Virus record (IMG/VR): IMGVR_UViG_3300045988_137032
Coordinates: 32,001-96,000 of that record
Length of the DNA: 64,000 nucleotides
Direction: 5' to 3' (one strand)
From: a virus
The position numbers and the translations under genes were made by a program. Under the pieces are notes generated by a model. That model did not search any database. It worked only from the letters and a program-made list of their open reading frames with translations, and was not told where the DNA came from. The first letter of the stretch is position 1; the number at the start of each line of letters is the position of its first letter. Below, piece after piece: positions 1 through 64,000 of the stretch.

Positions 1-432
1 TTCATGCTCATAAATAGAGCAGGGATCTTCCTCCATAAGAAGATCGTTGTTGACATCCACCATAGCTTCTTCGAGCTCACCAATCCACTTGAAGATCGAA
101 TTGATAAGGATGCGCTTGCAATGGCGAAGGTCTGCATGGTATTCATCCAGAACCATCTTCTTTGCAGTATTAAGCGCTTGCTGGTGAGTGACGGTAATCC
201 CATCATACGCCTCGGTGAAGCTGTAGTTGTAGGGCATCATCATCTTCTCAAAGATGGTACCCTTGATGTCGTAGGGATCATGGCCAGGTGCATGGATGCC
301 AAAGTTCTTGCATCCAGGAATCTGGTTATTCAGCTTCCGGAGAAGCTTCGGAGTATAGAAACGGATTGCGTCCCACTCGGTACCGGTCAGATGTACAGTG
401 ACACATTTGCTGGTAGTATAGATCTTAAGCAT
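1..432 (-). CDS. hypothetical protein, N-terminal part (CDS continues past the left edge)
   Basis: ATG at 432-430 with GGAGG (rc of 441-445) 8 nt upstream. 144 sense codons run to position 1 with no stop. It is missing from the ORF track only because it is open-ended. The + ORF 4-639 is its shadow. Confidence 0.6.
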   Translation of the reverse strand, partial: MLKIYTTSKCVTVHLTGTEWDAIRFYTPKLLRKLNNQIPGCKNFGIHAPGHDPYDIKGTIFEKMMMPYNYSFTEAYDGITVTHQQALNTAKKMVLDEYHADLRHCKRILINSIFKWIGELEEAMVDVNNDLLMEEDPCSIYEHE

Positions 433-445
433 AATATTTTCCTCC

Positions 446-1195
446 TTATTTCTTGTCTTTGTTTGCGGTATTATCTTCAAGCGGTTCTCCGCTCTCAGGA
501 TCTTCAACGGTTTCGATATAAACCTTATCGGTATAACTGCTGTATACGATATCATGCTTCAGGGGGAATTGAGTATCGACACCGGTGTCATATACACGGA
601 CTTCATAACCTGCGCCAAGCAGTTCCATCCATGTATTGAAATTCTTGATACTCATTTTTGTGGGACCCATTAAAGCAGCTTTGATATTCGGAAGAGTATA
701 CTTTTCCGTAGTCTGTGCTTTCAGGGTATTGATATTGCGACCTTTTGCCGCAATGAGCTTCTTAACGAGTTTCTTAAGTCCATCGTCGTCTTCGTTGATA
801 ACAGGAGCGAATGTAGCCGTAGACGAATTCAATGCATACAGATCCTTTTCAGAGTAAAGGACCTCACCATCGGTGGTCTCCTTGATAATCTGAACCGGTT
901 CGATGTATCTCGTCTTACTGAGATGAAATGCATTCATCACATCATCGCTCGTGGAGTAGTTACGAACTACTTTACCATCTTCGATCGTCAGGAACGGGAT
1001 CCCATGATATCTCGGGTTCCCGGATTTCGTATAGATGAAGATGTAGCCAGTTTTCTCTTCTACGTATCCTTTACCGTCTACATAGTATCCACTGGCAATC
1101 TTTTCGGGGTCATACGTAATATAGCCCCAAACGCTATAGACATCTTTCCGATTAGGAAGATATCTCGGAAAATTCGTTTCCTTTTCGTCCGCCAT
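446..1195 (-). CDS. hypothetical protein (249 aa)
   Basis: ORF with GGAGG SD upstream of ATG 1195. Tightly packed in a co-oriented minus-strand unit. Confidence 0.7.
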   Translation of the reverse strand: MADEKETNFPRYLPNRKDVYSVWGYITYDPEKIASGYYVDGKGYVEEKTGYIFIYTKSGNPRYHGIPFLTIEDGKVVRNYSTSDDVMNAFHLSKTRYIEPVQIIKETTDGEVLYSEKDLYALNSSTATFAPVINEDDDGLKKLVKKLIAAKGRNINTLKAQTTEKYTLPNIKAALMGPTKMSIKNFNTWMELLGAGYEVRVYDTGVDTQFPLKHDIVYSSYTDKVYIETVEDPESGEPLEDNTANKDKK

Positions 1196-1217
1196 AGTCT
1201 TTGTCCTCCATGTGTTC

Positions 1218-1436
1218 TTATAATTGGTTGATGTAAGCTTTGAATCGTTTCATATCCAAAACTTCATCTGCATCACCTGCTCTTAATTTCTTGATCGCCT
1301 TCTTGACTCTCTTGCAATCTTTCTTGTACTGTGCTCTCGTAAGATGTTTCAGAATGAAATATCTCTTCATCATCTTAAGATACGATTCCAAGCTATCTGC
1401 AATTTCGTCATAGTATTTTTGATAGTCTCTTGTCAT
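1218..1436 (-). CDS. hypothetical small basic protein (72 aa)
   Basis: SD GGAGG (rc of 1444-1448) 7 nt before the ATG. Class-E promoter-like motif about 66 nt upstream. Confidence 0.6.
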   Translation of the reverse strand: MTRDYQKYYDEIADSLESYLKMMKRYFILKHLTRAQYKKDCKRVKKAIKKLRAGDADEVLDMKRFKAYINQL

Positions 1437-1501
1437 AATATCACCTCCTAAAAGTTTAAGCAGGCTGAATTAAATTTAATGTCACTTGCTTATTACAAAT
1501 A

Positions 1502-1511
1502 TATAATATAT
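1502..1511 (-). promoter_or_regulatory. promoter-like motif class E (ATATATTATA core)
   Basis: Exact 10-mer ATATATTATA on the minus strand, intergenic, pointing at gene 1218-1436. Confidence 0.45.
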
Positions 1512-1577
1512 AAACAAAAATTCCTTGGACATATTTGATTACCTATACATTGTGCTCTCCTTACTTTTATACATATG

Positions 1578-1631
1578 GAACGAACCGATATCTGAGTAAT
1601 TAAAACCCAGATATCGGTTCGTCTCATTTTT
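1578..1631. terminator. hairpin terminator downstream of gene 1657-2310
   Basis: A 14-15 bp stem ACGAACCGATATCT (1580-1593) / AGATATCGGTTCGT (1609-1622). T-run on the + side. Lies between two minus-strand units. Confidence 0.5.
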
Positions 1632-1656
1632 CATATGAAAAACTTTGGTGGAAAGA

Positions 1657-2310
1657 TCACTTCTTCTTCTTGAAGAACTTGTTAGCGAGCTTGGACAGAA
1701 GACCAGACTTGGACATGCGAGCACGCTTCAGGTACTCCTTCAGCTTCATGTTAGCCTGGTTGTTGTACTTAACGCGCAGCTTAGCCTTCAGGATACGCTC
1801 CATCTTATAAGCAAGATTCAGCTTCTTCCACAGAGGATCGCGGTGCTCCATAGCGCAAGCACGGACAGCAACTTCCTTCAGCTGAGCCTTACGCGCGTTA
1901 TTATCGAACTTGACGATCGTACGCTCAGTCATGAAGCCCTCGTTCACCAGAGTATCAAACTCCTCAGAGTTCACAAACTCCTCGAACTCCTCATCAGTCA
2001 TGCTTTCCTTCAGCAGCATGGGAGTCAGGACAGCAGTCATGACATCATCCACATGCTGACTCTGCTCAGGAGACAGCGGAGGAGGATCCTGCAGTTCAGT
2101 ATCAGAAGAAGTCATTGCCTTGACGGTAGCGTCACCGGCAACAGGAGAAGTCACAGGAGGCTCAATTGGAGCGGCAGCAGGATCAGTGCAGAACGGATCT
2201 GCGGGATCACAAATGCTACCATCAGCACCGAAGCCTTCCAGAGTATATGCATCTGCGGAATCCAGAGAGGACTGCAGAGGCTTAGACATCAGTTCAGAAA
2301 ACTTTGACAT
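1657..2310 (-). CDS. hypothetical protein with acidic/Pro-rich N-terminal half and Lys-rich C-terminus; C-ending codon bias
   Basis: The ORF extends to 2322, but ATG 2310 has AAAGGA 11 nt upstream. Class-L motif lies upstream. The + ORFs 1645-2307 and 2120-2314 are shadows. Confidence 0.7.
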   Translation of the reverse strand: MSKFSELMSKPLQSSLDSADAYTLEGFGADGSICDPADPFCTDPAAAPIEPPVTSPVAGDATVKAMTSSDTELQDPPPLSPEQSQHVDDVMTAVLTPMLLKESMTDEEFEEFVNSEEFDTLVNEGFMTERTIVKFDNNARKAQLKEVAVRACAMEHRDPLWKKLNLAYKMERILKAKLRVKYNNQANMKLKEYLKRARMSKSGLLSKLANKFFKKKK

Positions 2311-2355
2311 GTGATTACTCATCCTTTCTTTAATAGTGTAAAGACCATAGAGTCA

Positions 2356-2375
2356 TTACACTAATGTTTTCATAG
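2356..2375 (-). promoter_or_regulatory. promoter-like motif class L (AAAACA-N6-TAA)
   Basis: The minus strand reads CTATGAAAACATTAGTGTAA. Intergenic, about 50 nt upstream of ATG 2310. Confidence 0.45.
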
Positions 2376-2443
2376 TAGTCTATTACCTGCACTACTGATT
2401 ATTCAGATTGTCGCTTACTTTACCTTAAAATTTTAAGTTCTTA

Positions 2444-4561
2444 ATGAAAGGACTGATCTTAATGATTCGATTAAATGAAGCTTCTCTTGAGAGAAGTGAT
2501 TTTATCAAGTTATGGAAAGATGAAATGACTCTCAATATGACCCGTATGAATCCGGAATGGGATCATGATGATATTGAGAAGGTTTTGGATAAAATGCTTC
2601 TGGAACAAATGATGATTCCGGAAGTAGAGCTAGATAATAACTATACAGGCGAGCATAAAGATGCTTCGTCATTGAGTGTTTTGGATTGGGTATTAAAGCG
2701 GAAACCAATTGTCGCTGGTAATGCCACATTTTATAAGAATCAATTGGAGGCTATTAACCCGATTGCAGACATGGTTAATGGCTTCCTTATTGAGCGTAAA
2801 GCTGTGAAAAAGAAGATGTTCCAAATTGAGGATGATCAATCCGATGAGTATAAAGATTTGGATCGTCTTCAGGGTAACGTGAAGCGTCTGGCAAACTCTT
2901 ACTATGGCGCTTCTGGTATGCCAAAGGCAGCATTCTATTCCAGATGGTCTGGCCCTGCAACAACAGGTACAGCACAGTCTGTTATTTCCACTACGGAAAC
3001 TTTGTTTGAAGGTTATCTCGTTGATAATTACAAGTTCGTTGATGATAATGAATGCTATCATTTTATCAATGAGATTCTTAAGCAAGACTATAAGATTCCG
3101 AAGTGGGTTAAACGGGTATCTGAAGGTGAGTTGGTTGAAAGACTCGTTGGAATGTTTTATGAAGATACCTATGTAACTAACTGGGGAGTTGCTGTAGCAG
3201 ATATGGTTCATAATCTTAGTGAAGATGATAGAACCAGAATCTATTACAAGAATAACTTCCTTGAATTTACGAGAGTACATGAAAAGGTTCTTGATCTGTA
3301 TGACGATCTTTTTGCAGCAGTTAAGAATCTTCCCTATGCAGAAACTTATGATGAAATTCCTGATGAATTCAAACCGATGTTCACGAAGGGTAAAGATCAT
3401 GATAAGGTAAAAGCATACAATGAATTCGTGAATACAGAATATTTCTTGAATCCGAATTCTCCTCCTGATTCTGTCCATGGAATTCTGGATGAATTGAAAG
3501 ATCTCTATATGAAATTCGTTTATATTCCGTTTATGTCCATTGACAGAATTCACAGACTGAAATACTTCATGCGGAAAACTGTTTGCATCGTTGATACAGA
3601 TTCTAATATTCTGAATATTGATGCTTGGGTAGATTTCTGTAATGAGTATATCCTTAAGAATTCTTCTTATGGTAGAAGTGCAGAGAATAATAAGTTCATT
3701 TGTGTTAATACTCTGACTTATTATATCACTGCTGCTGTCCAGCATACTCTGAATGAGTATGGACTTCATTCTTATATTCCGGATGATTATCGTCCTATTT
3801 TCAATATGAAGAATGAGTTCTACTTCCAGAAGCTGGTTGTTGGTAAGAAGAAAAAGCGTTATATCTCTGCAATTAAACTGCGTGAGGGTAACATGTTCCA
3901 TCCCTATAAACCTGACGTTAAAGGTTTCGATTATATGAAAGCTGGTACAGCAGAACTTGCTAAGGGCCGCTTTGATATGATCGTAAAGAAATATGTCCTT
4001 GAGTCTGAGGTTCCGGATGTATCGGCTATCTTGAGTGAACTTGCAGCGTTTGAGAATGATATTCGTGATTCTCTCCGTAGAGGTGAACTTACATATCTTT
4101 CTCTTGCATCTGCAAAAGATAAAGAAGCATATGCAAATCCGTATTCTCAGCAAGCATTCCGTGGAGCAATTGCATGGAACGCATTGTATCCTGCGGATGC
4201 AATTGAGTATCCGTCTAAGGTCAGTATTCTGAAGCTTACTACGTTTACAGAGAATGACTTGAAGGATTTGAATAAAACCTATCCTGAAGTATACGATTGT
4301 CTCATGAAGAATGTATTCCATTCTCCTGATAGAGAAATTGCAAAGAAGGGATTGCAAGTTCTTGCTATTCCTTCTGGTCATACCATTCCTGAATGGTGTC
4401 AGCCATTTATTGATGTCCAGACTGTTATCGGCAACATCATGGCTCCGTTTAAGGGAGTTCTTGATATCTTTGGTATCAATAATAGTACGGTTGGTAAGAC
4501 TTATAGTGCAGCTTCCGTAAATCGTAAAACTTCGAAGTTCTCTAATATAGTTAGATTCTAA
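2444..4561 (+). CDS. family-B DNA polymerase, polymerase-domain fragment (fingers/palm/thumb only)
   Basis: Motif B KRLANSYYGASG (KxxxNSxYG), motif C CIVDTDSNIL (DTDS) and KKKKRY (KKRY). No exonuclease motifs and no motif A (DxxSLYPS) in the 150 aa before motif B. Alternative start ATG 2462 has better SD spacing. Confidence 0.85.
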   Translation: MKGLILMIRLNEASLERSDFIKLWKDEMTLNMTRMNPEWDHDDIEKVLDKMLLEQMMIPEVELDNNYTGEHKDASSLSVLDWVLKRKPIVAGNATFYKNQLEAINPIADMVNGFLIERKAVKKKMFQIEDDQSDEYKDLDRLQGNVKRLANSYYGASGMPKAAFYSRWSGPATTGTAQSVISTTETLFEGYLVDNYKFVDDNECYHFINEILKQDYKIPKWVKRVSEGELVERLVGMFYEDTYVTNWGVAVADMVHNLSEDDRTRIYYKNNFLEFTRVHEKVLDLYDDLFAAVKNLPYAETYDEIPDEFKPMFTKGKDHDKVKAYNEFVNTEYFLNPNSPPDSVHGILDELKDLYMKFVYIPFMSIDRIHRLKYFMRKTVCIVDTDSNILNIDAWVDFCNEYILKNSSYGRSAENNKFICVNTLTYYITAAVQHTLNEYGLHSYIPDDYRPIFNMKNEFYFQKLVVGKKKKRYISAIKLREGNMFHPYKPDVKGFDYMKAGTAELAKGRFDMIVKKYVLESEVPDVSAILSELAAFENDIRDSLRRGELTYLSLASAKDKEAYANPYSQQAFRGAIAWNALYPADAIEYPSKVSILKLTTFTENDLKDLNKTYPEVYDCLMKNVFHSPDREIAKKGLQVLAIPSGHTIPEWCQPFIDVQTVIGNIMAPFKGVLDIFGINNSTVGKTYSAASVNRKTSKFSNIVRF

Positions 4562-4607
4562 TGATAACTATTAGCTATTTTATATAAAAAGAAAGGATTG
4601 GCACAAT

Positions 4608-5360
4608 ATGAGCGATTATGGTTACACCCCGAATGATATTTCTTATGAGGAGTTTCTTTCGGAAGCTCCTCTGGATTTAATCAAGGAAAGCATCAGAACC
4701 CAATTCTCAGATCCAATCGATTATAATAAAAAGGACTATATCGCATCCTTCATCAACATGTACAAGTACTCTGAGGAGAAAGCAAGTGCATTTGAAGATG
4801 AGGATACCGATAGCATCCATTATCTCCGTGATAATTTCTATGCATTCATGATGTCCATGTTTTCGAAGAAGCTTGGTGTTGGAATCAATGATTTCGATGA
4901 GATGAGCATGGATGATCAGGATGAAATGATTCATTACGTTTACAGATTCTTCCTGAGTAATTGCAAGAAGAATTTCACAAATATCGTAATGAATCACATC
5001 GAAGAAAATCATGATGTTTATGCATCTATTGCAGATGATGAAGAAGATGTCACTAAGAATTCCATGAAGCGATATGTGGATGACCCTGCTGATGTATATG
5101 TGCTGAGTCATCTTCGTGAAATCATTCAAGAAGCTTTGAATGGCGACATGGATGTTGACGAATTCCTTGATCAGTGTGATAGCACAGAAGATCCTTGTCT
5201 TGAAACTGCTTTCGTCAGAAATAAGTATGAAGACTTTACTCTGACTGGTAATTTCGTTCCTCTGTATTTTGATCTCACTGATTACAAAGACTTCTTAACA
5301 GAAGTTGAGTCTAAAGTACGACATAAAATCCTTAAGAAGTATAATAAAAAGAAGGATTGA
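4608..5360 (+). CDS. hypothetical acidic protein (250 aa)
   Basis: AAAGGA SD 10 nt before the ATG. Follows the polymerase gene after a 46-nt gap. Confidence 0.7.
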   Translation: MSDYGYTPNDISYEEFLSEAPLDLIKESIRTQFSDPIDYNKKDYIASFINMYKYSEEKASAFEDEDTDSIHYLRDNFYAFMMSMFSKKLGVGINDFDEMSMDDQDEMIHYVYRFFLSNCKKNFTNIVMNHIEENHDVYASIADDEEDVTKNSMKRYVDDPADVYVLSHLREIIQEALNGDMDVDEFLDQCDSTEDPCLETAFVRNKYEDFTLTGNFVPLYFDLTDYKDFLTEVESKVRHKILKKYNKKKD

Positions 5361-5441
5361 TTTTTTGTCATATTCGAGGTTACATGTACGTAATTTCGAG
5401 ACCACAACACTTGAAACACATTTCAAAAGGAGATTTTAATT

Positions 5442-6149
5442 ATGGCTTATAACAACAATAATCGTCGTAGTGTTTCCACTAACATCAAGACTCTTTACGG
5501 AGACACTGCATCTATGAGTCTGTCTTACTGGAATGATATGATTTCCATTAAGATGAATCCTTGCACTGGTACCAACGCAGATGGCGTTCGTCAGTACGAT
5601 CGTAACCGTAGTTTCTCCACTGCTCTGTCCATTCAGAAGTCCAAGGCTCTCGTTGACCTGATCGAGGAGAATATTCTGCCTCTGATTAAGAGTGTCTCTG
5701 AGGGAAATAAGCTTGAGCATCCTGTTAACGTGGCAGTTCAGTGTGGTGTTAAGAAGGCTATGGTCATTATTCAGTACAGCAATGATGATCGTGGCAAGCC
5801 GTTCGTTTGCCTGTACGGTTACACCTCCAGCAACGATGACGGTACTTGCGAGCAGCAGAATATGTACGCTTACAAGTTTGGTAAGACCAACGTCATCAAG
5901 AACTACAATCCGAACACTGGTGAGGGTGATGTAGTTCAGGTGGAGTCTGAGTTTGAGTTCTTCTACAACGTCCTGAAGAATCAGGCCAGTGCATTTGGTG
6001 CAGCCAGCCACTCTAACAGTTACTTCACTTCTTGGAGCAATGGTGGTGACAATGGTAACCACGGCAATGCGCCTTCTAACTACGGCAACAATTTCCCCAC
6101 CAGCAATGGCGGTAATTCCGACACGTCTGGCGACGATATGCCCTTCTAA
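5442..6149 (+). CDS. putative single-stranded DNA-binding protein
   Basis: A Gly/Asn/Ser-rich tail ends in the acidic tip SGDDMPF, which resembles the bacterial SSB C-terminal DDDIPF. Lies in the replication module. AAGGAG SD. C-ending codon bias. Confidence 0.5.
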   Translation: MAYNNNNRRSVSTNIKTLYGDTASMSLSYWNDMISIKMNPCTGTNADGVRQYDRNRSFSTALSIQKSKALVDLIEENILPLIKSVSEGNKLEHPVNVAVQCGVKKAMVIIQYSNDDRGKPFVCLYGYTSSNDDGTCEQQNMYAYKFGKTNVIKNYNPNTGEGDVVQVESEFEFFYNVLKNQASAFGAASHSNSYFTSWSNGGDNGNHGNAPSNYGNNFPTSNGGNSDTSGDDMPF

Positions 6150-6166
6150 ATAATTCTGATATCTTA

Positions 6167-6214
6167 AAGGCTATCACACACTTATATAGAGTGCTGTGAT
6201 AGCCTTTTATTTTA
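6167..6214 (+). terminator. rho-independent terminator
   Basis: Stem AAGGCTATCACA (6167-6178) / TGTGATAGCCTT (6195-6206), then TTATTTTA. Confidence 0.7.
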
Positions 6215-6233
6215 TAGGAAAGGAATGATACAC

Positions 6234-6989
6234 ATGGCGGAAGGAGCACAATCAGTATTTTTAAATTCTGATTATGTCGTAATCCAGTATATTGATATGA
6301 TTAAATCACCATATCTCGTACTACTTGATATTATCAGAACGAATCCGAATCTGAGAGAAGTCCTTAAGATTGAAGAGATTGAAACTTTCGATACTGCTGC
6401 TCTTTATGAGTGGTATGTAAATAGAAAGCATCAGAATTTCTTCATTGATTTAAACCGTGATCGTGAGAAGTATCCAGATGAATTCATGGATGGTTTACTT
6501 GCAGATCAAATGTGCCTGGCAAAAGAATTCTATACGAATACCAATATGCTCTGTACTGAATTCATGCTCAAATTCTTAAAGAGTAAGAATGATATGGTGA
6601 AAGATGTCATTATCTATTTCCCATTCAATACTCCTTATGCAAAAGAAGATTTGAGAGAGAATATCGGACATAGCTTTACTTTCATGAGTGACTTTGATGA
6701 GATTTGTAAGAAGTGTGGTAGTAACTGCACTTACTTCTTATCTGATATTGATCTCATTAATCGTATGGAGAAAAATAAAGTACTTGAATTTTCTTCTGTT
6801 ATTCTTCCGATTGAATATCGGTATAATAAGAAGAATATGAATGACTTCAAAATTGACTTCGATAAGAAGTTGAAAGATGTTGTATTTAAGCTCTCTTTCA
6901 TGAGAGCATGTACTGTTGAAGATCATGACAATGGATCTTTTGATAGAACGGATGTGAATCTGAATACCTATCAGAATCCAGTCATGTAA
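6234..6989 (+). CDS. hypothetical protein (251 aa)
   Basis: The ORF starts at 6225, but ATG 6234 sits 9 nt after GAAAGGA. Confidence 0.65.
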   Translation: MAEGAQSVFLNSDYVVIQYIDMIKSPYLVLLDIIRTNPNLREVLKIEEIETFDTAALYEWYVNRKHQNFFIDLNRDREKYPDEFMDGLLADQMCLAKEFYTNTNMLCTEFMLKFLKSKNDMVKDVIIYFPFNTPYAKEDLRENIGHSFTFMSDFDEICKKCGSNCTYFLSDIDLINRMEKNKVLEFSSVILPIEYRYNKKNMNDFKIDFDKKLKDVVFKLSFMRACTVEDHDNGSFDRTDVNLNTYQNPVM

Positions 6990-7026
6990 CACAACCATAA
7001 TCAAAAACCATAGGAGGTATTACCAA

Positions 7027-9114
7027 ATGAATCGAGAAGATATGGATTTTGGCAGAGGTGATCTGAAGTTTGCACCTCTGATCAATGTGTACTCCAAGGA
7101 AGAATTCGATAAGCGAGTCAAGAAGGTATTCGACGTAATCTGGGATAAGCTTGTTATGTCGTTCGGCCCTGCTGGTGCTGGTACTTTCATTGTCATTCCT
7201 TCCTCTACTCAGTCTACCTTCTTTAACACGAAGGATGGCTATACCATCATGAAGAATCTTCAGTTCAATACGAAGATTGATCATACCATCAAGAATATGA
7301 TGTCGACTATCTGTGATCGACTGAACTTCACTGTTGGTGATGGTACTACTACCGCAGTTGTCGCAACTGGCGGTGTTTACAACTCCTATATGGAAATGAA
7401 GAAGAATCCTGATAGTGAACTGAATCGGGTTCTTCCTCGTAAGATCATGTCTATGATGGATACCGTTAAGAATGATATTATCAATGAGCTGAATAGCCAT
7501 GCAGTTTCTATTCAGTCTGATAACCAAACTACCCTTGCAGAGAATATCCGCAAGGTCGTATACGTATCTTCTAACGGTAATGAAGAAATCACGGATATGA
7601 TTTCTAAGCTTTACTATAAGCTTCAGTATCCGGCAATCTCCGTGGCTAACTCTAAGGATGGTTCTACCCATGCTTATACCGTGGATGGCTACAAGATTGA
7701 TGTTTCCCTTACTGATCAGTCTTATATCAACAGCGATGACAATACCATGATTTCTGGTGGTATGGACTACATCATCTTCGATAATAAGGTCGACCAGCAG
7801 ATTTACGATAAGATTCTGAAGCCTCTGTGTGATGCATCTAAGCAGCGTGGTCGTAAACTTGCATGTATTGCACCTTGGTACGATGATGTTGCTCTCGGTG
7901 GTCCGATTCGTCGTGATCTTCTGAATGAGCTGAAGCAAACCGGATCTATTTCTCTGGTTCTGCTTGTCTGCAATAAGACAAATGCATATGCCCGTACTCT
8001 GTTGAGTGACTTTGCTATGCTGCTGAATACTCCCATCATTACTCGTGTAGTGAAGGATCAGATTCTGGAAGAGCTGGATAAGAATCCCGATATCTATTCT
8101 CAGTTTGATATGGATAATCGTAATATTGAGGGTATCAATATTGCAGTGAAGAATCCTATTGCTGGTTTGGACAGTAATCAGCTGGAACTCCGTCTCACTC
8201 AGTATAATAAGGAGACTACTCCTGCTCAGCTGATCTTCAATCGTGACAAGAAGAATCTTATTCGTGTTGGTTATTGCGATAAGGCAGTTATCGGCATGAA
8301 AGAATCTACTTTCTCTGGATTTTTCTATGATCCGGACATGTATGAGAAGACTCTGTCAGTTGCAAAGGCTGAGCTTGCTGATGAGAAGGCAAAGCTTCAG
8401 ATGATTGGTTCTTTCAGCCTTGGTGTTGTTGAGAAGCAGCAGCGTATCAATGCACTTGGTCTGAAGACTGGTGTCATTGAAGTTGGTGCAGCTTCTCAGA
8501 TGTCTCAGGGTTATTTGAAGGACTCTGTGGATGATGCTGTTAAGGCAGCGGCTTCTGCATTCAATAATGGTGTAGTTCTTGGATGTAATTGCAGTCTGAT
8601 TGATTCCATTAAGAATCTTATTGATAAGCAGCCTGCTTCTAAGGACGGTATTGTATCCGATGAAAATAAGCTGTATTATGAGATTCTCAATATGCTGTAT
8701 AACGGTTACGTTACCGTGTATCAGACTATTCTCAATAGTATCTATCCTGAGGGTGCTGTTATCAACATGGATTTCTACACTAAGAATGCTGAGTTTGCGA
8801 AGAAGGAAGGCACTTCTCATATCATCGCATATATCGACGATAAGACTCATCGTACCATTTCTGTGAATCGTCGAGTTGCTGATCGTATCTTCAAAAAGAT
8901 GAGTAAGCAGGCTTTGGATGATACTCCGGATACGGTTCCTCTGATCTGGTTTGTGCTTGAGTATTCTCGTGTTACCAATACGGTGCTTGATGTAACTACC
9001 GGTGAATTCACTTCGGATGTTATCAACTCTACTGAAACTGATCGTGAAGTTCTCAATGCAACTGTCGATCTTCTTAGCCTTCTGATTACTGGTAATCAGC
9101 TGGTTCTCTGCTAA
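7027..9114 (+). CDS. GroEL/Cpn60-like chaperonin
   Basis: FGPAGAG..TKDGYTIMKNLQF..VGDGTTTAVVATGG (the GDGTTT ATP-binding signature). C-terminal GVIEVGAASQ..VDDAVKAAASAFNNGVVLG parallels GroEL VGAATEVE..EDALHATRAAVEEGVV. AGGAGG SD. Confidence 0.85.
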   Translation: MNREDMDFGRGDLKFAPLINVYSKEEFDKRVKKVFDVIWDKLVMSFGPAGAGTFIVIPSSTQSTFFNTKDGYTIMKNLQFNTKIDHTIKNMMSTICDRLNFTVGDGTTTAVVATGGVYNSYMEMKKNPDSELNRVLPRKIMSMMDTVKNDIINELNSHAVSIQSDNQTTLAENIRKVVYVSSNGNEEITDMISKLYYKLQYPAISVANSKDGSTHAYTVDGYKIDVSLTDQSYINSDDNTMISGGMDYIIFDNKVDQQIYDKILKPLCDASKQRGRKLACIAPWYDDVALGGPIRRDLLNELKQTGSISLVLLVCNKTNAYARTLLSDFAMLLNTPIITRVVKDQILEELDKNPDIYSQFDMDNRNIEGINIAVKNPIAGLDSNQLELRLTQYNKETTPAQLIFNRDKKNLIRVGYCDKAVIGMKESTFSGFFYDPDMYEKTLSVAKAELADEKAKLQMIGSFSLGVVEKQQRINALGLKTGVIEVGAASQMSQGYLKDSVDDAVKAAASAFNNGVVLGCNCSLIDSIKNLIDKQPASKDGIVSDENKLYYEILNMLYNGYVTVYQTILNSIYPEGAVINMDFYTKNAEFAKKEGTSHIIAYIDDKTHRTISVNRRVADRIFKKMSKQALDDTPDTVPLIWFVLEYSRVTNTVLDVTTGEFTSDVINSTETDREVLNATVDLLSLLITGNQLVLC

Positions 9115-9121
9115 TGCATTA

Positions 9122-9169
9122 AAAGAGCAGGTATTCATGAACAAAATGAATACCTGCTCTTTATTTTTA
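9122..9169 (+). terminator. rho-independent terminator
   Basis: A 17-bp stem, 9122-9138 / 9146-9162, followed by ATTTTTAT. Confidence 0.8.
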
Positions 9170-9247
9170 TAAAGGCAATTACAACCGAATAAGTTAATTA
9201 TTGTTATCTCGTCTATATTTTTATCCCTAGAAAGGTGATGAGACAAT

Positions 9248-10126
9248 ATGGAATCCTTAAGTGTATCTACGCAAACTTTGGAGCAATTTTTGGAAGCTCC
9301 TTTTTATCAGAAAGACACACAGCAGAAACACCTTATGTATGAATCCCGATATCAAGCGTATCGGAAAGCAAATCGTATTCGTATTAAATCAGTTGTCGAA
9401 GTAGATCATAACTATTTTATTCTTTTTAATGTCCCATCCGAAACTGCTAAAGAGAAATTTGACTATGATGTCGTAATTCAATTTACCCCACCGGATAATG
9501 ATCATGCAATGAGCCCTTCTTTAAGACAGTACTGGGTGCAGTTCTTCTCGAATAGTCCTGGATTTGTCTATAAGTATGCAGCTCTTTATAAACTTCAAGG
9601 TTACTTGATTGAAACTTTACAGATGAAGTTTGCTCCAGGTACTCTGGATACACTTCCTGATAAAGCTAATTCAAATTACACCCTGTATTTCGATTCCAGT
9701 ATCTATTATGCATGCCGATTCATGATTGATAATAAGCTCACTTATTTCAATAAGATCGCTTTGACTTTCTGGAAACGAAATAAGTTTTCTCAGTTCGTTG
9801 ATAATATTAGAGATTTCCAATCTTCACAAGCTGCCCGTAATGGAGGCGGTACTGTAGAGTTGGACTCTAAGATCAAAACTGAGATCAATAAAGATCGTAA
9901 GCTTTCCAATGTGGAACGTCATAAGTTAGCTTCTCGTAGTAAAGTATATTCGGATCAGATAAAAAAGAAAGATAAGCTTGAGAAGAAAGTTGCTAAGATG
10001 AGCACGGACAAAGATGCTCCTCCCAGTATCGTACGTCCTGTCAAGTCTACTTCTCAAGTTCATACAACAACGAAAGTGAATCCTACCAAAAAGAAAACAG
10101 CATCCAAATCAACAAGGCGAAAATGA
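9248..10126 (+). CDS. hypothetical protein with Lys/Thr-rich basic C-terminal tail (292 aa)
   Basis: AAAGG SD. Clean ORF. Confidence 0.7.
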   Translation: MESLSVSTQTLEQFLEAPFYQKDTQQKHLMYESRYQAYRKANRIRIKSVVEVDHNYFILFNVPSETAKEKFDYDVVIQFTPPDNDHAMSPSLRQYWVQFFSNSPGFVYKYAALYKLQGYLIETLQMKFAPGTLDTLPDKANSNYTLYFDSSIYYACRFMIDNKLTYFNKIALTFWKRNKFSQFVDNIRDFQSSQAARNGGGTVELDSKIKTEINKDRKLSNVERHKLASRSKVYSDQIKKKDKLEKKVAKMSTDKDAPPSIVRPVKSTSQVHTTTKVNPTKKKTASKSTRRK

Positions 10127-10212
10127 TTTTTTACTAACACGCTCAGTGAATGATATGTTATATACTTGGGCACGTTAGTATAACTGAATTTTTTGAGAGG
10201 AGAGACCATTCA

Positions 10213-11907
10213 ATGAACACAGACAGCAAGACAACTGAAACGGCCGTAAGTGCGACTTCGTTACGACCGAAGTTCCCGAATATCCCTCGGTCTGAGTGGA
10301 CCGAGAAAACCGCACCCAAAGCACCAATTACTCAGTGGAAACCTAAGCGCGATAAAAGTGATCTTTATTCGGAAGCAGATGGAAGAGTATTTATCTTCCA
10401 TTTTGAGAAGTTTGACTTACCTGATAAGGTAGCAACTTACGATCGATTCTTCGTGAATAAGTTGTCTTACGGTAGTCAGCTTCCTACAATCTGCTCCTAT
10501 ATCAATTACTTCATTAAGAAGTATGATTTGGATCATGAAATTCCCACAGCATATCTGAAGCTCAAGTTCTCCATTGATAAACTGGTCGATGAGGATACTG
10601 GACTGAACGTCTATAATGAAGAAACGATGGATCAGTTCATTAGTCTCATCTATGAAGTGATGTTCACCCCGACAGTTGTTGACAAGATCAAACGATTGGT
10701 TGAAGATAACTATCTGGATGACATTGAGTCTACGGATAATTCTCGTTATCTGAAAGATTCTAAGAAGCATCTTGAAAGTCTTGAATTCAGAAATATCCAT
10801 GTGAAAGTGATGCTTCGCATTAGTTTTGGTATGAAGCTGATTGCCCCCGTTATGTGCCACTTCTTCTACGTGAACCATATGAAACCGGAGCGAGACAGTG
10901 ACGTTATCTATAACTTCTATGCCAGACTCTTTGATCTGTTCAATGAGCCGGGTATGAGCCTTTATAACAAACTCTTCGTTTATGTCAAAGCGAAGGTTCT
11001 GGAGAATAAGTCTCATAATACCGTGATCTTTGAGCAGCGTGAGATTCTCGGCTGGGATGGTTATGTCGTCATTAATTCCTTCCTTCGTAAGGTTCTGATC
11101 AGTGAAACGATCATCAAGTATACGTTCAGTGAGCACTATAGCCCGAAGACGAAGAAATACCAAGAGAATATCATCGGCTTCAACAAAACGATTATCAAAT
11201 ATCAGTTGATGTACTTCTTGAAAGAGCAGTATGCGAAGAACATGACTGAAGTAACATCCACAAAGAACACCGACGGATTGTCCGGACAGGATAAGATGGA
11301 GATGAACCTCACCAAGATTGATGAGGGCATGGTTGTTATTGCGGATGCAAACATCTCTTCCGAAATCGAACGCTTGAGAAGAGAAATCGATTTCGACATC
11401 ACTGATGATGAAATCAATTATTATGTGAAGAACCATAGTCCGTCTCCTCTGCAAGTCCAGATGGTATATTCCTACTGGGCAAAGGACTTTGGTGTCTATC
11501 GCAATATGAGCCTCGCAAGTCGTGTCGAATACACGATTCTTATGCTTATCCTGAAAAAGCGTTTGCTTATCAATGCTGGTAATTCTGAGGATAGTGTCAC
11601 AAATACTTGTGCACTGGCTTACATCATTTCCGGTAACGTGAATGGTACCGTGAATACCAGACAGATTCGCAAGAGTCGCTTTGTCGATAAGGTTGAGAAG
11701 AGTGCTCTCTACAAAGATTTGTGTGAGAATAAGTATAGTCAGCTCATTTCGATTCGTCCTGAATACATCAAAGAAATCCTCTCGAAGTTTATCAATACTT
11801 CCTTTACCTATGTGGTTTACGAAGCTCCTGATCTGTTAGGTCAACCTATTGAATACGATGAGGATACCATTTCTGATGAGCTGCTCTTCTTCCTCAAGAG
11901 CATTTAA
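10213..11907 (+). CDS. hypothetical protein (564 aa)
   Basis: The ORF starts at 10150, but ATG 10213 follows GAGAGGAGAG SD. Confidence 0.7.
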   Translation: MNTDSKTTETAVSATSLRPKFPNIPRSEWTEKTAPKAPITQWKPKRDKSDLYSEADGRVFIFHFEKFDLPDKVATYDRFFVNKLSYGSQLPTICSYINYFIKKYDLDHEIPTAYLKLKFSIDKLVDEDTGLNVYNEETMDQFISLIYEVMFTPTVVDKIKRLVEDNYLDDIESTDNSRYLKDSKKHLESLEFRNIHVKVMLRISFGMKLIAPVMCHFFYVNHMKPERDSDVIYNFYARLFDLFNEPGMSLYNKLFVYVKAKVLENKSHNTVIFEQREILGWDGYVVINSFLRKVLISETIIKYTFSEHYSPKTKKYQENIIGFNKTIIKYQLMYFLKEQYAKNMTEVTSTKNTDGLSGQDKMEMNLTKIDEGMVVIADANISSEIERLRREIDFDITDDEINYYVKNHSPSPLQVQMVYSYWAKDFGVYRNMSLASRVEYTILMLILKKRLLINAGNSEDSVTNTCALAYIISGNVNGTVNTRQIRKSRFVDKVEKSALYKDLCENKYSQLISIRPEYIKEILSKFINTSFTYVVYEAPDLLGQPIEYDEDTISDELLFFLKSI

Positions 11908-11915
11908 CTAATATT

Positions 11916-11957
11916 ATCCACCAACTGTATTATCTCTTGCAGTTGGTGGATTTCTTC
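11916..11957 (+). terminator. rho-independent terminator
   Basis: Stem ATCCACCAACTG (11916-11927) / CAGTTGGTGGAT (11940-11951), then TTCTTC. Confidence 0.7.
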
Positions 11958-12037
11958 ATATAAGTTATACTAAGTTGCCCAAACTTGTATTGAATTATAT
12001 ATCATATATTTGAATAGATAGAAAGGTGAGTGATAGA

Positions 12038-12415
12038 ATGGTCAATCTATTCATACACGGATGGGAGATTGTGCCTATCTGGTTTAAGATAATCTTTATC
12101 TTTGCAGTGCTTAATGCCGCTTGGGACATATGCATGAAAGTCATAACTCGTATTGTCACATTTTATTTTGCAAAAGAACTCGTAAAAGAGAAACTAAAAT
12201 TTCTCATATCAAAACGAGATTTGATTCGAGACTGTATGATAGAGTACGGCTGGAAATGCTATGAAAAAGACAAAGTACGGTATTATGAATCAGGTCTGGT
12301 TAAAATGACGGAGATGGAACTTTTTAAAAATATCATGCGCAATAATTGTGCAAGTGATCCTTCGGAAGTCACGACAAGCATTGATTCCGCTAATAACAGC
12401 ACGAATACAAAATGA
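12038..12415 (+). CDS. small membrane-anchored protein, paralogue family member 1
   Basis: N-terminal hydrophobic segment, then a YGWKCYEKD.. module shared with the next genes. Confidence 0.6.
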   Translation: MVNLFIHGWEIVPIWFKIIFIFAVLNAAWDICMKVITRIVTFYFAKELVKEKLKFLISKRDLIRDCMIEYGWKCYEKDKVRYYESGLVKMTEMELFKNIMRNNCASDPSEVTTSIDSANNSTNTK

Positions 12416-12427
12416 AAGGATAATTGA

Positions 12428-12787
12428 ATGGAAATATATGGAAGAGTTTTCTGGTTTTTATTAGGCTCCTCGTTATTCATTTGCAGTCTAATGCTTCTTT
12501 TCATTGATCCTGTCACGGACTTCATGTGGAAGATTCACTGTATCAGGGTGGATAATAAACTGGAACGTCTTGTTCGTGACTACATGAAAGAATGTGGATG
12601 GAGGATCGTATGGGATAAGAGCATTCGTGGTTGGATGTGTATCAGTAGAAGTGGTTTTAGAATCACTTTGAAGAATGCATGTAACTACGTAAAAGATCAC
12701 AACGATGAAAACGATCCATATTATTGGGCAAACGATTTTATGGTGTGGAATTATGTGGACGAAAGGGATACTAAAAAATGGACTTAG
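12428..12787 (+). CDS. small membrane-anchored protein, paralogue family member 2
   Basis: N-terminal TM segment. CGWRIVWDKSIRGWMCISRSGFRITLKNACNYVKDH aligns with member 3. Confidence 0.65.
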   Translation: MEIYGRVFWFLLGSSLFICSLMLLFIDPVTDFMWKIHCIRVDNKLERLVRDYMKECGWRIVWDKSIRGWMCISRSGFRITLKNACNYVKDHNDENDPYYWANDFMVWNYVDERDTKKWT

Positions 12788-13185
12788 TATTGAAATGGAT
12801 CCTGGTTATCTATTTCGCGGTTCTCTTAATCATTATCACTGGATTCATATTTTCGTATCAGATATGTTTCGTAGTGATTTACATAGCAACCTTTATCAAG
12901 GATAAGGAGTTTAGAGACGCTGTAATATCCCTCCGTTTTAATTATTTTAAGCGGAGTATTCTTCTGTATAAATTTCATCGTCATGTACGGAGTTATTTAA
13001 AGCATGATGGATGGAAAATCGTTTGGGATATAAAAACCTTCAGGAGAGTATGCATCAGTAGAAGAGGATTTCGTATCCCTTTGAAAGATGCGTATTCATA
13101 TATCAGGAAACATGGAGATCCAATGGATATATTCTATTGGGGTGATGTGTTTGATCTGTGGAATCGTACGAGTGAGGAGATGTAG
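12778..13185 (+). CDS. small membrane-anchored protein, paralogue family member 3
   Basis: N-terminal TM segment. DGWKIVWDIKTFRRVCISRRGFRIPLKDAYSYIRKH. The start overlaps the previous stop. Confidence 0.65.
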   Translation: MDLVLKWILVIYFAVLLIIITGFIFSYQICFVVIYIATFIKDKEFRDAVISLRFNYFKRSILLYKFHRHVRSYLKHDGWKIVWDIKTFRRVCISRRGFRIPLKDAYSYIRKHGDPMDIFYWGDVFDLWNRTSEEM

Positions 13186-13187
13186 AA

Positions 13188-13448
13188 ATGATTGAATTGA
13201 ACGGGTACAATGTAACGGCGGCATTCATTATCGGAGCAGGAGCAATCGAACTCTACAAGCAGTGGAAGGTTGGTCATGACCTTGCTAAGATGTGCAAGGA
13301 AGAAATCTGTGAGTTCATGTCCAACCGTGGGTACAAAGTGCATACAGATAACTTCGGAGATACTTACTTCGTGAAGGACAGTAAGCTTTATACCTATAAG
13401 TACATTCATGATCTTGCCGGAGAGAATAAGCTCAACGAAATCTATTAA
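13188..13448 (+). CDS. small protein, probable diverged member of the same family (86 aa)
   Basis: GAGGAG SD. RGYKVHTDNFGDTYFVKDSKLYTYKYIHD is a similar module. Confidence 0.55.
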   Translation: MIELNGYNVTAAFIIGAGAIELYKQWKVGHDLAKMCKEEICEFMSNRGYKVHTDNFGDTYFVKDSKLYTYKYIHDLAGENKLNEIY

Positions 13449-13531
13449 TTGATTTACTTGCTAACCTGTAAGTAATTACAGGGAAGCTTGTAATATAAGC
13501 AAATCAAATGAAACACAAAGGAGAAAGTATT

Positions 13532-13903
13532 ATGAACCTGACAGAGAAATTCAACGACCTCGAGCGGTATCAGCCCAACCAGCTTTGGATGATGAAGGAT
13601 GGTAGCCTGTTCTTCGTCACTGGTATCGATCCCATCAGCAAACTCCGTACGTCCAACAAAGAGCGTACTGTCTCTGGCCGTAAGGTTAAACCCCGTTCTC
13701 AGGACAAGACTCTGAGCGATGACCTCGTGATGTTCACTGAGCCTCAGAGTGGTGTCGTCTATCAGATGGACATCCGTTCCACCATCAGCATGTCCATGAA
13801 GGATATGCGCAACAATGAGGCTGCATACATTGCAACTCTCACTTCCTCTCTGCTGGATAAGATCAATCGCCAGCTGAACGATTACAACCAGAACAACTGG
13901 TAA
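13532..13903 (+). CDS. hypothetical protein (123 aa) with C-ending codon bias
   Basis: The ORF starts at 13508, but ATG 13532 follows AAGGAG. Confidence 0.65.
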   Translation: MNLTEKFNDLERYQPNQLWMMKDGSLFFVTGIDPISKLRTSNKERTVSGRKVKPRSQDKTLSDDLVMFTEPQSGVVYQMDIRSTISMSMKDMRNNEAAYIATLTSSLLDKINRQLNDYNQNNW

Positions 13904-13916
13904 TTCCCTAGCATAA

Positions 13917-13959
13917 ATAAGGAGTATGTGTACTGTGTTACACATACTCCTTATTTTTT
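13917..13959 (+). terminator. rho-independent terminator
   Basis: A 16-bp stem, 13917-13932 / 13939-13954, then a T6 run. Confidence 0.85.
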
Positions 13960-13971
13960 GTATTGATACTG

Positions 13972-13991
13972 CCTAAAAACAAACTCTTAAG
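13972..13991 (+). promoter_or_regulatory. promoter-like motif class L
   Basis: CCTAAAAACAAACTCTTAAG. Differs at 1 of 20 positions from the copy at 61441. Lies 35 nt before ATG 14024. Confidence 0.55.
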
Positions 13992-14023
13992 TCGATAACT
14001 CTAAAGTAAAGGAGATGAGACAA

Positions 14024-14860
14024 ATGAATTATGAATCCAGACTGACTGATCTTCAATGTGAGATTGCTTGTGAGAAAGCAGTATCAGATGCAATGTATGC
14101 AAGTGATAAATTTGTGATTTCTGTAATGGAAAATGCGAATGATCCTGATTTTCATTTCCTTTATGAGATGAATATGGAGGATGTTCGATCTGCATTTATT
14201 ACTGCGATCCAAAATATTCTGGATGCTCTTGCTGAGTTTGCTCGTAAGGTTTCTGTTGCTATGGCATCTGCTATTCAGGCTAAGAAGCTGAATGAGAAGC
14301 TTAGTGAAGTGAAAGCTATCATGGCAAAGAATCGTTCCAAATTCCTTGATAAGAAAATCAATATTTTTGATATTTACAAGTTTAATAAGTATTATACTGA
14401 GTATATCAATAAATATACGAAGGATATTAAGGATATGGCTTCAAGGAAATTTAATTCTATTGAAGACTACGAGAAGTGGCGTGATAAGATGCAGGAAGAT
14501 CTTGCTGAGTTTAACTTCAAACTTACGGATGAAGAGCAGTGGAAACTCTCCGTTTCTATCAATAAGGCCATTGAATTGAGTGATGATGAAGTCACCAATT
14601 ACAAGAAGAATATTGCTCTTGCCCATCAGTATGGTGAAAAGACTATTACTGACTTAAAGGGTTCCTTTAAGAGTGAAGAGAAGATGAGTGATTCCGAAGT
14701 GAATCCGGATACAAAAGCAGCTTCTCTGTTACGAATGTCGAATAATCTCGTTATTAGCTTCTGTAATCAGATTGCTAGTATTGCGAGAACCGTTATTCGT
14801 ACTATCGAGAAACATCCGTTTGCTACACTTGCACTTGTCATCGTTGCAATTGCTATGTAA
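14024..14860 (+). CDS. alpha-helical protein with C-terminal TM anchor; member of the helical paralogue family
   Basis: ATG 14015 lies inside the SD, so ATG 14024 is preferred. N-terminal LQCEIACEKAV motif plus the amphipathic helix AFITAIQNILDALAEFARKV. Confidence 0.7.
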   Translation: MNYESRLTDLQCEIACEKAVSDAMYASDKFVISVMENANDPDFHFLYEMNMEDVRSAFITAIQNILDALAEFARKVSVAMASAIQAKKLNEKLSEVKAIMAKNRSKFLDKKINIFDIYKFNKYYTEYINKYTKDIKDMASRKFNSIEDYEKWRDKMQEDLAEFNFKLTDEEQWKLSVSINKAIELSDDEVTNYKKNIALAHQYGEKTITDLKGSFKSEEKMSDSEVNPDTKAASLLRMSNNLVISFCNQIASIARTVIRTIEKHPFATLALVIVAIAM

Positions 14861-14861
14861 T

Positions 14862-14909
14862 AAAAGTACCAATGAAGAATCTATTAAAGATATCTTCATT
14901 GGTACTTTT
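14862..14909. terminator. bidirectional terminator between convergent genes
   Basis: A 17-bp stem, 14862-14878 / 14893-14909, flanked by A-runs and T-runs. Confidence 0.75.
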
Positions 14910-14911
14910 CA

Positions 14912-15313
14912 TTATTTCTTTGGATAGTTATTCTTTGCCTTAATTTTATTATAGAAATATTTCTCGATAAAGTTCAAAGTTCTAGGTTCTACCTGAGGGA
15001 AATCTTCTTTCCCTAAGAACTGGATAGCAAACTCATCCGGATGCTCTTTGATACGCTGCAATAGTTGAGTTGTGAAAGATCTCAACCTACGAATACTTCT
15101 GTCATCATGAGCCATCTTCTCTTTATTCATATAAAGAGGGCACTCATGACACATTTTGTAGCTCATGATATTTGCAAGAACCGGAATATGCGGATATAAA
15201 CCATACTTGCAGTAATGATGTTCCTCATCGTTTCTTTTCCTTACGATATGATACAGACATTCTGTGCATAGGCAATTGGTTTGAACCAATTCCGGCTGTG
15301 ATTTATTTTCCAT
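14912..15313 (-). CDS. Cys-rich small protein, paralogue A
   Basis: The ORF extends to 15394, but ATG 15313 follows AAGGAG. Pattern CxxC..C..YP..MSY..CPxYM..RIKEHPDEF is shared with the next gene. Confidence 0.65.
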   Translation of the reverse strand: MENKSQPELVQTNCLCTECLYHIVRKRNDEEHHYCKYGLYPHIPVLANIMSYKMCHECPLYMNKEKMAHDDRSIRRLRSFTTQLLQRIKEHPDEFAIQFLGKEDFPQVEPRTLNFIEKYFYNKIKAKNNYPKK

Positions 15314-15755
15314 CTTTATTTTTCTCCTTGATATATTTTTTCTCAGCAGCTTCTCTCCGGAGATCCCATCCAATTGGATGCACTTTATCTGCAATACGCT
15401 TTAACATCCATTTCTGGAACCAATTCAAATTGATTCCCATATAGTCCGTAAGGAACTGATCCGGATGAGACTTAATCCGTTCGATAAGTTGATACGACAA
15501 TTTCCGAATACCATTTCTGGTAACTTTATTCTTTGTAATCGTATCACCATCCATATAGAATGGACATCTTCCATATGTGCTCTGGTGTCCGTATGACATA
15601 ATTTGATTATCCGGCACAGGATACATACCGAGCTTACAGAAATCTGCACTCGTACTAATTGGACTATCATCAGGCCCAACCATTTTGTACTCATGATAGA
15701 TGCATTCCGATAAGCCGCAATGTGTGCATTTCGGATTTTCCGCATTTAATTCCAT
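15303..15755 (-). CDS. Cys-rich small protein, paralogue B
   Basis: CTHCG..CKLGMYP..MSYG..CPFYM..RIKSHPDQF. AAAGGAGG SD. Confidence 0.7.
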   Translation of the reverse strand: MELNAENPKCTHCGLSECIYHEYKMVGPDDSPISTSADFCKLGMYPVPDNQIMSYGHQSTYGRCPFYMDGDTITKNKVTRNGIRKLSYQLIERIKSHPDQFLTDYMGINLNWFQKWMLKRIADKVHPIGWDLRREAAEKKYIKEKNKDGK

Positions 15756-15769
15756 GACTAAATCCTCCT

Positions 15770-16312
15770 TTATTTTCCGGTGGAACCAATGCCACCGTTT
15801 CTTGTTCCAAGTTCATCTTTATTTTCGATTGCAACACCATACTGCAAGAAAATACCCTGACAGAACTTCTGACCCTTCTCAATAGTAAGCGCTGTCGTAG
15901 AATCACTCGGTACATGAATCTTCACCATGATATGCCCTTCATTTGTTTCATCATTGCTCTCACTATTATAATAGTCAGCATCTACAATGCCGATTGTATT
16001 AGCAAGAGTCATACCATATCTAAAGCCAAGACCGCTCTTCGGGCACAATACAAGTACCCAATTAGGATCAATCTCACATTTGATACCGGTTTTTACTACT
16101 ACAGATTCACCAGGTTTGATGGTGAAGTCTTCTGTGCTGTAGAAATCATATCCTGCACTGTGCTTTGTAGCACGCGTAGGAAGCTTGATTTCATCATACT
16201 CGCACAGTTTAGTTTCTCCGTTAATAATTAAATTATTACGGAGTTTATCCCACTGCCGGATATTATCCCACTGCTTCTCAGATACTTTTTCGAAATTTGC
16301 AATGTAACCCAT
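15770..16312 (-). CDS. dut: dUTP pyrophosphatase (trimeric dUTPase)
   Basis: Motifs AGYDFYS, GIVDADYY and C-terminal RNGGIGSTGK. Confidence 0.9.
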   Translation of the reverse strand: MGYIANFEKVSEKQWDNIRQWDKLRNNLIINGETKLCEYDEIKLPTRATKHSAGYDFYSTEDFTIKPGESVVVKTGIKCEIDPNWVLVLCPKSGLGFRYGMTLANTIGIVDADYYNSESNDETNEGHIMVKIHVPSDSTTALTIEKGQKFCQGIFLQYGVAIENKDELGTRNGGIGSTGK

Positions 16313-16375
16313 GATAACATTTTCCTTTCTTGATTCAAGAGGGTTTATTTGTCTTATGTGTTTGTGAAGTCAATA

Positions 16376-16422
16376 GCAGAAAAATACTCCTATACTAGAT
16401 AGATTCCAGTATAGGAGTATTT
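16376..16422 (-). terminator. rho-independent terminator ending the tRNA operon
   Basis: Stem AAATACTCCTATACT (16382-16396) / AGTATAGGAGTATTT (16408-16422). T-run on the minus strand (A-run 16376-16381 on +). Confidence 0.7.
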
Positions 16423-16426
16423 AAGT

Positions 16427-16500
16427 TGGCTGCCCTGTCCTGTTACGATCAGGATTCAGTAGTTTCAAAGACTACTGGCTTACCATTGGCCTACAGGGCA
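16427..16500 (-). tRNA. tRNA-Gln (anticodon UUG)
   Basis: Cloverleaf folded by hand: acceptor TGCCCTG/CAGGGCA with U1-A72 and G73 (Gln identity features); anticodon loop CTTTGAA; encoded CCA; T loop ATCGTAA. Confidence 0.85.
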
Positions 16501-16513
16501 ATATGTATTTATC

Positions 16514-16568
16514 CAGTATATGATCTGCTATCCAAGGTCAAGCAGGAAGGATAGCAGATCATATACTG
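16514..16568. repeat. perfect 20-bp inverted repeat (hairpin) inside the tRNA operon
   Basis: CAGTATATGATCTGCTATCC (16514-16533) and its exact reverse complement (16549-16568), with a 15-nt loop. Confidence 0.8.
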
Positions 16569-16667
16569 ATTCTAGGAGGTTATCTATACGCAGCACAAAT
16601 GGTAAAGACTACACCCATTGCACGTGCGGTAATGTCTTAGAAGAGGATATATTTTGTATACCCTCCA

Positions 16668-16758
16668 TGGCGCCAGCACTCGGGTACGATCCGAGGATAC
16701 GTTGTTAGCGTATGCCGGTTTTCAAGACCGGTGTATTCGACCACTCTACCATACTGGC
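16668..16758 (-). tRNA. tRNA-Ser (anticodon UGA), type II
   Basis: Acceptor GCCAGTA/TGCTGGC, G73, CCA. Anticodon loop CTTGAAA. 19-nt variable arm (ATACG/CGTAT stem). T loop ATCGTAC. Confidence 0.85.
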
Positions 16759-16803
16759 TTATAATGAATATCCATCCCATATCCTGTATACAATGGATAT
16801 TCT

Positions 16804-16878
16804 TGGTGCCGGATGTTGGGATTGAGCCAACTTTTGAGAATTACAAATTCCCTGTCTTCACCATTGGACGAATCCGGC
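16804..16878 (-). tRNA. tRNA-Thr (anticodon UGU)
   Basis: Acceptor GCCGGAT/ATCCGGC, A73, CCA. Anticodon loop TTTGTAA. T arm GTTGG-CTCAATC-CCAAC. Confidence 0.85.
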
Positions 16879-16884
16879 TAGATA

Positions 16885-16963
16885 TGTCAATACTCGGACT
16901 TGAACCGAGACCCTTTCGGACTACCACCTCAAAGTAGCGTGTCTGCCTTTCCACCATATTGAC
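16885..16963 (-). tRNA. tRNA-Leu (anticodon GAG), type II with short variable arm
   Basis: Acceptor GTCAATA/TATTGAC, A73, no encoded CCA. Anticodon loop TTGAGGT. Variable region TCCGAAAGGGT. Canonical T arm CTCGG-TTCAAGT-CCGAG. Confidence 0.75.
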
Positions 16964-17023
16964 ACATATTATTTCTTTTTATTAGAGATAACTATTTGTT
17001 CTTGTGAGTGAATCTTTATATTT

Positions 17024-17033
17024 ATATATTATA
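17024..17033 (+). promoter_or_regulatory. promoter-like motif class E
   Basis: Exact ATATATTATA in the divergent intergenic region, pointing at gene 17155-19221. Confidence 0.45.
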
Positions 17034-17154
17034 TACTTGAGTTACAATAAAGGAGGCAATTATTATATGTAGCTTTATAAAAAAGAATCCAGTAGATTAC
17101 AGAATCCTAAACCCTATAAGACTACAGATAACGACAACAAGGAGTGACTAGAAT

Positions 17155-19221
17155 ATGAGTATGACAGTTCCTGCTATTCCGGATACGAAAGAACTCGAAA
17201 AGTATATCAAACCGATTTACTTTATCGAAGATTACATGGTAAGCGAAGAAACCTATAGTGCATTTGAAGATCGAATTTATGATGTGGTGAAAGGGTGTTT
17301 TGAAATTAAAGAATGCAGGGAATACCCTGTGAAGTTTAAGTTCTATAAGGATGACAAAGAGATGCATGAATTGCAGCTCCGTCATTTCTTGATCAATGTA
17401 TTCATGTGGCATCCGTTTGTGAATCTGTATGATACGGATTTTCATATGGATAAAACCTTCATTGTGGATTGCTTTACTGAGATTCCTCATTTGGAGGATT
17501 TCATTAATCCAAAGATCATTGAGGTTCTGAGAGATTACAGTGTACGAAATACTGTGATTAACGAAAGCGTATCCAACGTACTACACAATCTGAGAAGCAT
17601 TTCGATCAATTTCGCATTGATTATGGGATTGACGATCTCTACGAATACCTTCTTGGATTGGTATACGGAAGATAAAGAACTTCATGATATCATGAATACG
17701 ACTTTCCCGCTTGATAAACAGCCTAGTGAAATCGAAGAAGCACTGGCTGATATTCAGGTAAGAGAAATCGAAGAGATCAAAACTCGTAAGGATGATCCGG
17801 TTGGTATTATTCTGAGAGCAGATACCGGCATTAAGCACAAGCAGCTTGTTGAGTTTACTGCTCATATGGGCTTGAAACCCGACCTTGCAGGTGTTACGAT
17901 TCCTCTGCCTATCAACTCTTCTACTTTGATTAGAGGTTTGGATAAACCCAGTTCTCATTACATTGATGCACTGGGCGGCCGTAAGTCTCTGATTATGAAT
18001 AAGAAGGTCATGGGTAGAGCTGGTTATTTCGGCAAGGTTGTGCTGCTTCTGGCACGTACTCTGTCTCTGTCCATGGATGTATCTGATTGTGGTAGTAAGC
18101 ATTATCTAAAGATTATGATTACTTCCAAGAAGATGCTCCAGAAGTACAATAACCGTTACTACCTTGATCATTCCACTGGTGATCTCAAGTGTCTGAATGC
18201 GGAAACCGATACCCATTTGATTGGTACCTACGTAGATTTTCGCAGTCCGATTACTTGTAAGTGTGGTGATAAAGTTTGCCATGTCTGCTTCGGCCGTACT
18301 TCTCTGCTGAACCTTGATATCGCTGATGGCGTTACTGGCTTTGAAGTTGAGGAAGTTACCAAGGTTGTCAACCAGATGATTCTGTCCACGAAGCATCTTT
18401 TGACTACTGTGTCTGAGAAGATCAGCTTCAATGATGACTTCCATCGGTTCTTCCGTCTGTACTGTGGTGAGATTATTCCTCTCACTGCTGAAGAAGCAAT
18501 CCCTGACATTGATGATTGGGCAGTCTGGGTTGATCCCACTACCATTCAGAGATCCGATGATCTGGATGAAGATTCTTCCTTCAACAGCTATGTGCTGGGT
18601 GGATTCTATGTCCAGAATATGAAGACTGGTGAGGTCATCCAGATTAAGACTGACGAAGGCCGTGAGCTTTATCTGACAGATGAACTGATCGATCTCGTTA
18701 AGAAGGGACATGGATATGCAAAGTTCTCTGAGATGACGGAGTTCACTACGCTGTTCAAGATCATTATCATGAACAACGAATTGACGAAGCCTCTGTATTC
18801 TCTGATGAACCTGCTGAATAATTCGAAGTCTACTTCGAATGGTACCATCACCTATCATGAGATGGCTCAGAAGTTTACTGAGCTTCTGCTGGATGCCGGT
18901 ATTAAGGCGACTGCACTGTCTGGCGAGCTTATCATCAACCGTTTGATTCGCAATGATCCCGACGTTGATTATGATCGTCCTGACTTCTCCAAGGAGGATA
19001 TTGGTAAGTATAAGATCGTCAATGTCCTGAACGCTATCGAGTACAACAAGTCTCCTTTGCTTGGTCTGGCCGGTCAGAATCTGAAGCGTCAGCTTCTGTC
19101 GGATGCTCTGGTTACTACGAAGGATTCTCCGTCTTATATTGATGCATACTTCAAGAAGAAGACTTCTACGGAAAACTTTATCCGTAAGCATCACAAACCT
19201 GAAGAATCCTCTGACTGTTAA
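17155..19221 (+). CDS. multisubunit RNA polymerase beta-prime, C-terminal half homologue
   Basis: Bridge-helix-like ALGGRKSLIMNKKVMGRAGYFGKVVLL (compare [24 protein letters not shown]). CGDKVCHVCFGRTS..GFEVEEVTKVVNQMILSTKH (compare CxxCYGRDL..QLTMRTFH trigger-loop region). Confidence 0.7.
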   Translation: MSMTVPAIPDTKELEKYIKPIYFIEDYMVSEETYSAFEDRIYDVVKGCFEIKECREYPVKFKFYKDDKEMHELQLRHFLINVFMWHPFVNLYDTDFHMDKTFIVDCFTEIPHLEDFINPKIIEVLRDYSVRNTVINESVSNVLHNLRSISINFALIMGLTISTNTFLDWYTEDKELHDIMNTTFPLDKQPSEIEEALADIQVREIEEIKTRKDDPVGIILRADTGIKHKQLVEFTAHMGLKPDLAGVTIPLPINSSTLIRGLDKPSSHYIDALGGRKSLIMNKKVMGRAGYFGKVVLLLARTLSLSMDVSDCGSKHYLKIMITSKKMLQKYNNRYYLDHSTGDLKCLNAETDTHLIGTYVDFRSPITCKCGDKVCHVCFGRTSLLNLDIADGVTGFEVEEVTKVVNQMILSTKHLLTTVSEKISFNDDFHRFFRLYCGEIIPLTAEEAIPDIDDWAVWVDPTTIQRSDDLDEDSSFNSYVLGGFYVQNMKTGEVIQIKTDEGRELYLTDELIDLVKKGHGYAKFSEMTEFTTLFKIIIMNNELTKPLYSLMNLLNNSKSTSNGTITYHEMAQKFTELLLDAGIKATALSGELIINRLIRNDPDVDYDRPDFSKEDIGKYKIVNVLNAIEYNKSPLLGLAGQNLKRQLLSDALVTTKDSPSYIDAYFKKKTSTENFIRKHHKPEESSDC

Positions 19222-19232
19222 TTAATTAAAAA

Positions 19233-19270
19233 CCCGACTATCAACTAACGATAGTCGGGCTTATTTTTTA
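19233..19270 (+). terminator. rho-independent terminator
   Basis: Stem CCCGACTATC / GATAGTCGGG, then CTTATTTTTT. Confidence 0.8.
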
Positions 19271-19288
19271 TGAAGGAGGTAATTATAT

Positions 19289-20155
19289 ATGGCATCTGAT
19301 GAGTTTTTCAAATTATCTAAGATGGCCCATAATCGTATCAATATCAAGCAGACTCAAAAGGGTGGAAACAATATCATCCAGTGTCAGAATATCCACATCG
19401 ATCAGAATATGAATATTACTGGTGATGGAAACCATGTAACTGGTATTCATATCGGAGTTGATGGAGATGTCATTGACGATTTTAACAATGGGAAGAAATC
19501 TGCTAATGATGTCAGGAATACAGCTCTCTATGGTGGATCTACCAAGAAAGAAAAATATCTGAAGAGAAAAAGGTATCACGGAATTCTCAATAGTGATCCA
19601 GAAGACTATAAAACTGCAGAACCACTTGAGGATTTCCTTCACTTCTACGAAACGAATGCTTATAAGGAAGGATATCTTCTGGAACGAAAAATCAAAGGAG
19701 TTATTCACGATAGTGAGAACTTTAGGATTCTTCCTGCGTTTATGTCGAATAAGTTTAGTAAGCTTTTCTCGACAAGGAATATCTACAGTGAATCTGCTAA
19801 AGATCCGATTCTTGGTATTGAGGTAGATAGGGCATATAATATCTACTATCGAATTACAGATAACGCTGTATTCTATATCATCAGTAAAGATGTGCCTGGA
19901 TTCAAATCGTTTTGTCCTTTTAGTCTTGAAATGTGTCATCTCGTTGAGCTTCGGTATTTCAGGAAAGATAATACTTCGGCTCCCGTTTTCTATGATCCTA
20001 AGAATGATTATCTGTATACAAAAGATGATAATACGATCATTCTTAGTAAGGTTACAGAAACCAGTTTTCAGAAGTTCCTCGATCTCTTATGGGCAATGAA
20101 ATTTGAAATCTTCATTGTAATTCTTATTATTCTCATCTATATCAATTTTCACTAA
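19289..20155 (+). CDS. hypothetical protein with C-terminal TM anchor (288 aa)
   Basis: GGAGG SD. C-terminal FEIFIVILIILIYINF hydrophobic segment. Confidence 0.65.
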   Translation: MASDEFFKLSKMAHNRINIKQTQKGGNNIIQCQNIHIDQNMNITGDGNHVTGIHIGVDGDVIDDFNNGKKSANDVRNTALYGGSTKKEKYLKRKRYHGILNSDPEDYKTAEPLEDFLHFYETNAYKEGYLLERKIKGVIHDSENFRILPAFMSNKFSKLFSTRNIYSESAKDPILGIEVDRAYNIYYRITDNAVFYIISKDVPGFKSFCPFSLEMCHLVELRYFRKDNTSAPVFYDPKNDYLYTKDDNTIILSKVTETSFQKFLDLLWAMKFEIFIVILIILIYINFH

Positions 20156-20158
20156 AAG

Positions 20159-20209
20159 AATAACCGCTGTGGAAGATTTATATCAACCACAGCGGTTATT
20201 TTATTTTTT
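20159..20209. terminator. bidirectional terminator between convergent genes
   Basis: A 14-bp stem, 20159-20172 / 20187-20200, then a T-run. Confidence 0.75.
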
Positions 20210-20671
20210 CTTCTTATTGAGATAATACTCTTTCATCTCAAACTTATCACATGTCTCAAATCCATGCTTTGCATGATAATTACCTACATGCTTTCTTGGG
20301 AAATCCTTTTCATTCATTCCTCGAATACAACTACCAAGGAATTGTCGATTCTTTCCATTCGTAATGAAATGCTTACACAGATAACAGCATCTACTCCTGT
20401 GATGTGCTCTCACACAGTCATGTTCTTTTTTATAGTAATACTGAAGATAATCCATGTAGTCCATTACAAGATTCTCTTTCGTCCAATCAACTTCTTCTCC
20501 AACGTCTACTTCTTCAAAGAAGTAGGAATATACGTCATCATATCGACTGTCTGTATTTGTTAGAAAGTCTTCCATCCTAGCACCCGGAATTCCCTTGTAG
20601 ACATAAGGATGGTTATTCTCTACCCAGGTATCATCGTGGTGAGGAAAAAAGGAGACACGATACGTGCTCAT
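20201..20671 (-). CDS. Cys/His-rich small protein (156 aa)
   Basis: AAAGGA SD. C-terminal half RSRCCYLCKHF..GSCIRG..HAKHGFETC. Confidence 0.65.
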   Translation of the reverse strand: MSTYRVSFFPHHDDTWVENNHPYVYKGIPGARMEDFLTNTDSRYDDVYSYFFEEVDVGEEVDWTKENLVMDYMDYLQYYYKKEHDCVRAHHRSRCCYLCKHFITNGKNRQFLGSCIRGMNEKDFPRKHVGNYHAKHGFETCDKFEMKEYYLNKKKK

Positions 20672-20699
20672 ACATAATCAGTCCTTTCTATATATTTTT

Positions 20700-21400
20700 A
20701 CATACACCATTACACTAACGTAATCTCGAAAGTAGAATGGTAGTCAGTGTTTTTAATAATTACTACCACTACATAGAGATAGCAAGGTTTTAATTCGGTG
20801 TAATCCCGAAGCGATGTCGTGATGACATTCGTAACGCTTAATTCCTTCCATTCATAGTCCAAGCCTGGGCACCGACGCGCCTATTCGTAGCTGGATTAGA
20901 CTACCGTTTTTAGTAGCGGGCTAGGTGATAAATAATAGGGTGTTTGGAAGGACGTGTGGTTTAAACGAATTAAACTGAGTTGCTAGTAATCTCCATACAT
21001 GGAAAACTAGCAGACAGGTAAATGCGGACCTGTCGGAGAGTAGACTTGTATACGCATCCTTGGAGGTGTAGAGGATCGCCGTTGTTTTCGGGATCAGTAA
21101 ACGATATCAGAAACCGCTTGTCAGGATATCCTAGCGCCTAACGGCGTTTTGATTTTCTGGCGAATAACAGCGTGTTATTGGTATTGCAGGTTAACCCTCC
21201 CTCTCTAGCGATTACTGTAAATGATTTCATTTGCAGTTGTTCTATATTTGCTGTTTGAAGACGAAAGTCCCCTTCAGATGGCCATAATGCCTTTCAAAAT
21301 TGATTGATAATCACCACATGTACGGCTTCGTTGTTTCACCGTATATGTGGTGATTATCAATACCCTATACGACATGTAGTTAATTTTACCCACGGAAATA
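20700..21400 (+). ncRNA. candidate large structured ncRNA A (family unassigned)
   Basis: No ORF of 60 aa or more on either strand. G+C visibly higher than normal intergenic DNA. Many nested helices, and the mismatches in two stems are G-U only on the + strand. Boundaries are approximate. Confidence 0.5.
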
Positions 21401-21424
21401 AATAACGGAAAGGGTGTTTTAACT

Positions 21425-22141
21425 ATGCCGAAATATAAACTTCTTCCTGTGCAAGGAAAAACTACAGTAAATGCTCCTCCTCTTTATATTGTGGTTGCAC
21501 AGGAAGATTTCATTGCTATGGATGGAACTTTTATTCCCTGTGGCACTGAAGGAGGATTTGTAGAAAGCGAAGCTTGCATGCCAAATACATCCAAAGATAA
21601 AAGCTGGATTTATGCTACCAATGGTTATGTAGTTGACAATGCAAAAATTACGAATAGCGTTATCAAGAATGGGTACATATCCGGAAATGCTACCATTGAG
21701 AATTCTATCATCGATAAGAAATGCAATATCATGGAGAATGCAGTTGTAGTTGATTCTACAGTGGATAGTAGTGTGATTGGTGTATGCTCAAGAATCGTTC
21801 GTTGTAAATTGATTGGTGATAATTGCATCAATCTTTATGAGAATACTCATATCTTAGATTCTACGATTGAGGATTCTTCTATTTCTGGAAATATTCTTAT
21901 CTGGAATTCTAATATCGCAAATTGTGCTATTCATAACACTGAATCGAAATGTAGGTCTTATGAATCCACTCATTTATCCGATAAGACGGAATTGGATTCT
22001 CTCAATTACAATTATCGTGATAAGCATGGTACTGGTGAGTTTGCTAAACGTAATAGACAACTCATGAAAGAATTGGAGCGTGCTTTTGCATCAGGAGAAC
22101 TCCGTGCTGGCTACGATATCCATCAGAAATCTGATAAGTAA
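21425..22141 (+). CDS. beta-helix repeat protein (238 aa), function unknown
   Basis: Imperfect repeats of about 17-20 aa (NSVIKNGYISGNATIENSIIDKKCNIMENAVVVDSTVDSSVIG..) typical of a parallel beta-helix. AAAGGG SD. Confidence 0.7.
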   Translation: MPKYKLLPVQGKTTVNAPPLYIVVAQEDFIAMDGTFIPCGTEGGFVESEACMPNTSKDKSWIYATNGYVVDNAKITNSVIKNGYISGNATIENSIIDKKCNIMENAVVVDSTVDSSVIGVCSRIVRCKLIGDNCINLYENTHILDSTIEDSSISGNILIWNSNIANCAIHNTESKCRSYESTHLSDKTELDSLNYNYRDKHGTGEFAKRNRQLMKELERAFASGELRAGYDIHQKSDK

Positions 22142-22149
22142 ATTAATAT

Positions 22150-23000
22150 TTTAATATCTTCTAAACTATATGGTATGAGAACATGATTAAGAAGATCTTC
22201 TTCTCATGCAATTTGCTTAACGATTGGTGCCATTTGTTAAGCAAGACAGTTTAGAATTATTACCTTTTCCTCTCACGAATTTCTCATCGTAATAATTCTA
22301 AATTTAGGGTTGAGAGCCCGAAGTTCAAAGCCGTACAACTCCCATTCCTACGGCCGGTCCAGTAAGATTCTGGAGATCAAGAACGAAAGTAACTTTAGCA
22401 TGATTTATGGATAGACAGAAGTTACCAATTGCGATATCAGCCGATATCTGCTTGTCATTTGAATGTTACTGCATCATATGGTAATTGGTAGCTCTCCACA
22501 TCTGTCTTACATTCATATGCACATGCTCCACTCTTTTGTAACGTACTTTGCTAGTATTGATCAACGTTCACAGCTCTCACAATAAATCGCGTACGGTTTG
22601 ACGTTGGCCAGTCTCTCCTAAGTCGTGTAAGAGATGCTGTATGCAATTGCATTATAAGGAGTTCGATGATATTGAATCTGTAGCGATTCTATCTAGTCAG
22701 GTAAAATTCCTGTGCTTCAAGCTGTTAAGAAGTTTACCATCCTTTTGGTGATACGCTGAACCACTGTCGCGTATACGCCCCAATAAGTTTATATATAGAG
22801 TATAGGATTATGAACTTTGGGTATACTCAGTCCAGAGTGGGTCATTACCGCTGGTTCCTAGATATACTCGATAGACATACCCCGTCGACTATTCTATGTA
22901 TAACAATAAGAGTGATGAAAACGACACCTTGAAGTAACTCCATTTTAGACTATTCAAATACACAGTAGATGTGAGATAAAACATCTACTGTGTATTTTTA
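22150..23000 (+). ncRNA. candidate large structured ncRNA B (family unassigned)
   Basis: ORF-free. Long-range and local helices, with a G-U wobble only on the + strand. Ends in a strong + strand terminator. The 5' boundary is uncertain. Confidence 0.5.
22957..23000 (+). terminator. rho-independent terminator
   Basis: A 16-bp stem AATACACAGTAGATGT (22957-22972) / ACATCTACTGTGTATT (22981-22996), then TTTT. Confidence 0.85.
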
Positions 23001-23053
23001 CTATTATAACAAATAGGTATGAATGCGTATGGATCTTTTATGATTATATATGC

Positions 23054-23147
23054 CCTCCTGTAGTGTAATGGTAACACGCCGGATTTATGACCCGGATAAG
23101 TTCTAGATTGGAGCAAGATGGGGGTTGGAGTCCCTCCAGGAGGACCA
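23054..23147 (+). tRNA. atypical tRNA-like gene (anticodon position reads UAU; 24-nt variable region)
   Basis: Acceptor CCTCCTG/CAGGAGG + A + CCA. D arm GTGT-AATGGTA-ACAC. Anticodon arm CCGGA-TTTATGA-CCCGG with an A31-C39 mismatch. Variable hairpin GTTCT-AGATT-GGAGC. T arm GGGGG-TTGGAGT-CCCTC lacks C56. Confidence 0.55.
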
Positions 23148-23244
23148 CTTTGTTTTCCATATAAATAGATCCTTTCAAACACATTCATTTGACTGATACA
23201 GAGACTGATGACTATTATGGTTGTCAGTCTCTGTATCATCTAGC

Positions 23245-23263
23245 CCTAAAAACAGTATTCTAA
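23245..23263 (+). promoter_or_regulatory. promoter-like motif class L
   Basis: CCTAAAAACAGTATTCTAA, about 60 nt before ATG 23323. Confidence 0.5.
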
Positions 23264-23322
23264 TCAGTTAGGTTTTTCTCTTGTATTCTTAAATACTAAA
23301 GAAAGGGGAGATAATATAAGTT

Positions 23323-26300
23323 ATGGGTAATACAACTTCAGAGCTGATTCCGAACTACGATGCTATTATCAATAACACGTATGACGAAAGTTGGCTCAAT
23401 AAGCTTCTCCATACTACTGTCGAGAACTCGTTTCAGTTTCTGAAGAGATTGCAGCTCAGCTACTGTAGTGTGGATAGATTCCATTTTACACAGAAAGATT
23501 TCTTTGTGTGTACGGATTATCCGAATAATCTTTGTATCTCTATTCCGAAAGACTTCATTGATGCTACAAAGCGTAAAACTTATCGCTATTCAAAATATTA
23601 TGGTGAATATATCACCTATAATGATATTGCAGAAGATTTGGAGCATCAGTTTGATCCGAGTGATTTGAAACAGACTACATTTGAGTTTACACCATGTATC
23701 CACGTGGATGGAAGAGTTGCTACGAACGTGTTGTTCCGTTGTACTCTGGATGGACGTACTCAGGTTGTCTTTTTGGACATTCCTCCGTATTCGGAATGGA
23801 TTGGTGAAGATGCCAAGCATACGATCGAAGTATTCATGCTTCGGAATACATGGACTCATTCGTTCCTTACGAATAGTAAGGTGATGAGAAATCGACTGAG
23901 ACTTCTTGATACACAGGATGCTGATGATAGCGTAGAAGAGAGAAACGGCTATTATGTCTTTAACTCTACCCTTACTGGTGTTTTAATGACAAAATCTCCC
24001 ATTTTCTATTCTATCCGTTGTGTGAGTAAGCGGAGTGATGACTGCTATGAGACGTTCGGAAATTCCTTGGCTTTTGGTCATGTGGATGCTGATGGTAATC
24101 TCTGCATTCCGGCTACTACTTGGCTGAAAGAATATGTTACGAAGCATACTCTTCTGAATCTGGAAGTTACAATTTTCCATCCGAATTACACCTACGAGAT
24201 TCCGAATCTTCGTGAGGTAAAACAGCGTACTACGAACAAGGATATTTATTCTTGTATTGCAGTATGCCAGCAGGAAGAGATGCTTCACTGGGCTATGCCG
24301 ATTCCGGAAGAAAACATCATGGTTTTCTTTGTGGATAAAAAGACTGGTGAAACTACTTATCTCAATTCTTCCGAACTCACAAATCTTCATTATCCGAATA
24401 TTTATGAGATTCGTACAACAAAGGATATTGCAGATAAGTACTACATCAAACTCTTCTATCTGTACCGTCCTCTGTATAAGAGTCTCACTTATGTGGATCA
24501 ATTTTATTACATTCATAAATTCTTTAAATACCAATACAAGACTTCATACGGTCAGGAAGCTACTTTTGAGGATACTTGCAATAAGTTCCTGTATGATCAA
24601 GTCGATCCGTCTCTCGAGGGTACTCGCAAGTACTTTGATCAGATTTGGAACTATGAGGATGTTAATTACGTCTATAACATTAACGATTATGACCATAGCT
24701 CTGAGTATCCTAATTCTTATGCCTATAAACTTGATAAGGCGAAAGAATTTGGGTTATTGGCACCTGACAAGACAAGTGATTACATTGGCAATGTCAATAC
24801 AACTTCTGATCTTTACTATCTGGACGTAAGCAAAGTAGATTTGACTAACCGTGAGCGTACTACAACGCATGGTGAGGATAAGTCTTCCAATGTTGAGTTC
24901 GGTGAAGTACGATATCTGTTTATTTTCCGTAATGATGGTTCTAAGGCATTGAATCTTCGTTATTGGGTAGACGGATTGCTGTGCAATCGCTATACACAGA
25001 TTCATGTTGGCAATTACGATTATATCTACATTCCGAAAGAATATGTGACTCCGAGTTCTCATATTTACATTGAGAAGTTCTGGACTTACACATATTCTAA
25101 GCACCATGCTTTCTCAAGCATGGATGACATGTTTGATATTGAAGTAAAAGCTCCGAGTTATGTCGTTCCTACATGGCATGACCTCTTTGTCCGTCATAAT
25201 GAGACGGAGAAGATTGATAAGGATCGCTTTATCTTCTATAGTCGTGTCAATATGAATGATTATGAGAAGAGTATGCCTCTTGAAGAGCGGAAGCATCAGT
25301 GTGGTATTCCGGATGATGTCGAAGTCATTGACGGTGATGATGGCTACATGTATATGCGGATTACTCAGAATTATGATACTGATATGCCGCGGTATATGCA
25401 TCTCAGCAAGATTAAAGTAAAGCTTGCTAATGAATCTGATCTGAATAAGGACTTCCAGTTCATTATCAATAAGGATTCGTTTATCAGTCATGATACAATT
25501 CCTGCAAAAACACCTGTGCAGCGTATTCGTATTATGGATAGCACGCTTCCTTGGATTGAAGAAGGTACGTATCTTCGTACTTTCGTTGATCGTCGTCGTA
25601 TTGTATGTAACATCAAGATTGAAGCACTTACTCCGTATGATCTTCGTGCTCGTACTGACTACTATCCGACAATAATTCCTTATATTCAGTCTACTGATGT
25701 TACTCCATATTCGTATAAGCGAGTCTGCTTTGTTCCGGAGATTCCCGAGAACTTCATGATTGACATGTCTCAGTATATTGATACTCCGTTTAGTCTTGAC
25801 TACTACGAAGTATATCTGAACGGTCGTCGTCTGTTTGACTATAATATTGAGTGCATTACTCATCGTTATATCAAGCTTTTCAATGTAAGTTCTCGTTTGA
25901 ACTTTGCTGTGTATCGCAGGGATATGGATCCTTTCATCCTTGGTCATGCTCCTAATAAAGAGAAGACACCGATGGATGAATTCATCACGAATGGTCTCAT
26001 TGATCAGACTACGAAGGATAACTTCATTGATAATCTGATTGCTGAGAAACATCCCGGTAGTACTCCTGGTGAGAATACTGAGATCAATGTCAATGATGCA
26101 GTTACACCTGATGATACGACTACTGATCTTAAGAGATTCTACACAGATGTCATTATTCCTGAAGGTGTCACTAAGCCCCAGACTTGGATGCTCGATGAGA
26201 ATGATATCAAAAATAATTATCCCGCAGTATATGAAACTTACACCAAGAAGCATAAAGTTGTCATTCGTCCCAATGTCAACTTCGATGCTCTCCTGTGCAT

Positions 26301-26328
26301 GATGGTTGGTGAATATACTGAGGTTTAA
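23323..26328 (+). CDS. large hypothetical protein (1001 aa), probable virion (tail or baseplate) component
   Basis: Long clean ORF with SD. First gene of a block that ends in fibre-like proteins. No diagnostic motif recognised. Confidence 0.7.
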   Translation: MGNTTSELIPNYDAIINNTYDESWLNKLLHTTVENSFQFLKRLQLSYCSVDRFHFTQKDFFVCTDYPNNLCISIPKDFIDATKRKTYRYSKYYGEYITYNDIAEDLEHQFDPSDLKQTTFEFTPCIHVDGRVATNVLFRCTLDGRTQVVFLDIPPYSEWIGEDAKHTIEVFMLRNTWTHSFLTNSKVMRNRLRLLDTQDADDSVEERNGYYVFNSTLTGVLMTKSPIFYSIRCVSKRSDDCYETFGNSLAFGHVDADGNLCIPATTWLKEYVTKHTLLNLEVTIFHPNYTYEIPNLREVKQRTTNKDIYSCIAVCQQEEMLHWAMPIPEENIMVFFVDKKTGETTYLNSSELTNLHYPNIYEIRTTKDIADKYYIKLFYLYRPLYKSLTYVDQFYYIHKFFKYQYKTSYGQEATFEDTCNKFLYDQVDPSLEGTRKYFDQIWNYEDVNYVYNINDYDHSSEYPNSYAYKLDKAKEFGLLAPDKTSDYIGNVNTTSDLYYLDVSKVDLTNRERTTTHGEDKSSNVEFGEVRYLFIFRNDGSKALNLRYWVDGLLCNRYTQIHVGNYDYIYIPKEYVTPSSHIYIEKFWTYTYSKHHAFSSMDDMFDIEVKAPSYVVPTWHDLFVRHNETEKIDKDRFIFYSRVNMNDYEKSMPLEERKHQCGIPDDVEVIDGDDGYMYMRITQNYDTDMPRYMHLSKIKVKLANESDLNKDFQFIINKDSFISHDTIPAKTPVQRIRIMDSTLPWIEEGTYLRTFVDRRRIVCNIKIEALTPYDLRARTDYYPTIIPYIQSTDVTPYSYKRVCFVPEIPENFMIDMSQYIDTPFSLDYYEVYLNGRRLFDYNIECITHRYIKLFNVSSRLNFAVYRRDMDPFILGHAPNKEKTPMDEFITNGLIDQTTKDNFIDNLIAEKHPGSTPGENTEINVNDAVTPDDTTTDLKRFYTDVIIPEGVTKPQTWMLDENDIKNNYPAVYETYTKKHKVVIRPNVNFDALLCMMVGEYTEV

Positions 26329-26403
26329 ATAACGATGATTGTATTCTAAGAACTAATTGCTAAAGTTCTTGAAATTACAATCAAAGAGAAAGGTGGCTAA
26401 AAT

Positions 26404-27306
26404 ATGGCTGGTGCTCAGGCACGCTACGGTATTTCAGCACTGGACCTTGGGTATAAAGATTATGCCCAGAATGACGAGCTCATGGTCCATGGTGATGACG
26501 GCCGTATGTATTATAAGCGCACAGACGGTACTATTGTGTCGTATAGCGATAAAGATCTTACTGAATCCCAGGTCGTTGATAAGACGATGGGTGTTCTTCT
26601 TGGCATCGATGGCCTTACTCTTCCTGAAAACGAGTACATCGTTTATCGTACTTTTGATACGACTGGTAAGCTGGATCTGGCTACAAGTACAGATGTTGCG
26701 ATCTCTCGTGGGGCTACTCTGTCGAAGAATGTGCCCGGTTTCTTCTTCCGGATTCGTGGTAATGATGCAGTATCTTCTTCTGCTGCTATCATGAAGGCCG
26801 TCTATGCAAATAAGGTGAAGAATGGTTCTGATGCTGAAGTATCTGTGAAGATTAATGTCTCCAATAATGGTGCTAATCAGCAGACTATCACCGTTAATAC
26901 TCACCTTGATACGCTCACATATGTGAAGTTCCCGACATTTACTGGTACGCTTACGAACTACATTGTGACAATTGCATCGGTTTCTTTCCCGATGTTCAAA
27001 GCTGCATATGCTGCTGCTGGCGAAGCAGATAAGGTTACAATTCTTAAGGTGAATCGCGGCAATGCGAAGTTTGAAGTAAACTGCATTGACTTCATTGGCT
27101 ATGCAAGTAGCATTGCTGCTCTTGCTGATGATGTAACGGATGATGTTGCTATCAAGAGTGTAACTTTGAGTAAGGAAGCTTCCAAAGCATACGCTAATGA
27201 AAACTCTGCTGTTGCAAATGTCGGCGGTATTCCGAAGACCGCATTTGTCATCAGTAAGGATAATCCCAAGTCCGAATGTGTATGGGGTAAAATCGTAGAA
27301 GGTTAA
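26404..27306 (+). CDS. hypothetical protein (300 aa), probable virion component
   Basis: AAAGG SD. C-ending codon bias. Confidence 0.7.
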   Translation: MAGAQARYGISALDLGYKDYAQNDELMVHGDDGRMYYKRTDGTIVSYSDKDLTESQVVDKTMGVLLGIDGLTLPENEYIVYRTFDTTGKLDLATSTDVAISRGATLSKNVPGFFFRIRGNDAVSSSAAIMKAVYANKVKNGSDAEVSVKINVSNNGANQQTITVNTHLDTLTYVKFPTFTGTLTNYIVTIASVSFPMFKAAYAAAGEADKVTILKVNRGNAKFEVNCIDFIGYASSIAALADDVTDDVAIKSVTLSKEASKAYANENSAVANVGGIPKTAFVISKDNPKSECVWGKIVEG

Positions 27307-27309
27307 ATT

Positions 27310-27356
27310 AAATGGCTTACACCTGATTTTTAACGGGTGTAAGCCATTTATTCTTC
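27310..27356 (+). terminator. rho-independent terminator
   Basis: Stem AAATGGCTTACACC (27310-27323) / GGTGTAAGCCATTT (27336-27349). Confidence 0.75.
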
Positions 27357-27468
27357 TATCTGACGGAAGACAAACACCTTATTAAATGCTATGATATACT
27401 GAAGATGGCAATCCGGCTATCTTCATTTTATATCCATAGAAAATATACTTTAAGGAGTGATTTTTCAT

Positions 27469-28539
27469 ATGGCAAATAATATGAAGCAGGTCCTGCTGAA
27501 GAAGAAGATTGAGGGCGTCATTTACGATCTGTACGTGAAGACCTCTGCTGCTCTGGTTCAGTATGACGAGAACACTACTGTTGCTGCTAAGGTTGCTGCA
27601 GTTGAGGCTGTTGCTAACCAGGCTAAGGCTGATCTGTCTACCCTGATGGGTGCCGACGGCGGCACGTCTATCTCTGCAATGATCGATGAGAAGGTCAATG
27701 CTCTGAAGACTGCTCTGACCAATGAGGCGGATTCTGCCTCTCTGGCTGGTAAGATCAAGGCTAATGCTACTGCTATTGCAGCAGCACAGAAGGCTGCTTC
27801 CGATGAGGCTACTCGCGCTAAGGCTGCTGAGAAGACTCTGACCGACAACCTGTCTGCTGCTAACACCAAGCTGACCACCCTGATTGGTACTGATGCCAAC
27901 AAGTCTGCTCGTGCCATCGCTGCTGAGGAGATCGCTAAGCAGCTGATTCCCGAGCATGCTTCTGAGGCTCTGGACAGCCTGCGGGAGATCGCAGCTTGGA
28001 TTCAGGCTCACCCCGCTGAGGCCTCTGCGATGAACGCAAAGATCACCGCTCTGGAGACCAAGACTGGTACCATCGATGACGAGTCCGCTGACCTTGTCAC
28101 CTACGTTAAGAATCAGGTTAATGCTGAGAAGACTCGCGCTACCGCCGCTGAGGAAGCTAACGCAGCTGCTGCTTCCGCCGCTTCTACCGCTGCTGGTAAG
28201 GCTCAGACTGCTGCTGACGCCGCAAAGAAGGCTGCTTCCGATGAGGCTACTCGCGCTCAGGCCGCTGAGAAGACTCTGACCGACAATCTGAGTGCTCTGA
28301 CCACTAAGGTTGGCGAGATTCCCGCTACCGGTATTGGTGGCAAGGCCGCTTCCGTGGTCGCTTACGCTGCTGCTGTTGCTGCAGACGCTAAGAAGGCTGC
28401 TACCGATGAGGCTACTCGCGCTCAGGCTGCTGAGGGCGCTCTGACCACCAAGGTCAACGCTCGTGCTCGTTTCCTGGTTTCTGTAACCGAGCCTGACGAT
28501 CTGACCGAGTCTGATGTATGGGCTCAGATCATTGAGTAA
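27469..28539 (+). CDS. Ala-rich coiled-coil fibre-like protein with three internal repeats
   Basis: The ORF starts at GTG 27457, but ATG 27469 follows AAGGAG. Repeats (K)AASDEATRA(K/Q)AAEKTLTDNLSA occur 3 times. G+C clearly higher than the surroundings. Confidence 0.75.
   Translation: MANNMKQVLLKKKIEGVIYDLYVKTSAALVQYDENTTVAAKVAAVEAVANQAKADLSTLMGADGGTSISAMIDEKVNALKTALTNEADSASLAGKIKANATAIAAAQKAASDEATRAKAAEKTLTDNLSAANTKLTTLIGTDANKSARAIAAEEIAKQLIPEHASEALDSLREIAAWIQAHPAEASAMNAKITALETKTGTIDDESADLVTYVKNQVNAEKTRATAAEEANAAAASAASTAAGKAQTAADAAKKAASDEATRAQAAEKTLTDNLSALTTKVGEIPATGIGGKAASVVAYAAAVAADAKKAATDEATRAQAAEGALTTKVNARARFLVSVTEPDDLTESDVWAQIIE
27790..28450 (+). repeat. three dispersed copies of a 58-69 nt direct repeat within the CDS
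   Basis: AAGGCTGCTTCCGATGAGGCTACTCGCGCT.. at 27790-27858 and 28228-28296, and a shorter copy at 28393-28450. Confidence 0.85.
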
Positions 28540-28610
28540 TCTTATAGATAGTAAGTATACTATCTAAGCAATAGGGTTACTTTGATTACTTCTTCATGAA
28601 GTAAATTCGA

Positions 28611-28652
28611 CCGCTAGATTACTACAAAAATGGTAATCTAGCGGCCTTTTTA
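28611..28652 (+). terminator. rho-independent terminator
   Basis: Stem CCGCTAGATTAC / GTAATCTAGCGG, then CCTTTTTA. Confidence 0.8.
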
Positions 28653-28729
28653 TGGTTATAGCTTTGGAACGTAAGTATAACCTAGTACTAGCTAATATAA
28701 ATTCTTTCATGAAAGGAAGGTATTAACCT

Positions 28730-28987
28730 ATGCTTCTTACTACTTCGATGGGTGCTAAGCATATCATCATGAATAAGGTTGATAAGCAGGGTAACGCCAA
28801 TGTTATTTTACCTGCAAACACAGCAGATGACGTTATCTGTGATGAGAACTCTAATACCCTGTCTGAGTATCTTTGCACTGTGTCTACGAGTGAGACTGTT
28901 GTTGGCGCCCCAATGTTTGCTATGCCGTATGGTTCTGGTCTTACACTCAATGCAGCAACTCTTAGTGCACTGACTAAAACAACTTAA
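28730..28987 (+). CDS. hypothetical small protein (85 aa)
   Basis: AAAGGAAGG SD. Confidence 0.55.
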   Translation: MLLTTSMGAKHIIMNKVDKQGNANVILPANTADDVICDENSNTLSEYLCTVSTSETVVGAPMFAMPYGSGLTLNAATLSALTKTT

Positions 28988-29052
28988 TAAGATCCTCTTG
29001 ATTCATTTTCTTTCTTTTTATTGCCTGTTTGGTAATTCCTCTCTTATAATAT

Positions 29053-29116
29053 TGAAGTCACATGATTTACTATGTAACTCGCACGCATAGTAATCATGTG
29101 ACTTCATATTTTATTT
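29053..29116 (+). terminator. rho-independent terminator
   Basis: A 21-bp stem (one bulge), 29053-29074 / 29086-29106, then a T-rich run. Confidence 0.8.
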
Positions 29117-29126
29117 ATATATTATA
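29117..29126 (+). promoter_or_regulatory. promoter-like motif class E
   Basis: ATATATTATACCTATAGTATGA. The extended match is shared with the copy at 53319. Lies 32 nt before ATG 29158. Confidence 0.5.
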
Positions 29127-29157
29127 CCTATAGTATGAAGAAAGGAGGTATAAAGAA

Positions 29158-29385
29158 ATGGATAAAGAACTTTTGACAACTCTTGGCAGTATCGTGCTGG
29201 ATGCTGCTGGGAATCGTCAAGTGCAAAGAGTTGTTCTTGGTACTTACACAGATGGATCGACTCGAAATCTTTTCGATGCTGCTTCTGGTGAATTTCTCTC
29301 TCCGAAAGATCGTGAGAAGTATTTCATGAAGAAACAGAAGAAGCACAAGAAGAAAAAGAAGCATAAGAAGATTCATCTCGACTAA
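29158..29385 (+). CDS. small protein with poly-Lys/His C-terminus (75 aa)
   Basis: AAAGGAGG SD. C-terminal KKQKKHKKKKKHKKIH. Confidence 0.6.
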   Translation: MDKELLTTLGSIVLDAAGNRQVQRVVLGTYTDGSTRNLFDAASGEFLSPKDREKYFMKKQKKHKKKKKHKKIHLD

Positions 29386-29395
29386 GTAATAGTCG

Positions 29396-29447
29396 AAAAG
29401 ACAAATGACGTTTGGAGTAGCATTCGTCATTTGTCTTTTTTTGTTTT
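29396..29447 (+). terminator. rho-independent terminator
   Basis: Stem AAAAGACAAATGACG / CGTCATTTGTCTTTT, then a T-run. Confidence 0.85.
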
Positions 29448-29464
29448 CCTATGCTGAAAAACGC

Positions 29465-29484
29465 CTAGAAAACAATAAGGTAAG
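29465..29484 (+). promoter_or_regulatory. promoter-like motif class L
   Basis: CTAGAAAACAATAAGGTAAG, about 50 nt before ATG 29535. Confidence 0.5.
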
Positions 29485-29534
29485 TTTTCTAAGGGTTTTC
29501 CCTTAAATATAATAAAGAAAGGACAGGTGGTATT

Positions 29535-30893
29535 ATGTCATCACCGATTAGTGATATTATTTCTGCTATGCGTGATGCTCGTAGAGCTGGTGCTGAAATT
29601 GCCCATGCAGGCAATGAGCTGTCTCACAAGAGTATCGTACGCGGTGCAAAAGATAGTACCATGCAATTCCCCTGCCTCGTTAGTAGCACTGTCCCGATCG
29701 ATTATGCTTCTGTCGTGGCAAAAACTATGGAGCGTGTTTATGCATCCTTTGTCCAGACTTACCTGTCTGCAAATAATGTCATGAACATCTCTGATTATAA
29801 GGATGTAAATCAGTATATTCAGAGATTCCATCGTAATGTGAAATTAGAATCAACTGCCGTTGATACCTATCTGGAAAATTGTGTTGTTCCTGATCCTGAT
29901 TACGACAAGCTCTTTGAGAGAATCGATAATGGTTCTACCAAGGCATACATCAATGAGTCTACTGGTCAGATTCTGGCATTCAATTTCTCTGATAAGTTCA
30001 ATAAGGCAGTTTTTGAATCCAATCAGGAACAGCTGGATGTTGCCCTGAAGGATATCGACTTTAGGCCGATTCCCAATGTTGGTAATAGTCCATTCTACGC
30101 TACGGAAGCTGAAGTGGATCCGAAGGAATACAATAAGAAGGTTCTGGATACTCAGTTTGATCGCTATAAGCAGCAAGCCGACCGTGATAAGGAAGCATAT
30201 AAGGCAACTATTAATGGTACGAAGGTTCCTGAGGTTCTTAAGGATCAGGATGTCAAGAAAACAAACGATATGCAGCCGTATCTGATGCAGGTCCGTCTGT
30301 CTGCTGTCAATGATCAGGATGAGTTCGTTCAGTTCATTGATTTCGTCCTTGGTGTTAAGGTTGTCTTGCATGTTGTGAAGTCTGATGAGATGGCTATGAA
30401 CCTTATTAATTCTATTCAGAATAAGGGCGTTCTCTTTAACTTCATTCGTTGGACAACTGGTGAGAAGAGTCTGATTAAGGATATCCTTCTGAATATCAAT
30501 GATACAAAGCTGGATGCCGCAAACCGTTCTCTGGGTGCATCTCCTTGGTGGACTACTCTGAAGCGCATGAAGGCTACTTCCAAAGCTCAGATGTCTGTCA
30601 TGTCTCGTACTCAGCTGGTTCCTCAGACTACTATCGTTCTGCATTCTATGGACGTTGATTCCATTATGCGCTCTTCTGGTTATGATCTCCATAATCCGAA
30701 GTTTGCAGTTCCTCTGATGCGTTCTCTCTTCCTGATGACATTTATCATTGTGGATGAGGGCACTCGTACTGTGGATATTCTCTATGATGGAAGCAATACG
30801 TTCCAGACTTACGCTCTGGAGGCACTGGAGCGTGAAATTACCATGAGCTCCAATAAGATCGGTCGTGAACTTACCCGTATGATCGGTCATTAA
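29535..30893 (+). CDS. hypothetical protein (452 aa), probable virion component
   Basis: AAAGGA SD. First gene of a long co-oriented block. Confidence 0.7.
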   Translation: MSSPISDIISAMRDARRAGAEIAHAGNELSHKSIVRGAKDSTMQFPCLVSSTVPIDYASVVAKTMERVYASFVQTYLSANNVMNISDYKDVNQYIQRFHRNVKLESTAVDTYLENCVVPDPDYDKLFERIDNGSTKAYINESTGQILAFNFSDKFNKAVFESNQEQLDVALKDIDFRPIPNVGNSPFYATEAEVDPKEYNKKVLDTQFDRYKQQADRDKEAYKATINGTKVPEVLKDQDVKKTNDMQPYLMQVRLSAVNDQDEFVQFIDFVLGVKVVLHVVKSDEMAMNLINSIQNKGVLFNFIRWTTGEKSLIKDILLNINDTKLDAANRSLGASPWWTTLKRMKATSKAQMSVMSRTQLVPQTTIVLHSMDVDSIMRSSGYDLHNPKFAVPLMRSLFLMTFIIVDEGTRTVDILYDGSNTFQTYALEALEREITMSSNKIGRELTRMIGH

Positions 30894-30913
30894 TTTTTTG
30901 ATAAAGGAGGTTA

Positions 30914-31936
30914 ATGAAAATGCTGATTCAGCCTATTCTCGTAAGGGAATCCGTGCGGATTCTCAGTGGCTGTGAGAAGCCTTCTATGAAGCAAGAGCGT
31001 GAAATCATGACTTGCTTTGAAGATGCGAATTCTCCTGTCACGGCACGTTATCTGGAAAAGCTCTATATGAGCGTTATTTCCAAGTCTCACATTGACTTTG
31101 ATAATATTCCGCAGTCTGCTGGTGATATTGAGAAGTATGTCGGTTATAAGAATATGGTTCAGGTACTCGATAACATCGATGGTATCTGTGCTAATGCTCA
31201 TAACAAGCAGGTACAGCAATATACGCTGACTGTACGTGAGGCCATCAATAATATTCGTAAGCTTGCTCCTATCTACAAGAAAGGCTTCATGGCTAAGAAT
31301 GAATATGTCATGATGGAGTATAACACCTTTGTGTATACTTGCGTTCAGGCTACATCTTCACTGCTCTATGAGTTTGTGGATTACATGAAGCGTCCGGATA
31401 TGACAACCGTTACGATTACACTGAAGAATACAAAGTATCGTGCAAATACTTTCTATATTGATCAGCTTGCAAAGTATAACGCTGTCAATAAAAAGATGCA
31501 GTATGCAAAGTATCTGGAAGGTATGCTTACAAATGGTAAGGATAACTTCATTGGTACTTATACTGTGATTGGTGCTACCGCTGTTGTTGCAGTTGCTCTG
31601 GCAATCATCCCTGTTATGCGTGAGCTGGTTTACCAGTTCTATAATGTACGTACTAATATCAGTGATGCTCTCTCACAGCAGGCATATTTCCTTGAGCTGA
31701 ATAAGGCATGTGTGGAAGCCAATTCTTCTTTCTCTAAGGAGAAGAAGGCTGATATCCTTATGAAGCAGGAAAAGGCAAGAAATATCTGCATGCGGTTATC
31801 TGATAAGCTTCGGGTTACCCATGCTAAGAGCATGAGTGCTGGTGAGGCAGCTATTCGGAATGATTCGAAATATCTCACCCTCGATAACATCAAGAATGGT
31901 GATGATGGTTCCGCATCTTCCTTGCAGCTGCTGTAA
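30914..31936 (+). CDS. hypothetical protein with one internal TM segment (340 aa)
   Basis: AAAGGAGG SD. ATG 30920 is a possible alternative start. TM segment TVIGATAVVAVALAIIPVM. Confidence 0.7.
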   Translation: MKMLIQPILVRESVRILSGCEKPSMKQEREIMTCFEDANSPVTARYLEKLYMSVISKSHIDFDNIPQSAGDIEKYVGYKNMVQVLDNIDGICANAHNKQVQQYTLTVREAINNIRKLAPIYKKGFMAKNEYVMMEYNTFVYTCVQATSSLLYEFVDYMKRPDMTTVTITLKNTKYRANTFYIDQLAKYNAVNKKMQYAKYLEGMLTNGKDNFIGTYTVIGATAVVAVALAIIPVMRELVYQFYNVRTNISDALSQQAYFLELNKACVEANSSFSKEKKADILMKQEKARNICMRLSDKLRVTHAKSMSAGEAAIRNDSKYLTLDNIKNGDDGSASSLQLL

Positions 31937-31954
31937 GAAAGGGAGATGCAGACA

Positions 31955-32662
31955 ATGGAATGGTATGATGTTAGAGACAGTTTGAAGAGTCTCTATGATT
32001 CTTCTTCAAATATCTGGAATGGACGGACAGAAGGTTGCCCGTTCACTGCTGGTAAGAACTTCATTTCTGGTGCTACCGATATTTTGGACGAATATTTTAT
32101 CGGTAAGGAAAGTCAGATTCATAATATCTACAATGCTATTCGGGAAGGCAATTATTCCAATAACTTGGTTTCTTGCATCGATCTCCCGGTAGTATTTGCA
32201 AAGTATATGGAATATTATGCTGGTATGGTAGACTTTGTAAAAGCTGCTATGTCAGTCAATGATGAAGATGACATGAATCTCAGTGTAGCAGAAATGCGTC
32301 TTGACAATATCCTCGAAAAGGATAATTCGTTTGTTGATAAACTCTTCTTCTCTGAAGATTCTGGTGAAGAAATGAGTATCAACGATGCAATGAAGAATGT
32401 CGAGATGATTAGTGATCTGATTGATTTTGAGGGTAAAGCAAAAACACAGATTGGTGAGCTCATGAGTATTCCTATGTCTAAGGCATATGCCAGTGTGAAT
32501 AAATCTGGTATTGGCTTATACATGCAGTCTGTGTGCACATTTGTCATGGACATGGTGATTAAGATCGCTTATACTTATCACTGTATTTGTGTCAGCATGG
32601 CAACTGTTGCAAAATCCAACTTTATTCCCAAGAAGGAAACTCCTGAGTATCAGATCTTCTAA
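31955..32662 (+). CDS. hypothetical protein (235 aa)
   Basis: The ORF starts at 31946, but ATG 31955 has usable SD spacing. Confidence 0.65.
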   Translation: MEWYDVRDSLKSLYDSSSNIWNGRTEGCPFTAGKNFISGATDILDEYFIGKESQIHNIYNAIREGNYSNNLVSCIDLPVVFAKYMEYYAGMVDFVKAAMSVNDEDDMNLSVAEMRLDNILEKDNSFVDKLFFSEDSGEEMSINDAMKNVEMISDLIDFEGKAKTQIGELMSIPMSKAYASVNKSGIGLYMQSVCTFVMDMVIKIAYTYHCICVSMATVAKSNFIPKKETPEYQIF

Positions 32663-32671
32663 CGGATGACA

Positions 32672-32716
32672 AAAGACGATATACGATGAATTTAATTCGT
32701 ATATCGTCTTTTTAAT
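32672..32716 (+). terminator. rho-independent terminator
   Basis: A 15-bp stem, 32672-32686 / 32698-32712. Confidence 0.75.
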
Positions 32717-32735
32717 TCCGTTACTACGGATATAG

Positions 32736-32756
32736 CTTGAAAACAATGCTTTAAAG
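32736..32756 (+). promoter_or_regulatory. promoter-like motif class L
   Basis: CTTGAAAACAATGCTTTAAAG, about 95 nt before ATG 32852. Confidence 0.45.
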
Positions 32757-32851
32757 TTTGAGCTACTATAGTTACTCTTAGCTAATGATTGCTCAAGCTT
32801 TCGTTACTAAGATTAGCTATAATTCTAAATAATAAAGGAGGTAATATCCCT

Positions 32852-34123
32852 ATGACTTATAGCGAATATTCGCGTATCATGGAGATCACAGAAGCAGAGA
32901 CTGATAACGCTATGATCGATATCGATTTTATGTGGGAAAGTGCTTGTGCTTCTCATCGTCTTGATGTAGCGGATCTTGAATATCAGTTTGAGTCTGTGGA
33001 TGGATACGATCAGGATACCATGGTGCGGATGTATACTGAAGAAGCCAATGGCTTTATTGCAAAAGTCAAGGCTGCTTGGGATAAGTTCTGTAAGTGGGTA
33101 AAGAGTATCGTTGATAAGATCTTTAAGAAAACTCCTGATGAGAAAGCAGTGAAAGCTGCATCGGATAATAATCCTGAAGGAATCAAGCTTCCTTTTGATG
33201 TTGAAAAGACATCAAATGAGATGGATAAGGTTTCTTCTATGATGAATCCATCGTACATGAAGCGACTGATGAAGGATGTTGATACGCTTTCTCGCAAGGG
33301 TATTAAGGTCAATATCAATGTGAAGACGAAAAATCATAATTATGAGCACACACCCCTGCTGAACCAGTTCATTACAGGTATCGGTAATCTTCTTTCCGCA
33401 GCAGCAGCTCCTGCTGCAGGAGTTGTAAGCGTTGCTCTTCTTATGAAGCACATCAAGAAGACCGTTAACTTCAGTAAAAAGATTGATGAATGCACTAGCG
33501 GTCTGAAAGATTTTGCTAGTGAATCTCTTGGAGTTATTATGGCTCCTATTCGTGAGCTTCTGTCTACCGCACAGGGTCTCATGACTACTCTTACCGCTGC
33601 GATCGCTGGTCATAATAAGCATGAGCATGATCTGACTAAGAAGCCTGAAAAAACTTATGAGGTTAAATCTTCTAAGGATGTAAAGGGTGCTGCTAGTAGA
33701 TTACTGCTTGCTGCGAAAAATCGTGGTAAGGCGACAGAAAAATATGTAATTGATAGAACCAAGCGTCGATACGATGAATGTGTTAGCACATTTGACAGTG
33801 TTATGAAGACTGCTGGTTCCATTGACGGATTCAATGCATCTGAATTTAAATCTCTTTGTAAGGCTATTTCGGAAAAGAAAACGACTGATAATGATCAGGA
33901 TGTTGTAAAAGCACAGCAGATGATTGATAGTCTCAAGGATGATCAGCCTGAAGAGAAAAAGCAAGAATCCGTCATTAACGATGATACTGTATTCTCTTCC
34001 ATTTTTGAGAATACTTTCGCTAATGCTGATGCTTCGAAATTTGCACCCGATACAACAAGTGCTTTCCTTTCTACTCCTGATCAGAACATGAATGAAATCA
34101 TGGCTCTGCTGGATAACTTTTAA
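32852..34123 (+). CDS. alpha-helical paralogue family protein (423 aa)
   Basis: The ORF starts at 32789, but ATG 32852 follows AAAGGAGG. MWESACASH motif, then AAWDKFCKWVKSIVDKIFKK helix. Internal hydrophobic segment. Confidence 0.7.
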   Translation: MTYSEYSRIMEITEAETDNAMIDIDFMWESACASHRLDVADLEYQFESVDGYDQDTMVRMYTEEANGFIAKVKAAWDKFCKWVKSIVDKIFKKTPDEKAVKAASDNNPEGIKLPFDVEKTSNEMDKVSSMMNPSYMKRLMKDVDTLSRKGIKVNINVKTKNHNYEHTPLLNQFITGIGNLLSAAAAPAAGVVSVALLMKHIKKTVNFSKKIDECTSGLKDFASESLGVIMAPIRELLSTAQGLMTTLTAAIAGHNKHEHDLTKKPEKTYEVKSSKDVKGAASRLLLAAKNRGKATEKYVIDRTKRRYDECVSTFDSVMKTAGSIDGFNASEFKSLCKAISEKKTTDNDQDVVKAQQMIDSLKDDQPEEKKQESVINDDTVFSSIFENTFANADASKFAPDTTSAFLSTPDQNMNEIMALLDNF

Positions 34124-34140
34124 GGAAGGAGGGAAATACA

Positions 34141-35139
34141 ATGTTTGATAAAGAAATTCTCGAATATGAAAATCAACTTCTGCATGATGAAGTTGATTTT
34201 GAACAGGCTTGCTATGAGCAGACTTTGAATCTTCGTAGAATCAAGAATAAGCTTGTTTTTGAAGATGCTATCATGGAGTCTGCTGATGTGGAAGAACTCT
34301 ATCTTGCTGAAGCGAAGGAAACGAAGAATAAGAAACAGGGAATCATTTCCCGTCTTATTGACACCATTAAGAATTTTATTAAGAAGATTATTAATAAGAT
34401 CACTGGTGGTAAGTTTGAAGCGAAAGCAGATAAGAAGGTTCCTGGTAATCCTCAGGAGCTCATCAAGTATGGCCGTCAGCTTATGCTGAAGGCAAAGACT
34501 GCATTGACTTCTCCTACTGCTGCAAAGATCGGTAAGGCTGCCGGCATTACCGCTGGTGCTGCGGCTGCTACTGGTGGTACTCTTTTTGTTATTTCTAAGG
34601 CAAAACAGGGTCCTACTCTGAAAGAAATCAAAGAATTCATGAACGATTCAACCAGACAACTTAATGCTTGTCAGGAGATCGTAAATGGTAACTATGTCGG
34701 CAATGTTGATAATGCACAGGCATACATCAATGAATTTGGTACTATCACAAGTCGCCTTAGTAAGATTATGAATGCCATCATGAGTGGTGGAGAACTTGAT
34801 ACACGCTCCAAAGACGATATCCGTCTTGCTGAAGATGGAAAGTCTCGTCTGAATGGTATGACGACTGAAGAGCTCAAGAAGAAGTACAATCAGATCAGTG
34901 AAGAGATTGATATTATCACAAAGCGTAGTAAATCTCTTAGCGTCAAGTATAAGCAGATGAAGAGTGCTCATGCTGATAAGAGTGGATATACGGGAACATA
35001 TATTGGCACTCGTAGAGATGCTGATGCAGAGCGTCTGGCAAAACTTCAGAATCAGCTTACTCAGGTAAAGAGTCTGCTTGCAGCATCTGCAACACGTGAT
35101 GCTAGACGTGATGACGTGGACCTTAATAAAAAGGGATAA
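34141..35139 (+). CDS. alpha-helical paralogue family protein (332 aa)
   Basis: FEQACYEQT motif, then ISRLIDTIKNFIKKIINKITG. Ala/Gly hydrophobic segment. Confidence 0.7.
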   Translation: MFDKEILEYENQLLHDEVDFEQACYEQTLNLRRIKNKLVFEDAIMESADVEELYLAEAKETKNKKQGIISRLIDTIKNFIKKIINKITGGKFEAKADKKVPGNPQELIKYGRQLMLKAKTALTSPTAAKIGKAAGITAGAAAATGGTLFVISKAKQGPTLKEIKEFMNDSTRQLNACQEIVNGNYVGNVDNAQAYINEFGTITSRLSKIMNAIMSGGELDTRSKDDIRLAEDGKSRLNGMTTEELKKKYNQISEEIDIITKRSKSLSVKYKQMKSAHADKSGYTGTYIGTRRDADAERLAKLQNQLTQVKSLLAASATRDARRDDVDLNKKG

Positions 35140-35158
35140 TTCCGCTAATGGAAATAAC

Positions 35159-35179
35159 CCTTAAAAACAATAAGCTAAG
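35159..35179 (+). promoter_or_regulatory. promoter-like motif class L
   Basis: CCTTAAAAACAATAAGCTAAG. Near-identical to the minus-strand copy at 52956-52975. Confidence 0.55.
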
Positions 35180-35226
35180 TTTCTAGGCTATTTTTCTCAA
35201 TTCTAAGATAAAGGAGTTGTAATAAA

Positions 35227-36423
35227 ATGAACGAAATTTTACGTGAGATCAACAGCGCTTATGATATCAATACGATGCGCATCAACGCTGTTGTTGAAGC
35301 TGCTAACCGTCAGCGTGAAATCAACTTCCATGAAGCTGAGCTGAAGGTTATGCAGGAATCTGGTACTGATGACGAACTGGCCATGCTGATCGAGGCTGCT
35401 GAGTCCGACTTCGTTGAGAATATTCAGAAGGCTCTGGATGCACTGCGTCAGGCTGTCATTAAGTTCTTCTCTGAGTGCCGTCAGAAGCTGGTTGATCTGA
35501 TGAGTAAGCGTGATGACGCTAACAAGCTGGATCAGCTGGAGAAGCGTATGAAGCTGATTCCTCTGATCGGCAAGAAGAAGGTCATGATCGAGGATTACGA
35601 TGCTGAGGTTGCTCTGGCAAAGAAGCATCTGAAGGATCTGGCTGGTCTGACTGCTAAGCTGCGCGGTAAGCAGGAAGTTGACGCTTCTGCTGTCGCTGCT
35701 GTGAAGAAGTCTTATGACGATGAGCATGGTGATCTGATCGGTGCTTCTAATGCTAAGACTGTCTCTATCAATGATGCAGTTAAGATGGCTAAGAAGATGA
35801 TTGCTTCTGGTAACGCTGAGCTGAAGGAGCGTGAGGAAACCGCTCTGAAGGCATGTGACGATGCTAAGAAGGACGCTGAGAAGGCTAATGCAAATGTGGC
35901 TAACCAGATTGCTAATGTGATCTGCCATATTTGCAAGACCGCTCAGAACGACTATCATCGTTGTGTGAACGGTATCATGGCTTCTATCAAGAAGGCCATT
36001 GGTGGCTATAAGGCTGAGCAGAAGACCGCTGAGAAGCCCGGTGTTAAGAATGAGTCTACTGACGACAGCGATGCAGAGATGGAGAAGCTTGCTAAGCAGC
36101 AGGCAGATACCAACTCTAAGGATTCTGTCGATGAGGATGCTGACGATGACGATATCGACATTGGCTTCGATATCGCAGGTGATGACGCTCTGACTGATGG
36201 TTTCGGAATTGATGATGTTGATTCCGATGACGACACTCTGGATGATCTTTCCATCGATGTTGACGATGACGACGACGATGAAGATGATGACGAGGATGAG
36301 TCCTGCTGCCGTGAGTCTGCTGATGATGCTTATCTGGCATCTCTGGCAGGCGTTGCTCTGGAGTCTACTCATGAGCATGAGGCTGGTTACAGCTCCCTGC
36401 TCGATGACATCATGAGCCTGTAA
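35227..36423 (+). CDS. alpha-helical paralogue family protein with poly-Asp/Glu C-terminal region (398 aa)
   Basis: AAAGGAG SD. ALDALRQAVIKFFSECRQKLVDL helix. DVDDDDDDEDDDEDE tract. C-ending codon bias. The minus ORF 35239-36462 is a shadow. Confidence 0.75.
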   Translation: MNEILREINSAYDINTMRINAVVEAANRQREINFHEAELKVMQESGTDDELAMLIEAAESDFVENIQKALDALRQAVIKFFSECRQKLVDLMSKRDDANKLDQLEKRMKLIPLIGKKKVMIEDYDAEVALAKKHLKDLAGLTAKLRGKQEVDASAVAAVKKSYDDEHGDLIGASNAKTVSINDAVKMAKKMIASGNAELKEREETALKACDDAKKDAEKANANVANQIANVICHICKTAQNDYHRCVNGIMASIKKAIGGYKAEQKTAEKPGVKNESTDDSDAEMEKLAKQQADTNSKDSVDEDADDDDIDIGFDIAGDDALTDGFGIDDVDSDDDTLDDLSIDVDDDDDDEDDDEDESCCRESADDAYLASLAGVALESTHEHEAGYSSLLDDIMSL

Positions 36424-36430
36424 TACTCTT

Positions 36431-36477
36431 AACGTGAGTGAGTGACAAAACAAATCACTCACTCACGTTTTTATTTT
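36431..36477 (+). terminator. rho-independent terminator
   Basis: A 15-bp stem, 36431-36445 / 36455-36469, then TTTATTTT. Confidence 0.85.
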
Positions 36478-36499
36478 ATAAAGAAAGGATGAAAATCAT

Positions 36500-37495
36500 A
36501 TGGATGAATCCTTAGATTTCCTTTGTGAAGCAGCCGATTATTTGGATAAATTCATTCCGATCTCCGATACGGATGTTATCCTTGAAGCTACTCCATTTGC
36601 AAAGAAAGCAAATGCGAATAATCAGCAGATGGGTTCTGGTGCAATGGCTTCTATTAAGAAAGCGATCAATGCAATTATGCTTGTCGTTAAGAAAGCAATT
36701 GCAGCTGTTACGAATTTCTTACAGGAAGCTTTCATGAGTAAGGAAGATCGTACGAAGTTTGCATATTTCAAGAAGCTTGCGTCTCAGGATAAAGCATTCG
36801 CAAATAAGCCGATTCGTGTATCCGATTACCGTGCCTATGAGAAAACATATGATGGCGCTTTGAATGAATTGGATCGTCTCTATAAGAGCGGTGCAAGTAC
36901 AGATCAGGTTAGCCCTCTTATGTATAAGCTGAATAAAACTCTTGGTGATATCAAGAATCGTACTGGAAAAGCCGGTGCTGCTGCGATTGCTACTATCGGT
37001 ATGGGTGCTGCTGTAAAACTTGCAAATGATAATGTCATCTGTGCACAGGGTGTGAAAGCAGCTCTTAATGCTGAGAATGGTGCTCTTCAGGATCTTCTTG
37101 CTAAGGCCGCTGGAGATGATCAGGCTGCTAAGTTCAAGGGTAAGGTTGATAGCTATTCCCGTAATGCTTTCTTCCACCGTTGTAAGGTTAATCTTCTGAA
37201 TCGTAAGCAGAATGATATTGCTGCTTGTGGTAAAAGCCTTATGTCTCGTTTGGCTTCTTTTGTCAAGCAGGATGATAACGGTGGATTCCGTATTACTAAG
37301 GGATCTGTTGCAAAGGGTCTTATCCGAAATGCTGATGCTATTGGCGCTGCTGCTCGTGGTGCAACCGGTAATGTTAATAACTCTACCGGTAAGGGCATTA
37401 AGAATGCCGTTAAGGGTGCAGCTAGAACAGCAGATGCTGTAGGCCAAGCAAAGTCTTATGGTAAGGCTGCTAAACGAATCTTTGGAAAAGGCTAA
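36500..37495 (+). CDS. alpha-helical paralogue family protein (331 aa)
   Basis: DFLCEAADY motif, then MASIKKAINAIMLVVKKAIAAVTNFL. Confidence 0.7.
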   Translation: MDESLDFLCEAADYLDKFIPISDTDVILEATPFAKKANANNQQMGSGAMASIKKAINAIMLVVKKAIAAVTNFLQEAFMSKEDRTKFAYFKKLASQDKAFANKPIRVSDYRAYEKTYDGALNELDRLYKSGASTDQVSPLMYKLNKTLGDIKNRTGKAGAAAIATIGMGAAVKLANDNVICAQGVKAALNAENGALQDLLAKAAGDDQAAKFKGKVDSYSRNAFFHRCKVNLLNRKQNDIAACGKSLMSRLASFVKQDDNGGFRITKGSVAKGLIRNADAIGAAARGATGNVNNSTGKGIKNAVKGAARTADAVGQAKSYGKAAKRIFGKG

Positions 37496-37506
37496 TTAAA
37501 CTACTT

Positions 37507-37560
37507 AATACATGAAGCACATTCGTATAAGCCGAATAGTGCTTCATGTATTATTCTTTC
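37507..37560 (+). terminator. rho-independent terminator
   Basis: A 14-bp stem, 37507-37520 / 37539-37552. Confidence 0.7.
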
Positions 37561-37604
37561 GACACAAGAAACATTTGGAGACGGATAAGGAGTGAATTGT
37601 GTTT

Positions 37605-37787
37605 ATGAGGCAATGTCCGAATTGTGGATCTACTAAAGTTTATAAATGCAGTAAATTAAATAAGACCACGGGATATATTGATATCTGGTATGGGTGTATG
37701 CATTGCTCTTATACCAGTGATGCATATCCAAGTGACACTGATAAAGGGATTGAGCTTATGTCTGATTGGAACGATCTAGCATCATAA
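37605..37787 (+). CDS. small zinc-ribbon protein (60 aa)
   Basis: CPNCG..(26 aa)..CMHCS, two CxxC pairs. AAGGAG SD. GTG 37599 is an alternative start. Confidence 0.55.
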   Translation: MRQCPNCGSTKVYKCSKLNKTTGYIDIWYGCMHCSYTSDAYPSDTDKGIELMSDWNDLAS

Positions 37788-37796
37788 GCAAAATGA

Positions 37797-37815
37797 CTTG
37801 AAAACACATCTTTAA
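37797..37815 (+). promoter_or_regulatory. promoter-like motif class L
   Basis: CTTGAAAACACATCTTTAA, about 45 nt before ATG 37859. Confidence 0.45.
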
Positions 37816-37858
37816 TACTCCGAATTAAAATTCACTATAATAAAGGAAGGTGTTAGTA

Positions 37859-38671
37859 ATGGTAAGAACTGATCAAGCTTATATCAATCAGTACCTCGTC
37901 TATGACGAGGTGTTTGAAGCTTGTGAAGCATGTGAAAAAGCATGTGTAGAAGCTGATTATTTCCTGCGTAAAGAAGCTCGTAAGAGTTATCTTGATACTT
38001 ACTTTTCTGAAGCACTAAACGTCGGTGCTAAGAAGAATGATAAGACGGAAGATAACATCTTTGCTAAGATCGGTAAGGCTATCGTTGCTCTTATTGAGAA
38101 GATTAAGAAGGGTATCAAGCATATTACCGATGCTATTCTTGGTAGTGAGCGTCGCAATGCAAAAACAAATTCTGCCGTCCAGAAGATCATTGCTGAGAAT
38201 CCTGAACTGAAGAAGGATATCATCAAGGGTGTTCGTAATGAATGGTTCACATCATATGATGTTGCTGGCTATAAGAATGATATCATCGGTCTGATTAATA
38301 TGATTGATCAGGCTAAGATCGATAATGCTACAGCAATGGATAAGTTTAAGATGTCAACCGAGAAGTTCCGTAAAGGCACTGTTAAGGTTATTGCAGGTGC
38401 TGGTGCAGCAACTGCTCTCTTTAAATTCGTTACCGAATTGAATAATCAGCGTAAAGCTCTTCGTGATATGGCTACCGACGTCCAGAAGCTTTGTGAAAAG
38501 AAGAAGGAAGAAGCCGAGAAGAAGGGTAAGGATGCTGGTGTAATTAGCAACGTACTTCGTATTATCACCAGCACTATCCAGGTTCTTTTTGGTATTGATA
38601 AACAGCTTGAAGACAATACTAAGAATATCGAAAACCATGTCGAAAGTGCAACTGGTGTAAATAAATCTTAA
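37859..38671 (+). CDS. alpha-helical paralogue family protein (270 aa)
   Basis: FEACEACEKACVEAD motif, then IFAKIGKAIVALIEKIKKGIKHITDAI. Confidence 0.7.
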   Translation: MVRTDQAYINQYLVYDEVFEACEACEKACVEADYFLRKEARKSYLDTYFSEALNVGAKKNDKTEDNIFAKIGKAIVALIEKIKKGIKHITDAILGSERRNAKTNSAVQKIIAENPELKKDIIKGVRNEWFTSYDVAGYKNDIIGLINMIDQAKIDNATAMDKFKMSTEKFRKGTVKVIAGAGAATALFKFVTELNNQRKALRDMATDVQKLCEKKKEEAEKKGKDAGVISNVLRIITSTIQVLFGIDKQLEDNTKNIENHVESATGVNKS

Positions 38672-38693
38672 TCCGGAAAGGAGGTAATATCCA

Positions 38694-41438
38694 ATGGATA
38701 ATGGTCTCCGTATTTTGAACTCGTTTGTGGTTGATCATAAGCGAGCAGAGACTGGCTTCTCTCAGCAGAATTTCATTTCCAATATGAAGTTCTTCTCGGA
38801 AGCATATACTATTGATTCTAAGATCATCAATCAGCTTTACGATTCTACGATCTATGGTCGCTACATTGCTATGGCTGTTGATAATCTCAATGCAATGAAG
38901 TGCGTTGATTACGCATATCTGGATAAGTTCTTCTCTGATGTATATACATCTGCTCCTCTTGAAGGTAAAGGTATTACCATTGGCCTTCAGGATGTTAGTG
39001 AGATTGAGAAGATTCGTCCTGAATATCTTTCCTCTATTCCTGTCTTCTTTGATAATTACCTGAAGGCTATTCTGGCTGGTAATAAGAAAAAGAGCGACAT
39101 TGATAGAGAAGTTCTCAATGGCGCATTTAAGGATCGACTGAAGCGTCAGCTTGTCAAAACAACTCTTACTGTGAATGATACTCGTGATCTTATGAAGCTT
39201 GATTCTCCGAATCTGGTTAAGGTTGATGAGACATTCATTGCAAATAATATCATTCCCTTTATCCGTGCATATGCTCAGGAGGTTGATCTCCTTACTCGTA
39301 TTGCGGAACAGACGATTGCTCGTATTGGCGGTGCCAATGATGACATTAAGTCTTCCATTGAAGCGCTGAATGAGATGATTTCTTCCAATAAGCTGGATAA
39401 TGGTACCATTTATAATACGAAGTATTTTGCATTCAATATGCAGAGTCAGTATATGAGCATTTGTGCTTATATTTCTGCTATGCTGATTCGTAAGATTGCA
39501 TATTATACTTATAATATGCGTGCTATTCAGCATCTGTATAATGTCATCATTGCTTACTTCCCGGAAGCAGAATCTATTCTTCATGAGTCTGTGCTGGATG
39601 GCCGTCTTGATGATATTGATTCTACTGAACTTCTTGATTCTATGATTGGTGATGATCTTAGTATCATCATCCCTAAAATTCGGGATACAGTAAATCGCAA
39701 GAAGATTGAGATTGCCAATCTTGCAGCAAAGCACATGAATATGAAGCTTTCTGCTATGGATGACATCAATCACCATGAAGGTGATTATGACGATACTCCG
39801 TATCTGGAACTGAGTAATACTTTCAATCAGATTGCAAAAACTCTTCATGAGTTTGAGCTGGCTATCAAGAATCCGGAAGCCGTGATGGATGATGTAATCA
39901 CGAATCTCGGTCTTGATGAAAGCTTTGTCACAAAGTACATGGATGTTGTAAATAAGGCTCGTGATACTTCTGCATATGATTCTATGATTAGCAATCATAT
40001 GACGGATGCTGCTGCGAAATCTCTTTACAATGAGATTTCTGATTTTGAGAAGAATACTTCATCCATCTCTTCTACAGCAACCAAGGTGTATCTGTATATC
40101 CAGGCTCTTGAGAAAGCTTATGATGTAAACAATGGTCATCTTGATAATCCGACTTATATCGAGGCTAAGGAAGTCATCGATAACATCATGTCGGATTATA
40201 AGGAGTATTGCCTGTCGGTTGCACGTTGTATTGTGAATCGTCTGGATAACCTGTCTCATATTCTCATTGAGAACTTCGATGACGAGCGTCAGATGATTGA
40301 AGCAACTGTGTATCCTTCTGAGAACGTAGACTTCTATGAAGCAACCAATTTCGTTGCTGAGTATGATTATGTCTTGAAGGAATCTGCTGATCTGTTCACT
40401 GACCTCATGAAGGACTATAAGGCTATGAAAGCACAGCGTGACCGTGGTGTTAAGCTTGTCTATGAAGCTGAAGGTGATCAGAACGGCCAGCAGAATGGTC
40501 AGACAAATGGTCAGCAGAACGGCGATCAGAAGGCTGACGCTGCATCTGCTAAGACTGCTGAGGTTAAGGTTGATGGAACGTCAACTACTAAGGCAGAAAC
40601 TAATGCAAACTCCAATAATGGTAAGTCTGATGCTAATACCAAGGGTATCATTCAGGCATTCATTGACGCTATTAAGAAGATCAAGAATAAGTGGTTTGAT
40701 AAGGTGAAGATGCTTATTGCTAAGCATAGTAACTGGCTGAATAAGGTTAAGTACAAACTTCAAAACGTCGATGCCAATAAGATCACTATGAATCTTGCTG
40801 ATTATAGCGAAGTGAGCGAAAATATTATTACTGGTCATATCAATACTGCCGTTACGAAGATTAATAGTATCAATGCTGATAACCTTCCGAACGAGATTAA
40901 GAATGGTAGTAATAATGCTCAGAAGTTCTTGTTCCCGAATGTGCCGCAGATCAATGGTGCAGAGAATTTCAAGGAAAATCTTTCTCTGTATTATATCTGG
41001 GGTAAGAATGCAAAGTCTGATCCTAAGCAGAATAAGCTTACTACTTATACAGGCGATAGTGCAACTGAAAAGATCAATGGCATGATTGAATACTGTGATA
41101 AGTATTTCACCATGTGTGATAATCTGAATAAGCTGATGGATAATCTGATTAAGGCCGCTGGTGATAAGCAGAAGGCTGCTAATGATAGCAAGAAGGAAGG
41201 AAATACTGACCAGAATCAGGCTCAGCAGAATAACGATAAGACAAATCTGAATCGTGTTCTCACTGATACTTGCAGAGATTTCATGACTTCTACTATGACT
41301 GCTTGTGAGAAGAAGTACATGGACTACATGACAGTTCTTCGCAAGATTTCTCCTGAGAGTGCAGAAACACCTCCTGAGAATAAGGAAGAGAAGCCTGCTG
41401 AAGGTGAACAACCGAAGCAAGAAGAGTCTAAGGGCTAA
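38694..41438 (+). CDS. large alpha-helical protein (914 aa) with Q/N/G low-complexity linker
   Basis: AAAGGAGG SD. GDQNGQQNGQTNGQQNGDQ tract. IIQAFIDAIKKIKNKWFDKVKMLIAKH helix resembles the family signature. Confidence 0.75.
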   Translation: MDNGLRILNSFVVDHKRAETGFSQQNFISNMKFFSEAYTIDSKIINQLYDSTIYGRYIAMAVDNLNAMKCVDYAYLDKFFSDVYTSAPLEGKGITIGLQDVSEIEKIRPEYLSSIPVFFDNYLKAILAGNKKKSDIDREVLNGAFKDRLKRQLVKTTLTVNDTRDLMKLDSPNLVKVDETFIANNIIPFIRAYAQEVDLLTRIAEQTIARIGGANDDIKSSIEALNEMISSNKLDNGTIYNTKYFAFNMQSQYMSICAYISAMLIRKIAYYTYNMRAIQHLYNVIIAYFPEAESILHESVLDGRLDDIDSTELLDSMIGDDLSIIIPKIRDTVNRKKIEIANLAAKHMNMKLSAMDDINHHEGDYDDTPYLELSNTFNQIAKTLHEFELAIKNPEAVMDDVITNLGLDESFVTKYMDVVNKARDTSAYDSMISNHMTDAAAKSLYNEISDFEKNTSSISSTATKVYLYIQALEKAYDVNNGHLDNPTYIEAKEVIDNIMSDYKEYCLSVARCIVNRLDNLSHILIENFDDERQMIEATVYPSENVDFYEATNFVAEYDYVLKESADLFTDLMKDYKAMKAQRDRGVKLVYEAEGDQNGQQNGQTNGQQNGDQKADAASAKTAEVKVDGTSTTKAETNANSNNGKSDANTKGIIQAFIDAIKKIKNKWFDKVKMLIAKHSNWLNKVKYKLQNVDANKITMNLADYSEVSENIITGHINTAVTKINSINADNLPNEIKNGSNNAQKFLFPNVPQINGAENFKENLSLYYIWGKNAKSDPKQNKLTTYTGDSATEKINGMIEYCDKYFTMCDNLNKLMDNLIKAAGDKQKAANDSKKEGNTDQNQAQQNNDKTNLNRVLTDTCRDFMTSTMTACEKKYMDYMTVLRKISPESAETPPENKEEKPAEGEQPKQEESKG

Positions 41439-41439
41439 T

Positions 41440-41485
41440 AAATACAGGTAAGAATCTTATATTTAGATTCTTACCTGTATTTTTA
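41440..41485. terminator. bidirectional terminator between convergent genes
   Basis: An 18-bp stem, 41440-41457 / 41465-41482. Confidence 0.8.
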
Positions 41486-42769
41486 AGCCATTACGGTTTT
41501 CTTTAATACCACAGTACTAATTACATCAAACTCACAGTTGTTACCATTGAAGATATTTACACATGTTCCAATTCGATATGTACCACCATACTTACTATGA
41601 AGCAATTGGTTCTCAAAGATTACTGTGCATTCTTTATTCGGAGTTAATCCAAGAATATCGACATTTTGCATAGCAATTGTGAGCATCATGTTATTTCCTG
41701 TCTGGATTGCTTGATATACTGTGGACTTATATGGATTAGAAGAATTATTATACAGCGTCGTCTTATTTGCATTACCAACGATATTCTGTTTGCTTGCTTT
41801 TGCAGTAGATGCACTATTCGCTTTCATATCCACAATGTCTGCTTCTGTACCATCAATGACATTACCAGAAACACTTGCACTATGAATCGAAATACTACTA
41901 CTCGATACGTTGTAGTAGTAATGCTCATCTTTTGGCTTTTCGAGCATATTACTCATATAAGAATGAGTATTCTTCTTATCCATTACATAGAAGACAGATT
42001 CTTTCCATTCTTTCTTCTTGTATGTAGTACATCCGCCTTTACAGTCAATGATATATCCATTATTGAATCCAAAAAATATTGTAGTGCCATATTGATGGAA
42101 ACCTACGTTATTATTTAGATACTTTAATTGCTTATCAATTGACTGCGGAGGTAATACCATCTCAGAATAACTCTTTGTATTCTGCAATGGAGACATCAAT
42201 ACATCACTCACTCCTGCTTGAGAAAGTAAATACGAAATTGCAGTAGTCATATCAACTTCCTGCATAATCACATTTACTTGTTTCCGTAAGCCACTTACCC
42301 AATCTTTTTTGAATAAGAATAGCTCAACCATATTGAGTAGTTCTTCAAGCTTATTGACGTCTTTCTTTGTATCTCCCTCTTCTTTTAGTTGCTGCTCATA
42401 GTCCTGATTTTCATCATCTGCAAATAATACAAATTTTGTATTAAATACATCTCTATCACAGCTCTTACTTTCCGTAAGGGTATTACCGGAATACTTTCGA
42501 TAGAAAGACTGAAGTCTCACGATGATTTCTACTTTATTCTTATTCTTAATCATCGCGTAGTAACGAGATGCTTCAAGTAGCACATTTACTTTGAAGATGG
42601 GGAAAGTAGCATCATCATAATAATTCTCAATCTTGAATGTCTGGATTCTTTCCAGAGGAATTTCATCTTCTTTACCATCGATAGAAATCGTAAACTTTGA
42701 AATCTTGTATTTGTATTCAAGAAATCTATCTTTCTTTTCATCAATGGTAAGGGATTGTGTCGTAGCCAT
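41483..42769 (-). CDS. hypothetical protein (428 aa), possibly tail or baseplate associated
   Basis: GGAAGGAG SD. No diagnostic motif. Confidence 0.7.
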   Translation of the reverse strand: MATTQSLTIDEKKDRFLEYKYKISKFTISIDGKEDEIPLERIQTFKIENYYDDATFPIFKVNVLLEASRYYAMIKNKNKVEIIVRLQSFYRKYSGNTLTESKSCDRDVFNTKFVLFADDENQDYEQQLKEEGDTKKDVNKLEELLNMVELFLFKKDWVSGLRKQVNVIMQEVDMTTAISYLLSQAGVSDVLMSPLQNTKSYSEMVLPPQSIDKQLKYLNNNVGFHQYGTTIFFGFNNGYIIDCKGGCTTYKKKEWKESVFYVMDKKNTHSYMSNMLEKPKDEHYYYNVSSSSISIHSASVSGNVIDGTEADIVDMKANSASTAKASKQNIVGNANKTTLYNNSSNPYKSTVYQAIQTGNNMMLTIAMQNVDILGLTPNKECTVIFENQLLHSKYGGTYRIGTCVNIFNGNNCEFDVISTVVLKKTVMA

Positions 42770-42808
42770 AAGAAAAAAATCATCTCCTTCCTTTTATGAT
42801 GATTTTTC

Positions 42809-43888
42809 TTAGTTTATTAACTCGTTTATCATGATAGGATAGAACTGATACACCGTACGATTCAGTTCTTCCAATGAGTTCCTATCATAACGATCTGTGA
42901 TTTGACTCTTTATTTCAAATGCATCAGATTCTGTCATATCAGAATATTGACTATCCAGATTAATGCACTTGCAATTTGTTTCCATATACTCATCCATCTC
43001 ATTGAAGATAGAACAGCATACTTTAATGGATCTACACTTACTGGTTAACTCTCCTTCTTTGATTGCTTTCTTAATCTTATTTGATACTGTCTTAGGCCCA
43101 ATTCCTCTTACCGAGTTAATATTACGTCTAGTATCACCAATGGATGCAAGGCACATAGAATAAAACATCTTATTGTAAAATACATCCACGTTATTTACTA
43201 CTGCCATATTATCTCGGAAGATCATCGGAATCACTTTACTGAAATCATTTAAGAATAATACTTGCCCAGAAGATCTCTTTACCAGTAGAGTAAAGAAGTT
43301 CTGATAGTTCATATACTGGGTGTCAATGATATCTCCAGTAATAATGAAATTCTTTCTATCTGGATATTCTTTACTAACTGCAATAGGGACCACAGATGAA
43401 TCAATTCCAGTTGTCTTTATGAAGTAAACATCAGGGATGAATTCCATGATAGCACTTACCGTAGGAATAATTTCATCCATGAATTTTCTTCCAATTGAAG
43501 CATATTTACCAGACTTGAATTTATACCGGTAGTATTCACGGTAGTGGTCAATATACTTCTTATTATTAAATTTCCTAGCATCAATGTAACTATAATACAG
43601 AAAGACTTTTGTATCAAGTCCATGCTTACGGAAGAATCGTTTGTAGTGCGCTGCTAGATTGATAATACCAGTTACACATATCTTATCAAAATTCTCATCT
43701 CCTAATGCAATCTCATCAACATCTTTTAGAGTTAATATACTATGAAGCAGAGTTTCAATATTGATGAATACACTCACTTTGTCATCTGGTGATAAGAACT
43801 TCTTTTCTCGTATTATCTGTGCATATTGAAGGTATCGTATCTTCATACTGGAAAAGCACACTTCATATGGGTTTGTGTCACTATTCAT
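42809..43888 (-). CDS. 5'-3' exonuclease / flap endonuclease (T4 RNase H-like)
   Basis: H3TH motif VRGIGPKTVSNKIKKAIKEG. Acidic clusters (ITGDIIDTQY) in a FEN-like arrangement. Confidence 0.7.
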   Translation of the reverse strand: MNSDTNPYEVCFSSMKIRYLQYAQIIREKKFLSPDDKVSVFINIETLLHSILTLKDVDEIALGDENFDKICVTGIINLAAHYKRFFRKHGLDTKVFLYYSYIDARKFNNKKYIDHYREYYRYKFKSGKYASIGRKFMDEIIPTVSAIMEFIPDVYFIKTTGIDSSVVPIAVSKEYPDRKNFIITGDIIDTQYMNYQNFFTLLVKRSSGQVLFLNDFSKVIPMIFRDNMAVVNNVDVFYNKMFYSMCLASIGDTRRNINSVRGIGPKTVSNKIKKAIKEGELTSKCRSIKVCCSIFNEMDEYMETNCKCINLDSQYSDMTESDAFEIKSQITDRYDRNSLEELNRTVYQFYPIMINELIN

Positions 43889-43904
43889 TCTTTCACCTTC
43901 TTAT

Positions 43905-43953
43905 GAAAAAATAAAGAGACAGTCTGATCCTTAACGTGTCAGACTGTCTCTTT
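43905..43953 (-). terminator. rho-independent terminator of gene 44024-44815
   Basis: A 15-bp stem, 43913-43927 / 43939-43953. T-run on the minus strand (A-run 43905-43912 on +). Confidence 0.8.
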
Positions 43954-44023
43954 CCTACTTACTGTCTACACCCGATAAGTAGTGCTAAATTTATTTGCTT
44001 GGATTAAATCACTTTCGTGTGAA

Positions 44024-44815
44024 TTACAGATTGGTCAGCGAGTTGCTGATCATCTCATTCTCGCTCATGTTGCCGCCATTGTGCTTACCCTTCTTATTCT
44101 TCTTGTCGTTGCGGGTAGCGCACTTAACGATATACTGCCACTTACCAGTAGCAGTTTGCTGATTTGCATGCAGATAGACCTCAAAGGGACGGTTGTTGAG
44201 ATCGGTGACATTCTTGTTTCCAGCTTCCACCATGTCCTTGAACACGGCTTTCGGATCGATCAGAACGATCACGCGAGTGCAACCTTTGTGGAAGCGATGG
44301 ATATGGGGCTTCGCATGCTTGCGAATCTTGTTGACAAGTTCGACATTCAGGTGCATACGACGCATGAAATCACGGTCATAGAAACCCTTCAGATCTTCCT
44401 TCTTGAACATATACTGCTCAATGATGGATGCATAAGGCTCACGCAGAGTAATGGTACCTGCACCAGTATCGCCCTCCTCATCACCCATGTAACGAGCTGC
44501 CATGTTCATCAGATCCACCGTTCCACCAGACTGCTTGTTGTTCTTCCGGTTATCCTGACCATCCTCGAGAGCACTCAGAGGAAGAGTCAGCCAGAAGGGG
44601 ACAAACACAGGTTTGGGATCCTTCTTCATGTAGCTGTAGACACGGGAGACGAGCTGCACTCCTTCATCAGGAATGCTGCCTCCTCTGTTCTTGTTCCAGC
44701 CTGCGATGGCTGCGGACAGACGGGCATTGATGAACTCTTCAGCAGCCTGCGTAGAGCTCTTATACTCGATCTCGTTGTCGATGCGGATCAGCCCGATGTT
44801 GTTGTTGATGTCCAT
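44024..44815 (-). CDS. hypothetical protein (263 aa) with strong C-ending codon bias
   Basis: AAAGGAG SD. Monocistronic between the class-E motif and the terminator. The + ORF 43982-44863 is a shadow. Confidence 0.75.
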   Translation of the reverse strand: MDINNNIGLIRIDNEIEYKSSTQAAEEFINARLSAAIAGWNKNRGGSIPDEGVQLVSRVYSYMKKDPKPVFVPFWLTLPLSALEDGQDNRKNNKQSGGTVDLMNMAARYMGDEEGDTGAGTITLREPYASIIEQYMFKKEDLKGFYDRDFMRRMHLNVELVNKIRKHAKPHIHRFHKGCTRVIVLIDPKAVFKDMVEAGNKNVTDLNNRPFEVYLHANQQTATGKWQYIVKCATRNDKKNKKGKHNGGNMSENEMISNSLTNL

Positions 44816-44970
44816 AGTTGTTTTTCTCCTTTAATAATTAAAATAATTTGTGTTGCAGTATAGCAATTTCACTCGACGGGTAAAATTGTAACCTATACTT
44901 ACTTCCTATCGGAATTAGTTGTTTGTATGTGTAGACATTTGAAATTATACTCTCAACTTCATCCTATGTA

Positions 44971-44980
44971 TATAATATAT
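44971..44980 (-). promoter_or_regulatory. promoter-like motif class E
   Basis: The minus strand reads ATTATATATTATATACATAGGATGAAG. Core is exact. Lies 156 nt upstream of ATG 44815. Confidence 0.5.
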
Positions 44981-44982
44981 AA

Positions 44983-46287
44983 TCATAAGCCTGATTTGTA
45001 AATATAGTCATTTACAGAGCTTTTCTTAATGGTGATGATCTTCCGAGAATGATCGGGCATAGCATTCAGAGAGATACCATATACGCAATTCGACGGAGCA
45101 AACTTCAGAGTATATAGCAGATAGTTTGTCTTACGATCTTCGCTAACAGCAACGAACTTCGTAGCCATGCTGTTATTGATATCGACCGTTACGATGATAG
45201 AGAGATTGGTATTCCGGAGATTCCCAATATCATTCGCAGACAGTGCGAATTCAATGTCTCTACCACAAACATCGTCTTTGATGTATCGAGCAATTTCATC
45301 AGGAGTGATGAAACGCAATTGCTCAGTAACATCATACAGTTCATCGGAATCCAGAACCATATGGCTATGGACATTTTGGATGATAGAATAACCATTGATT
45401 GTCTGCATATTGCTTGTACGAATCTTCTTATCGGTTATTGAATAACCATATTTCTCTGGATATACCATATAGGAAAGCTGATCGAGTGTATCATCACGTT
45501 CCCAGCAACGCCATACAGCATCAACGAGTTCACGACTCTGACATTGCGGACGCATAGCTAAAAGGAAACGATTTGCATGAGGCTGAGCCTTAGCTCCAAG
45601 CATATGGAAATAGACTGCGATCAGAATTGCAATGTCATTGATATCAGCAGGACCTACATAATCCATCTTACAGATATTACTAAGGCCTGCAACGAAATTA
45701 TACTTCAGGCAGTCACTGTTAACACATGAATCAGGACCATTGCTATTCATCCAGCAGATTTTTGTGTATACATCCAGACAACGAACTTTCCAAGGCATGA
45801 TGTGCTGTGTGAGGAGCATTGCAGAAGTGCGCATTGCTTTAGCAGCCTTCTCATCATCACGACCATCGAAGTAGTGAAGGAATTCACTGACCTTATCTTC
45901 CAACTCATACATGAGCTGGTCCGTATGTGAAGGAGAGTTCATGATAGTCTTCAAGAACTTTACAGGATTCACATCGCCGATGGTAGGAAGTTCATCACTG
46001 AATCGGTCAATCATCAGCATGATACGAGAATATTTTGCCTGATAGGTAGCAGAATCATACAAATCATCATTGATATCTACTACCTTATAGGACATATACC
46101 GTGTAAAGTAATCACGAAGCGTATTATACTTTGCAAACTTTCGAGGACCGGGATGATCAAAAAGTATCTTATCAATCGTAAAGAGATTGAATCGAACGTA
46201 ATTCTCAAGGTCAGCAGGCATACTGGGAAGGCAATCCAATACCTCAGCAGCCAGCCATTTGTCTTTCAAGATAACCGAGTAGTCCAT
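44983..46287 (-). CDS. hypothetical protein (434 aa)
   Basis: AAGGAGG SD. Confidence 0.7.
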   Translation of the reverse strand: MDYSVILKDKWLAAEVLDCLPSMPADLENYVRFNLFTIDKILFDHPGPRKFAKYNTLRDYFTRYMSYKVVDINDDLYDSATYQAKYSRIMLMIDRFSDELPTIGDVNPVKFLKTIMNSPSHTDQLMYELEDKVSEFLHYFDGRDDEKAAKAMRTSAMLLTQHIMPWKVRCLDVYTKICWMNSNGPDSCVNSDCLKYNFVAGLSNICKMDYVGPADINDIAILIAVYFHMLGAKAQPHANRFLLAMRPQCQSRELVDAVWRCWERDDTLDQLSYMVYPEKYGYSITDKKIRTSNMQTINGYSIIQNVHSHMVLDSDELYDVTEQLRFITPDEIARYIKDDVCGRDIEFALSANDIGNLRNTNLSIIVTVDINNSMATKFVAVSEDRKTNYLLYTLKFAPSNCVYGISLNAMPDHSRKIITIKKSSVNDYIYKSGL

Positions 46288-46301
46288 TTCTATGATCCTC
46301 C

Positions 46302-47075
46302 TTATACCATGTAAATTGGTGTATTATCGTTCGCAGCAAATTTTTCTTTTGCTGTTTCTAAGTATCTTAAGAAGATTTCATTTTGCTTATTTGTGACCTT
46401 CAGGTAATTAAACTGATTGGAATTTGTCTTCATGACTTGATCTTTAAGTCTTTCTTTTACTTTATCAACATCCTGAATCTTATGGTGCATATTTGGATTG
46501 TCTCCACCATCTTTTACTTCAATCTCCAAATTAAGAGAAGGAATAAAGAAGTCAGGAATGTAAAAATGCTGCTTTCCATCATACATGTAGTTGTACGTAT
46601 GAGGGGAAGGAGCCATGACGTCAGAAGACGGAAAATCCATAATCTTATCAAGGAATTCAAGGAAGGATAATTCATAGCTTCCTGTATAAGGAAGCTTCTT
46701 ACTCCCATCACTCCATGTATAGACGCCGCTAATACTTCTATTAGCGAGCATTTTCTTCTGTTGATCCGGATCATTTAAGAGCGTAATCTTTCCATAGGAA
46801 CCAATCATACGCTTCTTAAACATTTCTCGATATGCAATTTTGCATTTCGGATTATCACAAAAACGCTTATACTTCTTCGTCTTTGGATTCCATCCAGTAG
46901 GTTTTTTGCACATGACACAATTACCATGTGTCCTACCGGTCTTCATATAATAGTAAAATTGATATGCATCCATGTCAGGTGGAATCATGTCAATATGTGC
47001 TTTCTCAAGATGAGCAGCCATTGCATCTGCGTCAGGAAATACTTTTCCGCAGAATTTGCATTTAATTGAAGGCAT
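46302..47075 (-). CDS. zinc-finger plus PD-(D/E)xK-like nuclease, possible free-standing homing endonuclease
   Basis: CKFCGKVF..HLEKAH (C2H2-like), CVMCKK..CDNPKC. C-terminal YIPDFFIPSLNLEIEVKDGG. Confidence 0.5.
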   Translation of the reverse strand: MPSIKCKFCGKVFPDADAMAAHLEKAHIDMIPPDMDAYQFYYYMKTGRTHGNCVMCKKPTGWNPKTKKYKRFCDNPKCKIAYREMFKKRMIGSYGKITLLNDPDQQKKMLANRSISGVYTWSDGSKKLPYTGSYELSFLEFLDKIMDFPSSDVMAPSPHTYNYMYDGKQHFYIPDFFIPSLNLEIEVKDGGDNPNMHHKIQDVDKVKERLKDQVMKTNSNQFNYLKVTNKQNEIFLRYLETAKEKFAANDNTPIYMV

Positions 47076-47107
47076 TTATCTCACGTCCTTTCATTAGAAT
47101 TGTAAGC

Positions 47108-47127
47108 TTATTCCAGTGTTTTTAAGG
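47108..47127 (-). promoter_or_regulatory. promoter-like motif class L
   Basis: The minus strand reads CCTTAAAAACACTGGAATAA, about 35 nt upstream of ATG 47075. Confidence 0.45.
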
Positions 47128-47205
47128 GCTAAAATTATAAATCACCTAAATTACACTCATTTAAGCTTACAACTAGACATATTAATACAGGAGGTGATGA
47201 TACAT

Positions 47206-47619
47206 ATGGCATCTATTAAGAAAAGAGTAGAGCCTAACTTCGGATTAGACGATTTCGGAAAAGCCAAATATTTGAATGAGACGGAAGCATTAGCAAACGC
47301 CATTCTCAATCTGTTATTTGGCAAACCGGGATATTTTCCATCAATGCCGAATCTCGGTATTAATATACAGAGTATTCTATACTCATTCTGGGATGAGATT
47401 AATGTCGATCAGTTGAAAGCAGAGATCGTGGATCAGTGTCAATCGTTCTCTGAATATATTAAGACTGGTGAACTTGATGTCATCAAAACCTATAATAACG
47501 GCCAACCGTTGTTATTGATCGTACTTCCCACAAAGATTCTTGATGGCAAGAAAAGTCTTTCCGTCGGTGTCACCCAAGATAAAAGTGGAAATGTGTCGTA
47601 TAACTACGTCTATATTTAA
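47206..47619 (+). CDS. putative baseplate wedge protein (gp25/GPW-like)
   Basis: The ORF starts at 47116, but ATG 47206 follows AGGAGG. EALANAILNLLFGKPGYFPSMPNLGINIQSILY..LKAEIVDQ fits the gp25-family layout. Judged by eye only. Confidence 0.45.
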   Translation: MASIKKRVEPNFGLDDFGKAKYLNETEALANAILNLLFGKPGYFPSMPNLGINIQSILYSFWDEINVDQLKAEIVDQCQSFSEYIKTGELDVIKTYNNGQPLLLIVLPTKILDGKKSLSVGVTQDKSGNVSYNYVYI

Positions 47620-47642
47620 TACTCCAAGAAAGGATGATTACA

Positions 47643-49352
47643 ATGGCTGAAAATATGAATGAAACGGCTGGGACCGTCAATCCCACGATTAATCGGGATA
47701 CTGCAATGGATATTGCATCCCTAATTAAGACCGCAAAGAAGGAGGAGCCTGCTACCAATCCGGTTCCTACTGTGAATGGTCCTATGACTGCTCCGGAAGG
47801 TAAGACTGAGGAAGCGGTTGCTCATAAGACCAAGCTTGAGCAGATGATGGAAGCTCAGAAGACTCAGACTCTGGGCATGGTCGTCAATACTGCTGATCTG
47901 AACCATGATGAAAAGGTTCAGATGAAGAATAAGACTGCTGATGATGCTATGAGCGACGCAGATAAGTATCTGGCTGATATGGATGCTCAGATTGAAGTCG
48001 CTAAGCAGATCAAGGTCCCTCGTCCTGCTAATCCTCAGCAGATGGTTGGTATTATGGATGCTCTGGATCGTGCTGCTAAGAACCCTGAGATTCTGAAGAC
48101 TGGTGAAGCTCCCGCCGAGGAGACTCCGGCTACTGAATCTACTGAGCAGGCTCCTGTTGAAGAGAATAAGACTGAAGAAACTGCTCCTGCTACTGAAGCA
48201 GTAGCAGAAAAGACCGAGGAAGAGAAGAAGGCAGAGCTGAAGAAGCAGGTTATCAATGTCCTTATTGATAAGACTGGTATGGGCGCTGACTTTCACTTTA
48301 CTGATGAAGAGAAAGAGAAACTTACTGTATCAAATGAGATCCATGTAACTGAAGTCGAAGACGTTGATCTGGCTACTATCACCGTTAAGAAGCCTGAGAA
48401 GTCTTTCGTTGATTCTGTCAACGAGTATCAGCTGTCTTCTACTCGTGTTCCTGTGGTCTTTACTGTGTCTCGTTTCCGTGCATATATGACCGGTCTTACC
48501 TATGGTGAGATGTCTGATATCGTGCTGACGAATGAGGCAAATAACTTCGATAAGCTGAATAAGCGTCTGTCTATCATCTATAACAAGATGGTCAATCCTT
48601 CTTGTGGCAAGTTTGATAGCTACGACGACTTCCTGAAGAAGTTTGCATTTGCTGATATGAGCCTTGCTATTTACGGTCTTGTGATCGCAACCTTCCCCGA
48701 GGTTGATGAGATCGGTATGAACTGCAATAACGAGACTTGTAAGAAGAGCTTCACCCATAAGTTCTCTCCTCGTTCTCTCCTGCGATTCGAGGAGTGTGGT
48801 GATAAGTTCATCAGTGCAATGGATGAGATTGTTAATTGCCCTGCTGGTAAGGAAAAGGAGCTGCTTGAGACTTCTCCCTGCCAGAAGCATAAGCGCGTTC
48901 GTCTGCCGGATTCCAAGTACATCATTGAGATTGGCTTTGCATCTGCATACGAGTATCTGTATAATGTCATGGATAAGCTGGATGGCGATAAGTTCAAGGA
49001 AAATCATCCGGATGACGTCAATGGTGTTATGGCAGATATCGTTAGCCTGCTGCCTATCGTTCGTTCCGTGTACGTACCGAATGCCGATAGTTCTTACACA
49101 TGCTACACCGATGCAAACGATATGATCGAAGCACTCTATACCGTTAAGCCCGGTGAGATTAAGCTGATCGTCCAGCTGATGCGTCAGTATGTTGTTGGCT
49201 ACGAATTCGGCTTCTTCCTGACAAATGTCCGTTGCCCGCACTGTGGCTCTCTGTCTAAGATGGTTCCTCTGGATTCCATTGAGAACATGCTTTTTCGTCA
49301 GTATCAGCGTCTAACGAATACGAATCTCGACACAAGCAGTATTACGGAGTAA
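47643..49352 (+). CDS. hypothetical protein (569 aa) with acidic low-complexity N-terminal region and C-terminal Cys clusters
   Basis: ATG 47643 follows AAAGGA. CNNETCKK..CPHCGS. Confidence 0.7.
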   Translation: MAENMNETAGTVNPTINRDTAMDIASLIKTAKKEEPATNPVPTVNGPMTAPEGKTEEAVAHKTKLEQMMEAQKTQTLGMVVNTADLNHDEKVQMKNKTADDAMSDADKYLADMDAQIEVAKQIKVPRPANPQQMVGIMDALDRAAKNPEILKTGEAPAEETPATESTEQAPVEENKTEETAPATEAVAEKTEEEKKAELKKQVINVLIDKTGMGADFHFTDEEKEKLTVSNEIHVTEVEDVDLATITVKKPEKSFVDSVNEYQLSSTRVPVVFTVSRFRAYMTGLTYGEMSDIVLTNEANNFDKLNKRLSIIYNKMVNPSCGKFDSYDDFLKKFAFADMSLAIYGLVIATFPEVDEIGMNCNNETCKKSFTHKFSPRSLLRFEECGDKFISAMDEIVNCPAGKEKELLETSPCQKHKRVRLPDSKYIIEIGFASAYEYLYNVMDKLDGDKFKENHPDDVNGVMADIVSLLPIVRSVYVPNADSSYTCYTDANDMIEALYTVKPGEIKLIVQLMRQYVVGYEFGFFLTNVRCPHCGSLSKMVPLDSIENMLFRQYQRLTNTNLDTSSITE

Positions 49353-49360
49353 TCAGTGAT

Positions 49361-49534
49361 ATGCTTGCCCTTTTCAAGGGAGAGCTTTCGTACAATGATA
49401 TTATGCGAAGCATGGTATACAAAGACATGATTGCTCTGAGAGACGCCAGAGTTGATCAGATTTTGAAAGAGCGGGACGAACAGGAGAAAGCGGCTCGCGC
49501 TGCAAAGAATAATGCTGAAAATGGAGTAAAGTGA
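49361..49534 (+). CDS. small hypothetical protein (57 aa), below the ORF-track cutoff
   Basis: ATG 49361 follows ACGGAG. Helical, charged sequence MLALFKGELSYNDIMRSMVYKDMIALRDARVDQILKERDEQEKAARAAKNNAENGVK. Fills an otherwise empty gap. Confidence 0.5.
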   Translation: MLALFKGELSYNDIMRSMVYKDMIALRDARVDQILKERDEQEKAARAAKNNAENGVK

Positions 49535-49605
49535 GAATACCAACCACCAAAGTTCCTATTTGAATTTTGAATTATTCTTCATTTTTGAATAGGAGTTATA
49601 ATCCC

Positions 49606-49932
49606 ATGGTGAATACATTAGACGCATTTGCAAATGCATTGTGCTGTGATTCTCTTGAAGGATTAGAATGTATTCTTCAGTATCATTATAGGAAACTTAA
49701 GTTCCTTCATAAGCTGGTTTCTTCTCAGTCAAAATTCATTGATGAGATTGCATCTGATTATGATGCAAATACATCATTAATGGTAAATATCACAATGAGT
49801 GATAATAAGGCTGCTAAGAAACTGCGTAAGATGATTGAAAATGCTATAGATGATATCGACGGATACGATCTTATCGTATCAATGAATAACGACACAATCA
49901 ATCTCATTATCGACTGCGATGAAATTCGATAA
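49606..49932 (+). CDS. hypothetical protein (108 aa)
   Basis: The ORF starts at TTG 49567, but ATG 49606 follows AGGAG. Confidence 0.6.
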   Translation: MVNTLDAFANALCCDSLEGLECILQYHYRKLKFLHKLVSSQSKFIDEIASDYDANTSLMVNITMSDNKAAKKLRKMIENAIDDIDGYDLIVSMNNDTINLIIDCDEIR

Positions 49933-49945
49933 TTGATGATAAAAT

Positions 49946-49992
49946 GAGAACCGAGTATAAGTTACATTAAGACTTATACTCGGTTCTCTTTG
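49946..49992 (+). terminator. rho-independent terminator
   Basis: A 16-bp stem, 49946-49961 / 49973-49988, then TTTG. Confidence 0.75.
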
Positions 49993-50046
49993 AGGACAGT
50001 ATCGTAATTTGACACTATATCATAGAGAAAGGAATGATGAGTTACA

Positions 50047-51594
50047 ATGAGAATTGATTTATTCGATATGGATGAATTTGTTAAGATTAACCATCTTAAA
50101 GAAGTTACATCTCCAGTTCTTTTTGAACGTGGTGGAATTCCGAATCCCAATGGATTGATTTCCAATGAGATCTTTGGTGTTTCTGTGAAATCTCGTAAAG
50201 AGACGTTTGCATACATTAATCTGCATGGTTATTTCTTTCATCCTCATATCTATAAGATCATGAAACGCGTATTCCGTAATATTGATCAGATTGTGGATGG
50301 TAGTCAAACATTTTCCATTCAAGATGGTAAGCTTGTGAAAGATCCAAATGGCGATACTGGAATTAATTGGATCTATAACAACTGGAGTAAGATCAAGTGG
50401 GAAGGTAATGGCGGTATGTCATCTGAACGCTGTGACCTTATCGGTAAGACAAAGAAGAATGAAGTCTTCTTAACAAAGGAAATCGTAATTCCTGCATTCT
50501 ATCGTGATATCAAGACAAGCAAGGGCGGCGGTGGAGAATCCACTGAACTCAATAACCTCTATACGAGATTGATTCGTATGGGAGCTATGCTTGAGAATGC
50601 AGACATGTTTGATTTCTCTTTCCATTCTACAAATGCTACTATACAGAATACTCTGGTTGAGATTTATGATTTCTTCAAGAATAGTTTGGATAAGAAGAAC
50701 GGTATGCTCCGTAAGTATCTGCTTGGTAAGAACGTGGACTACTGTGTTCGTACAGTTATCTCTGCACCGTCCTATAACTGCGAGAATCCGAAAGATAATA
50801 TCGTTGACTTTAAGCACGCAGCATTACCTCTGTCCCAGGTCATCGTTGAAGCATATCCGTTCATTGTGGCATGGGTAAGAAACTTCATTGAGCGTGAAAT
50901 TCTGGAAGTCCAGAATAGTAAGGAAGGTCTTTCTGGTGGTAGCTATACACTGAAGAACCCTGAATCATACTTTAATGATGAATATATCAGGAAGCGTCTT
51001 GGCCAGTTTACCAAAGATCCTTCCAGCCGATATGATCTAGTTACAGTTCCTCTTACCAATGGTAAGGAACTTCCCTTGCAGTTTAAGGGAATGATGGTTG
51101 GTGTATCTGCTGATAAAGCATCAATTGCACGTCCTCTCACTTGGTGTGATGTTCTCTATATGGCAGCAGTTGAGTGTACTCAGGATAAGTATTGTATGAT
51201 TACACGTTATCCTGTCCTGAATAACTTTGGTTTCTTTATTGCAAAGATCAATGTGTCTTCTACGCTTCATACTATTCCTGTTAAGGTGAATGATACCATT
51301 TATAAGTGGTATCCTGACATTGATGTGGATATGCCTAGAAGTCAGGTTGCAAATAACTTCATTGATACAACTCGTTTCTCAGATTCTTACCTGAAGGGTC
51401 TGGATGGTGACTACGATGGAGACCAGGTTACTTCAAAGATTTTCTGGACTCAGGAAGCGAATGCTGAATGTGAGAGAGTTATCAATAGTAAATCTTTTGC
51501 ATTGAATCCGAATGGTTCCAATTGTCGTATTATCGACTTGGAGGCTATCCAGACTTTCTATGTACTTACGAAGGATGCGCCTAAAGTAAGTTAA
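50047..51594 (+). CDS. multisubunit RNA polymerase beta-prime, N-terminal half homologue
   Basis: Catalytic motif GLDGDYDGDQVTS (compare NADFDGDQ) about 70 aa before the stop, so the protein ends where the bridge helix and trigger loop should follow. Confidence 0.8.
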   Translation: MRIDLFDMDEFVKINHLKEVTSPVLFERGGIPNPNGLISNEIFGVSVKSRKETFAYINLHGYFFHPHIYKIMKRVFRNIDQIVDGSQTFSIQDGKLVKDPNGDTGINWIYNNWSKIKWEGNGGMSSERCDLIGKTKKNEVFLTKEIVIPAFYRDIKTSKGGGGESTELNNLYTRLIRMGAMLENADMFDFSFHSTNATIQNTLVEIYDFFKNSLDKKNGMLRKYLLGKNVDYCVRTVISAPSYNCENPKDNIVDFKHAALPLSQVIVEAYPFIVAWVRNFIEREILEVQNSKEGLSGGSYTLKNPESYFNDEYIRKRLGQFTKDPSSRYDLVTVPLTNGKELPLQFKGMMVGVSADKASIARPLTWCDVLYMAAVECTQDKYCMITRYPVLNNFGFFIAKINVSSTLHTIPVKVNDTIYKWYPDIDVDMPRSQVANNFIDTTRFSDSYLKGLDGDYDGDQVTSKIFWTQEANAECERVINSKSFALNPNGSNCRIIDLEAIQTFYVLTKDAPKVS

Positions 51595-51612
51595 TGACCA
51601 AGGAGAAAGTAT

Positions 51613-51939
51613 ATGAATGAATTCATCGAATTCTGCAAACACATCGTTTCTGCATTGATCGATTACCGCGATACATTGAAAGAAGAGTATGAGAACGATG
51701 AGAATAAAATTCACCGTTCTAGGATGGATAATATTCCATTCGCATCCACATTCATATCATCGATTACTGCTAATATGTCCGTAACAGCACAAAGAATTGT
51801 GACTGTGGATAACGATATTAACGAGTTAGTTAAACTCATTAGTATTGGTGATATACCAAATATCCAATATTTCATTCAGAATAAACTAATGTATCGAGAG
51901 TATCTCTCTGATGCATTTGAGCAGTTTTTCTATCATTAA
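51613..51939 (+). CDS. hypothetical protein (108 aa)
   Basis: AAGGAG SD, 18 nt after the previous stop. Confidence 0.6.
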   Translation: MNEFIEFCKHIVSALIDYRDTLKEEYENDENKIHRSRMDNIPFASTFISSITANMSVTAQRIVTVDNDINELVKLISIGDIPNIQYFIQNKLMYREYLSDAFEQFFYH

Positions 51940-52070
51940 TCCATTTACCGTATTTTCTCAAATTTCAATTATATATAATATATGTGAAATAAGAGAAAGG
52001 AGGGATTAAGAATGGATACCGAAGAAACTGTCATTATTGATGAATAATTAAAAGATTCCTCTAAAAGGAA

Positions 52071-52115
52071 AATAAGCCGTACTTGAATCTATATCAAGTA
52101 CGGCTTATTTTTTTA
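52071..52115. terminator. bidirectional terminator
   Basis: A 16-bp stem, 52071-52086 / 52094-52109, then a T-run. Confidence 0.8.
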
Positions 52116-52571
52116 GTTAACTTTGGTAAAATCACCGAGAAGATCAACGTCAACATCATCAGGATCAATCTCAATCGGATTATGAACAGGAGAAACTACC
52201 GGTTCCTTCTTTTTTTCATATCCAATCTTCTTGATGTTGTTGCGACGCTCCACAATCATACTAGGATTTTCAACTTCCTTCGGTGCGAAGTTGTTAGCAT
52301 TGACATTGGAAATGGTCAGAAGAATTCGTTCACTCGGATTCTTCGGATTGCATTCATACACCTTACGACGGCTATTCACGAGTGCCTGGACGATACCAAT
52401 GGGGAAATCCTGAGGGGTCAGGATAGGGCCACTGATACCACCAAGCTCAGGAATAATACCCATCGTCATAACAACGATTTTCTTAGTGGCAAGCACTTTC
52501 TGATTTGTATTTACCATGATATCGAATCCAGCCTTTCTCATTCCGTTAATTACGGTGCCGAATGTGCTCAT
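52113..52571 (-). CDS. hypothetical protein, ELGGIxGPILT paralogue 1 (152 aa)
   Basis: Shares ELGGISGPILT, VYECNPKNP and NNFAP with gene 54302-54703. The ATGA overlap with the upstream gene suggests translational coupling. Confidence 0.7.
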   Translation of the reverse strand: MSTFGTVINGMRKAGFDIMVNTNQKVLATKKIVVMTMGIIPELGGISGPILTPQDFPIGIVQALVNSRRKVYECNPKNPSERILLTISNVNANNFAPKEVENPSMIVERRNNIKKIGYEKKKEPVVSPVHNPIEIDPDDVDVDLLGDFTKVN

Positions 52572-52891
52572 TCGTCATCCTCATCGTCAAGATCAGCATC
52601 GTCATCATCGGATTCATCACCGCAGATGTTCATCACATCATCGATGGACAGATTCTTCTTAGACTGAAGGATCTTCTCAACCTCCTGATCATCACCATCC
52701 GTAACGGGCAGCTTATCGATCAGGGCTTCGATATCAGCATCGGAAATATCAACGTCTTCCATCATGGTCTCAGGAACCAGAGCACAAAGCGCAGCTTCGG
52801 TTGATTCATCTTCCATCATAGACTCGATGTACAGGCGATCACGCTCAATACTAGCACGCTCTTTACGAACGGACTTAAATGCTTCGATCAT
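52568..52891 (-). CDS. highly acidic small protein (107 aa)
   Basis: The ORF extends to 52933, but ATG 52891 follows AAAGGA. C-terminal DESDDDDADLDDEDDE. Confidence 0.65.
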   Translation of the reverse strand: MIEAFKSVRKERASIERDRLYIESMMEDESTEAALCALVPETMMEDVDISDADIEALIDKLPVTDGDDQEVEKILQSKKNLSIDDVMNICGDESDDDDADLDDEDDE

Positions 52892-52955
52892 AGTTATGTC
52901 ATCCTTTCTTATTATAGTAAAATAGACGAGCAATCACTAGGGTAATACTCGTTAG

Positions 52956-52975
52956 CTTAGCTTATTGTTTTTAGA
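52956..52975 (-). promoter_or_regulatory. promoter-like motif class L
   Basis: The minus strand reads TCTAAAAACAATAAGCTAAG, matching the copy at 35159 at 18 of 20 positions. Confidence 0.55.
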
Positions 52976-53020
52976 CCATATAATTAATGGCTCATAACTG
53001 TATTCATCCTATTCTATAAT

Positions 53021-53030
53021 GATATATTAT
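53021..53030 (+). promoter_or_regulatory. promoter-like motif class E
   Basis: TATAATGATATATTATATTG. A 17-nt identity with the copy at 53311-53328. Lies 33 nt before ATG 53063. Confidence 0.5.
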
Positions 53031-53062
53031 ATTGATATCATAGAGGAAAGGAGGATACAGTT

Positions 53063-53251
53063 ATGAGTACTGTAAGCCATATGTGCCCGAGAGTATTCGC
53101 AGATTTATTCCTGCAATACTACCCGGGCACTGTGCAGCGTACACCTACGGGTAATAGTACCACCATCGCTATGCCTGAAGGATGTGTATTCGTTCCTGAG
53201 TATGAGGTATACAACCTCAAAAACGGAATGAGTTACATTAAGAAGGTGTAA
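53063..53251 (+). CDS. hypothetical small protein (62 aa)
   Basis: AAAGGAGG SD. Confidence 0.55.
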   Translation: MSTVSHMCPRVFADLFLQYYPGTVQRTPTGNSTTIAMPEGCVFVPEYEVYNLKNGMSYIKKV

Positions 53252-53318
53252 CGCCGAGAAGAAAGGATGGATGTGCAACAACCACATTCATCCTTTCTTT
53301 TTTGTCGTTTTTATAATG

Positions 53319-53328
53319 ATATATTATA
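53319..53328 (+). promoter_or_regulatory. promoter-like motif class E
   Basis: TATAATGATATATTATACCTATAGAATGA, 42 nt before ATG 53370. Confidence 0.5.
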
Positions 53329-53369
53329 CCTATAGAATGACCCATAGATATATTGAAAGGAGAGTCATC

Positions 53370-54245
53370 ATGAATAAAAATTCACAGGAAGTAATCGCAA
53401 AAATCAGATCTATTTGCGAAAGTAAAGCAGAAGTCACGCTTGCAAAACTCAATGGAGTTGATACAAGCATCATGAAGGGTAAGCTGAAAAGTGCAAAGGA
53501 GCTTACCAAAACTCTTATGGAATCTGAGAGTAAATTCTGGACGGACACAAAAGCTGCTCCGTCTTCCGCTGAGTTTAAAGCCCGGTTTGCTACATTGCTC
53601 ACTGGATACGTCATTTGCAATCTCGATCGATATATCGAGACTTACTATATGACGGTTACTCAGACAGAAGATGGAGAAAGCGTAAACCTGAAAGAACTAA
53701 TGAATGAGATTCTCGATCTCATTCAGGATATGTGCAAATCGGCAGTTAATGGAAGCAGCAGATTCTATGAGGTCATTTATACTCTGGCTGTCGTTGATGT
53801 CGTAGCCAACAAACCCGAATACAAGCGTTATAAGCGTCTCAAGAAGATCAGAGACAGTATGGAGTCTTTGACTCTTCGTCTGACTTCTGATGCAGATGAC
53901 GATGAAACCTTTGGTGGCCTTCTCAGGCTTACCTATGTATTCTGCACAAGAGTTCCTTCTGCAAAGAATGCGAAACTCTATGTGGAAGGGTATGAGTTTA
54001 ATCAGAAGGCTACTACCTATCGCATGATCGAGAAACTTGGCAAAGTTATCGAAGAAACGATTGCCAAGGTTGGTGTTTCCCGTATCTTCTATATCTTCAT
54101 GCAGTGTAATCCTGCGATTACTACTCGGTGGACTAGAGGAGTTGCTACGAACAAAGATCTTGCACTTGGTTGTTTGTCTCTTTCCTATATGAAGTTCCTT
54201 AACAACGGAACTCCCATTGGAGATCTTTGCTTCTGGTTGAAATAA
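53370..54245 (+). CDS. hypothetical protein (291 aa)
   Basis: The ORF starts at 53271 but would then span the promoter-like motif. ATG 53370 follows GAAAGGAGAG. Confidence 0.65.
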   Translation: MNKNSQEVIAKIRSICESKAEVTLAKLNGVDTSIMKGKLKSAKELTKTLMESESKFWTDTKAAPSSAEFKARFATLLTGYVICNLDRYIETYYMTVTQTEDGESVNLKELMNEILDLIQDMCKSAVNGSSRFYEVIYTLAVVDVVANKPEYKRYKRLKKIRDSMESLTLRLTSDADDDETFGGLLRLTYVFCTRVPSAKNAKLYVEGYEFNQKATTYRMIEKLGKVIEETIAKVGVSRIFYIFMQCNPAITTRWTRGVATNKDLALGCLSLSYMKFLNNGTPIGDLCFWLK

Positions 54246-54250
54246 ACCAG

Positions 54251-54296
54251 AAAAGAACCAACGAGTACTATCAAAATACTCGTTGGTTCTTTTTTG
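54251..54296. terminator. bidirectional terminator between convergent genes
   Basis: A 17-bp stem, 54251-54267 / 54278-54294. Confidence 0.8.
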
Positions 54297-54301
54297 TAAT
54301 C

Positions 54302-54703
54302 TTACAGATCGATCGATACGGGATCCATATCCATCTTAGCTGGAGACTTCTGAACTACGCCGTCCTTCTTAATCGTCTTGACGATATCGACATAGATCTT
54401 GTCGTTCTCATCAATATAATTATCGTCCGGCATATCTTCAACGCCCATAACCAGATCACCACGGGGCTTATCCGCATCCGGAGCAAAGTTATTCTTTCTC
54501 CGATAATTCTTCAGAGTAAGCCGCTTCTTCTGCTTACGGTTTTCAGGATTGTGTTCATACACAATACGGCCATTGATCAGAAGCTTGTAAATGGTATTCA
54601 CATCCATAACCACAATAGTGAGGATAGGACCCTGAATACCACCGAGTTCGCTAAAACTACCAGTGCTAGGGACAGTGACCAGTTTAGTATAAACCATAGC
54701 CAT
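54302..54703 (-). CDS. hypothetical protein, ELGGIxGPILT paralogue 2 (133 aa)
   Basis: ELGGIQGPILT, VYEHNPENR, NNFAP. AAAGGAG SD. C-ending codon bias. Confidence 0.7.
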   Translation of the reverse strand: MAMVYTKLVTVPSTGSFSELGGIQGPILTIVVMDVNTIYKLLINGRIVYEHNPENRKQKKRLTLKNYRRKNNFAPDADKPRGDLVMGVEDMPDDNYIDENDKIYVDIVKTIKKDGVVQKSPAKMDMDPVSIDL

Positions 54704-54734
54704 ACTATTTTAGCTCCTTTCATATGACTTTGAA

Positions 54735-54753
54735 TTATAGACTTGTTTCAAGG
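54735..54753 (-). promoter_or_regulatory. promoter-like motif class L (GAAACA variant)
   Basis: The minus strand reads CCTTGAAACAAGTCTATAA, about 35 nt upstream of ATG 54703. Confidence 0.4.
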
Positions 54754-54792
54754 TCATCTAGGGCTGAAAATAGTATGGCTAAATTTATATAA

Positions 54793-56553
54793 TCAGAAAT
54801 CTGGTAATTCTACACTATTTGGATCAAAGCGATCATATTCGCTTCCATCACCAAGTTGATTCATTTCACTATCCTTTTTGGATTTCCCTACCGTAGGACG
54901 AGGTCTTGCATTTCTGGAAGACGGAGGAGTATCCGTAAACGAATTCGCCAAAGACAACTTACTGACGGGTTCTGGCATATAGATATCATCAATAAGACGA
55001 CTTCCTGTTTCATCGTAAGGATGAGTAAAGTAATCAATTTCACTAACAGCGACATGATACTTGGGATCTTTCTTTGTGTTGGTGGAGCGATAACGACGCT
55101 TCAAAAGTTTGAATGTCAGATACTTATCACTCGTATCAGATCTCGTTTCTGTATTGACCACAATGGTAACGTCGCAGTTCTCTTGGATTTCCCAAGCGCC
55201 TGCAATACCATCACGTCCAACCAGACGAGTAACATCGACTCTGTTAGACTGCAATGCGCCATCCACGATAGATGCTGCATTACGATTCAACTGCTGTGCA
55301 GTAATCACTGCAATGTCAAGTTCTTTCGCAATCGTTTTAAGTTCGTTGGTCACATTCTTTAATTCTTCTTTTTCTGTATCCGCTTTCTCAGAGGGACGAA
55401 TTCTCTTCAAGTAGTCGAGGATCAAAGTAACAACTTCTCTTCCATCATCAAATTCATCCTGAATAATCGTACGAAGATCATTCGTATCAATACTTCTATT
55501 CGGATAATACTTAATGACAATATCGATGTTGTTTTTATCAGTCAGAGTCATTTCACCTTCATCCTTGAGCATCTTTACAACCTGCTCAGGACTATAATTA
55601 CGAATATCGGTACTTGATACACGCATAGCAAAAATACGTTCGATGGTCTCATCAATATCATTCTCCATAGTGATGAGCAATACACAAGGAATCTTACCTG
55701 GATGCCGTGCTTTGACATCGGGATTGTATTTTTTGATATCAAGTGCAGATTTCAAAAGAATCTGACTTTTACCACCACCAGGAAGTGCCAGGAAGCAGTA
55801 AAGACGCTTGCTCTGGAAACCAGGTGCAAGCATGTAGTTTAAGAACTGGATACCAGTTCTAAACACACGGTTTTTATCACTTAAATGCGTAACAGCATCG
55901 CTGACAGCATTTGCAAAATTCTCTGTATCAAGAGAGAAAGTATCATTCTGATTCGTTGTATCGGATTTACGCTTGATATTAATAAGCTCTGTTGCTAATC
56001 TGTAGATGATATTCACACACTTTTTGTAGGAGTGATTATCTCCACCTTCCAAATCCATGGAATCCATTGCTTCGAATAACTTGTCACGGAAATACACGAT
56101 GTATCCATAACGGACTCTATCCTGAATACCTTCCAAAAGATATTTGATATCATCCGTGTCCAACTTCACCATGTTATTGGGAATATCATTCAGAAGTTCT
56201 GGAATGAATGGATTATTGTCTTCACATGCATTTCGTTCTGCAACATGCTCTTTCAATACGGTAAACCCGCTTAACTTATACTCAAACTTTCCCTCCAGTG
56301 TATAATAGATAAGTTTCACACGAGCCATTAACTCGTCATTCTTCTTATACACATCATAATCAATCATTTGAAAAAGTCTATACGTAGTCGAAAGAGCTTT
56401 TCGAGTACGTAAGATCGACGGGGTATAAATAAATGAGATGATGGAATTCAAAACATCCATACTCATTTTTATTTTAACGCGCTTCATAGTTACACCGTAG
56501 ATGGTTGTCGTTTCATCTGAGGTGTAAGATTTTTTAGTTTTCTTCGTTGCCAT
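54793..56553 (-). CDS. replicative DNA helicase (DnaB/gp41-like)
   Basis: Walker A LALPGGGKSQILL, Walker B-like CVLLITMEND, ITAQQLNR. ATG 56553 follows AGGAGG (the ORF extends to 56589). Confidence 0.75.
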   Translation of the reverse strand: MATKKTKKSYTSDETTTIYGVTMKRVKIKMSMDVLNSIISFIYTPSILRTRKALSTTYRLFQMIDYDVYKKNDELMARVKLIYYTLEGKFEYKLSGFTVLKEHVAERNACEDNNPFIPELLNDIPNNMVKLDTDDIKYLLEGIQDRVRYGYIVYFRDKLFEAMDSMDLEGGDNHSYKKCVNIIYRLATELINIKRKSDTTNQNDTFSLDTENFANAVSDAVTHLSDKNRVFRTGIQFLNYMLAPGFQSKRLYCFLALPGGGKSQILLKSALDIKKYNPDVKARHPGKIPCVLLITMENDIDETIERIFAMRVSSTDIRNYSPEQVVKMLKDEGEMTLTDKNNIDIVIKYYPNRSIDTNDLRTIIQDEFDDGREVVTLILDYLKRIRPSEKADTEKEELKNVTNELKTIAKELDIAVITAQQLNRNAASIVDGALQSNRVDVTRLVGRDGIAGAWEIQENCDVTIVVNTETRSDTSDKYLTFKLLKRRYRSTNTKKDPKYHVAVSEIDYFTHPYDETGSRLIDDIYMPEPVSKLSLANSFTDTPPSSRNARPRPTVGKSKKDSEMNQLGDGSEYDRFDPNSVELPDF

Positions 56554-56747
56554 GTGAGAGTCCCTCCTAGTTGAATATTTGGGTCGCACTAAGATAATAT
56601 GGAAAACTTTAAGGGAAAATAAGACACACTCTATATACTTTTAAGGAGGGTCTATTAAATCTATCAAAGTGTTACCCGGGGTGTAATAAACCAAAAGTAT
56701 AGTTACTGTATTTACTTCACGTATACTTTTGGTTTATTTTGTATCAG

Positions 56748-56963
56748 TCAGGGAATCACAATACCAATTGCACTCAATGCAGTCTTGATTGCAGTGATGG
56801 TGGTATCATGCTCTTGAAGAATTTTGTAAATCTCTTCTAAGCATGTGACAACTTTCTTTGAATATGTTTCACCAACAGGCTGACCGCTTTTTGAAATCGT
56901 CATTTCCATTACTTTAAGCTCTTGGATCTTGGCATATAAAAGCATCATACTGCCTACGCTCAT
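56748..56963 (-). CDS. hypothetical small protein (71 aa)
   Basis: AAGGAG SD. Confidence 0.55.
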   Translation of the reverse strand: MSVGSMMLLYAKIQELKVMEMTISKSGQPVGETYSKKVVTCLEEIYKILQEHDTTITAIKTALSAIGIVIP

Positions 56964-57000
56964 AATTGCATCTCCTTATTTTTTGATAAGAGAAAAATCA

Positions 57001-57020
57001 TTACAGGATTGTTTTCTGGG
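57001..57020 (-). promoter_or_regulatory. promoter-like motif class L
   Basis: The minus strand reads CCCAGAAAACAATCCTGTAA, about 40 nt upstream of ATG 56963. Confidence 0.4.
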
Positions 57021-57136
57021 CTATTTTATCCGGAGGGGGTGGATAATGAAATTCATTGAGTTTCAATATCCCGGTGACAGTATCCTAACCGATGGTTTTG
57101 AAAGATAAACCTTATAAGAAAGGAATGGTCCTTATT

Positions 57137-60100
57137 ATGAAATCAGTTAAGAAACGTGATAACCGGATAGTGGAATTCGACCGGGAAAAAATCGTCTCTG
57201 CAATCCAGAGAGCATTTATTGAGGTCGATGGTACACTATCCGATTCAGCCAAAAGTATCGCGGAATCTACTGCGACAAAAGTTGCCCTGATCCCTGAAGA
57301 TATGTCTGTGGAACAGATTCAGGATCAGGTGATCTATTCCCTTATGGATACTTCTCGGAAAGATGTTGCAAAAGCATATACGGAGTATCGGTTCAAACAC
57401 AATTTAGCTCGGGATTTCCGTAACACCACCGATCAAGCTATCATGGACCTGCTTGATCACAAGAACGAAGAAATCAATGGTGAGAATTCCAATAAGGATC
57501 CCGAGATCGTTTCTGTTCAGCGTGATTATATCGCTGGTATTACTTCTAAGGATATTACAAAGCGTATTCTGCTTGACGAAGATATTGTGAAAGCCGATGA
57601 AGCTGGTATTATCCATTTCCATGACTCTGACTATTTTGCACAGAATGTGCTTACCAACTGCTCTCTGTGCAATCTGGAGGATATGCTCCAGAATGGTACT
57701 GTCATTAACGGTACAAAAATCGATAAGCCTCACCGTTTTATCACAGCGTCGACTATTGCAACTCAGATCATCACTGCTGTGACATCTTCTCAGTATGGTG
57801 GTATCTCTATTACTCTGACACATCTTGCACCGTTTGTTCGTGAGTCCTATAATCGGTATCTTAGTAAATACCGTAGCTGGGGATTTGATGAGAAGAAAGC
57901 TGCCAAGTATGCTGATCTGGATACTCGTAAGGAAGTTGAAGACGGCTGCCAGACTTTCATCTATCAGGTGAATTCCATGTCTACAACCAATGGCCAGGCT
58001 CCGTTCCTGACTGTCTTTATGTATATCAATGAGACAGAGGAATATCGTGATGAACTGGTAATGCTGATTGAAGAATTCCTCCGTCAGCGTATTCAGGGTA
58101 TGAAGAATGAGCAGGGTGTATGGATTACTCCTGCATTCCCGAAACTCATTTATGTCCTCGATGAGGATAATATTAAGCCTGGCACAAAGTACTGGGACAC
58201 TACAGTTTTAGCTGCTCAATGTACTGCCAAACGCATGGTTCCTGACTATATTTCAGCAAAAGTGATGAAACAGCTGAAGGGGGACGTGTGGCCGTGCATG
58301 GGTTGCTTTGATGCAAAAGAGGTTGTTTCATATCAATTAAATAACGAGTCTCACGTGAGTACTTTTGAGGAAATGTGGAATTCGTTTAAAGGTAGATTTG
58401 ATATGGTATCTCAGGAAACTGGTGTTGCTGGTGATACCTACATGAATCTTACTGGAGTTAAGATTTACGACCATGTGAATGGATGGACTGATTGCAAGCG
58501 TCTTATCCATAATCATCACGATAAGATGCTTCGTGTCGTCTTTACGAATGGTCGTGTAGTTGAAGTCACTCCGAATCATCCGTTCACAGTTGAAACGAAT
58601 TCCAAGACTGAATCTATCGTCTATGCTGAGAAACTCAATGTCGGTGATACGATCAAGATCGATAGTGAGTTCAAGGCATTCAACGAAGATGATCTGAAGG
58701 TATATAATTCTCCGAATGATGAGAAGCCTGCTATTGCAGCAGAGAATTTCGTTATGAATAAGATTCGTGATGATGAACTTCTCACTCTGGATCTTATCTT
58801 CAATTACAAGAAGGATACTCGCCGTGAATTCCTGTATGGTCTGATTCAGACTATGCGTGACGATCTTGAAGTCGTTAAGAAGGAAGAGACTGATCCTCGC
58901 GATGAGAATCGTTCCTTCATCGATGACTATAATAAGACAAAGGTCATCGGCATTCATTATCTTACTAAGGATCGCGCACTGAAGATCATGATGCTTGCTC
59001 AAAGCGTTGATGTTCATGCGGATATTCATGTGGAAGATGAAGAGTCTCGTCATTATCAGGATCTATATAAAGTACAGATTGCTCCTACATACGAACTCAT
59101 TAAGCTCTGCACGAATGATCAGGATTCCTTCTGGGGAGTCTTCAGTGATTCCGTTATGAATGAACTGGAGAACTCTGAGCTGTTCCATCAGGAATATGCT
59201 TGTGTGGAATCCGTCACTCGTCGTTACGAACTTCGTGAAAGCTATGATGTTACGACTGCCTCTGAGCACTTCAGTGCATCCGGCATTTATACTCATAACT
59301 GCCGTAGTTTCCTTACTCCGTATAAAGATCCGAAAACTGGTAAGGGAAAGTATTATGGTAGATTCAACTGTGGTGTCGTAACCATTTCTCTCCCTGATCT
59401 TGCTTTCTCTTCCGGTGGAGACTACGATAAATTCTGGCAGCTCTTTGAAGAGCGTACTGAGCTTTGCCATAGAGCATTGCGTGCACGTATTGATCGTATC
59501 AAGGATACATCTGTTAACGTCGCTCCCATTCTTTGGCGTCATGGCGCATTTGCACGACTTCCTATGGATGCTAAGATCGGCGATATCATGTTTAATGGAT
59601 ATTCTACTATCTCACTTGGATATGCAGGTCTGTATGAGTGTGTCAAGTATATGACTGGTCATTCTCATATGGATAAGGGTATTGGTACTGAATTTGGCCT
59701 TAAGGTCATGCAAGCTTTGAATGATAAGTGTAATCAGTGGAAGACAGCAGAGCATATCGATTATTCTCTGTATGGTACCCCGATTGAGAACACCACTTAC
59801 AAGTTTGCCCGTTGCCTTAAGAAGCGTTTTGGTAATGATATCTTCGTCAAGCTTGATGGTAAAGACCGTGATTACATCACCAATAGCTACCACACAGCAG
59901 TCTTTGAAAAGATCAATCCGTTTGATAAGCTGATTCAGGAAGCTGAATTCCAGAAGCTTTCTCCGGGCGGCGCTATCAGTTATATTGAATGCTCTGATTT
60001 GACTCATAATATTCCTGCTGTTCTTCAGGTCATGCAGTGTATTTATGATAACATCATGTATGCTGAGCTCAATATCAAGTCTGATTATTGCATGTGCTGT

Positions 60101-60215
60101 GGATTTGATGGGGAGATCAAAGTTATTGACGACGGTGGTAAGTTGGTTTGGGAATGCCCGAACTGCGGCAACCGTGATCAGCATAAAATGAGCGTCGCTC
60201 GACGCACTTGTGGAT
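57137..60215 (+). CDS. nrdD: anaerobic ribonucleoside-triphosphate reductase NrdD, exon 1 (contains an in-frame intein)
   Basis: ATP-cone KKRDNRIVEFDREKI. C-terminal Zn ribbon CMCCG..CPNCG. The glycyl-radical motif is cut after RRTCG. The track ORF runs to 60232 (LNYSI*), reading into the intron. Confidence 0.85.
58304..59299 (+). mobile_element. intein (332 aa) in NrdD
   Basis: Starts with Cys (CFDAKEVV). Block B is GRVVEVTPNHPF (TxxH). Ends ..YDVTTASEHFSASGIYTHN, followed by extein Cys. Removal gives VWPCMG-CRSFLTPY (conserved NrdD MGCRSFL). A degenerate LAGLIDADG-like FLYGLIQTMRDD lies in the middle. Confidence 0.85.
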
Positions 60216-60527
60216 TGAATTATTCAATATAGTCCACGTTAAACCTGTTAAACTGCGGGAAGTTCCTTAGAGCTCTAGGTTACCAAGTATAGTTTGGTGA
60301 CAGCTATATGGCTGATTTTAACAGAATCGGATATGGTAAAAAGACTTAGAGATTGGATAATCATCGCATCGAAACTTCTGCGAGTAGAAATACTCGTATG
60401 GATTTATTCCACTTAGGGAAGGACGTTCAACGACTATAATACGGGCGCGCTACTTAGTGACTTCACTAAGCAAGTATGGTATAGTCTACTCCCGTACTTA
60501 AATATCGGGAAACCGAGGGTACAAAGG
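60216..60527 (+). mobile_element. group I self-splicing intron (312 nt, no ORF) in nrdD
   Basis: P1 is GTGGAT (60210-60215) / GTCCAC (60232-60237), with a U-G wobble at the 5' splice site. P10 is AATAT (60226-60230) / exon-2 ATATT (60528-60532). The terminal G is at 60527. P-like ACTGCGGGAAG is at 60252-60262. R-like GTTCAACGACTATA (60425-60438) pairs with S-like ATAGTC (60481-60486) as P7. Confidence 0.85.
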
Positions 60528-60637
60528 ATATTGGAACTCACTTCTGGTCTCAGGGTCGTACCGATGAGATTAGAAACCGTTATGTGCATCTGACAGATAT
60601 TCCTGCTGATGGTGAAGAAGTAGAGGAGACTGAATAA
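60528..60637 (+). CDS. nrdD: NrdD exon 2 (C-terminal 36 codons plus stop)
   Basis: Joining T60215 to AT60528-9 makes a TAT (Tyr) codon. This restores RRTCG-YIGTHFWSQGRTDEIRNRYVHL.., which matches the conserved RxCGY(L/I)G...GK..E...R..H tail. Confidence 0.8.
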
Positions 60638-60638
60638 T

Positions 60639-61319
60639 ATGCGATATGCATCTATCCGAGAAATGGATATTAGCAATGGTTATGGTGTTGGTGTATCTTT
60701 CTTTACTCAAGGATGCCACTTCCACTGTAAGAATTGCTTTAATCAACAGACATGGGATTTCAATGGTGGTAAAGAATACACCAATGAAACGGAAGTAAAG
60801 ATCCGTTCCCTTGTTGATAGACCTTATATCCATAGATTCTCCGTTTTAGGTGGAGAACCTCTGGAATGGTGTAATATCTACGATTTGACAAATCTTCTCC
60901 TTCACATCAAAGAAGATGCTGATCTTACTTATAAGAAAATGGATGTCTGGCTTTATACCGGATATTCCCTTACCGATATTATTTGGAAAGCACTTTTACA
61001 GTTTAATCCACCACAGAAGCCGAAATCCAACTATACTACGGATGATAAAGAAGCTCAGATTATGAGTATGCTGTATTTCGTAGATCATTTGGTTGACGGT
61101 CAGTATGAAGAAGATAAGAAAGATTTTCATTTGAAATTCTGTGGAAGCAGCAACCAGAGAATTATTGATATGAAGAAAACCCATTATAATTATATGAATG
61201 ACGAAGTGATGTGCTACGTTCGTGGAAATCATAATTCAATGAATGCAGCTCAAATCCAGAATGTTATCGATTATATCAACAAGGAAGTAATCGTAACTAT
61301 TCCACAGGAATCGTTGTGA
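60639..61319 (+). CDS. nrdG: anaerobic RNR activating protein NrdG (radical SAM)
   Basis: FTQGCHFHCKNCFN (CxxxCxxC). Starts 1 nt after the nrdD stop. Confidence 0.9.
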   Translation: MRYASIREMDISNGYGVGVSFFTQGCHFHCKNCFNQQTWDFNGGKEYTNETEVKIRSLVDRPYIHRFSVLGGEPLEWCNIYDLTNLLLHIKEDADLTYKKMDVWLYTGYSLTDIIWKALLQFNPPQKPKSNYTTDDKEAQIMSMLYFVDHLVDGQYEEDKKDFHLKFCGSSNQRIIDMKKTHYNYMNDEVMCYVRGNHNSMNAAQIQNVIDYINKEVIVTIPQESL

Positions 61320-61367
61320 TGGGTAATGGTTTTTTCTATTCATAAAACTTTCTCCTTGTTGTAATAC

Positions 61368-61418
61368 AAGAATCCGAGCTAGTAATGACCGCACATCATA
61401 CTAGCTCGGATTCTTCAT
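61368..61418 (+). terminator. rho-independent terminator
   Basis: A 17-bp stem, 61368-61384 / 61399-61415. The T-run is weak. Confidence 0.65.
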
Positions 61419-61440
61419 TGCCAGGATCATAGAAATACCA

Positions 61441-61460
61441 CCTGAAAACAAACTCTTAAG
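61441..61460 (+). promoter_or_regulatory. promoter-like motif class L
   Basis: CCTGAAAACAAACTCTTAAG, 43 nt before ATG 61501. Confidence 0.55.
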
Positions 61461-61500
61461 CCTTTAAAATTACGTAATTTAGAAAGGAGATACGAGATAA

Positions 61501-64000
61501 ATGGTTTATATTACGTCTCTCCCATATATGAATGCAACAGCACGGAAAGCGTATTTACCGAAGGAAGTAACTCTTCCTGGGGTAAAACCTATGTCTGGAC
61601 ATGGTAATCTTGCATTTATTATGGCTACTACTCCTGCCGAAGTAATCCATGTAATTGATAGGCCGAAGAACTGTATGGCGGGTACTTATTATAAGTATCT
61701 CTATCACAATCTTCGGTATCGTGGTAAGATCGGTAATAGAAGTTATAATTTAAGAGACCTTGATGGTCGTAATAATATTTATGACCGTATTAGTAATCCG
61801 AATATTCATCCTCATCCTCCCACATTACTTAATAAGACTCCTGACTACAATACACTCTTTGATATGTCAACTTACATCAAGCTGTATAATACCATGAGTG
61901 TAAAATTCCAGCCTTCTGCGAGAGTAAATCTCTACTGGAATTATATGAAGACTATTTGGAACGGTGAGCAGACTTCTCAGTATCCGAGTAAGTTTGTACT
62001 GATAGACGTTGATCTTTTTGACAACTTCAATAGTACAGACTTCATGAAGAATATTGAGAATCCACTCTTTATCTTCTATTACTCTATGTCGAGAGAACTT
62101 CCTGCATTCACATCCATCAATATGGACTTCTATTTCTATTCGGATAGCATGATTCTTCGTGTAAATCCGAGTAAGACTTCGAAGAGAGATGCAAGTAATT
62201 TCCGTACCCAGCTTAAAAAGGTATTTAAGCGGTCTACTCGTTGGGAAGATGTTACGGATGAGAAAGAAGTTAGTAGTGAAGTGACGAAGGCTTCCATTAC
62301 TGCTACTCTGAATACTCGTTATAATATGACGGGTAGAACAGAAAATACTCGCCCTGTGGCAACTGATCTTCCGCCTGCTAAGAATGTGGATAAGCCGGAA
62401 CCTGTTGTAAAGACAAGTCCGAAGATTATGCGCCCTGACGTAGTATCTCAGGAACAGAAGAAAGTTGCAGTAAGTCCTGTTACGAAGACTTCTTCTGCAA
62501 AAAATTCTTATGTTGCTACGGATGTAGAGAAAAAAGAAGACATTGAGCAGGCTAAAAAGGTAATTGCTACTAAGATTGATCAGAAGATTGATCAGACTAC
62601 TAAGGAGATTAAAGCAGTTACTGATGCTGCTAAGACTCCTGAAGAAGCAAAAGCTGCTGCGGATTACGTTAAGACAAAATCCGAAATGGATTTGGATAAT
62701 GATAAGGAACTGATTGAAAGCATGTATAAGGTTATGCAGGCTACAACAGTTCCTACCAAGCCTGTTAGTACTGCACGCGATGCTGCAATGCGTAAGCGCC
62801 AGGAAGAAATTAAGCTTGAGAATATGACATTCCAAGACGTCAAGAATATGAATGCCGCAAAGCGTCCTATTCCTGAAAAGGATATCTCTGGTGCTCTTCA
62901 TACCATCAATGATAATATGAAGACCGTGAGATTTGCGAATGTCAATAAGGATTACATTGAGAATGTCATGCCTGCTGACTTAATGAATGCATTCACTTGC
63001 CTTAATAACAAGAGCATGCCGTTCTATGTCAGAGACATTCAGACCAAGGATACATCGGATGAATTGAACTACAAGATGACTATGAAGGTTACTCTGGAAG
63101 ATGAGGCTCATCAGCGTCATGTTGTTACTGTCGATATTCCGAAATTCTTGGATGATAAGTTCCTGTACCTTGGTGGTAATAAGAAGCTTATCAATAAGCA
63201 GAATTTCTTGTATCCTGTTGTAAAGACTGCTCCTGATACTGTGCAGATCGTTTCCAACTACAATAAGATTTTCGTACGCCGTATTGGTGCAAAGAGTATT
63301 TCGTCAGTTGAACGTCTGATAAAATTGATTTATGCAAATCCCGATGCTATGAAACTCTTCACAGTTGGTAACGCATATATCACGAATAAGCAGTATCTTA
63401 CTACTCTTGAGTATGACGAGTTTAGTAAGGTTATTACGAAATTCAAAACTCCTACTTGTACGATTTTCTTCAATCAGGAAGAAGCTACGAAGTATATCTC
63501 AGATCACAATATCGAAGCACCGAAGTGTGATGTAGGTAGTGAGATCTTCATTGGATTCCGTGATAAGAATAGAGAGCTTTGGTTAAACTCTGAAACTCAG
63601 ATGGTTGGCGATGAGCCTCTTTGTGATATCATCGCTGCTGAACTTCCTGAGAATATCCGTGAAGAATACTTCAAGACTCGTAATACGAAGAAGGTTATGT
63701 ATTCCACTGCTACATTGATGAAGCAGTCTATGCCTCTCATTGTATATATGCTGTATTGGGAAGGAATCACTTCTGTATTTAAGAAGATGAATCTGAGGTA
63801 TGAATTCAGCAAGAGCTATCCGAAGTCTGTAAAACCTTCTCAGGGTGTTATCCGTTTCAAAGACTGCTATATGCTGTATGATGCTGATATGGCTACTGCA
63901 TTACTCATGAATGGTATGAAGGTTCTTGATACAGAATCTCATGACCTGAATGAGTATAATAGCGTAGAAGCATACGTGGATTACTTTAAGAAGGTATACG
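61501..64000 (+). CDS. large protein, 5' part (open to the right edge); possible RNA polymerase beta-like subunit with a long N-terminal extension
   Basis: ATG after AAAGGAG. 833 sense codons with no stop. It is absent from the track because it is open-ended. FLDDKFLYLGGNKKLINKQNFLYPV weakly resembles beta GTF(I/V)INGxERV(I/V)VSQ. The minus ORF 61867-62901 is a shadow. Confidence 0.4.
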   Translation, partial: MVYITSLPYMNATARKAYLPKEVTLPGVKPMSGHGNLAFIMATTPAEVIHVIDRPKNCMAGTYYKYLYHNLRYRGKIGNRSYNLRDLDGRNNIYDRISNPNIHPHPPTLLNKTPDYNTLFDMSTYIKLYNTMSVKFQPSARVNLYWNYMKTIWNGEQTSQYPSKFVLIDVDLFDNFNSTDFMKNIENPLFIFYYSMSRELPAFTSINMDFYFYSDSMILRVNPSKTSKRDASNFRTQLKKVFKRSTRWEDVTDEKEVSSEVTKASITATLNTRYNMTGRTENTRPVATDLPPAKNVDKPEPVVKTSPKIMRPDVVSQEQKKVAVSPVTKTSSAKNSYVATDVEKKEDIEQAKKVIATKIDQKIDQTTKEIKAVTDAAKTPEEAKAAADYVKTKSEMDLDNDKELIESMYKVMQATTVPTKPVSTARDAAMRKRQEEIKLENMTFQDVKNMNAAKRPIPEKDISGALHTINDNMKTVRFANVNKDYIENVMPADLMNAFTCLNNKSMPFYVRDIQTKDTSDELNYKMTMKVTLEDEAHQRHVVTVDIPKFLDDKFLYLGGNKKLINKQNFLYPVVKTAPDTVQIVSNYNKIFVRRIGAKSISSVERLIKLIYANPDAMKLFTVGNAYITNKQYLTTLEYDEFSKVITKFKTPTCTIFFNQEEATKYISDHNIEAPKCDVGSEIFIGFRDKNRELWLNSETQMVGDEPLCDIIAAELPENIREEYFKTRNTKKVMYSTATLMKQSMPLIVYMLYWEGITSVFKKMNLRYEFSKSYPKSVKPSQGVIRFKDCYMLYDADMATALLMNGMKVLDTESHDLNEYNSVEAYVDYFKKVY

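Follow-up and report, generated by a model that had tools for sequence, protein, structure and literature searches.

A class-L promoter motif, AACA-N6-TAA, as the probable late promoter of the non-virion RNA polymerase of an uncultured human-gut giant phage

The intergenic motif that we call class L, in which AACA is followed after exactly 6 nt by TA(A), is very probably the late promoter for the non-virion multisubunit RNA polymerase (nvRNAP) that an uncultured giant phage of the human gut has of its own. The window analysed here is a 64-kb stretch (64,000 nt) of phage DNA. The motif is real, with a fixed spacing and orientation, and it is conserved among relatives; a gene for a candidate reader subunit lies in the same window, and the motif precedes orthologues of genes with mapped late starts in Bacillus phage AR9.

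Results

Spacing and orientation of the motif

All 12 class-L sites listed in the initial annotation were found at the coordinates and on the strands given there. Each contains AACA, exactly 6 nt and TA(A), and the two near-identical pairs of sites that were quoted are correct. The window contains 14 copies of AAACA-N6-TAA, where dinucleotide shuffling predicts 3.66 (14 was reached in 0 of 100 shuffles), and 13 of the 14 copies are intergenic, against 1.22 expected in shuffled intergenic DNA (reached in 0 of 1000). With tRNAs and missed ORFs included as genes, AACA-N6-TA has 17 sense copies at most 200 nt from a gene, 3 distant sense copies, 0 antisense copies and 11 genic copies; the claim that the sites point at the adjacent gene is borne out, at 17 sense to 0 antisense. 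The proposed comparison of coding with intergenic sequence, run on the 64-kb window, revealed intergenic enrichment of AACA-N6-TA (odds ratio 12.7, p=2e-11), and the proposed test of strand bias in its co-directional intergenic regions gave 12 sense against 0 antisense (p=2.4e-4). Only at k=6 does AACA-N(k)-TA peak in the window, spacers 3-5 and 7-9 yielding 0-3 sense sites. With a position weight matrix (PWM), the 12 sites score 16.7-25.3 bits (9.1-22.1 in leave-one-out), the next match in the window scores 11.9, and 0.40 chance matches are expected at >=14.9 bits from block shuffles. The bare AACA-N6-TA core is only modestly enriched between genes (19 vs 11.6 composition-matched expectation, ~1.6-fold); the signal is carried by the extended motif, the spacing and the orientation, not by the core alone. 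Start codons, as called here, lie 32-98 nt from the predicted +1 A. Hexamers of the -35/-10 kind are absent from class L, and the window has no more matches of sigma-70 type than chance predicts (55 vs 56.1).

Sites and the genes they serve

On the plus strand, site 13972-13991 (20.5 bits) lies 34 nt before gene 14024-14860, and a terminator hairpin at 13919-13960 ends 20 nt before the site. Across three genomes the AACA and TTAAG of this footprint are invariant and its spacer is variable, while the stem of the hairpin differs in sequence and retains its pairing. Site 23245-23263 (24.1 bits) is found 60 nt before a 1001-aa gene (23323-26328), with a hairpin (dG -31) ending 10 nt upstream, and site 29465-29484 (24.0 bits) precedes two virion-protein genes, 29535-30893 and 30914-31936, which are homologues of AR9 g214/g215. 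The sites at 32736-32756 (21.3 bits), 35159-35179 (24.4 bits) and 37797-37815 (19.8 bits) are located 98 nt before gene 32852-34123, 49 nt before gene 35227-36423 and 44 nt before genes 37859-38671 and 38694-41438, respectively. Site 61441-61460 (23.0 bits) lies 42 nt before the virion RNAP (vRNAP) beta-N gene (61501 to the end of the window), a homologue of AR9 g189.

On the minus strand, site 2356-2375 (17.1 bits; AACA at 2368-2365, predicted +1 A at 2357) lies 46 nt before gene 1657-2310(-) and is kept in relatives at 88% and 70% identity. Site 47108-47127 (20.4 bits), 33 nt before an endonuclease gene homologous to AR9 g233 (46302-47075(-)), stands back-to-back with the variant site 47152(+). 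Site 52956-52975 (23.1 bits) is 66 nt before gene 52568-52891(-), and site 57001-57020, which has the top score of 25.3 bits, is 38 nt before gene 56748-56963(-). The GAAACA form at 54735-54753 (16.7 bits; leave-one-out 9.1 bits), 32 nt before gene 54302-54703(-), is the weakest site of the whole set.

Further AACA-type sites were absent from the initial annotation. The core site at 16989-17000(-) lies 24 nt before a minus-strand tRNA cluster (Leu, Thr, Ser, Gln; 16964-16427); the 88% and 70% relatives have retained the cluster, and AACA...TA is unchanged in both. It is almost identical, as AACAAATAG[G/T]TA, to the core site at 23008-23019(+), 34 nt before tRNA-Ile (23054-23147). An AACA-N6-TAA site at 27373-27384(+), without the C-rich upstream block described below, is found 84 nt before gene 27469-28539 and 20 nt past a hairpin at 27309-27350. 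The weak core site at 6988-6999(+), 27 nt before the GroEL-like gene 7027-9114, is tentative because it scores only 6.6 bits; it is present in the 88% relative, and a 53% relative (L009) has a stronger AAAACA-N6-TAA ahead of GroEL. Also tentative is the core AACA-N6-TA at 56662-56673(-), 108 nt before a DnaB-like helicase gene (54793-56553(-)) homologous to AR9 g007.

Position -11 tolerates T or G, and nine extra sites in the window have the form [T/G]ACA-N6-TAA. TACA sites occur at 5381-5393(+), 48 nt before gene 5442-6149 and kept in the 88% and 70% relatives; at 9180-9192(+), before the g227-like and gp226-like genes; at 17098-17110(+), 44 nt before the nvRNAP beta'C gene and downstream of an early-like motif at 17025; at 20790-20802(-), 118 nt before gene 20201-20671(-); at 44915-44927(-), 99 nt before gene 44024-44815(-), with an early-like motif at 44972 upstream; and at 47152-47164(+) (11.9 bits), 41 nt before a baseplate-wedge homologue (47206-47619, AR9 g232). 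GACA sites lie at 21371-21383(+), 41 nt before gene 21425-22141; at 49995-50007(+), 39 nt before the vRNAP beta'N gene (50047-51594, AR9 g145); and at 57076-57088(+), 48 nt before NrdD (57137-60232). At 17098-17110, ACA and TAA are conserved in three genomes and -11 is T, G and T. Three weak variants had been listed earlier; those at 9175-9193 and 47145-47165 fit as TACA-N6-TAAG, but 26368-26388 does not, because GA rather than TA follows the 6-nt spacer. That list was also an under-count, since the sites at 9175 and 47145 belong to this larger class.

The remark that sites often sit just after a terminator applies to 6 of 16 sites (13978, 23251, 27373, 29471, 32742 and 61447); at each of these, a hairpin of dG <= -20 kcal/mol ends 10-30 nt ahead of the site. 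The suggestion that mostly virion genes are served is supported in part, by the two AR9 virion-protein homologues (g214/g215), one vRNAP subunit and one baseplate-wedge homologue; most of the other genes are unannotated.

Conservation among relatives and agreement with AR9

We compared 16 non-redundant gut-metagenome loci from distant relatives with 41-54% gp226 identity to the window. AACA-N6-TA occurs in them 55 times in sense orientation, against 12-27 at other spacers, with an excess in 16 of 16 loci; AR9, the positive control, also peaks at spacer 6 (72 sense). Inside the relatives' genes, AACA-N6-TAA is found 22 times in sense and 2 times in antisense, compared with 39-73 and 17-60 at other spacers. 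Such a depletion, strongest on the antisense strand, is expected for a promoter acting at the DNA level and not for an mRNA element. Footprints across relatives show AACA and TAAG unchanged around a variable spacer, while the neighbouring terminator stem changes and retains its pairing.

In AR9, late transcription start sites (TSSs) have been mapped for g007, g189, g214, g232, g233, g145 and a tRNA gene, and the orthologues in the window have class-L or variant sites. The AR9 g233/g232 pair has divergent mapped late promoters, the same arrangement as 47108(-)/47152(+). AR9 g154 has an early promoter, and in the window the early-like motif at 17025 precedes the nvRNAP gene at 17155.

The presumed reader and the phage RNA polymerase genes

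The presumed reader of the motif, by analogy with AR9, is the product of gene 10213-11907(+), which is homologous over its full length to AR9 gp226, the sigma-like subunit that gives nvRNAP its promoter specificity (tblastn against AR9 g226, E=1e-16). A profile of the gp226 family matches PDB 7S01_A with E=3.5e-25 over residues 14-463 of 464. The predicted structure (pLDDT 77) matches 7S01_A (E=1.3e-14) and phiKZ gp68 (8QUE_B, 2e-4) in Foldseek, with no other significant matches, and has a helix at 270-274 (TVIFE) at the position of the AR9 2.1bis helix. AR9 V206 and I207 align with V and I in the window protein, the V206-equivalent residue being variable across the clade, and an invariant Q stands opposite AR9 Y210, the residue that contacts -9G by stacking in AR9.

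The window also encodes the nvRNAP beta' C-terminal subunit (17155-19221(+); AR9 g154 homologue, E=5e-46). The nvRNAP beta-N subunit, which in AR9 contributes half of the -10 pocket, is absent from the 64-kb window. The order GroEL-like, g227-like, gp226-like is that of AR9 and BpSp, and among known phages the AR9/PBS1 group is the closest (vRNAP subunit identity 31-37%). The proposed link between the motif and the phage's own split RNAP is supported by this kinship, the g154 and gp226 homologues, the AR9-like synteny and the spacer-6 peak in AR9 and 16 relatives.

Discussion

According to published work, the AR9 late consensus is 5'-A(-11)ACA-(6N)-T/U-A/G(+1), in which dRNA-seq placed the TSS at the final A/G, with confirmation in vitro (PMC5312081, PMC7598289, PMC5449584). 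The consensus given in the initial annotation was essentially right as to AACA-N6-T, but the ending is T followed by A or G, not TW (PMC5312081, PMC7598289, PMC5449584). AR9 and the window share the ACA core, the 6-nt spacer and T-A at -1/+1; sense sites 20-100 nt ahead of genes; a gp226-type subunit, split nvRNAP and vRNAP genes and GroEL-g227-g226 synteny; the served orthologues g214, the divergent g233/g232 pair, g189, g007 and tRNA; and a companion AT-rich early motif. However, the window also uses T or G at -11, enriched at N6, whereas substitution at -11 abolishes transcription in AR9. At +1 it has A throughout and does not use G (AACA-N6-TG: 1 intergenic vs 28 genic), compared with A/G in AR9, and A at +2 is nearly fixed (85-93% vs 32% in AR9). 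The window lineage has in addition a C-rich block at -18..-15 and A at -13/-12; neither AR9 nor the relatives at 41-54% identity have this block. The gp226 proteins are only ~22% identical, with Y210 replaced by Q. A dUTPase gene, missing from uracil-DNA phages of the AR9 type, is present in the window, and this argues for thymine rather than uracil in the DNA. The initial annotation mentioned neither the differences at -11, +1 and +2 nor the dUTPase.

phiKZ likewise has a multisubunit nvRNAP with a sigma-like fifth subunit, gp68, which the window model matches (8QUE_B, E=2e-4), and a thymine-containing genome. However, its late promoter, T(-3)ATG(+1), is a 4-nt TATG overlapping the start, without a -10-like AACA element, and gp68 is needed for core assembly and is far more weakly related in sequence to the window protein than gp226 is. 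Bacterial sigma-70/ECF factors resemble the proposed reader in having a sigma2-like domain that reads a short single-stranded element ~10 nt upstream of the start, but they read the non-template strand and a different motif.

It is very unlikely that the promoter is read by another polymerase, be it the virion RNAP that is injected or the host's RNAP carrying a sigma factor of host or phage origin. Helicase and NrdD would suit earlier expression; however, the early role is already filled by a distinct AT-rich motif before the nvRNAP gene, which resembles the AR9 vRNAP consensus AAATATATATTAT, class L stands ahead of vRNAP subunit and virion genes, whose products are necessarily late, and bacterial-type hexamers are lacking. 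In AR9, moreover, nvRNAP with gp226 reads the identical core and spacing (PMC5312081, PMC5449584), and the window encodes a gp226-type subunit. We attach equally little weight to a separate DNA-binding activator or repressor of late genes that binds the motif or its C-rich block. Because the block is lineage-specific, it could be the site of an add-on factor, and since AR9 nvRNAP DNase I footprints reach ~-20 (PMC5449584), reading by the polymerase or by a regulator would both be possible. However, AACA-N6-TAA is conserved clade-wide and matches the polymerase-read element of AR9, and no candidate regulator was identified.

An RNA-level element, whether it directs mRNA processing or cleavage or acts within the 5' leader, would also lie untranslated and in sense upstream of genes, and a leader element would leave the same pattern. 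We consider this highly improbable: the antisense depletion in genes (2 vs 17-60) has no mRNA-level reason, the N6 spacer varies freely without covariation, and the common position of sites downstream of terminator hairpins leaves little read-through RNA to be expected. In AR9 the motif marks primary 5' ends, TEX-tested and verified by primer extension (PMC5312081). The idea that chance or the AT-rich composition of intergenic DNA produced the pattern, to which the small excess of the bare 6-base core might point, is refuted by the spacer and orientation controls, and the excess of the extended motif, the gap in PWM scores and the conservation in relatives likewise speak against it.

Returning to the nvRNAP late promoter, we propose by analogy with AR9 that the nvRNAP core would bind the gp226-type subunit (10213-11907) and that the holoenzyme would read -11 to -8 in the template strand (non-template AACA, template 3'-TTGT/UUGU-5'). 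After a further 6 nt, RNA synthesis would begin at the A of T-A-A, giving 5'UTRs of ~30-100 nt. The sites stand ahead of transcription units that encode virion proteins, subunits of the virion RNAP, tRNAs and some replication functions, often directly past the terminator hairpin of the previous unit. The helicase, NrdD and GroEL-like genes do not look plainly late, and "late" may here stand for "nvRNAP-dependent", a class that would take in genes with middle or continuous expression. Ahead of the nvRNAP gene stands a separate AT-rich motif, TTATATATTATA, which is probably read by the injected virion RNAP, so that the overall scheme would be the two-polymerase early/late cascade of AR9. Judged from sequence, the promoter grammar is a variant of that of AR9, with the core [A>T,G]ACA-N6-TAA, and probably one without AR9's need for uracil in DNA.

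Sequence, spacing and orientation of the motif

The class-L sites are promoter-like elements of the form AACA-N6-TA(A). All 12 that the initial annotation had listed were recovered in place, and their consensus, aligned on AACA, is C(-17)-Y-T-R-A-A-A-A-C-A-N6-T-A-A-(G). The sequence AAACA-N6-TAA occurs 14 times in the whole window against 3.66 expected, and 13 times in intergenic DNA against 1.22 expected from intergenic shuffles, a count that 0 of 1000 shuffles reached. The shorter core, AACA-N6-TA, is found in the sense orientation 17 times at no more than 200 nt from a gene or tRNA and 3 times at a greater distance, 0 times in antisense, and 11 times within genes. With the other spacers between 3 and 9 nt, 0-3 sense sites each are obtained; the peak is at N6 only. 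The core is therefore not equally frequent in coding DNA (odds ratio of 12.7 for intergenic against genic, p=2e-11) and does not stand in the wrong orientation (12 sense against 0 antisense in co-directional intergenic regions, p=2.4e-4), as the initial annotation had expected of promoters. According to a position weight matrix, the 12 sites score 16.7-25.3 bits and the next match in the window 11.9, and chance matches of at least 14.9 bits number 0.40 per window. Matches of 10-12 bits at 20292, 27441 and 20908 were rejected as being at the chance level, with block shuffles giving 2.7 matches of at least 12 bits. Hexamers of the sigma-70 type (TTGACA-N16-18-TATAAT-like) are not enriched at 22-42 kb (55 matches against 56.1 +/- 8.5 in shuffles).

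The list of 12 was accurate as far as it went but incomplete, missing five AACA-type sites (6988, 16989, 23008, 27373 and 56662-56673), two of which head tRNA genes. A weaker variant annotated at 26368 has GA instead of TA after the spacer and was rejected. The AAAACA-N6-TAA sequence at 28978(+) overlaps the stop codon of 28730-28987 and has no upstream block, and its status is ambiguous. The core matches at 20933(-) and 21165/21166 are separated from the nearest called gene by more than 240 nt, have no flanking A's and were left unassigned. The latter is a perfect palindrome, AACAGCGTGTT(A) at 21165-21177, with the core on both strands; it lies within a 753-nt gap (20672-21424), alongside conserved sites of the variant form [T/G]ACA-N6-TAA at 20711(+) and 20790(-), and this gap may contain small uncalled ORFs or an RNA gene.

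A hairpin with a dG of -20 kcal/mol or lower ends 10-30 nt upstream of six sites. The hairpins at 13919-13966, 29395-29443 and 32665-32714 have a T-run; those at 22956-22997, 23200-23245, 27309-27350 and 61370-61417 (+), with dG of -26 to -31 kcal/mol, stand directly upstream of class-L sites without a clear T-run. A U-tract may be dispensable for terminators of a phage polymerase.

Comparison with the AR9 late promoter

The late promoter of AR9 is 5'-A(-11)ACA-(6N)-T/U-A/G(+1), with the last base as the start, and it is present on 94 of 118 non-early transcription starts (PMC5312081). The initial annotation had given it as AACA-N6-TW, which agrees with the published form except that T is followed by A or G. 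The five-subunit AR9 non-virion RNA polymerase (nvRNAP) recognizes this element on the template strand and requires uracil at template positions -11 and -10, where substitutions at either abolish transcription (PMC5449584). The sigma-like specificity subunit is gp226, and the pockets are made by its 2.1bis helix (residues 205-214), where thymine at -10 is kept out by V206 and accepted by a V206G mutant, and where Y210 stacks on -9G (PMC9209446).

The window sites have ACA at -10 to -8, a spacer of exactly 6 nt, and T-A at -1/+1, and they stand in the sense orientation before genes or operons with short 5'UTRs, as in AR9; by the same method, the start codon lies at a median of 46 nt from +1 in the window and 32.5 nt in AR9. 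However, the two grammars are not identical. Position -11 is strictly A in AR9, whereas T or G is tolerated in the window, where [T/G]ACA-N6-TAA peaks at N6 (9 sense, 3 genic). The same form has 36 sense sites at N6 against 3-14 at other spacers in relatives, and 4 with no peak in AR9. At one orthologous site (17098), position -11 is T, G and T in three genomes, and ACA and TAA are fixed. The +1 base is A or G in AR9 and only A in the window, where AACA-N6-TG occurs once in intergenic DNA against 28 times in genes. T is followed by AA in 14 of 20 window sites and by AT, AA, AG, GT or GA in AR9; an A at +2 is present in 93% of window sites and 85% in the relatives, against 32% in AR9. Moreover, the window lineage has about 6 extra bits at -19 to -12 (C-17 at 73%, plus Y, T, R, A and A) that are missing from both AR9 and the distant relatives.

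Conservation among relatives

A search for relatives with the 35227-36423 protein alone gave one locus that was too close (91% identity), and an alignment of the gp226 family was used instead. In 16 non-redundant metagenome loci with 41-54% gp226 identity, 55 sense sites are found at N6 against 12-27 at other spacers, and the N6 excess is present in each of the 16; with the same pipeline, AR9 has 72 at N6 against 7-36. Within the genes of relatives from gut and other metagenomes (loci L009 and L016-L035), AACA-N6-TAA is depleted at N6 only, with 22 sense and 2 antisense occurrences against 39-73 and 17-60 at other spacers. The antisense depletion is about 10-fold in these distant relatives and mild in AR9 (22 against 25-56). 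This depletion points to spurious promoters being selected against on either strand and argues against a role of the motif at the mRNA level.

The 88% relative was uninformative for footprinting (intergenic DNA 87-94% identical), and the 70% relative was used. At the site before the 14024 orthologue, AACA and TTAAG are kept and the spacer sequence varies; the adjoining terminator stem has three different sequences with pairing maintained. Furthermore, the AR9 genes with experimentally mapped late starts (g007, g145, g189, g214, g232, g233 and a tRNA gene; Table S3) correspond to window genes with class-L or variant sites, and this agreement includes the back-to-back divergent pair 47120(-)/47152(+).

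The gp226-type subunit and the polymerase genes

The product of 10213-11907(+) is a full-length homologue of AR9 gp226 in sequence and fold. It matches g226 with E=1e-16 in tblastn and 22% identity in BLASTP, and the profile of its 16-member family matches PDB 7S01_A with E=3.5e-25 over residues 14-463 of 464. The AlphaFold model (pLDDT 77) has significant Foldseek matches to 7S01_A (AR9 gp226, 1.3e-14), 7UM0_A (3.6e-13) and phiKZ gp68 (2.1e-4), and to no others. In the model, T-V-I-F-E (270-274) is a short helix, with a long one on each side, and is aligned to V205-V206-I207-W208-T209 of AR9. V206 and I207 are matched by V-I, and Y210 is aligned with an invariant Q, single-residue alignment being uncertain at 22% identity. 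In homologues from dU phages, V206 is an absolutely conserved valine that discriminates uracil from thymine; across 16 clade members, the position is not conserved (V, P, I, T, A, L or M). The gene order of a GroEL-like, a g227-like and the gp226-like gene (7027-11907, +) is that of g228-g227-g226 in AR9 and of Bacillus phage BpSp, at 22-39% protein identity.

The window also encodes split multisubunit polymerase genes, namely those for nvRNAP beta'C (17155-19221, E=5e-46 to AR9 g154) and, for the virion polymerase (vRNAP), beta'N (50047-51594) and beta-N (61501-end). The vRNAP beta'N is nearest to the AR9/PBS1 group and other uracil-DNA jumbo phages (31-37% identity). A second, AT-rich intergenic class, TTA-TATATTATA(T/C), is located at 1503(-), 17025(+), 29118(+), 44972(-), 51975(-), 53023(+) and 53320(+) and resembles the AR9 early (virion RNAP) consensus AAATATATATTAT-(6N)-G. 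All eight occurrences of TATATTAT in the window are intergenic, one of them 122 nt before 17155. At 17025, before nvRNAP beta'C, the TTATATATTATA block is invariant in the window and its 88% and 70% relatives; the AR9 orthologue, g154, has an early promoter. Split vRNAP and nvRNAP genes, with an AT-rich class before an nvRNAP gene, are the arrangement of an AR9-like scheme.

Genes served and gene content

Class-L and variant sites precede genes for homologues of the virion proteins g214/g215, the baseplate protein g232, vRNAP beta-N and beta'N, and tRNAs, as well as helicase, NrdD and many unannotated genes. Because Pfam, PHROG and NCBIfam scans gave no match for most of the proteins served by class-L sites, the earlier description of these genes as mostly virion genes can be checked only through AR9 homologues. 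Upstream non-coding DNA of 60 nt or more is present at 41 genes; 15 of these have a site of the AACA type, 9 a variant, 6 an early-like motif, and 14 none, some of these last reflecting uncalled small ORFs. Genes downstream of the nine variant sites include the gp226-like operon, nvRNAP beta'C, vRNAP beta'N, NrdD and the baseplate-wedge homologue. At three of these sites, the upstream region also has another promoter-type site, as at the 'continuously expressed' genes of AR9: 17098 and 44915 are downstream of early-like motifs, and 21371 accompanies a distant core AACA match. No site of the three motif classes stands directly before the DNA polymerase gene (2462; upstream region 2311-2461) or the gp226-like gene (10213; upstream region 10127-10212), the AR9 orthologues of which, g152 and g226, have early promoters; a further promoter class or co-transcription may account for this.

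The window has 39.8% G+C over 64 kb and encodes, besides the split polymerase genes, a family-B DNA polymerase, a GroEL-like protein, a DnaB-like helicase, NrdD with NrdG, and homologues of AR9 virion proteins. The homology of NrdD (57137-60232, +; 1031 aa) falls into residues 2-392 and 719-1026, and the segment of about 325 aa between them may be an inserted intein or homing endonuclease; the RNAP genes of AR9 are likewise interrupted. The tRNA and Rfam scans of the window identified five tRNAs and no further known RNA family. Four form a cluster (Gln-TTG, Ser-TGA, Thr-TGT and Leu-GAG; 16427-16964, -) that is kept in the 88% and 70% relatives, and tRNA-Ile (anticodon TAT; 23054-23147, +) stands apart and is unusually long at 94 nt. 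The sequence AACAAATAG[T/G]TA is upstream of both. A megablast search of 50,697 phage records with 12 kb of the window gave no near-identical DNA, and thus no close cultured relative. Human gut metagenomes are the source of both close and distant relatives, whose contigs reach about 280 kb, and the 335 gp226-like clusters constitute a large uncultured human-gut clade. The Shine-Dalgarno sites of the window are strong, AGAAAGGA being the top intergenic word; together with a dUTPase like those of Firmicutes phages, this suggests a Firmicutes host.

That dUTPase-type protein (15770-16312, -) scores 67 bits with Pfam dUTPase and 91-100 bits with the NCBIfam dut models, carries the motifs AGYDF, GIVDADY and GGIGSTG, and is closest to the enzymes of Clostridium, Lactococcus and Listeria phages. 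A dCTP deaminase identity was rejected (18.7 bits against 91-100), and AR9 has no homologue of the protein. Its gene is downstream of the tRNA cluster, with which it is probably co-transcribed from the 16989(-) site. The uracil-DNA markers Ugi, dCMP/dCTP deaminase and dTMP phosphatase were not seen within the window.

Discussion

To our knowledge, this promoter grammar, with its uracil-dependent reading of the template strand, has been demonstrated in no phage but AR9; for the AR9 relative phiR1-37, no late consensus is known to have been identified. The initial annotation read the class-L sites as promoters for a phage RNA polymerase with an AR9-like grammar, and our results support this reading. 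We consider that these sites are very probably nvRNAP promoters of the gp226 type in the AR9-like two-polymerase programme of an uncultured human-gut jumbo phage. By analogy with the dRNA-seq and primer extension results for AR9, transcription would start at the last base of the motif. We infer both the polymerase assignment and the base chemistry of the DNA.

The system of the window is a variant of that of AR9 and not a copy. Of the features that define AR9, the strict A at -11 is absent and uracil dependence is indirectly disfavoured. According to Iyer et al. (PMC7824862), a uracil genome is possible only where thymidylate synthase and dUTPase are both absent. The presence of a dUTPase gene argues, without amounting to proof, that the DNA of this phage contains thymine. 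In that case, the template-strand pockets must be unlike those of AR9, and the relaxation at -11, the variability of the V206 position and the richer consensus would agree with this. It is possible, although we put the chance somewhat below even, that the clade uses the template-strand, gp226-type promoter recognition of AR9 on ordinary thymine DNA. On this thymine reading, the uracil-specific -11/-10 pockets would have been remodelled (-11 relaxed, V206 position variable, Y210 to Q), and additional bases in the promoter (+2 A, A at -13/-12, and in the window lineage a C-rich -18 to -15) would replace the self/non-self discrimination afforded by uracil. If real, such a system would provide the engineered V206G enzyme with a natural counterpart, and the dUTPase leads one to ask whether promoters can be read in the template strand without uracil.

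The ACA-N6-TA core survives across the gut clade at about 22% identity of the specificity subunit, and it therefore provides a ready rule for annotating transcription units in the genomes of this clade. The comparison also reveals the parts of the grammar that can change, namely -11, +1, +2 and the upstream additions.

Follow-up and report, generated by a model that had tools for sequence, protein, structure and literature searches.

Two large, structured and conserved non-coding RNAs (RNA A and RNA B) are encoded on the + strand of a jumbo phage genome, on either side of a gene for a 238-aa beta-solenoid protein and upstream of an atypical tRNA-like gene. Both are clade-specific and absent from Rfam. 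The interpretation favoured here, with confidence slightly above even, is that of an RNA-gene cluster comprising RNA A, RNA B, a class-II-like tRNA(UAU)-like gene and the beta-solenoid gene lying between the RNAs. Each element would form its own transcription unit, and the RNAs would act in trans, as stable folded molecules made by the phage polymerase. Functionally they would belong with the tRNA genes of the phage, as ROOL and GOLLD do in other phages. Positions below refer to the window, that is, the whole 64,000-nt stretch of DNA that was analysed.

20154-20205, no strand assigned: probable bidirectional terminator between convergent genes of 288 aa (+) and 156 aa (-); left border
20672-23322, +: the island, with RNA A, the beta-solenoid gene, RNA B, a terminator and the tRNA-like gene
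20711-21245, +: conserved core of RNA A, about 540 nt (alignments A1 and A5, RNAalifold)
21214-21237, +: 3'-most hairpin of RNA A with a T-rich run, TTGTTCTATATTT, behind it; terminator-like match
21303-21361, +: hairpin of 22-23 bp, arms 21303-21325 and 21339-21361
21371-21383, +: promoter-like element of a degenerate late type, GACA-N6-TAA; conserved columns in alignment A5
21425-22141, +: gene for the 238-aa protein, a divergent YdcK-like beta-solenoid
22164-22175, +: promoter-like element before RNA B, AACT-N6-TA (AACTATATGGTATG), 22 nt after the stop codon
22175-23005, +: RNA B, about 830 nt (alignments A2 and A6)
22311-22317/22573-22579, +: closing helix of RNA B domain 1
22641-22652, +: perfect 12-nt palindrome ATGCAATTGCAT in a hairpin of RNA B
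22659-22664/22934-22940, +: closing helix of RNA B domain 2, invariant
22956-23003, +: intrinsic terminator of RNA B, a perfect 17-bp hairpin (22956-22997) followed by TTTTT
23008-23019, +: promoter-like element before the tRNA-like gene, AACA-N6-TA (AACAAATAGGTA)
23054-23147, +: atypical tRNA-like gene (ARAGORN call, Rfam tRNA match)
23194-23238, +: hairpin of 21-22 bp closing the tRNA unit, 12 nt before the next late promoter
23251-23262, +: putative late promoter of a 1001-aa gene, CCCTAAAAACA-GTATTC-TAA; right border

Organisation of the island and its relatives

All features named in the original prediction were recovered at or near their predicted positions. The island was co-oriented (+) and bounded by a terminator hairpin on the left and a late-type promoter on the right, and a single real protein gene, the sole long ORF found, separated two non-coding stretches (gap A, 20672-21424, and gap B, 22142-23053). 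The low coding density also held, 717 of 2,651 nt (27%) being coding against about 85% across the window as estimated from a crude greedy ORF set. The left border hairpin consisted of inverted 24-nt arms around a loop of 4 nt, preceded by an A-run and followed by a T-run.

The island was conserved in about 14 diverged relatives of this human-gut jumbo phage of about 260 kb, and the island-bearing contigs measured 250-263 kb, in agreement with the genome type proposed earlier. Every relative found displayed the same order: 156-aa gene (-), RNA A, beta-helix gene, RNA B, tRNA-like gene and 1001-aa gene; among relatives with a collinear island, identity of the beta-solenoid protein ranged from 48 to 100%. 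The 156-aa protein, encoded divergently beside RNA A, is Cys/His-rich. An upstream gene matched phrog_3015, the RNA polymerase beta subunit family (E 8e-48), and was about 27% identical to genes of PBS1, AR9 and Staphylococcus jumbo phages annotated as RNA polymerase beta or beta'. Judged from these similarities, the phage is a distant relative of AR9/PBS1, with predicted multisubunit RNA polymerases of its own and putative AR9-type late promoters.

Coding potential, covariation and structure of the two RNAs

No ORF longer than 67 codons was present in either gap, and reassignment of any single stop codon left the longest one at no more than 109 codons. Substitutions in the gaps had no 3-nt periodicity and were accompanied by many 1-nt indels, unlike those in the protein gene, where mismatch fractions by codon position were 0.39/0.29/0.55 and indels were multiples of three; this gene is under purifying selection. 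Conservation of the gaps was about equal to, or above, that of adjacent coding sequence. Decayed protein genes or an alternative genetic code could be considered for the gaps, since in three relatives ORFs of 160 and 188 aa (-) had been annotated within gap A by gene callers. However, these ORFs shifted frame between 88%-identical sequences, and the analysis of substitution periodicity, indels and stop reassignment effectively refuted this explanation, which is scarcely credible. The practical lesson is that spurious proteins are annotated by gene callers inside large structured RNAs.

Low folding energy is no evidence for structure here: coding controls from the same window gave z-scores of -2 to -6, like the gaps. 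The real evidence for structure is covariation. RNA A comprised at least 16 helices, and long single-stranded blocks in it were invariant, such as TTACACTAACGTAATCTC, TTCGGTGNAATCCCGAAGC and GTAAATGCGGAC...TCGGAGAG...ATACGCATCC. Cells were paired at 92.9% over its 142 pairs and at 98.1% over the 80 pairs of RNA B, fractions that are optimistic since the tested structures were derived from the same alignments, for which slid controls correct only partly. Changes on both sides affected 44 of the 142 pairs of RNA A (7-10 in slid controls) and 40 of the 80 pairs of RNA B (2-8 in slid controls), the observed score being reached by none of 500 shuffles for either RNA. Compensatory changes extended to the long-range helices of both. 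Cells with G.U largely outnumbered those with A.C (183 vs 47 in RNA A and 59 vs 7 in RNA B), which supports the + strand for both RNAs, although about four clades gave most of the covariation and independent events are fewer than these cell counts suggest. Consensus folding energy was likewise better on the + strand, with a modest margin for RNA A (-77.7 vs -71.3). The regions flanking the protein gene are thus genuine structured RNAs on the + strand, as originally proposed, with compensatory changes above controls and no coding signal.

Several long inverted repeats and a palindrome might also be expected of elements acting as DNA, such as an origin of replication, a packaging site or DNA bound by proteins, and the invariant stem base of the hairpin at 21303-21361 could bind a dimeric protein. 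Nevertheless, iteron-type tandem or direct repeats were not found, dozens of nested and long-range helices carried compensatory changes with G.U tolerated on one strand only, and RNA B was bracketed by a promoter-like motif and an intrinsic terminator. A function at the DNA level is consequently very improbable.

The conserved core of RNA A lies at about 20711-21245, and positions 21246-21300 turned out to be a poorly conserved spacer. The one candidate promoter identified for RNA A, a weak one, is the AT-rich CTATATATTTTT at about 20688-20700. The stem of its last hairpin differed between clades with complementarity kept (GTAAATG/CATTTGC, GCCACAA/TTGTGGC, GCCCT/AGGGC) and the T-rich tail was present in three of four clades; together they possibly form a weak terminator.

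In RNA B, the 5' part (about 22175-22300) was variable, the first 130 nt or so being partly missing in relative L017. The terminator already noticed after this RNA has the characteristics of an intrinsic one, with its T-run on the + strand; its stem (helix 15) covaried in all clades, nine of 13 stem pairs being changed on both sides across clades. The palindrome at 22641-22652 was replaced in other clades by ATGTAGCTACAT, ATGCCATGGCAT or ATGTCATGGCAT, and its central tetraloop (AATT, AGCT or CATG) stayed self-complementary. These paired loop changes occurred at positions unable to pair within one hairpin. They hint that RNA B may self-associate via this loop, a candidate intermolecular contact; two independent double substitutions lie behind the idea, with one exception, L017, which carries ATGTAGATACAT. 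The pRNA of phage phi29, a part of the DNA-packaging motor of about 170 nt, oligomerises by intermolecular loop-loop pairing and would be a mechanistic precedent for such a covarying self-complementary loop; it had no Rfam match here. The loop offers a specific and cheaply testable hypothesis of self-association.

Promoter-like elements, the hairpin and the protein gene

The late promoters of AR9, recognised by its non-virion RNA polymerase, have the consensus AACA-N6-TA/G (PMC5312081). At least 12 intergenic sites in the window, including that at 23251, fitted CCYNRAAAACA-N6-TAA, a consensus matching that of AR9/PBS1 late promoters. The 'class-L' motif first noted at about 23245 is thus a real recurring promoter-type motif (23251-23262), nearly identical in all relatives. 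Promoters are here predicted from motif similarity to AR9, whose polymerase is about 27% identical to the phage subunit. The element at 22164-22175, in which AACTAT and GTAT were invariant in all clades, is one base off the late consensus AACA-N6-TA (its fourth position is T) and is very similar to the element of the tRNA-like gene; it appears to be the AR9-type promoter of RNA B itself. The element at 23008-23019 would, by analogy with AR9, be the promoter of the tRNA-like gene; a near-identical AACAAATAGTTA precedes the other tRNA cluster at about 17000 (- strand). At 21371-21383, between the hairpin (9 nt away) and the ATG (about 40 nt away), the family consensus was RACR-N6-TAAT, probably a late promoter in degenerate form. 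RNA B and the tRNA-like gene each have a promoter-like element, as the protein gene probably has, so that separate expression is possible. RNA B would start at its one-mismatch late promoter, like the neighbouring tRNA genes, and stop at its intrinsic terminator, whereas the long hairpins at 21303-21361 and 23194-23238 would each be the end or a processing site of a unit, shortly before the promoter that follows. No terminator was found in the 22 nt between the protein gene stop codon and RNA B, so that the mRNA may read into RNA B and physically link both.

The 23-nt arms of the hairpin at 21303-21361 were 96% complementary, without a U-run, and ended about 63 nt before the ATG. The stem base was invariant (TAATCACCAC/GTGGTGATTA) and the apex covaried, with both bases altered in six pairs of this helix (helix 25) and G.U pairs present on the + strand. 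A 22-bp hairpin had been predicted here as a processing or attenuation site; the hairpin is present and a processing or end signal is plausible, but the role of attenuator found no support, since a promoter-like element follows 9 nt downstream and the hairpin looks more like the place where the upstream unit ends or is processed. Lying between RNA A and the protein gene, it probably acts at the RNA level, as an end or processing signal or as an insulator.

These observations also bear on a possible cis-regulation, in which RNA A would be a 5' leader controlling the beta-solenoid gene via the hairpin and RNA B a structured 3' UTR. The co-orientation of the elements, the position and strikingly conserved sequence of the hairpin upstream of the ATG, the weakness of the only terminator candidate of RNA A and the start of RNA B 22 nt after the stop codon can all be cited in its favour. 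However, structures of 540 and 830 nt with many invariant loops are far beyond the need of a 238-aa gene, and the poorly conserved spacer parts the RNA A core from the hairpin. Inspection of the alignment revealed no conserved alternative pairing with the hairpin arms, the one candidate segment being without covariation, and no riboswitch or leader family of Rfam matched. With promoter-like elements both after the hairpin and before RNA B, cis-regulation is doubtful.

From N- to C-terminus, the 238-aa protein has a small beta domain, a beta-solenoid at about residues 70-170 and a helix. Structure prediction with AlphaFold2, suggested earlier as a check, gave a mean pLDDT of 61 (70-90 in the solenoid region), and Foldseek returned generic solenoids only, with low TM-scores. 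The score for Pfam Hexapep_GlmU was 21.5 bits (cutoff 23.3), and the protein profile matched ADP-glucose pyrophosphorylase LbH domains in the PDB (E 6e-5). The match to NCBIfam YdcK_fam (NF040481; E 2.2e-9) covered residues 22-123 only and scored 36.7 bits, far below the cutoff of 350, so that the protein may at best be called a distant YdcK relative. No direct PHROG match was found and relationships to phrog_5070 and phrog_7964 were weak. The N-terminal motif (M.KY.LL...LY.I.A..DF...G..GG[FY][VI]ES...P/S...SW[IV]) and hexapeptide-like coils are nevertheless common to the YdcK family, these two PHROGs and the window protein, which differs from the YdcK family by a clade-specific C-terminal helical tail (YRDKHGT...RN...EL.RAKA.GELRAGYDI). 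Of the features announced for the protein, the solenoid and a predicted helical tail were recovered, but the tail is of mixed charge rather than basic, its pI varying from 6.1 to 10.0 across homologues.

The original prediction had linked the three genes in one ribonucleoprotein system, the beta-solenoid protein binding RNA A and/or RNA B. In its favour, every family member found carries all three parts in one orientation, the stretch between the gene and RNA B lacks a terminator, and the tail is conserved in the clade and was lacking in the N-terminal-plus-solenoid relatives inspected. OLE RNA, described as a large, highly conserved and structured RNA working as a ribonucleoprotein with Oap proteins (PMC9723947, PMC12054373), would be the nearest precedent, although it is encoded in the chromosomes of extremophilic or anaerobic Bacillota rather than by phages, and had no Rfam match here. 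The gene and both RNAs travel together in all relatives, but this synteny cannot discriminate: gene order is kept throughout the neighbourhood in all of them, every neighbour is equally syntenic and no clade member lacks any part. Moreover, the protein is mildly acidic (whole-protein pI about 5.4-6.8 in nine of 11 homologues), domain searches revealed no RNA-binding domain or signature in it, and the 156-aa Cys/His-rich protein is an equally good or poor candidate partner. The wider YdcK-like family (phrog_5070, phrog_7964) is common in phages, and BLASTN of the island against 50,697 isolate phage records gave no similarity, indicating that this family exists without these RNAs. Taken with the separate promoter-like elements, these observations leave the proposed module unsupported and unlikely. 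The best reading of the beta-solenoid gene is that of an ordinary divergent YdcK-like phage gene between two RNAs.

Known large RNAs and the tRNA-like gene

Rfam searches (cmscan, 4227 Rfam 15 models, gathering threshold) over the whole window matched only tRNA, as did searches of 20100-23400 at E values up to 10 and of four diverged relatives at E up to 1. Membership of ROOL, GOLLD or OLE RNA was rejected, no gathering score being reached in cmscan. According to motif scans of IMG/VR, JGI metagenomes and GTDB genomes, the distribution is narrow, RNAs A and B occurring in one gut phage clade only; neither the RNAs nor close homologues of the beta-solenoid protein were found outside it.

Very large folded RNAs of bacteria and phages, such as OLE, GOLLD, ROOL, HEARO and raiA, are rare and each new class is informative; several large RNA classes have recently proved to assemble into RNA-only cages. 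ROOL and GOLLD, encoded by phages or prophages and often located near tRNA islands, form homo-oligomers, and GOLLD expression increases late in infection (PMC12286853). The best reading of RNA A and RNA B is by analogy with them, as two new, mutually unrelated, large "ornate" phage RNAs near tRNA genes. Like the RNAs described here, ROOL has hundreds of nucleotides, an elaborate structure, a phage or prophage origin, a location near tRNAs and no known protein partner. The shared location beside tRNA genes is a likeness of context and does not imply homology. The present RNAs differ by their restriction to one narrow jumbo-phage clade and are set apart by the absent Rfam match; oligomerisation of RNA B is hinted by the palindromic loop only. 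GOLLD exceeds 800 nt, is phage- or prophage-borne near tRNAs, which are sometimes inside or adjacent, and combines a conserved 3' part with a variable 5' part, as does RNA B. In contrast with GOLLD, RNA B is separated by its terminator from the tRNA-like gene, which has a promoter-like element of its own.

A more speculative and rather improbable possibility is a dedicated phage RNA machine, in which RNA B would form homo-oligomers via its covarying self-complementary loop, in the manner of the ROOL and GOLLD nanocages, with RNA A and possibly the clade-specific beta-solenoid protein as components. Together with the tRNA(UAU)-like RNA, it would act on translation in infection, for example on AUA codon handling or on ribosomes or tRNAs. 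If true, this would represent a new system built on large RNAs, perhaps including a partner protein, in a phage with its own transcription apparatus. On the favoured reading as an RNA-gene cluster, two further unrelated large-RNA classes lie side by side, beside a tRNA-like gene, in a self-transcribing jumbo phage; both are cleanly supported by covariation and probably delimited by promoters and terminators. They provide new material for cryo-EM and oligomerisation work, and a further case of large phage RNAs beside tRNA genes that bears on why both so often co-occur.

The tRNA-like gene has a UAU anticodon (TAT in DNA) and an encoded ACCA end. Its atypical character, already suspected, was borne out by a 21-nt insert in the variable region and by inconsistent calls in relatives. 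The insert forms a class-II-like variable arm, with a covarying stem of 4-5 bp and a conserved 7-nt loop, YAGAUWR. The anticodon stem is closed by a mismatch, and several relatives have a non-canonical T-loop (CCCGAUA in some). ARAGORN or Rfam failed on the gene, or called it differently, in about half of the relatives. With these features, identification as a canonical class I bacterial tRNA-Ile, whose variable loop has just 4-5 nt and whose anticodon and T loops are canonical, was rejected. The Rfam tRNA model (RF00005) scored 55.2 bits in the window, above its gathering score of 29 bits, and 42.9, 29.6 and 28.3 in relatives L012, L015 and L006, respectively; no match was reported at E up to 1 in L011 and L017. 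The gene begins 49 nt after the end of RNA B, and a cluster of four tRNA genes is located at 16427-16964.

Layout of the island and its genomic setting

The stretch between 20672 and 23322 reads as the original prediction described it, its features having been found again by ORF, ARAGORN, Rfam, inverted-repeat and terminator scans. It holds one substantial open reading frame, 21425-22141 (+, 238 aa), which sets the coding density at 27%, and an atypical tRNA (anticodon TAT; 21-nt insert in the variable region) called by ARAGORN and Rfam. Four hairpins or terminators were likewise confirmed.

Features of the island and its left border
20154-20205, no strand assigned, hairpin (inverted-repeat and terminator scans)
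20201-20671, - strand, 156-aa protein gene with its 5' side at 20671 (ORF)
21303-21361, + strand, hairpin of 22-23 bp (inverted-repeat and terminator scans)
22956-22997, + strand, 17-bp hairpin and T-run (inverted-repeat and terminator scans)
23054-23147, + strand, tRNA-like gene, with homologous positions in the related loci L011, L012, L015, L017, L019, L029 and L031 (alignment)
23194-23238, + strand, hairpin (inverted-repeat and terminator scans)

Human-gut metagenome contigs as long as 262-264 kb encode an identical 238-aa protein, and across the island the homologous locus L001 matches the window at 100% identity. Among 50,697 phage records, neither BLASTN with the island nor TBLASTN with the protein gave a match. 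A 688-aa upstream gene matches phrog_3015 (RNA polymerase beta subunit family, E 8e-48); its best matches from isolates are PBS1, AR9 and Staphylococcus jumbo-phage genes annotated as RNA polymerase beta/beta', at about 27% identity. The late promoters of jumbo phage AR9 follow the consensus AACA-N6-TA/G and are read by its non-virion polymerase (PMC5312081). An equivalent motif, CCYNRAAAACA-N6-TAA, fits at least 12 intergenic sites of the window, among them the one at 23251 that had been singled out as a 'class-L' promoter-like motif. This recurrence suggests an AR9-like non-virion RNA polymerase at work in this uncultured phage of the gut.

Sites of the motif CCYNRAAAACA-N6-TAA
13978, 23251, 29471, 32742, 35166, 37803 and 61447, + strand, late-promoter-type motif
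2368, 47120, 52969, 54747 and 57013, - strand, late-promoter-type motif

Intergenic gaps also contain AT-rich motifs similar to TTATATATTAT, at 1497, 11993, 17020, 29113, 44972 (-), 51967 and 53018. They look like AAATATATATTAT, the early promoter of AR9 that belongs to its virion polymerase, but as a loose pattern they are not statistically enriched. Other non-coding gaps of 360-600 nt in this densely coding sequence lie at 37496-37858, 52668-53270, 60233-60638 and 61320-61866.

Conservation and structure of RNA A and RNA B

The gaps before and after the protein gene (gaps A and B) carry the candidate RNAs A and B, of about 540 and 830 nt. Loci were gathered from protein homologues, which reach down to about 50% identity, and from motif scans of IMG/VR and metagenomes, yielding 14 distinct sequences of RNA A and 13 of RNA B in roughly four clades (pairwise identity 53-99%). 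Both gaps are about as conserved as the adjacent coding sequence, with long invariant blocks even in the remotest clade.

Decayed or alternative-code protein genes were ruled out by codon-phase, indel and stop-reassignment checks. The longest run of sense codons in either gap is at most 67, or at most 109 with any single stop reassigned. Mismatches against L011 hit all three phases about equally in RNA A (0.32/0.32/0.33) and RNA B (0.41/0.39/0.34), with indels mostly of 1 nt. The 238-aa gene differs (0.39/0.29/0.55; indels of 3, 6, 9 or 24 nt) and is a genuine gene subject to purifying selection. Minus-strand ORFs of 160 and 188 aa have nevertheless been called inside gap A; as their frames switch between sequences 88% identical, they are artefacts, spurious ORFs lying in a structured RNA.

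Publicly called ORFs within RNA A
L011, 5470-5952, - strand
L013, 5364-5930, - strand
L014, 1473-2039, - strand

Consensus folding was followed by explicit pair counting. In RNA A, 142 pairs were tested and 92.9% of cells held standard pairs; both sides had changed in 44 pairs, against 7-10 when partners were slid by 1-3 columns. The corresponding figures for RNA B were 80 pairs, 98.1%, and 40 pairs against 2-8. Covariation scores reached 0.311 (RNA A; 0.05-0.08 slid) and 0.450 (RNA B; 0.04-0.08 slid), values attained by none of 500 shuffles in either case, the tested structures having come from the same alignments and a few clades supplying most of the variation. Covarying helices extend over long ranges, for example 21062-21069/21194-21200 in RNA A and 22311-22317/22573-22579 and 22376-22380/22557-22561 in RNA B. 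Folding energy (z about -7 for both gaps) is no argument for structure, because coding controls reach -6. As to strand, G.U cells outnumber A.C cells in RNA A (183 vs 47) and RNA B (59 vs 7), a ratio biased by prediction of the structures on the plus strand; certain G.U pairs stay invariant within otherwise covarying helices, the consensus energy is modestly better on the plus strand, and the T-run of the RNA B terminator is on that strand. Taken together, both are very probably genuine structured non-coding RNAs. A reading of the gaps as a replication origin with iterons was rejected, tandem and direct repeats having been looked for and none found.

Within RNA B, the hairpin ATGCAATTGCAT (22641-22652) is a perfect 12-nt palindrome. 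At this site other clades show ATGTAGCTACAT, ATGCCATGGCAT or ATGTCATGGCAT, the last containing a G.U pair; L017 is an exception, with ATGTAGATACAT. Across clades the tetraloop goes from AATT to AGCT and to CATG, the substitutions being paired and falling where no pairing is possible inside one hairpin. Such a pattern would be favoured if two copies paired with each other, by loop-loop contact or as a duplex; the site may serve RNA-RNA self-association of RNA B. Two similar 9-nt loops, GUAAGAUUC and GUAAAAUUC, also stand on covarying stems of RNA B.

The full set of Rfam models, applied at permissive thresholds to the window and its relatives, gave no match to group I/II introns, RNase P, tmRNA, T-box, riboswitches, ROOL, GOLLD or OLE, and neither RNA has a second copy elsewhere in the window. 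RNA A and RNA B share with ROOL and GOLLD their large size, ornate build, phage origin and nearness to tRNA genes, and possibly self-association (PMC12286853). Neither falls within any Rfam family. They are filed here as two new classes of large phage RNAs near tRNA genes.

Probable transcription units and the tRNA-like gene

Promoters and transcription-unit boundaries were inferred from conserved motifs and hairpins. Invariant sequence of RNA A begins at 20711. No AACA-N6-TA motif was found for its promoter; the only candidate is a weak AT-rich motif of early-like type, missing in the L012 clade. In three of the four clades a T-rich run follows the final covarying hairpin of RNA A (21214-21237). 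A poorly conserved spacer and then the 22-bp hairpin come next, the stem of this hairpin having an invariant base, a covarying apex and internal G.U pairs. Nine nucleotides further, and about 40 nt before the ATG, lies RACR-N6-TAAT (21371-21383). This order of hairpin and promoter-like element (21303-21383) parallels that of the hairpin at 23194-23238 and the putative late promoter at 23251, and for this reason both long hairpins are read as unit ends or processing sites. Attenuation, one of two roles originally suggested for the 22-bp hairpin, is thereby disfavoured. Cis-regulation by the RNAs appears unlikely: alignment inspection for antiterminator-type pairing of this hairpin gave a sole candidate, AGGTGAT (around 20928), which shows no covariation in the L012 clade.

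Downstream of the protein gene, AACTATATGGTATG stands at 22164, 22 nt past the stop codon, its AACTAT and GTAT parts invariant across all clades. It is closely similar to AACAAATAGGTATG (23008, before the tRNA-like gene) and AACAAATAGTTAT (around 17000, minus strand, before the other tRNA cluster). RNA B ends in a covarying terminator (22956-23003). As no terminator separates the protein gene from RNA B, the mRNA may read through into RNA B.

The tRNA-like gene is conserved but unorthodox. In the family alignment the acceptor stem covaries, ACCA is encoded and the discriminator base is A. The UAU anticodon sits in a loop YYUAUAR with a mismatch at the closing pair, the class-II-like variable arm has a covarying stem of 4-5 bp and a conserved YAGAUWR loop, and some members show a CCCGAUA T-loop. 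Detection tools fail or give conflicting calls for roughly half of the relatives. ARAGORN reported Ile(TAT) for the window, L011, L019 and L020; of the other loci, one was called as an unassigned tRNA with a four-base anticodon, one as 'Pyl', and five gave no call. The Rfam tRNA score, 55 bits in the window, drops under threshold in some relatives. An ORF of 266 aa, weakly matching HNH endonucleases and helix-turn-helix domains and missing from the window, is inserted at this gene in L006 (11667-12570; window position about 23088), leaving a truncated 5' tRNA copy and then a full copy of divergent sequence. The same ORF lies inside the other tRNA cluster (about 4400-5205, -) in L002, L004, L006, L008, L009 and L010, and looks like a free-standing homing endonuclease targeting tRNA genes.

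The 238-aa protein and its relation to the RNAs

In the AlphaFold2 model (mean pLDDT 61) residues ~70-170 form a beta-solenoid at pLDDT 70-90, alongside an N-terminal beta domain of low confidence and a C-terminal helix. The tail, originally described as basic, is of mixed charge; it is conserved and has no match when searched alone. The protein as a whole is mildly acidic. Searches of Pfam, PHROGs, NCBIfam, PDB (sequence and fold) and BFVD returned only generic solenoids (LbH domains of ADP-glucose pyrophosphorylase and eIF2B, pentapeptide-repeat proteins, pectate lyases). Searching 1.84 billion representative proteins with a profile recovered the clade itself and, after a gap, hundreds of proteins sharing its N-terminal motif and coils, many of about 215 aa, which fall in phrog_5070 and phrog_7964 and resemble the YdcK family; the window protein itself matches YdcK_fam at E 2e-9, far under the cutoff. 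The 273-aa call for the L020 homologue (6001-6822) probably has an over-extended start, as all other members begin at a conserved MPKYK.

The protein gene and both RNAs do travel together in all relatives, as anticipated for an RNA-protein module, but so does everything else: the six-gene order is identical throughout, and the co-occurrence test is uninformative at the available phylogenetic depth because the whole neighbourhood is equally syntenic. IMG/VR was scanned with four RNA motifs as well as with the protein and the neighbouring 1001-aa gene product; JGI metagenomes and GTDB genomes were scanned with RNA motifs, and nhmmer profiling followed. Both RNAs were seen in this clade alone, always with the gene where the contig reaches. 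Matches outside the clade were all judged chance by nhmmer profiles, and L024 proved a coincidence in a coding region. Nothing indicates RNA binding by the protein, and no conserved complementarity of at least 7 bp joins RNA A to RNA B. A module of the solenoid protein with the RNAs appears improbable. We lean slightly towards separately transcribed, trans-acting RNAs unrelated to the protein sandwiched between them.

Divergent beside RNA A, the 156-aa protein (20201-20671, -) is rich in Cys and His with CxxC-like motifs, has no match among Pfam and PHROG families and is kept in all relatives; as an RNA partner it is as plausible, or as implausible, as the beta-helix protein.

Follow-up and report, generated by a model that had tools for sequence, protein, structure and literature searches.

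A large structured RNA of a putative new family encoded beside a tRNA gene in a human-gut jumbo phage

Large ornate RNAs and the jumbo phage locus

To our knowledge, bacterial and phage RNAs longer than 500 nt with an ornate conserved fold are very few, namely rRNAs, group I and group II introns, RNase P RNA, OLE, GOLLD, ROOL and HEARO. Each of these classes has led to new biochemistry or, failing that, still poses a major question. Two of them, GOLLD and ROOL, occur in a phage setting beside tRNAs and combine a variable 5′ part with a conserved remainder (PMC5737381; PMC12286853). GOLLD (RF01998) exceeds 800 nt, has many helices and junctions and a less conserved 5′ part, and is found in phages and prophages, often by tRNA genes; its assembly is held by kissing loops, and the RNA pulls down ribosomes (PMC12286853). 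ROOL (RF03087), with an average length of 581 nt, is likewise large and ornate, contains a variable internal linker and is found close to tRNA islands in phages and prophages; it forms an RNA-only cage where identical sequences of different chains self-pair (PMC5737381; PMC12286853). In this line, OLE is an ornate RNA of ~600 nt with many conserved nucleotides, which forms a homodimer via symmetric contacts and functions with protein partners (PMC12286853). Palindromic pairing and kissing loops are documented as intermolecular motifs in GOLLD, ROOL, OLE and HYER (PMC12286853; PMC12990946), and the phi29 pRNA offers a further case of a phage-encoded structural RNA that multimerises by loop-loop pairing (PMC12990946).

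Here we describe RNA B, encoded in a viral window, by which we mean the whole stretch of 64,000 nucleotides that was analysed. Among the genes of this window are a tRNA cluster and those for a DNA polymerase, a GroEL-like protein, an anaerobic ribonucleotide reductase and several split beta-like subunits of RNA polymerase, and this gene content places the source genome, a human-gut jumbo phage, among the phiKZ-like phages with their own multisubunit RNA polymerases. Human-gut metagenome contigs of 112–264 kb carry exact copies of the 238-aa protein encoded at 21425–22141, just upstream of RNA B. The gene order is RNA polymerase beta, a 288-aa gene, a 156-aa gene on the minus strand, an ORF-free stretch (region A), the 238-aa gene, RNA B, a tRNA and a 1001-aa gene; it is the same in every related contig reaching that far, with a gap of 1.0–1.2 kb between the 238-aa and 1001-aa genes. 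These two flanking genes are preceded by Shine-Dalgarno-like sequences, which suggests that the host makes use of signals of this kind. As a minor observation elsewhere in the window, the NrdD-like anaerobic ribonucleotide reductase (57092–60232) matches its family in two blocks, residues 16–407 and 734–1041, with ~325 residues between them, a split that suggests an inserted domain or an intein.

RNA B shares with GOLLD its large size (~800 nt), phage location and tRNA adjacency, since it measures ~825 nt in a jumbo phage genome and a tRNA lies 54 nt downstream. It differs from GOLLD in a layout of two duplicated four-way-junction modules, in its occurrence within a narrow clade of gut jumbo phages and in an oligomeric state that is only hinted at, and from ROOL in its greater length and in that no pseudoknots are established in it. 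OLE, by contrast, is encoded in the chromosomes of extremophilic Bacillota and acts together with Oap proteins, none of which is encoded near RNA B. The phi29 pRNA differs from it with 174 nt, two mutually complementary loops that are not palindromes, and no sequence or model relation to RNA B.

Rfam 15 was scanned with the window at the gathering threshold and, at E≤10, with the surrounding 3.3 kb, with the region alone and with four diverged homologues (L008, L009, L013 and L265). These scans, a comparison already proposed in an initial annotation of this DNA, returned only the tRNA and hairpin noise, and no family matched region B or its homologues at E≤10. In particular, no covariance-model match was obtained for GOLLD (window, region alone and the four homologues) or for ROOL in the same scans, and the models of OLE, RNase P RNA, tmRNA, 6S RNA and rRNA likewise went without a match in the window or the homologues. 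RNA B is set apart from GOLLD and ROOL because it fails their covariance models, the only objective membership test available, and by that test it represents a putative new family within the large ornate phage RNAs of unknown function. A survey of titles and abstracts in the literature gave no account of an RNA of this kind in jumbo or huge phages.

The best explanation, to which we assign a probability of about one half, is that the locus encodes a ~825-nt plus-strand non-coding RNA of a new family that is probably a self-associating architectural RNA like GOLLD and ROOL. The latter RNAs are taken as functional models because their size, ornate fold with variable arms, phage origin and tRNA-adjacent position match those of RNA B, which would act as an architectural RNA in the same manner. 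The existence of another family, unrelated in sequence, phage-borne and adjacent to a tRNA, suggests that phages have evolved large architectural RNAs repeatedly.

A conserved fold on the plus strand

The initial annotation had proposed a large structured RNA in this region, with no credible ORF in positions 22142–23053. The longest ORF there has 40 aa, and TAA, TAG and TGA are each present in all six frames; therefore stop reassignment cannot open a frame in region B, which rules out a protein gene under an alternative genetic code or stop-codon recoding. Small ORFs in the region showed no conservation across homologues, and gene callers run on related contigs placed no gene between the 238-aa and 1001-aa genes, except for one mobile insertion (in L006). 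The minus-strand ORF at 22985–23239, already pointed out as overlapping the tRNA, is present with 84 aa and does overlap it.

Relatives were reached via the upstream 238-aa protein, down to 50% identity, and their contigs were then fetched. Together with contigs from IMG/VR, this yielded 15 distinct homologues of the region B gap, distributed in four clades of human-gut jumbo phages of ~250–262 kb with preserved gene order, whose identity in region B is 52–68% between clades. In IMG/VR, a profile search combined with specific DNA patterns recovered six contigs carrying region B (42–262 kb, five of them of at least 145 kb), and searches of the same resource with single protein queries found no relatives. 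Among 50,697 GenBank phage records there was neither a DNA match to RNA B nor a tblastn match to the 1001-aa protein, and in GTDB species genomes the 238-aa protein had no relative and the pattern matches were due to chance. Moreover, a loose pattern (CTGTATG-N10–30-AGGAGTTCRA) searched in metagenomes and IMG/VR (at least 120 stretches each) gave no true new homologue by nhmmer among the loci fetched. The family thus appears restricted to a narrow clade of phiKZ-like gut jumbo phages with their own multisubunit RNA polymerase, a distribution that tempers its generality.

The sequences of all four clades, when folded separately, adopt the same architecture, whose elements in the window are as follows (all on the plus strand):

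22175–22302, plus strand: variable 5′ hairpins S1 (22175–22207), S2 (22213–22244) and S3 (22250–22302), in the minimum-free-energy fold
22311–22579, plus strand: domain I, closed by P1 (22311–17/22573–79) and P2 (22320–25/22563–69) and holding hairpins P3 and P4
22375–22562, plus strand: inner helices of domain I, P5 (22375–80/22557–62), P6 (22386–90/22545–49), P7 (22397–402/22522–27) and P8 (22406–12/22511–17)
22413–22510, plus strand: P9 variable expansion arm
22528–22544, plus strand: single-stranded joiner CCACUCUUUUGUAACGU between P7 and P6, nearly invariant in clades 1–3
22588–22627, plus strand: P10 hairpin, with an 8-nt apical loop containing the self-complementary UUGGCCAG (22604–22611)
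22641–22652, plus strand: P11 hairpin, a perfect 12-nt palindrome, AUGCAAUUGCAU
22658–22941, plus strand: domain II, closed by P15 (22658–63/22936–41) and P16 (22714–21/22928–35) and holding P13 and P14
~22722–22788, plus strand: variable arm of domain II
22789–22903, plus strand: P18–P21 subdomain, whose internal-loop strands CUCA and UAGA are conserved and whose 7-nt apical loop is T-loop-like

Overall, two nested domains make up the fold; a paralogous four-way-junction module underlies each of them, and expansion arms that differ by clade are added. The homologue alignment is made of invariant blocks and, between them, wholly different stretches where pairing is nevertheless retained. For the helices, each clade was folded separately, the pairs were checked by hand sequence by sequence and then counted on an alignment based on sequence only; this procedure was used instead of an automated search for covarying stacks on a MAFFT alignment, which was too noisy. 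Across 104 pairs in 17 helices and 15 sequences, 93.7% of 1511 cells are paired, compared with 34–42% when the 3′ partner is slid by 1–3 columns. Pairs changed on both sides amount to 44 of the 104 (3–11 in the slid controls), a count to be read in the light of an alignment that holds four deep lineages only, so that a compensatory change shared by many sequences may have arisen just once; even so, in nearly all helices one or more compensatory events occurred independently between clades. The covariation score reached 0.357 versus 0.04–0.09 in the slid controls, and none of 500 column shuffles attained the observed values. The P18–P21 subdomain adds 27 further pairs, 21 of them compensatory, and helices 1–8 of domain I are each 83–100% paired in the 15 sequences, all with compensatory changes. 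Because of this covariation in homologues, the structure of region B is more than chance.

With regard to the strand, the plus strand folds at −248 kcal/mol (z = −6.9 against 20 shuffles) and the minus strand gives a z of −3.5 (also 20 shuffles). G·U pairs make up 6.4% of the paired cells and would become A·C mismatches if read on the other strand. Altogether, the G·U pairs, the folding energy and a terminator with its U run, described below, point to the plus strand. The initial proposal of a large structured RNA is in this way borne out as a conserved, heavily paired and non-coding plus-strand element with a covarying terminator beside the tRNA gene, and we are confident that region B is a stand-alone structured non-coding RNA. 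Its predicted extent is ~825 nt (~22175–23000), with at least 20 conserved helices.

The specific helices first noticed in this region, 22213–21/22236–44, 22250–62/22290–302, the two-part helix 22414–19/22501–06 plus 22421–30/22483–92, and the enclosed GATATC hairpin (22433–38/22443–48), all lie where they had been placed and take part in the minimum-free-energy fold. They are real helices (S2, S3 and, for the last two, the P9 arm) that turn out to be clade-specific outer arms, and the conserved core, P1–P8 and P10–P21, had been missed. S1 is present in every clade with differing sequence, and S2 and S3 give way to other hairpins in clades 2 and 4 and to one hairpin in L013; inside clade 1, the hairpins S1–S3 show compensatory changes, as do the P9 helices (U-A to C-G in L007). 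In clades 2 and 4, P9 has another sequence and another length, and L013 and L014 lack it; L013 is a natural minimal version of ~640 nt. A pairing partner for the joiner between P7 and P6 was looked for and not found.

The same data bear on the idea that region B works as DNA, whether as a replication origin, a packaging site or a protein-binding region, or is the remnant of a decayed gene or intron. The region does contain palindromes, ATGCAATTGCAT and TGGCCA among them, that would fit such an element, and a homing-endonuclease-like cassette has landed nearby in L006. Compensatory changes, however, preserve pairing between sites up to 260 nt apart and the G·U asymmetry singles out one strand, there is no GC-skew inflection, all three stops are present in each frame and small ORFs are not conserved, so that we regard these origins as highly improbable.

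Duplicated modules and self-complementary loops

A close-up view of the two domains reveals that each of them starts with a module of the same layout:

22317–22383, plus strand: module I, with GAAGUUC (5′ strand of P2), CAAA, the P3 hairpin (22330–54), CGG, the P4 hairpin and the 5′ strand of P5
22358–22374, plus strand: P4 hairpin of module I, with the 7-nt loop UAAGAUU
22655–22723, plus strand: module II, with GGAGUUC (5′ strand of P15), GAU, the P13 hairpin (22668–93), UAGU, the P14 hairpin and the 5′ strand of P16
22698–22712, plus strand: P14 hairpin of module II, with the loop UAAAAUU

The shared order is G(A/G)AGUUC(G/A)A, a hairpin, (C/U)GG or UAGU, a hairpin of 4–5 bp with the loop UAA(G/A)AUU, and a strand of the next long helix. 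In the 64-kb window, read on either strand, the combined motif is found only at 22320 and 22658, with spacings of 42 and 43 nt. Moreover, with a covariance model built from module I alone, module II is recovered full-length and in the homologous position in 7 of 10 genomes (E values from 4e-4 to 0.07 in 270 kb searched); in clade 4, too diverged, this model did not find module II. Module II is accordingly best described, from the motif and the model matches, as a paralogue of module I that arose by internal duplication. P15 never varies across homologues, and because of this its reality rests on homology with the covarying P2. Two candidate tertiary pairings, of the UAAGAUU/UAAAAUU loops with the U-rich 3′ tail and of the pyrimidine loop of P3 with GGAG, were inconsistent among clades when compared by eye and were discarded.

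An invariant AAGGAG lies 4 nt before an AUG at the start of module II (22656–22669; mini-ORF 22656–22684). The peptide that would follow ranges in length from 2 aa (clade 2) through 5 aa (clades 1 and 3) to 13 aa (L022 of clade 4), and the counterpart of this stretch in module I reads CCGAAG. A ribosome-binding site with its mini-ORF is considered unlikely on these grounds: because the peptide is not conserved and the homologous stretch of module I is CCGAAG, the resemblance is probably incidental, a by-product of the module motif.

The large size of RNA B, its multi-helix junctions and its invariant joining nucleotides are features also seen in ribozymes, and tRNA genes lie nearby, so that a large ribozyme processing phage tRNA transcripts or other RNAs, or another catalytic RNA, was considered. 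In clades 1–2 the P3 stem has the form AGCCGUA/UACGG, which resembles the base of group II domain V, and in clades 3–4 it reads AUCGUU and GAUAUA with an open loop of 10–20 nt, thereby lacking the AGC triad of a domain V-like stem. A group II intron or HYER was discarded on this absence and on the lack of a model match, and a group I intron on the lack of an Rfam match and of flanking exons, since a conserved stop closes the gene upstream, and the tRNA and 1001-aa gene that lie downstream are both intact. With neither ribozyme, RNase P, group I nor group II models matching and no flanking exons, a catalytic role seems unlikely.

The conserved nucleotides of the modules can also be read as binding sites. 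RNA B could be a scaffold or decoy for proteins or ribosomes, where each module binds one copy of the same protein, either a phage one, such as the 238-aa beta-helix, or a host one. In favour of it, the invariant motifs G(A/G)AGUUCGA and GUAA(G/A)AUUC in the two modules are kept beyond the needs of pairing, the 238-aa hexapeptide-repeat gene keeps strict synteny with the RNA in every clade, and both the work of OLE with protein partners and the pull-down of ribosomes by GOLLD set precedents (PMC12286853). On the other hand, no RNA-binding domain was found in the proteins neighbouring RNA B, nothing links the RNA to any particular protein, and the 238-aa protein gives a generic left-handed beta-helix signal only, a PDB sequence search with its family returning just generic hexapeptide-repeat domains. 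We hold this reading as doubtful, although somewhat better placed than a ribozyme. The two modules may, in any case, provide two equivalent docking sites for one partner.

The preferred reading, a self-associating architectural RNA, draws on the loops of P10 and P11. The apical loop of P10 appears as UUGGCCAG, UUGGCCGG, CUGGCCAG or UUGGCCAA, all of them self-complementary, and is partly retained in L013 (UUGCCCAG) and L009 (UCAGGCCA, keeping just the GGCC core). The centre of the palindrome is offset from the hairpin axis, therefore it is no simple extension of the stem. As for P11, the variants AUGCAAUUGCAU, AUGUAGCUACAU and AUGCCAUGGCAU are perfect palindromes, tetraloop included. This tetraloop changes from AAUU to AGCU to CAUG with self-complementarity preserved, a property that a tetraloop cannot use within one molecule. 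In L013, P11 is AUGUAGAUACAU, not palindromic, and single substitutions break both the P10 and P11 palindromes of this sequence. One self-complementary 6-mer among ~12 loops is not unlikely by chance, and the loops hint at self-association through P10 and P11 as a lead drawn from a small sample. An apical loop with a 6-nt palindrome drives homodimerisation at the HIV-1 dimerisation initiation site, which has no sequence or model relation to RNA B. By way of its self-complementary P10 and P11 loops, RNA B would probably self-associate, and palindromic loops together with duplicated modules would be in keeping either with an assembly that is symmetric or with a scaffold that offers two equivalent docking sites. 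RNA B is a compact test case, with a clear internal duplication, arms that can be removed (as in the minimal L013) and two mutable candidate self-pairing loops.

Predicted transcript ends, the neighbouring tRNA and region A

The ends of RNA B would be delimited by two conserved elements, and a tRNA gene follows as context outside the RNA:

22164–22176, plus strand: conserved box AACUAUAUGGUAU, of the form AACU-N6-UA, just past the stop codon of the 238-aa gene and abutting the first hairpin
22956–23000, plus strand: intrinsic terminator, a 17-pair stem (22956–22997) followed by a T run
23054–23147, plus strand: tRNA gene with anticodon UAU, a long variable arm and an encoded CCA

The 5′ box, AACUAU-N4-GUAU, is invariant in all clades and unique in the 64-kb window, that is, not a repeated motif. 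Its form is like that of the late promoter of the AR9 nvRNAP, AACA-N6-TA (PMC7598289). Upstream of ORFs, AAC[AT]-N6-TA occurs 17 times versus 8.1±2.8 in shuffles, of which 9 in 2000 reach as high a count. These coincidences are only suggestive of the box as a candidate promoter of the phage RNA polymerase or as the 5′ end of the RNA. Transcription would start at this box to give a stand-alone transcript, and RNA B could equally be processed from the upstream mRNA. A related observation concerns the motif AACAATAAG(G/C)TA, which recurs in intergenic DNA at 29471 and 35166 (plus) and 52969 (minus), twice 61–64 nt upstream of ORF starts (in one case the start of a virion structural gene), and which may represent the late-promoter consensus of this phage.

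At the 3′ end, the strong plus-strand terminator of stem and T run that had been noticed 54 nt before the tRNA was found at 22956–23000. It has the features of an intrinsic (Rho-independent) terminator, namely a stable hairpin with an immediate U run, conserved in relatives: compensatory changes are present at 9 of 13 pairs of the stem, and the homologues whose aligned sequence extends that far retain the UUUUU run.

These flanks are relevant to the proposal that region B is a cis-acting UTR, either as a long structured 3′ UTR with a stabilising or regulatory effect on the 238-aa mRNA or as a leader governing read-through towards the tRNA and the 1001-aa gene. Neither a terminator nor a sigma-70-like plus-strand promoter was found between the 238-aa stop codon and RNA B, and the RNA stands immediately upstream of the tRNA, which would speak for such a role. 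Yet ~825 nt with at least 20 conserved helices go far beyond known bacterial leaders and UTRs, reading the sequence by eye showed no alternative partner for the 5′ arm of the terminator, the tRNA follows a strong terminator, and the 1001-aa gene has an invariant 80-nt leader of its own. A UTR is thus an improbable account, on a par with a ribozyme, and a stand-alone RNA is preferred. The 80-nt leader (23241–23322) is almost 100% identical in all clades, exceeding all nearby coding sequence, and includes both AACAGTATTCTA, which fits the AACA-N6-TA of the AR9 late promoter perfectly, and a CCTAA…TTAGG hairpin. Between the tRNA and this leader there is also a covarying 14-bp hairpin (23195–23237).

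On the other side of the 238-aa gene, region A (20672–21424) is conserved in all clades examined, with 56–69% identity to the window between clades. It contains the invariant blocks AGCAAGGTTTTAATTCGGTG.AATCCCGAAGC, GAGTAAATGCGGAC, ATACGCATCCTT and CCTCTCT and apparently covarying stems, and has no Rfam match. As initially remarked, regions A and B have no similarity in sequence; the question of their co-occurrence in related phages, raised at the same time, is answered by their presence together in every clade examined. One covarying 6-bp candidate for pairing between RNA A and RNA B (20727–32/22533–38) was not significant by clade-label permutation, where the permutations gave 0.39 candidates on average and at least one in 8 of 23. 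That A and B are an unknown pair of giant ornate RNAs, with B forming a symmetric particle via its palindromic loops and modules, either RNA-only or with the intervening protein, is a speculative extension that we consider rather unlikely; if true, the RNA B particle would be a third independently evolved phage RNA nanostructure after GOLLD and ROOL. Having a second large RNA-like region adjoining makes the locus doubly useful. Two further observations concern region A: genes of 160 and 188 aa called on the minus strand in L008, L010 and L011 fall in sequence homologous to ORF-free region A, and these calls are probably spurious; and a conserved long hairpin, GATAATCACCAC…GTGGTGATTATC (21306–21358), lies at its 3′ end, upstream of the 238-aa gene, and every clade with covering sequence has it, with an inner stem that covaries.

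Bacterial tRNA-Ile normally has no long variable arm. The tRNA downstream of RNA B, with its UAU anticodon, has an encoded A-CCA end and a 21-nt variable arm with a covarying stem and the conserved loop AGAUU (CUAGAUUGG or CCAGAUUAG), and its body looks Leu-, Ser- or Tyr-like. The loop AGAUU echoes the UAAGAUU loop of P4. ARAGORN called the L013 copy as CUA (‘Pyl’) in a different register and made no call in L007, L265 and four clade-4 loci; the aligned tRNA sequences of L007, L008 and L009 retain acceptor- and T-arm-like pairing. In L006, a cassette (11640–12815) cuts the tRNA right after the anticodon (…GGATTTAT|TTG…). Inside the cassette are a further complete tRNA, of the L007 type, and a gene of 266 aa; the latter matches an HTH weakly (Pfam E=0.004) and has the motif DLGYKG…GNCRF, which we read as homing-endonuclease-like. 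A related gene of 266–268 aa lies within the tRNA cluster in some strains (L002, L004 and L006, at ~4400–5205), and the cassette looks like a mobile element that homes to tRNA genes.
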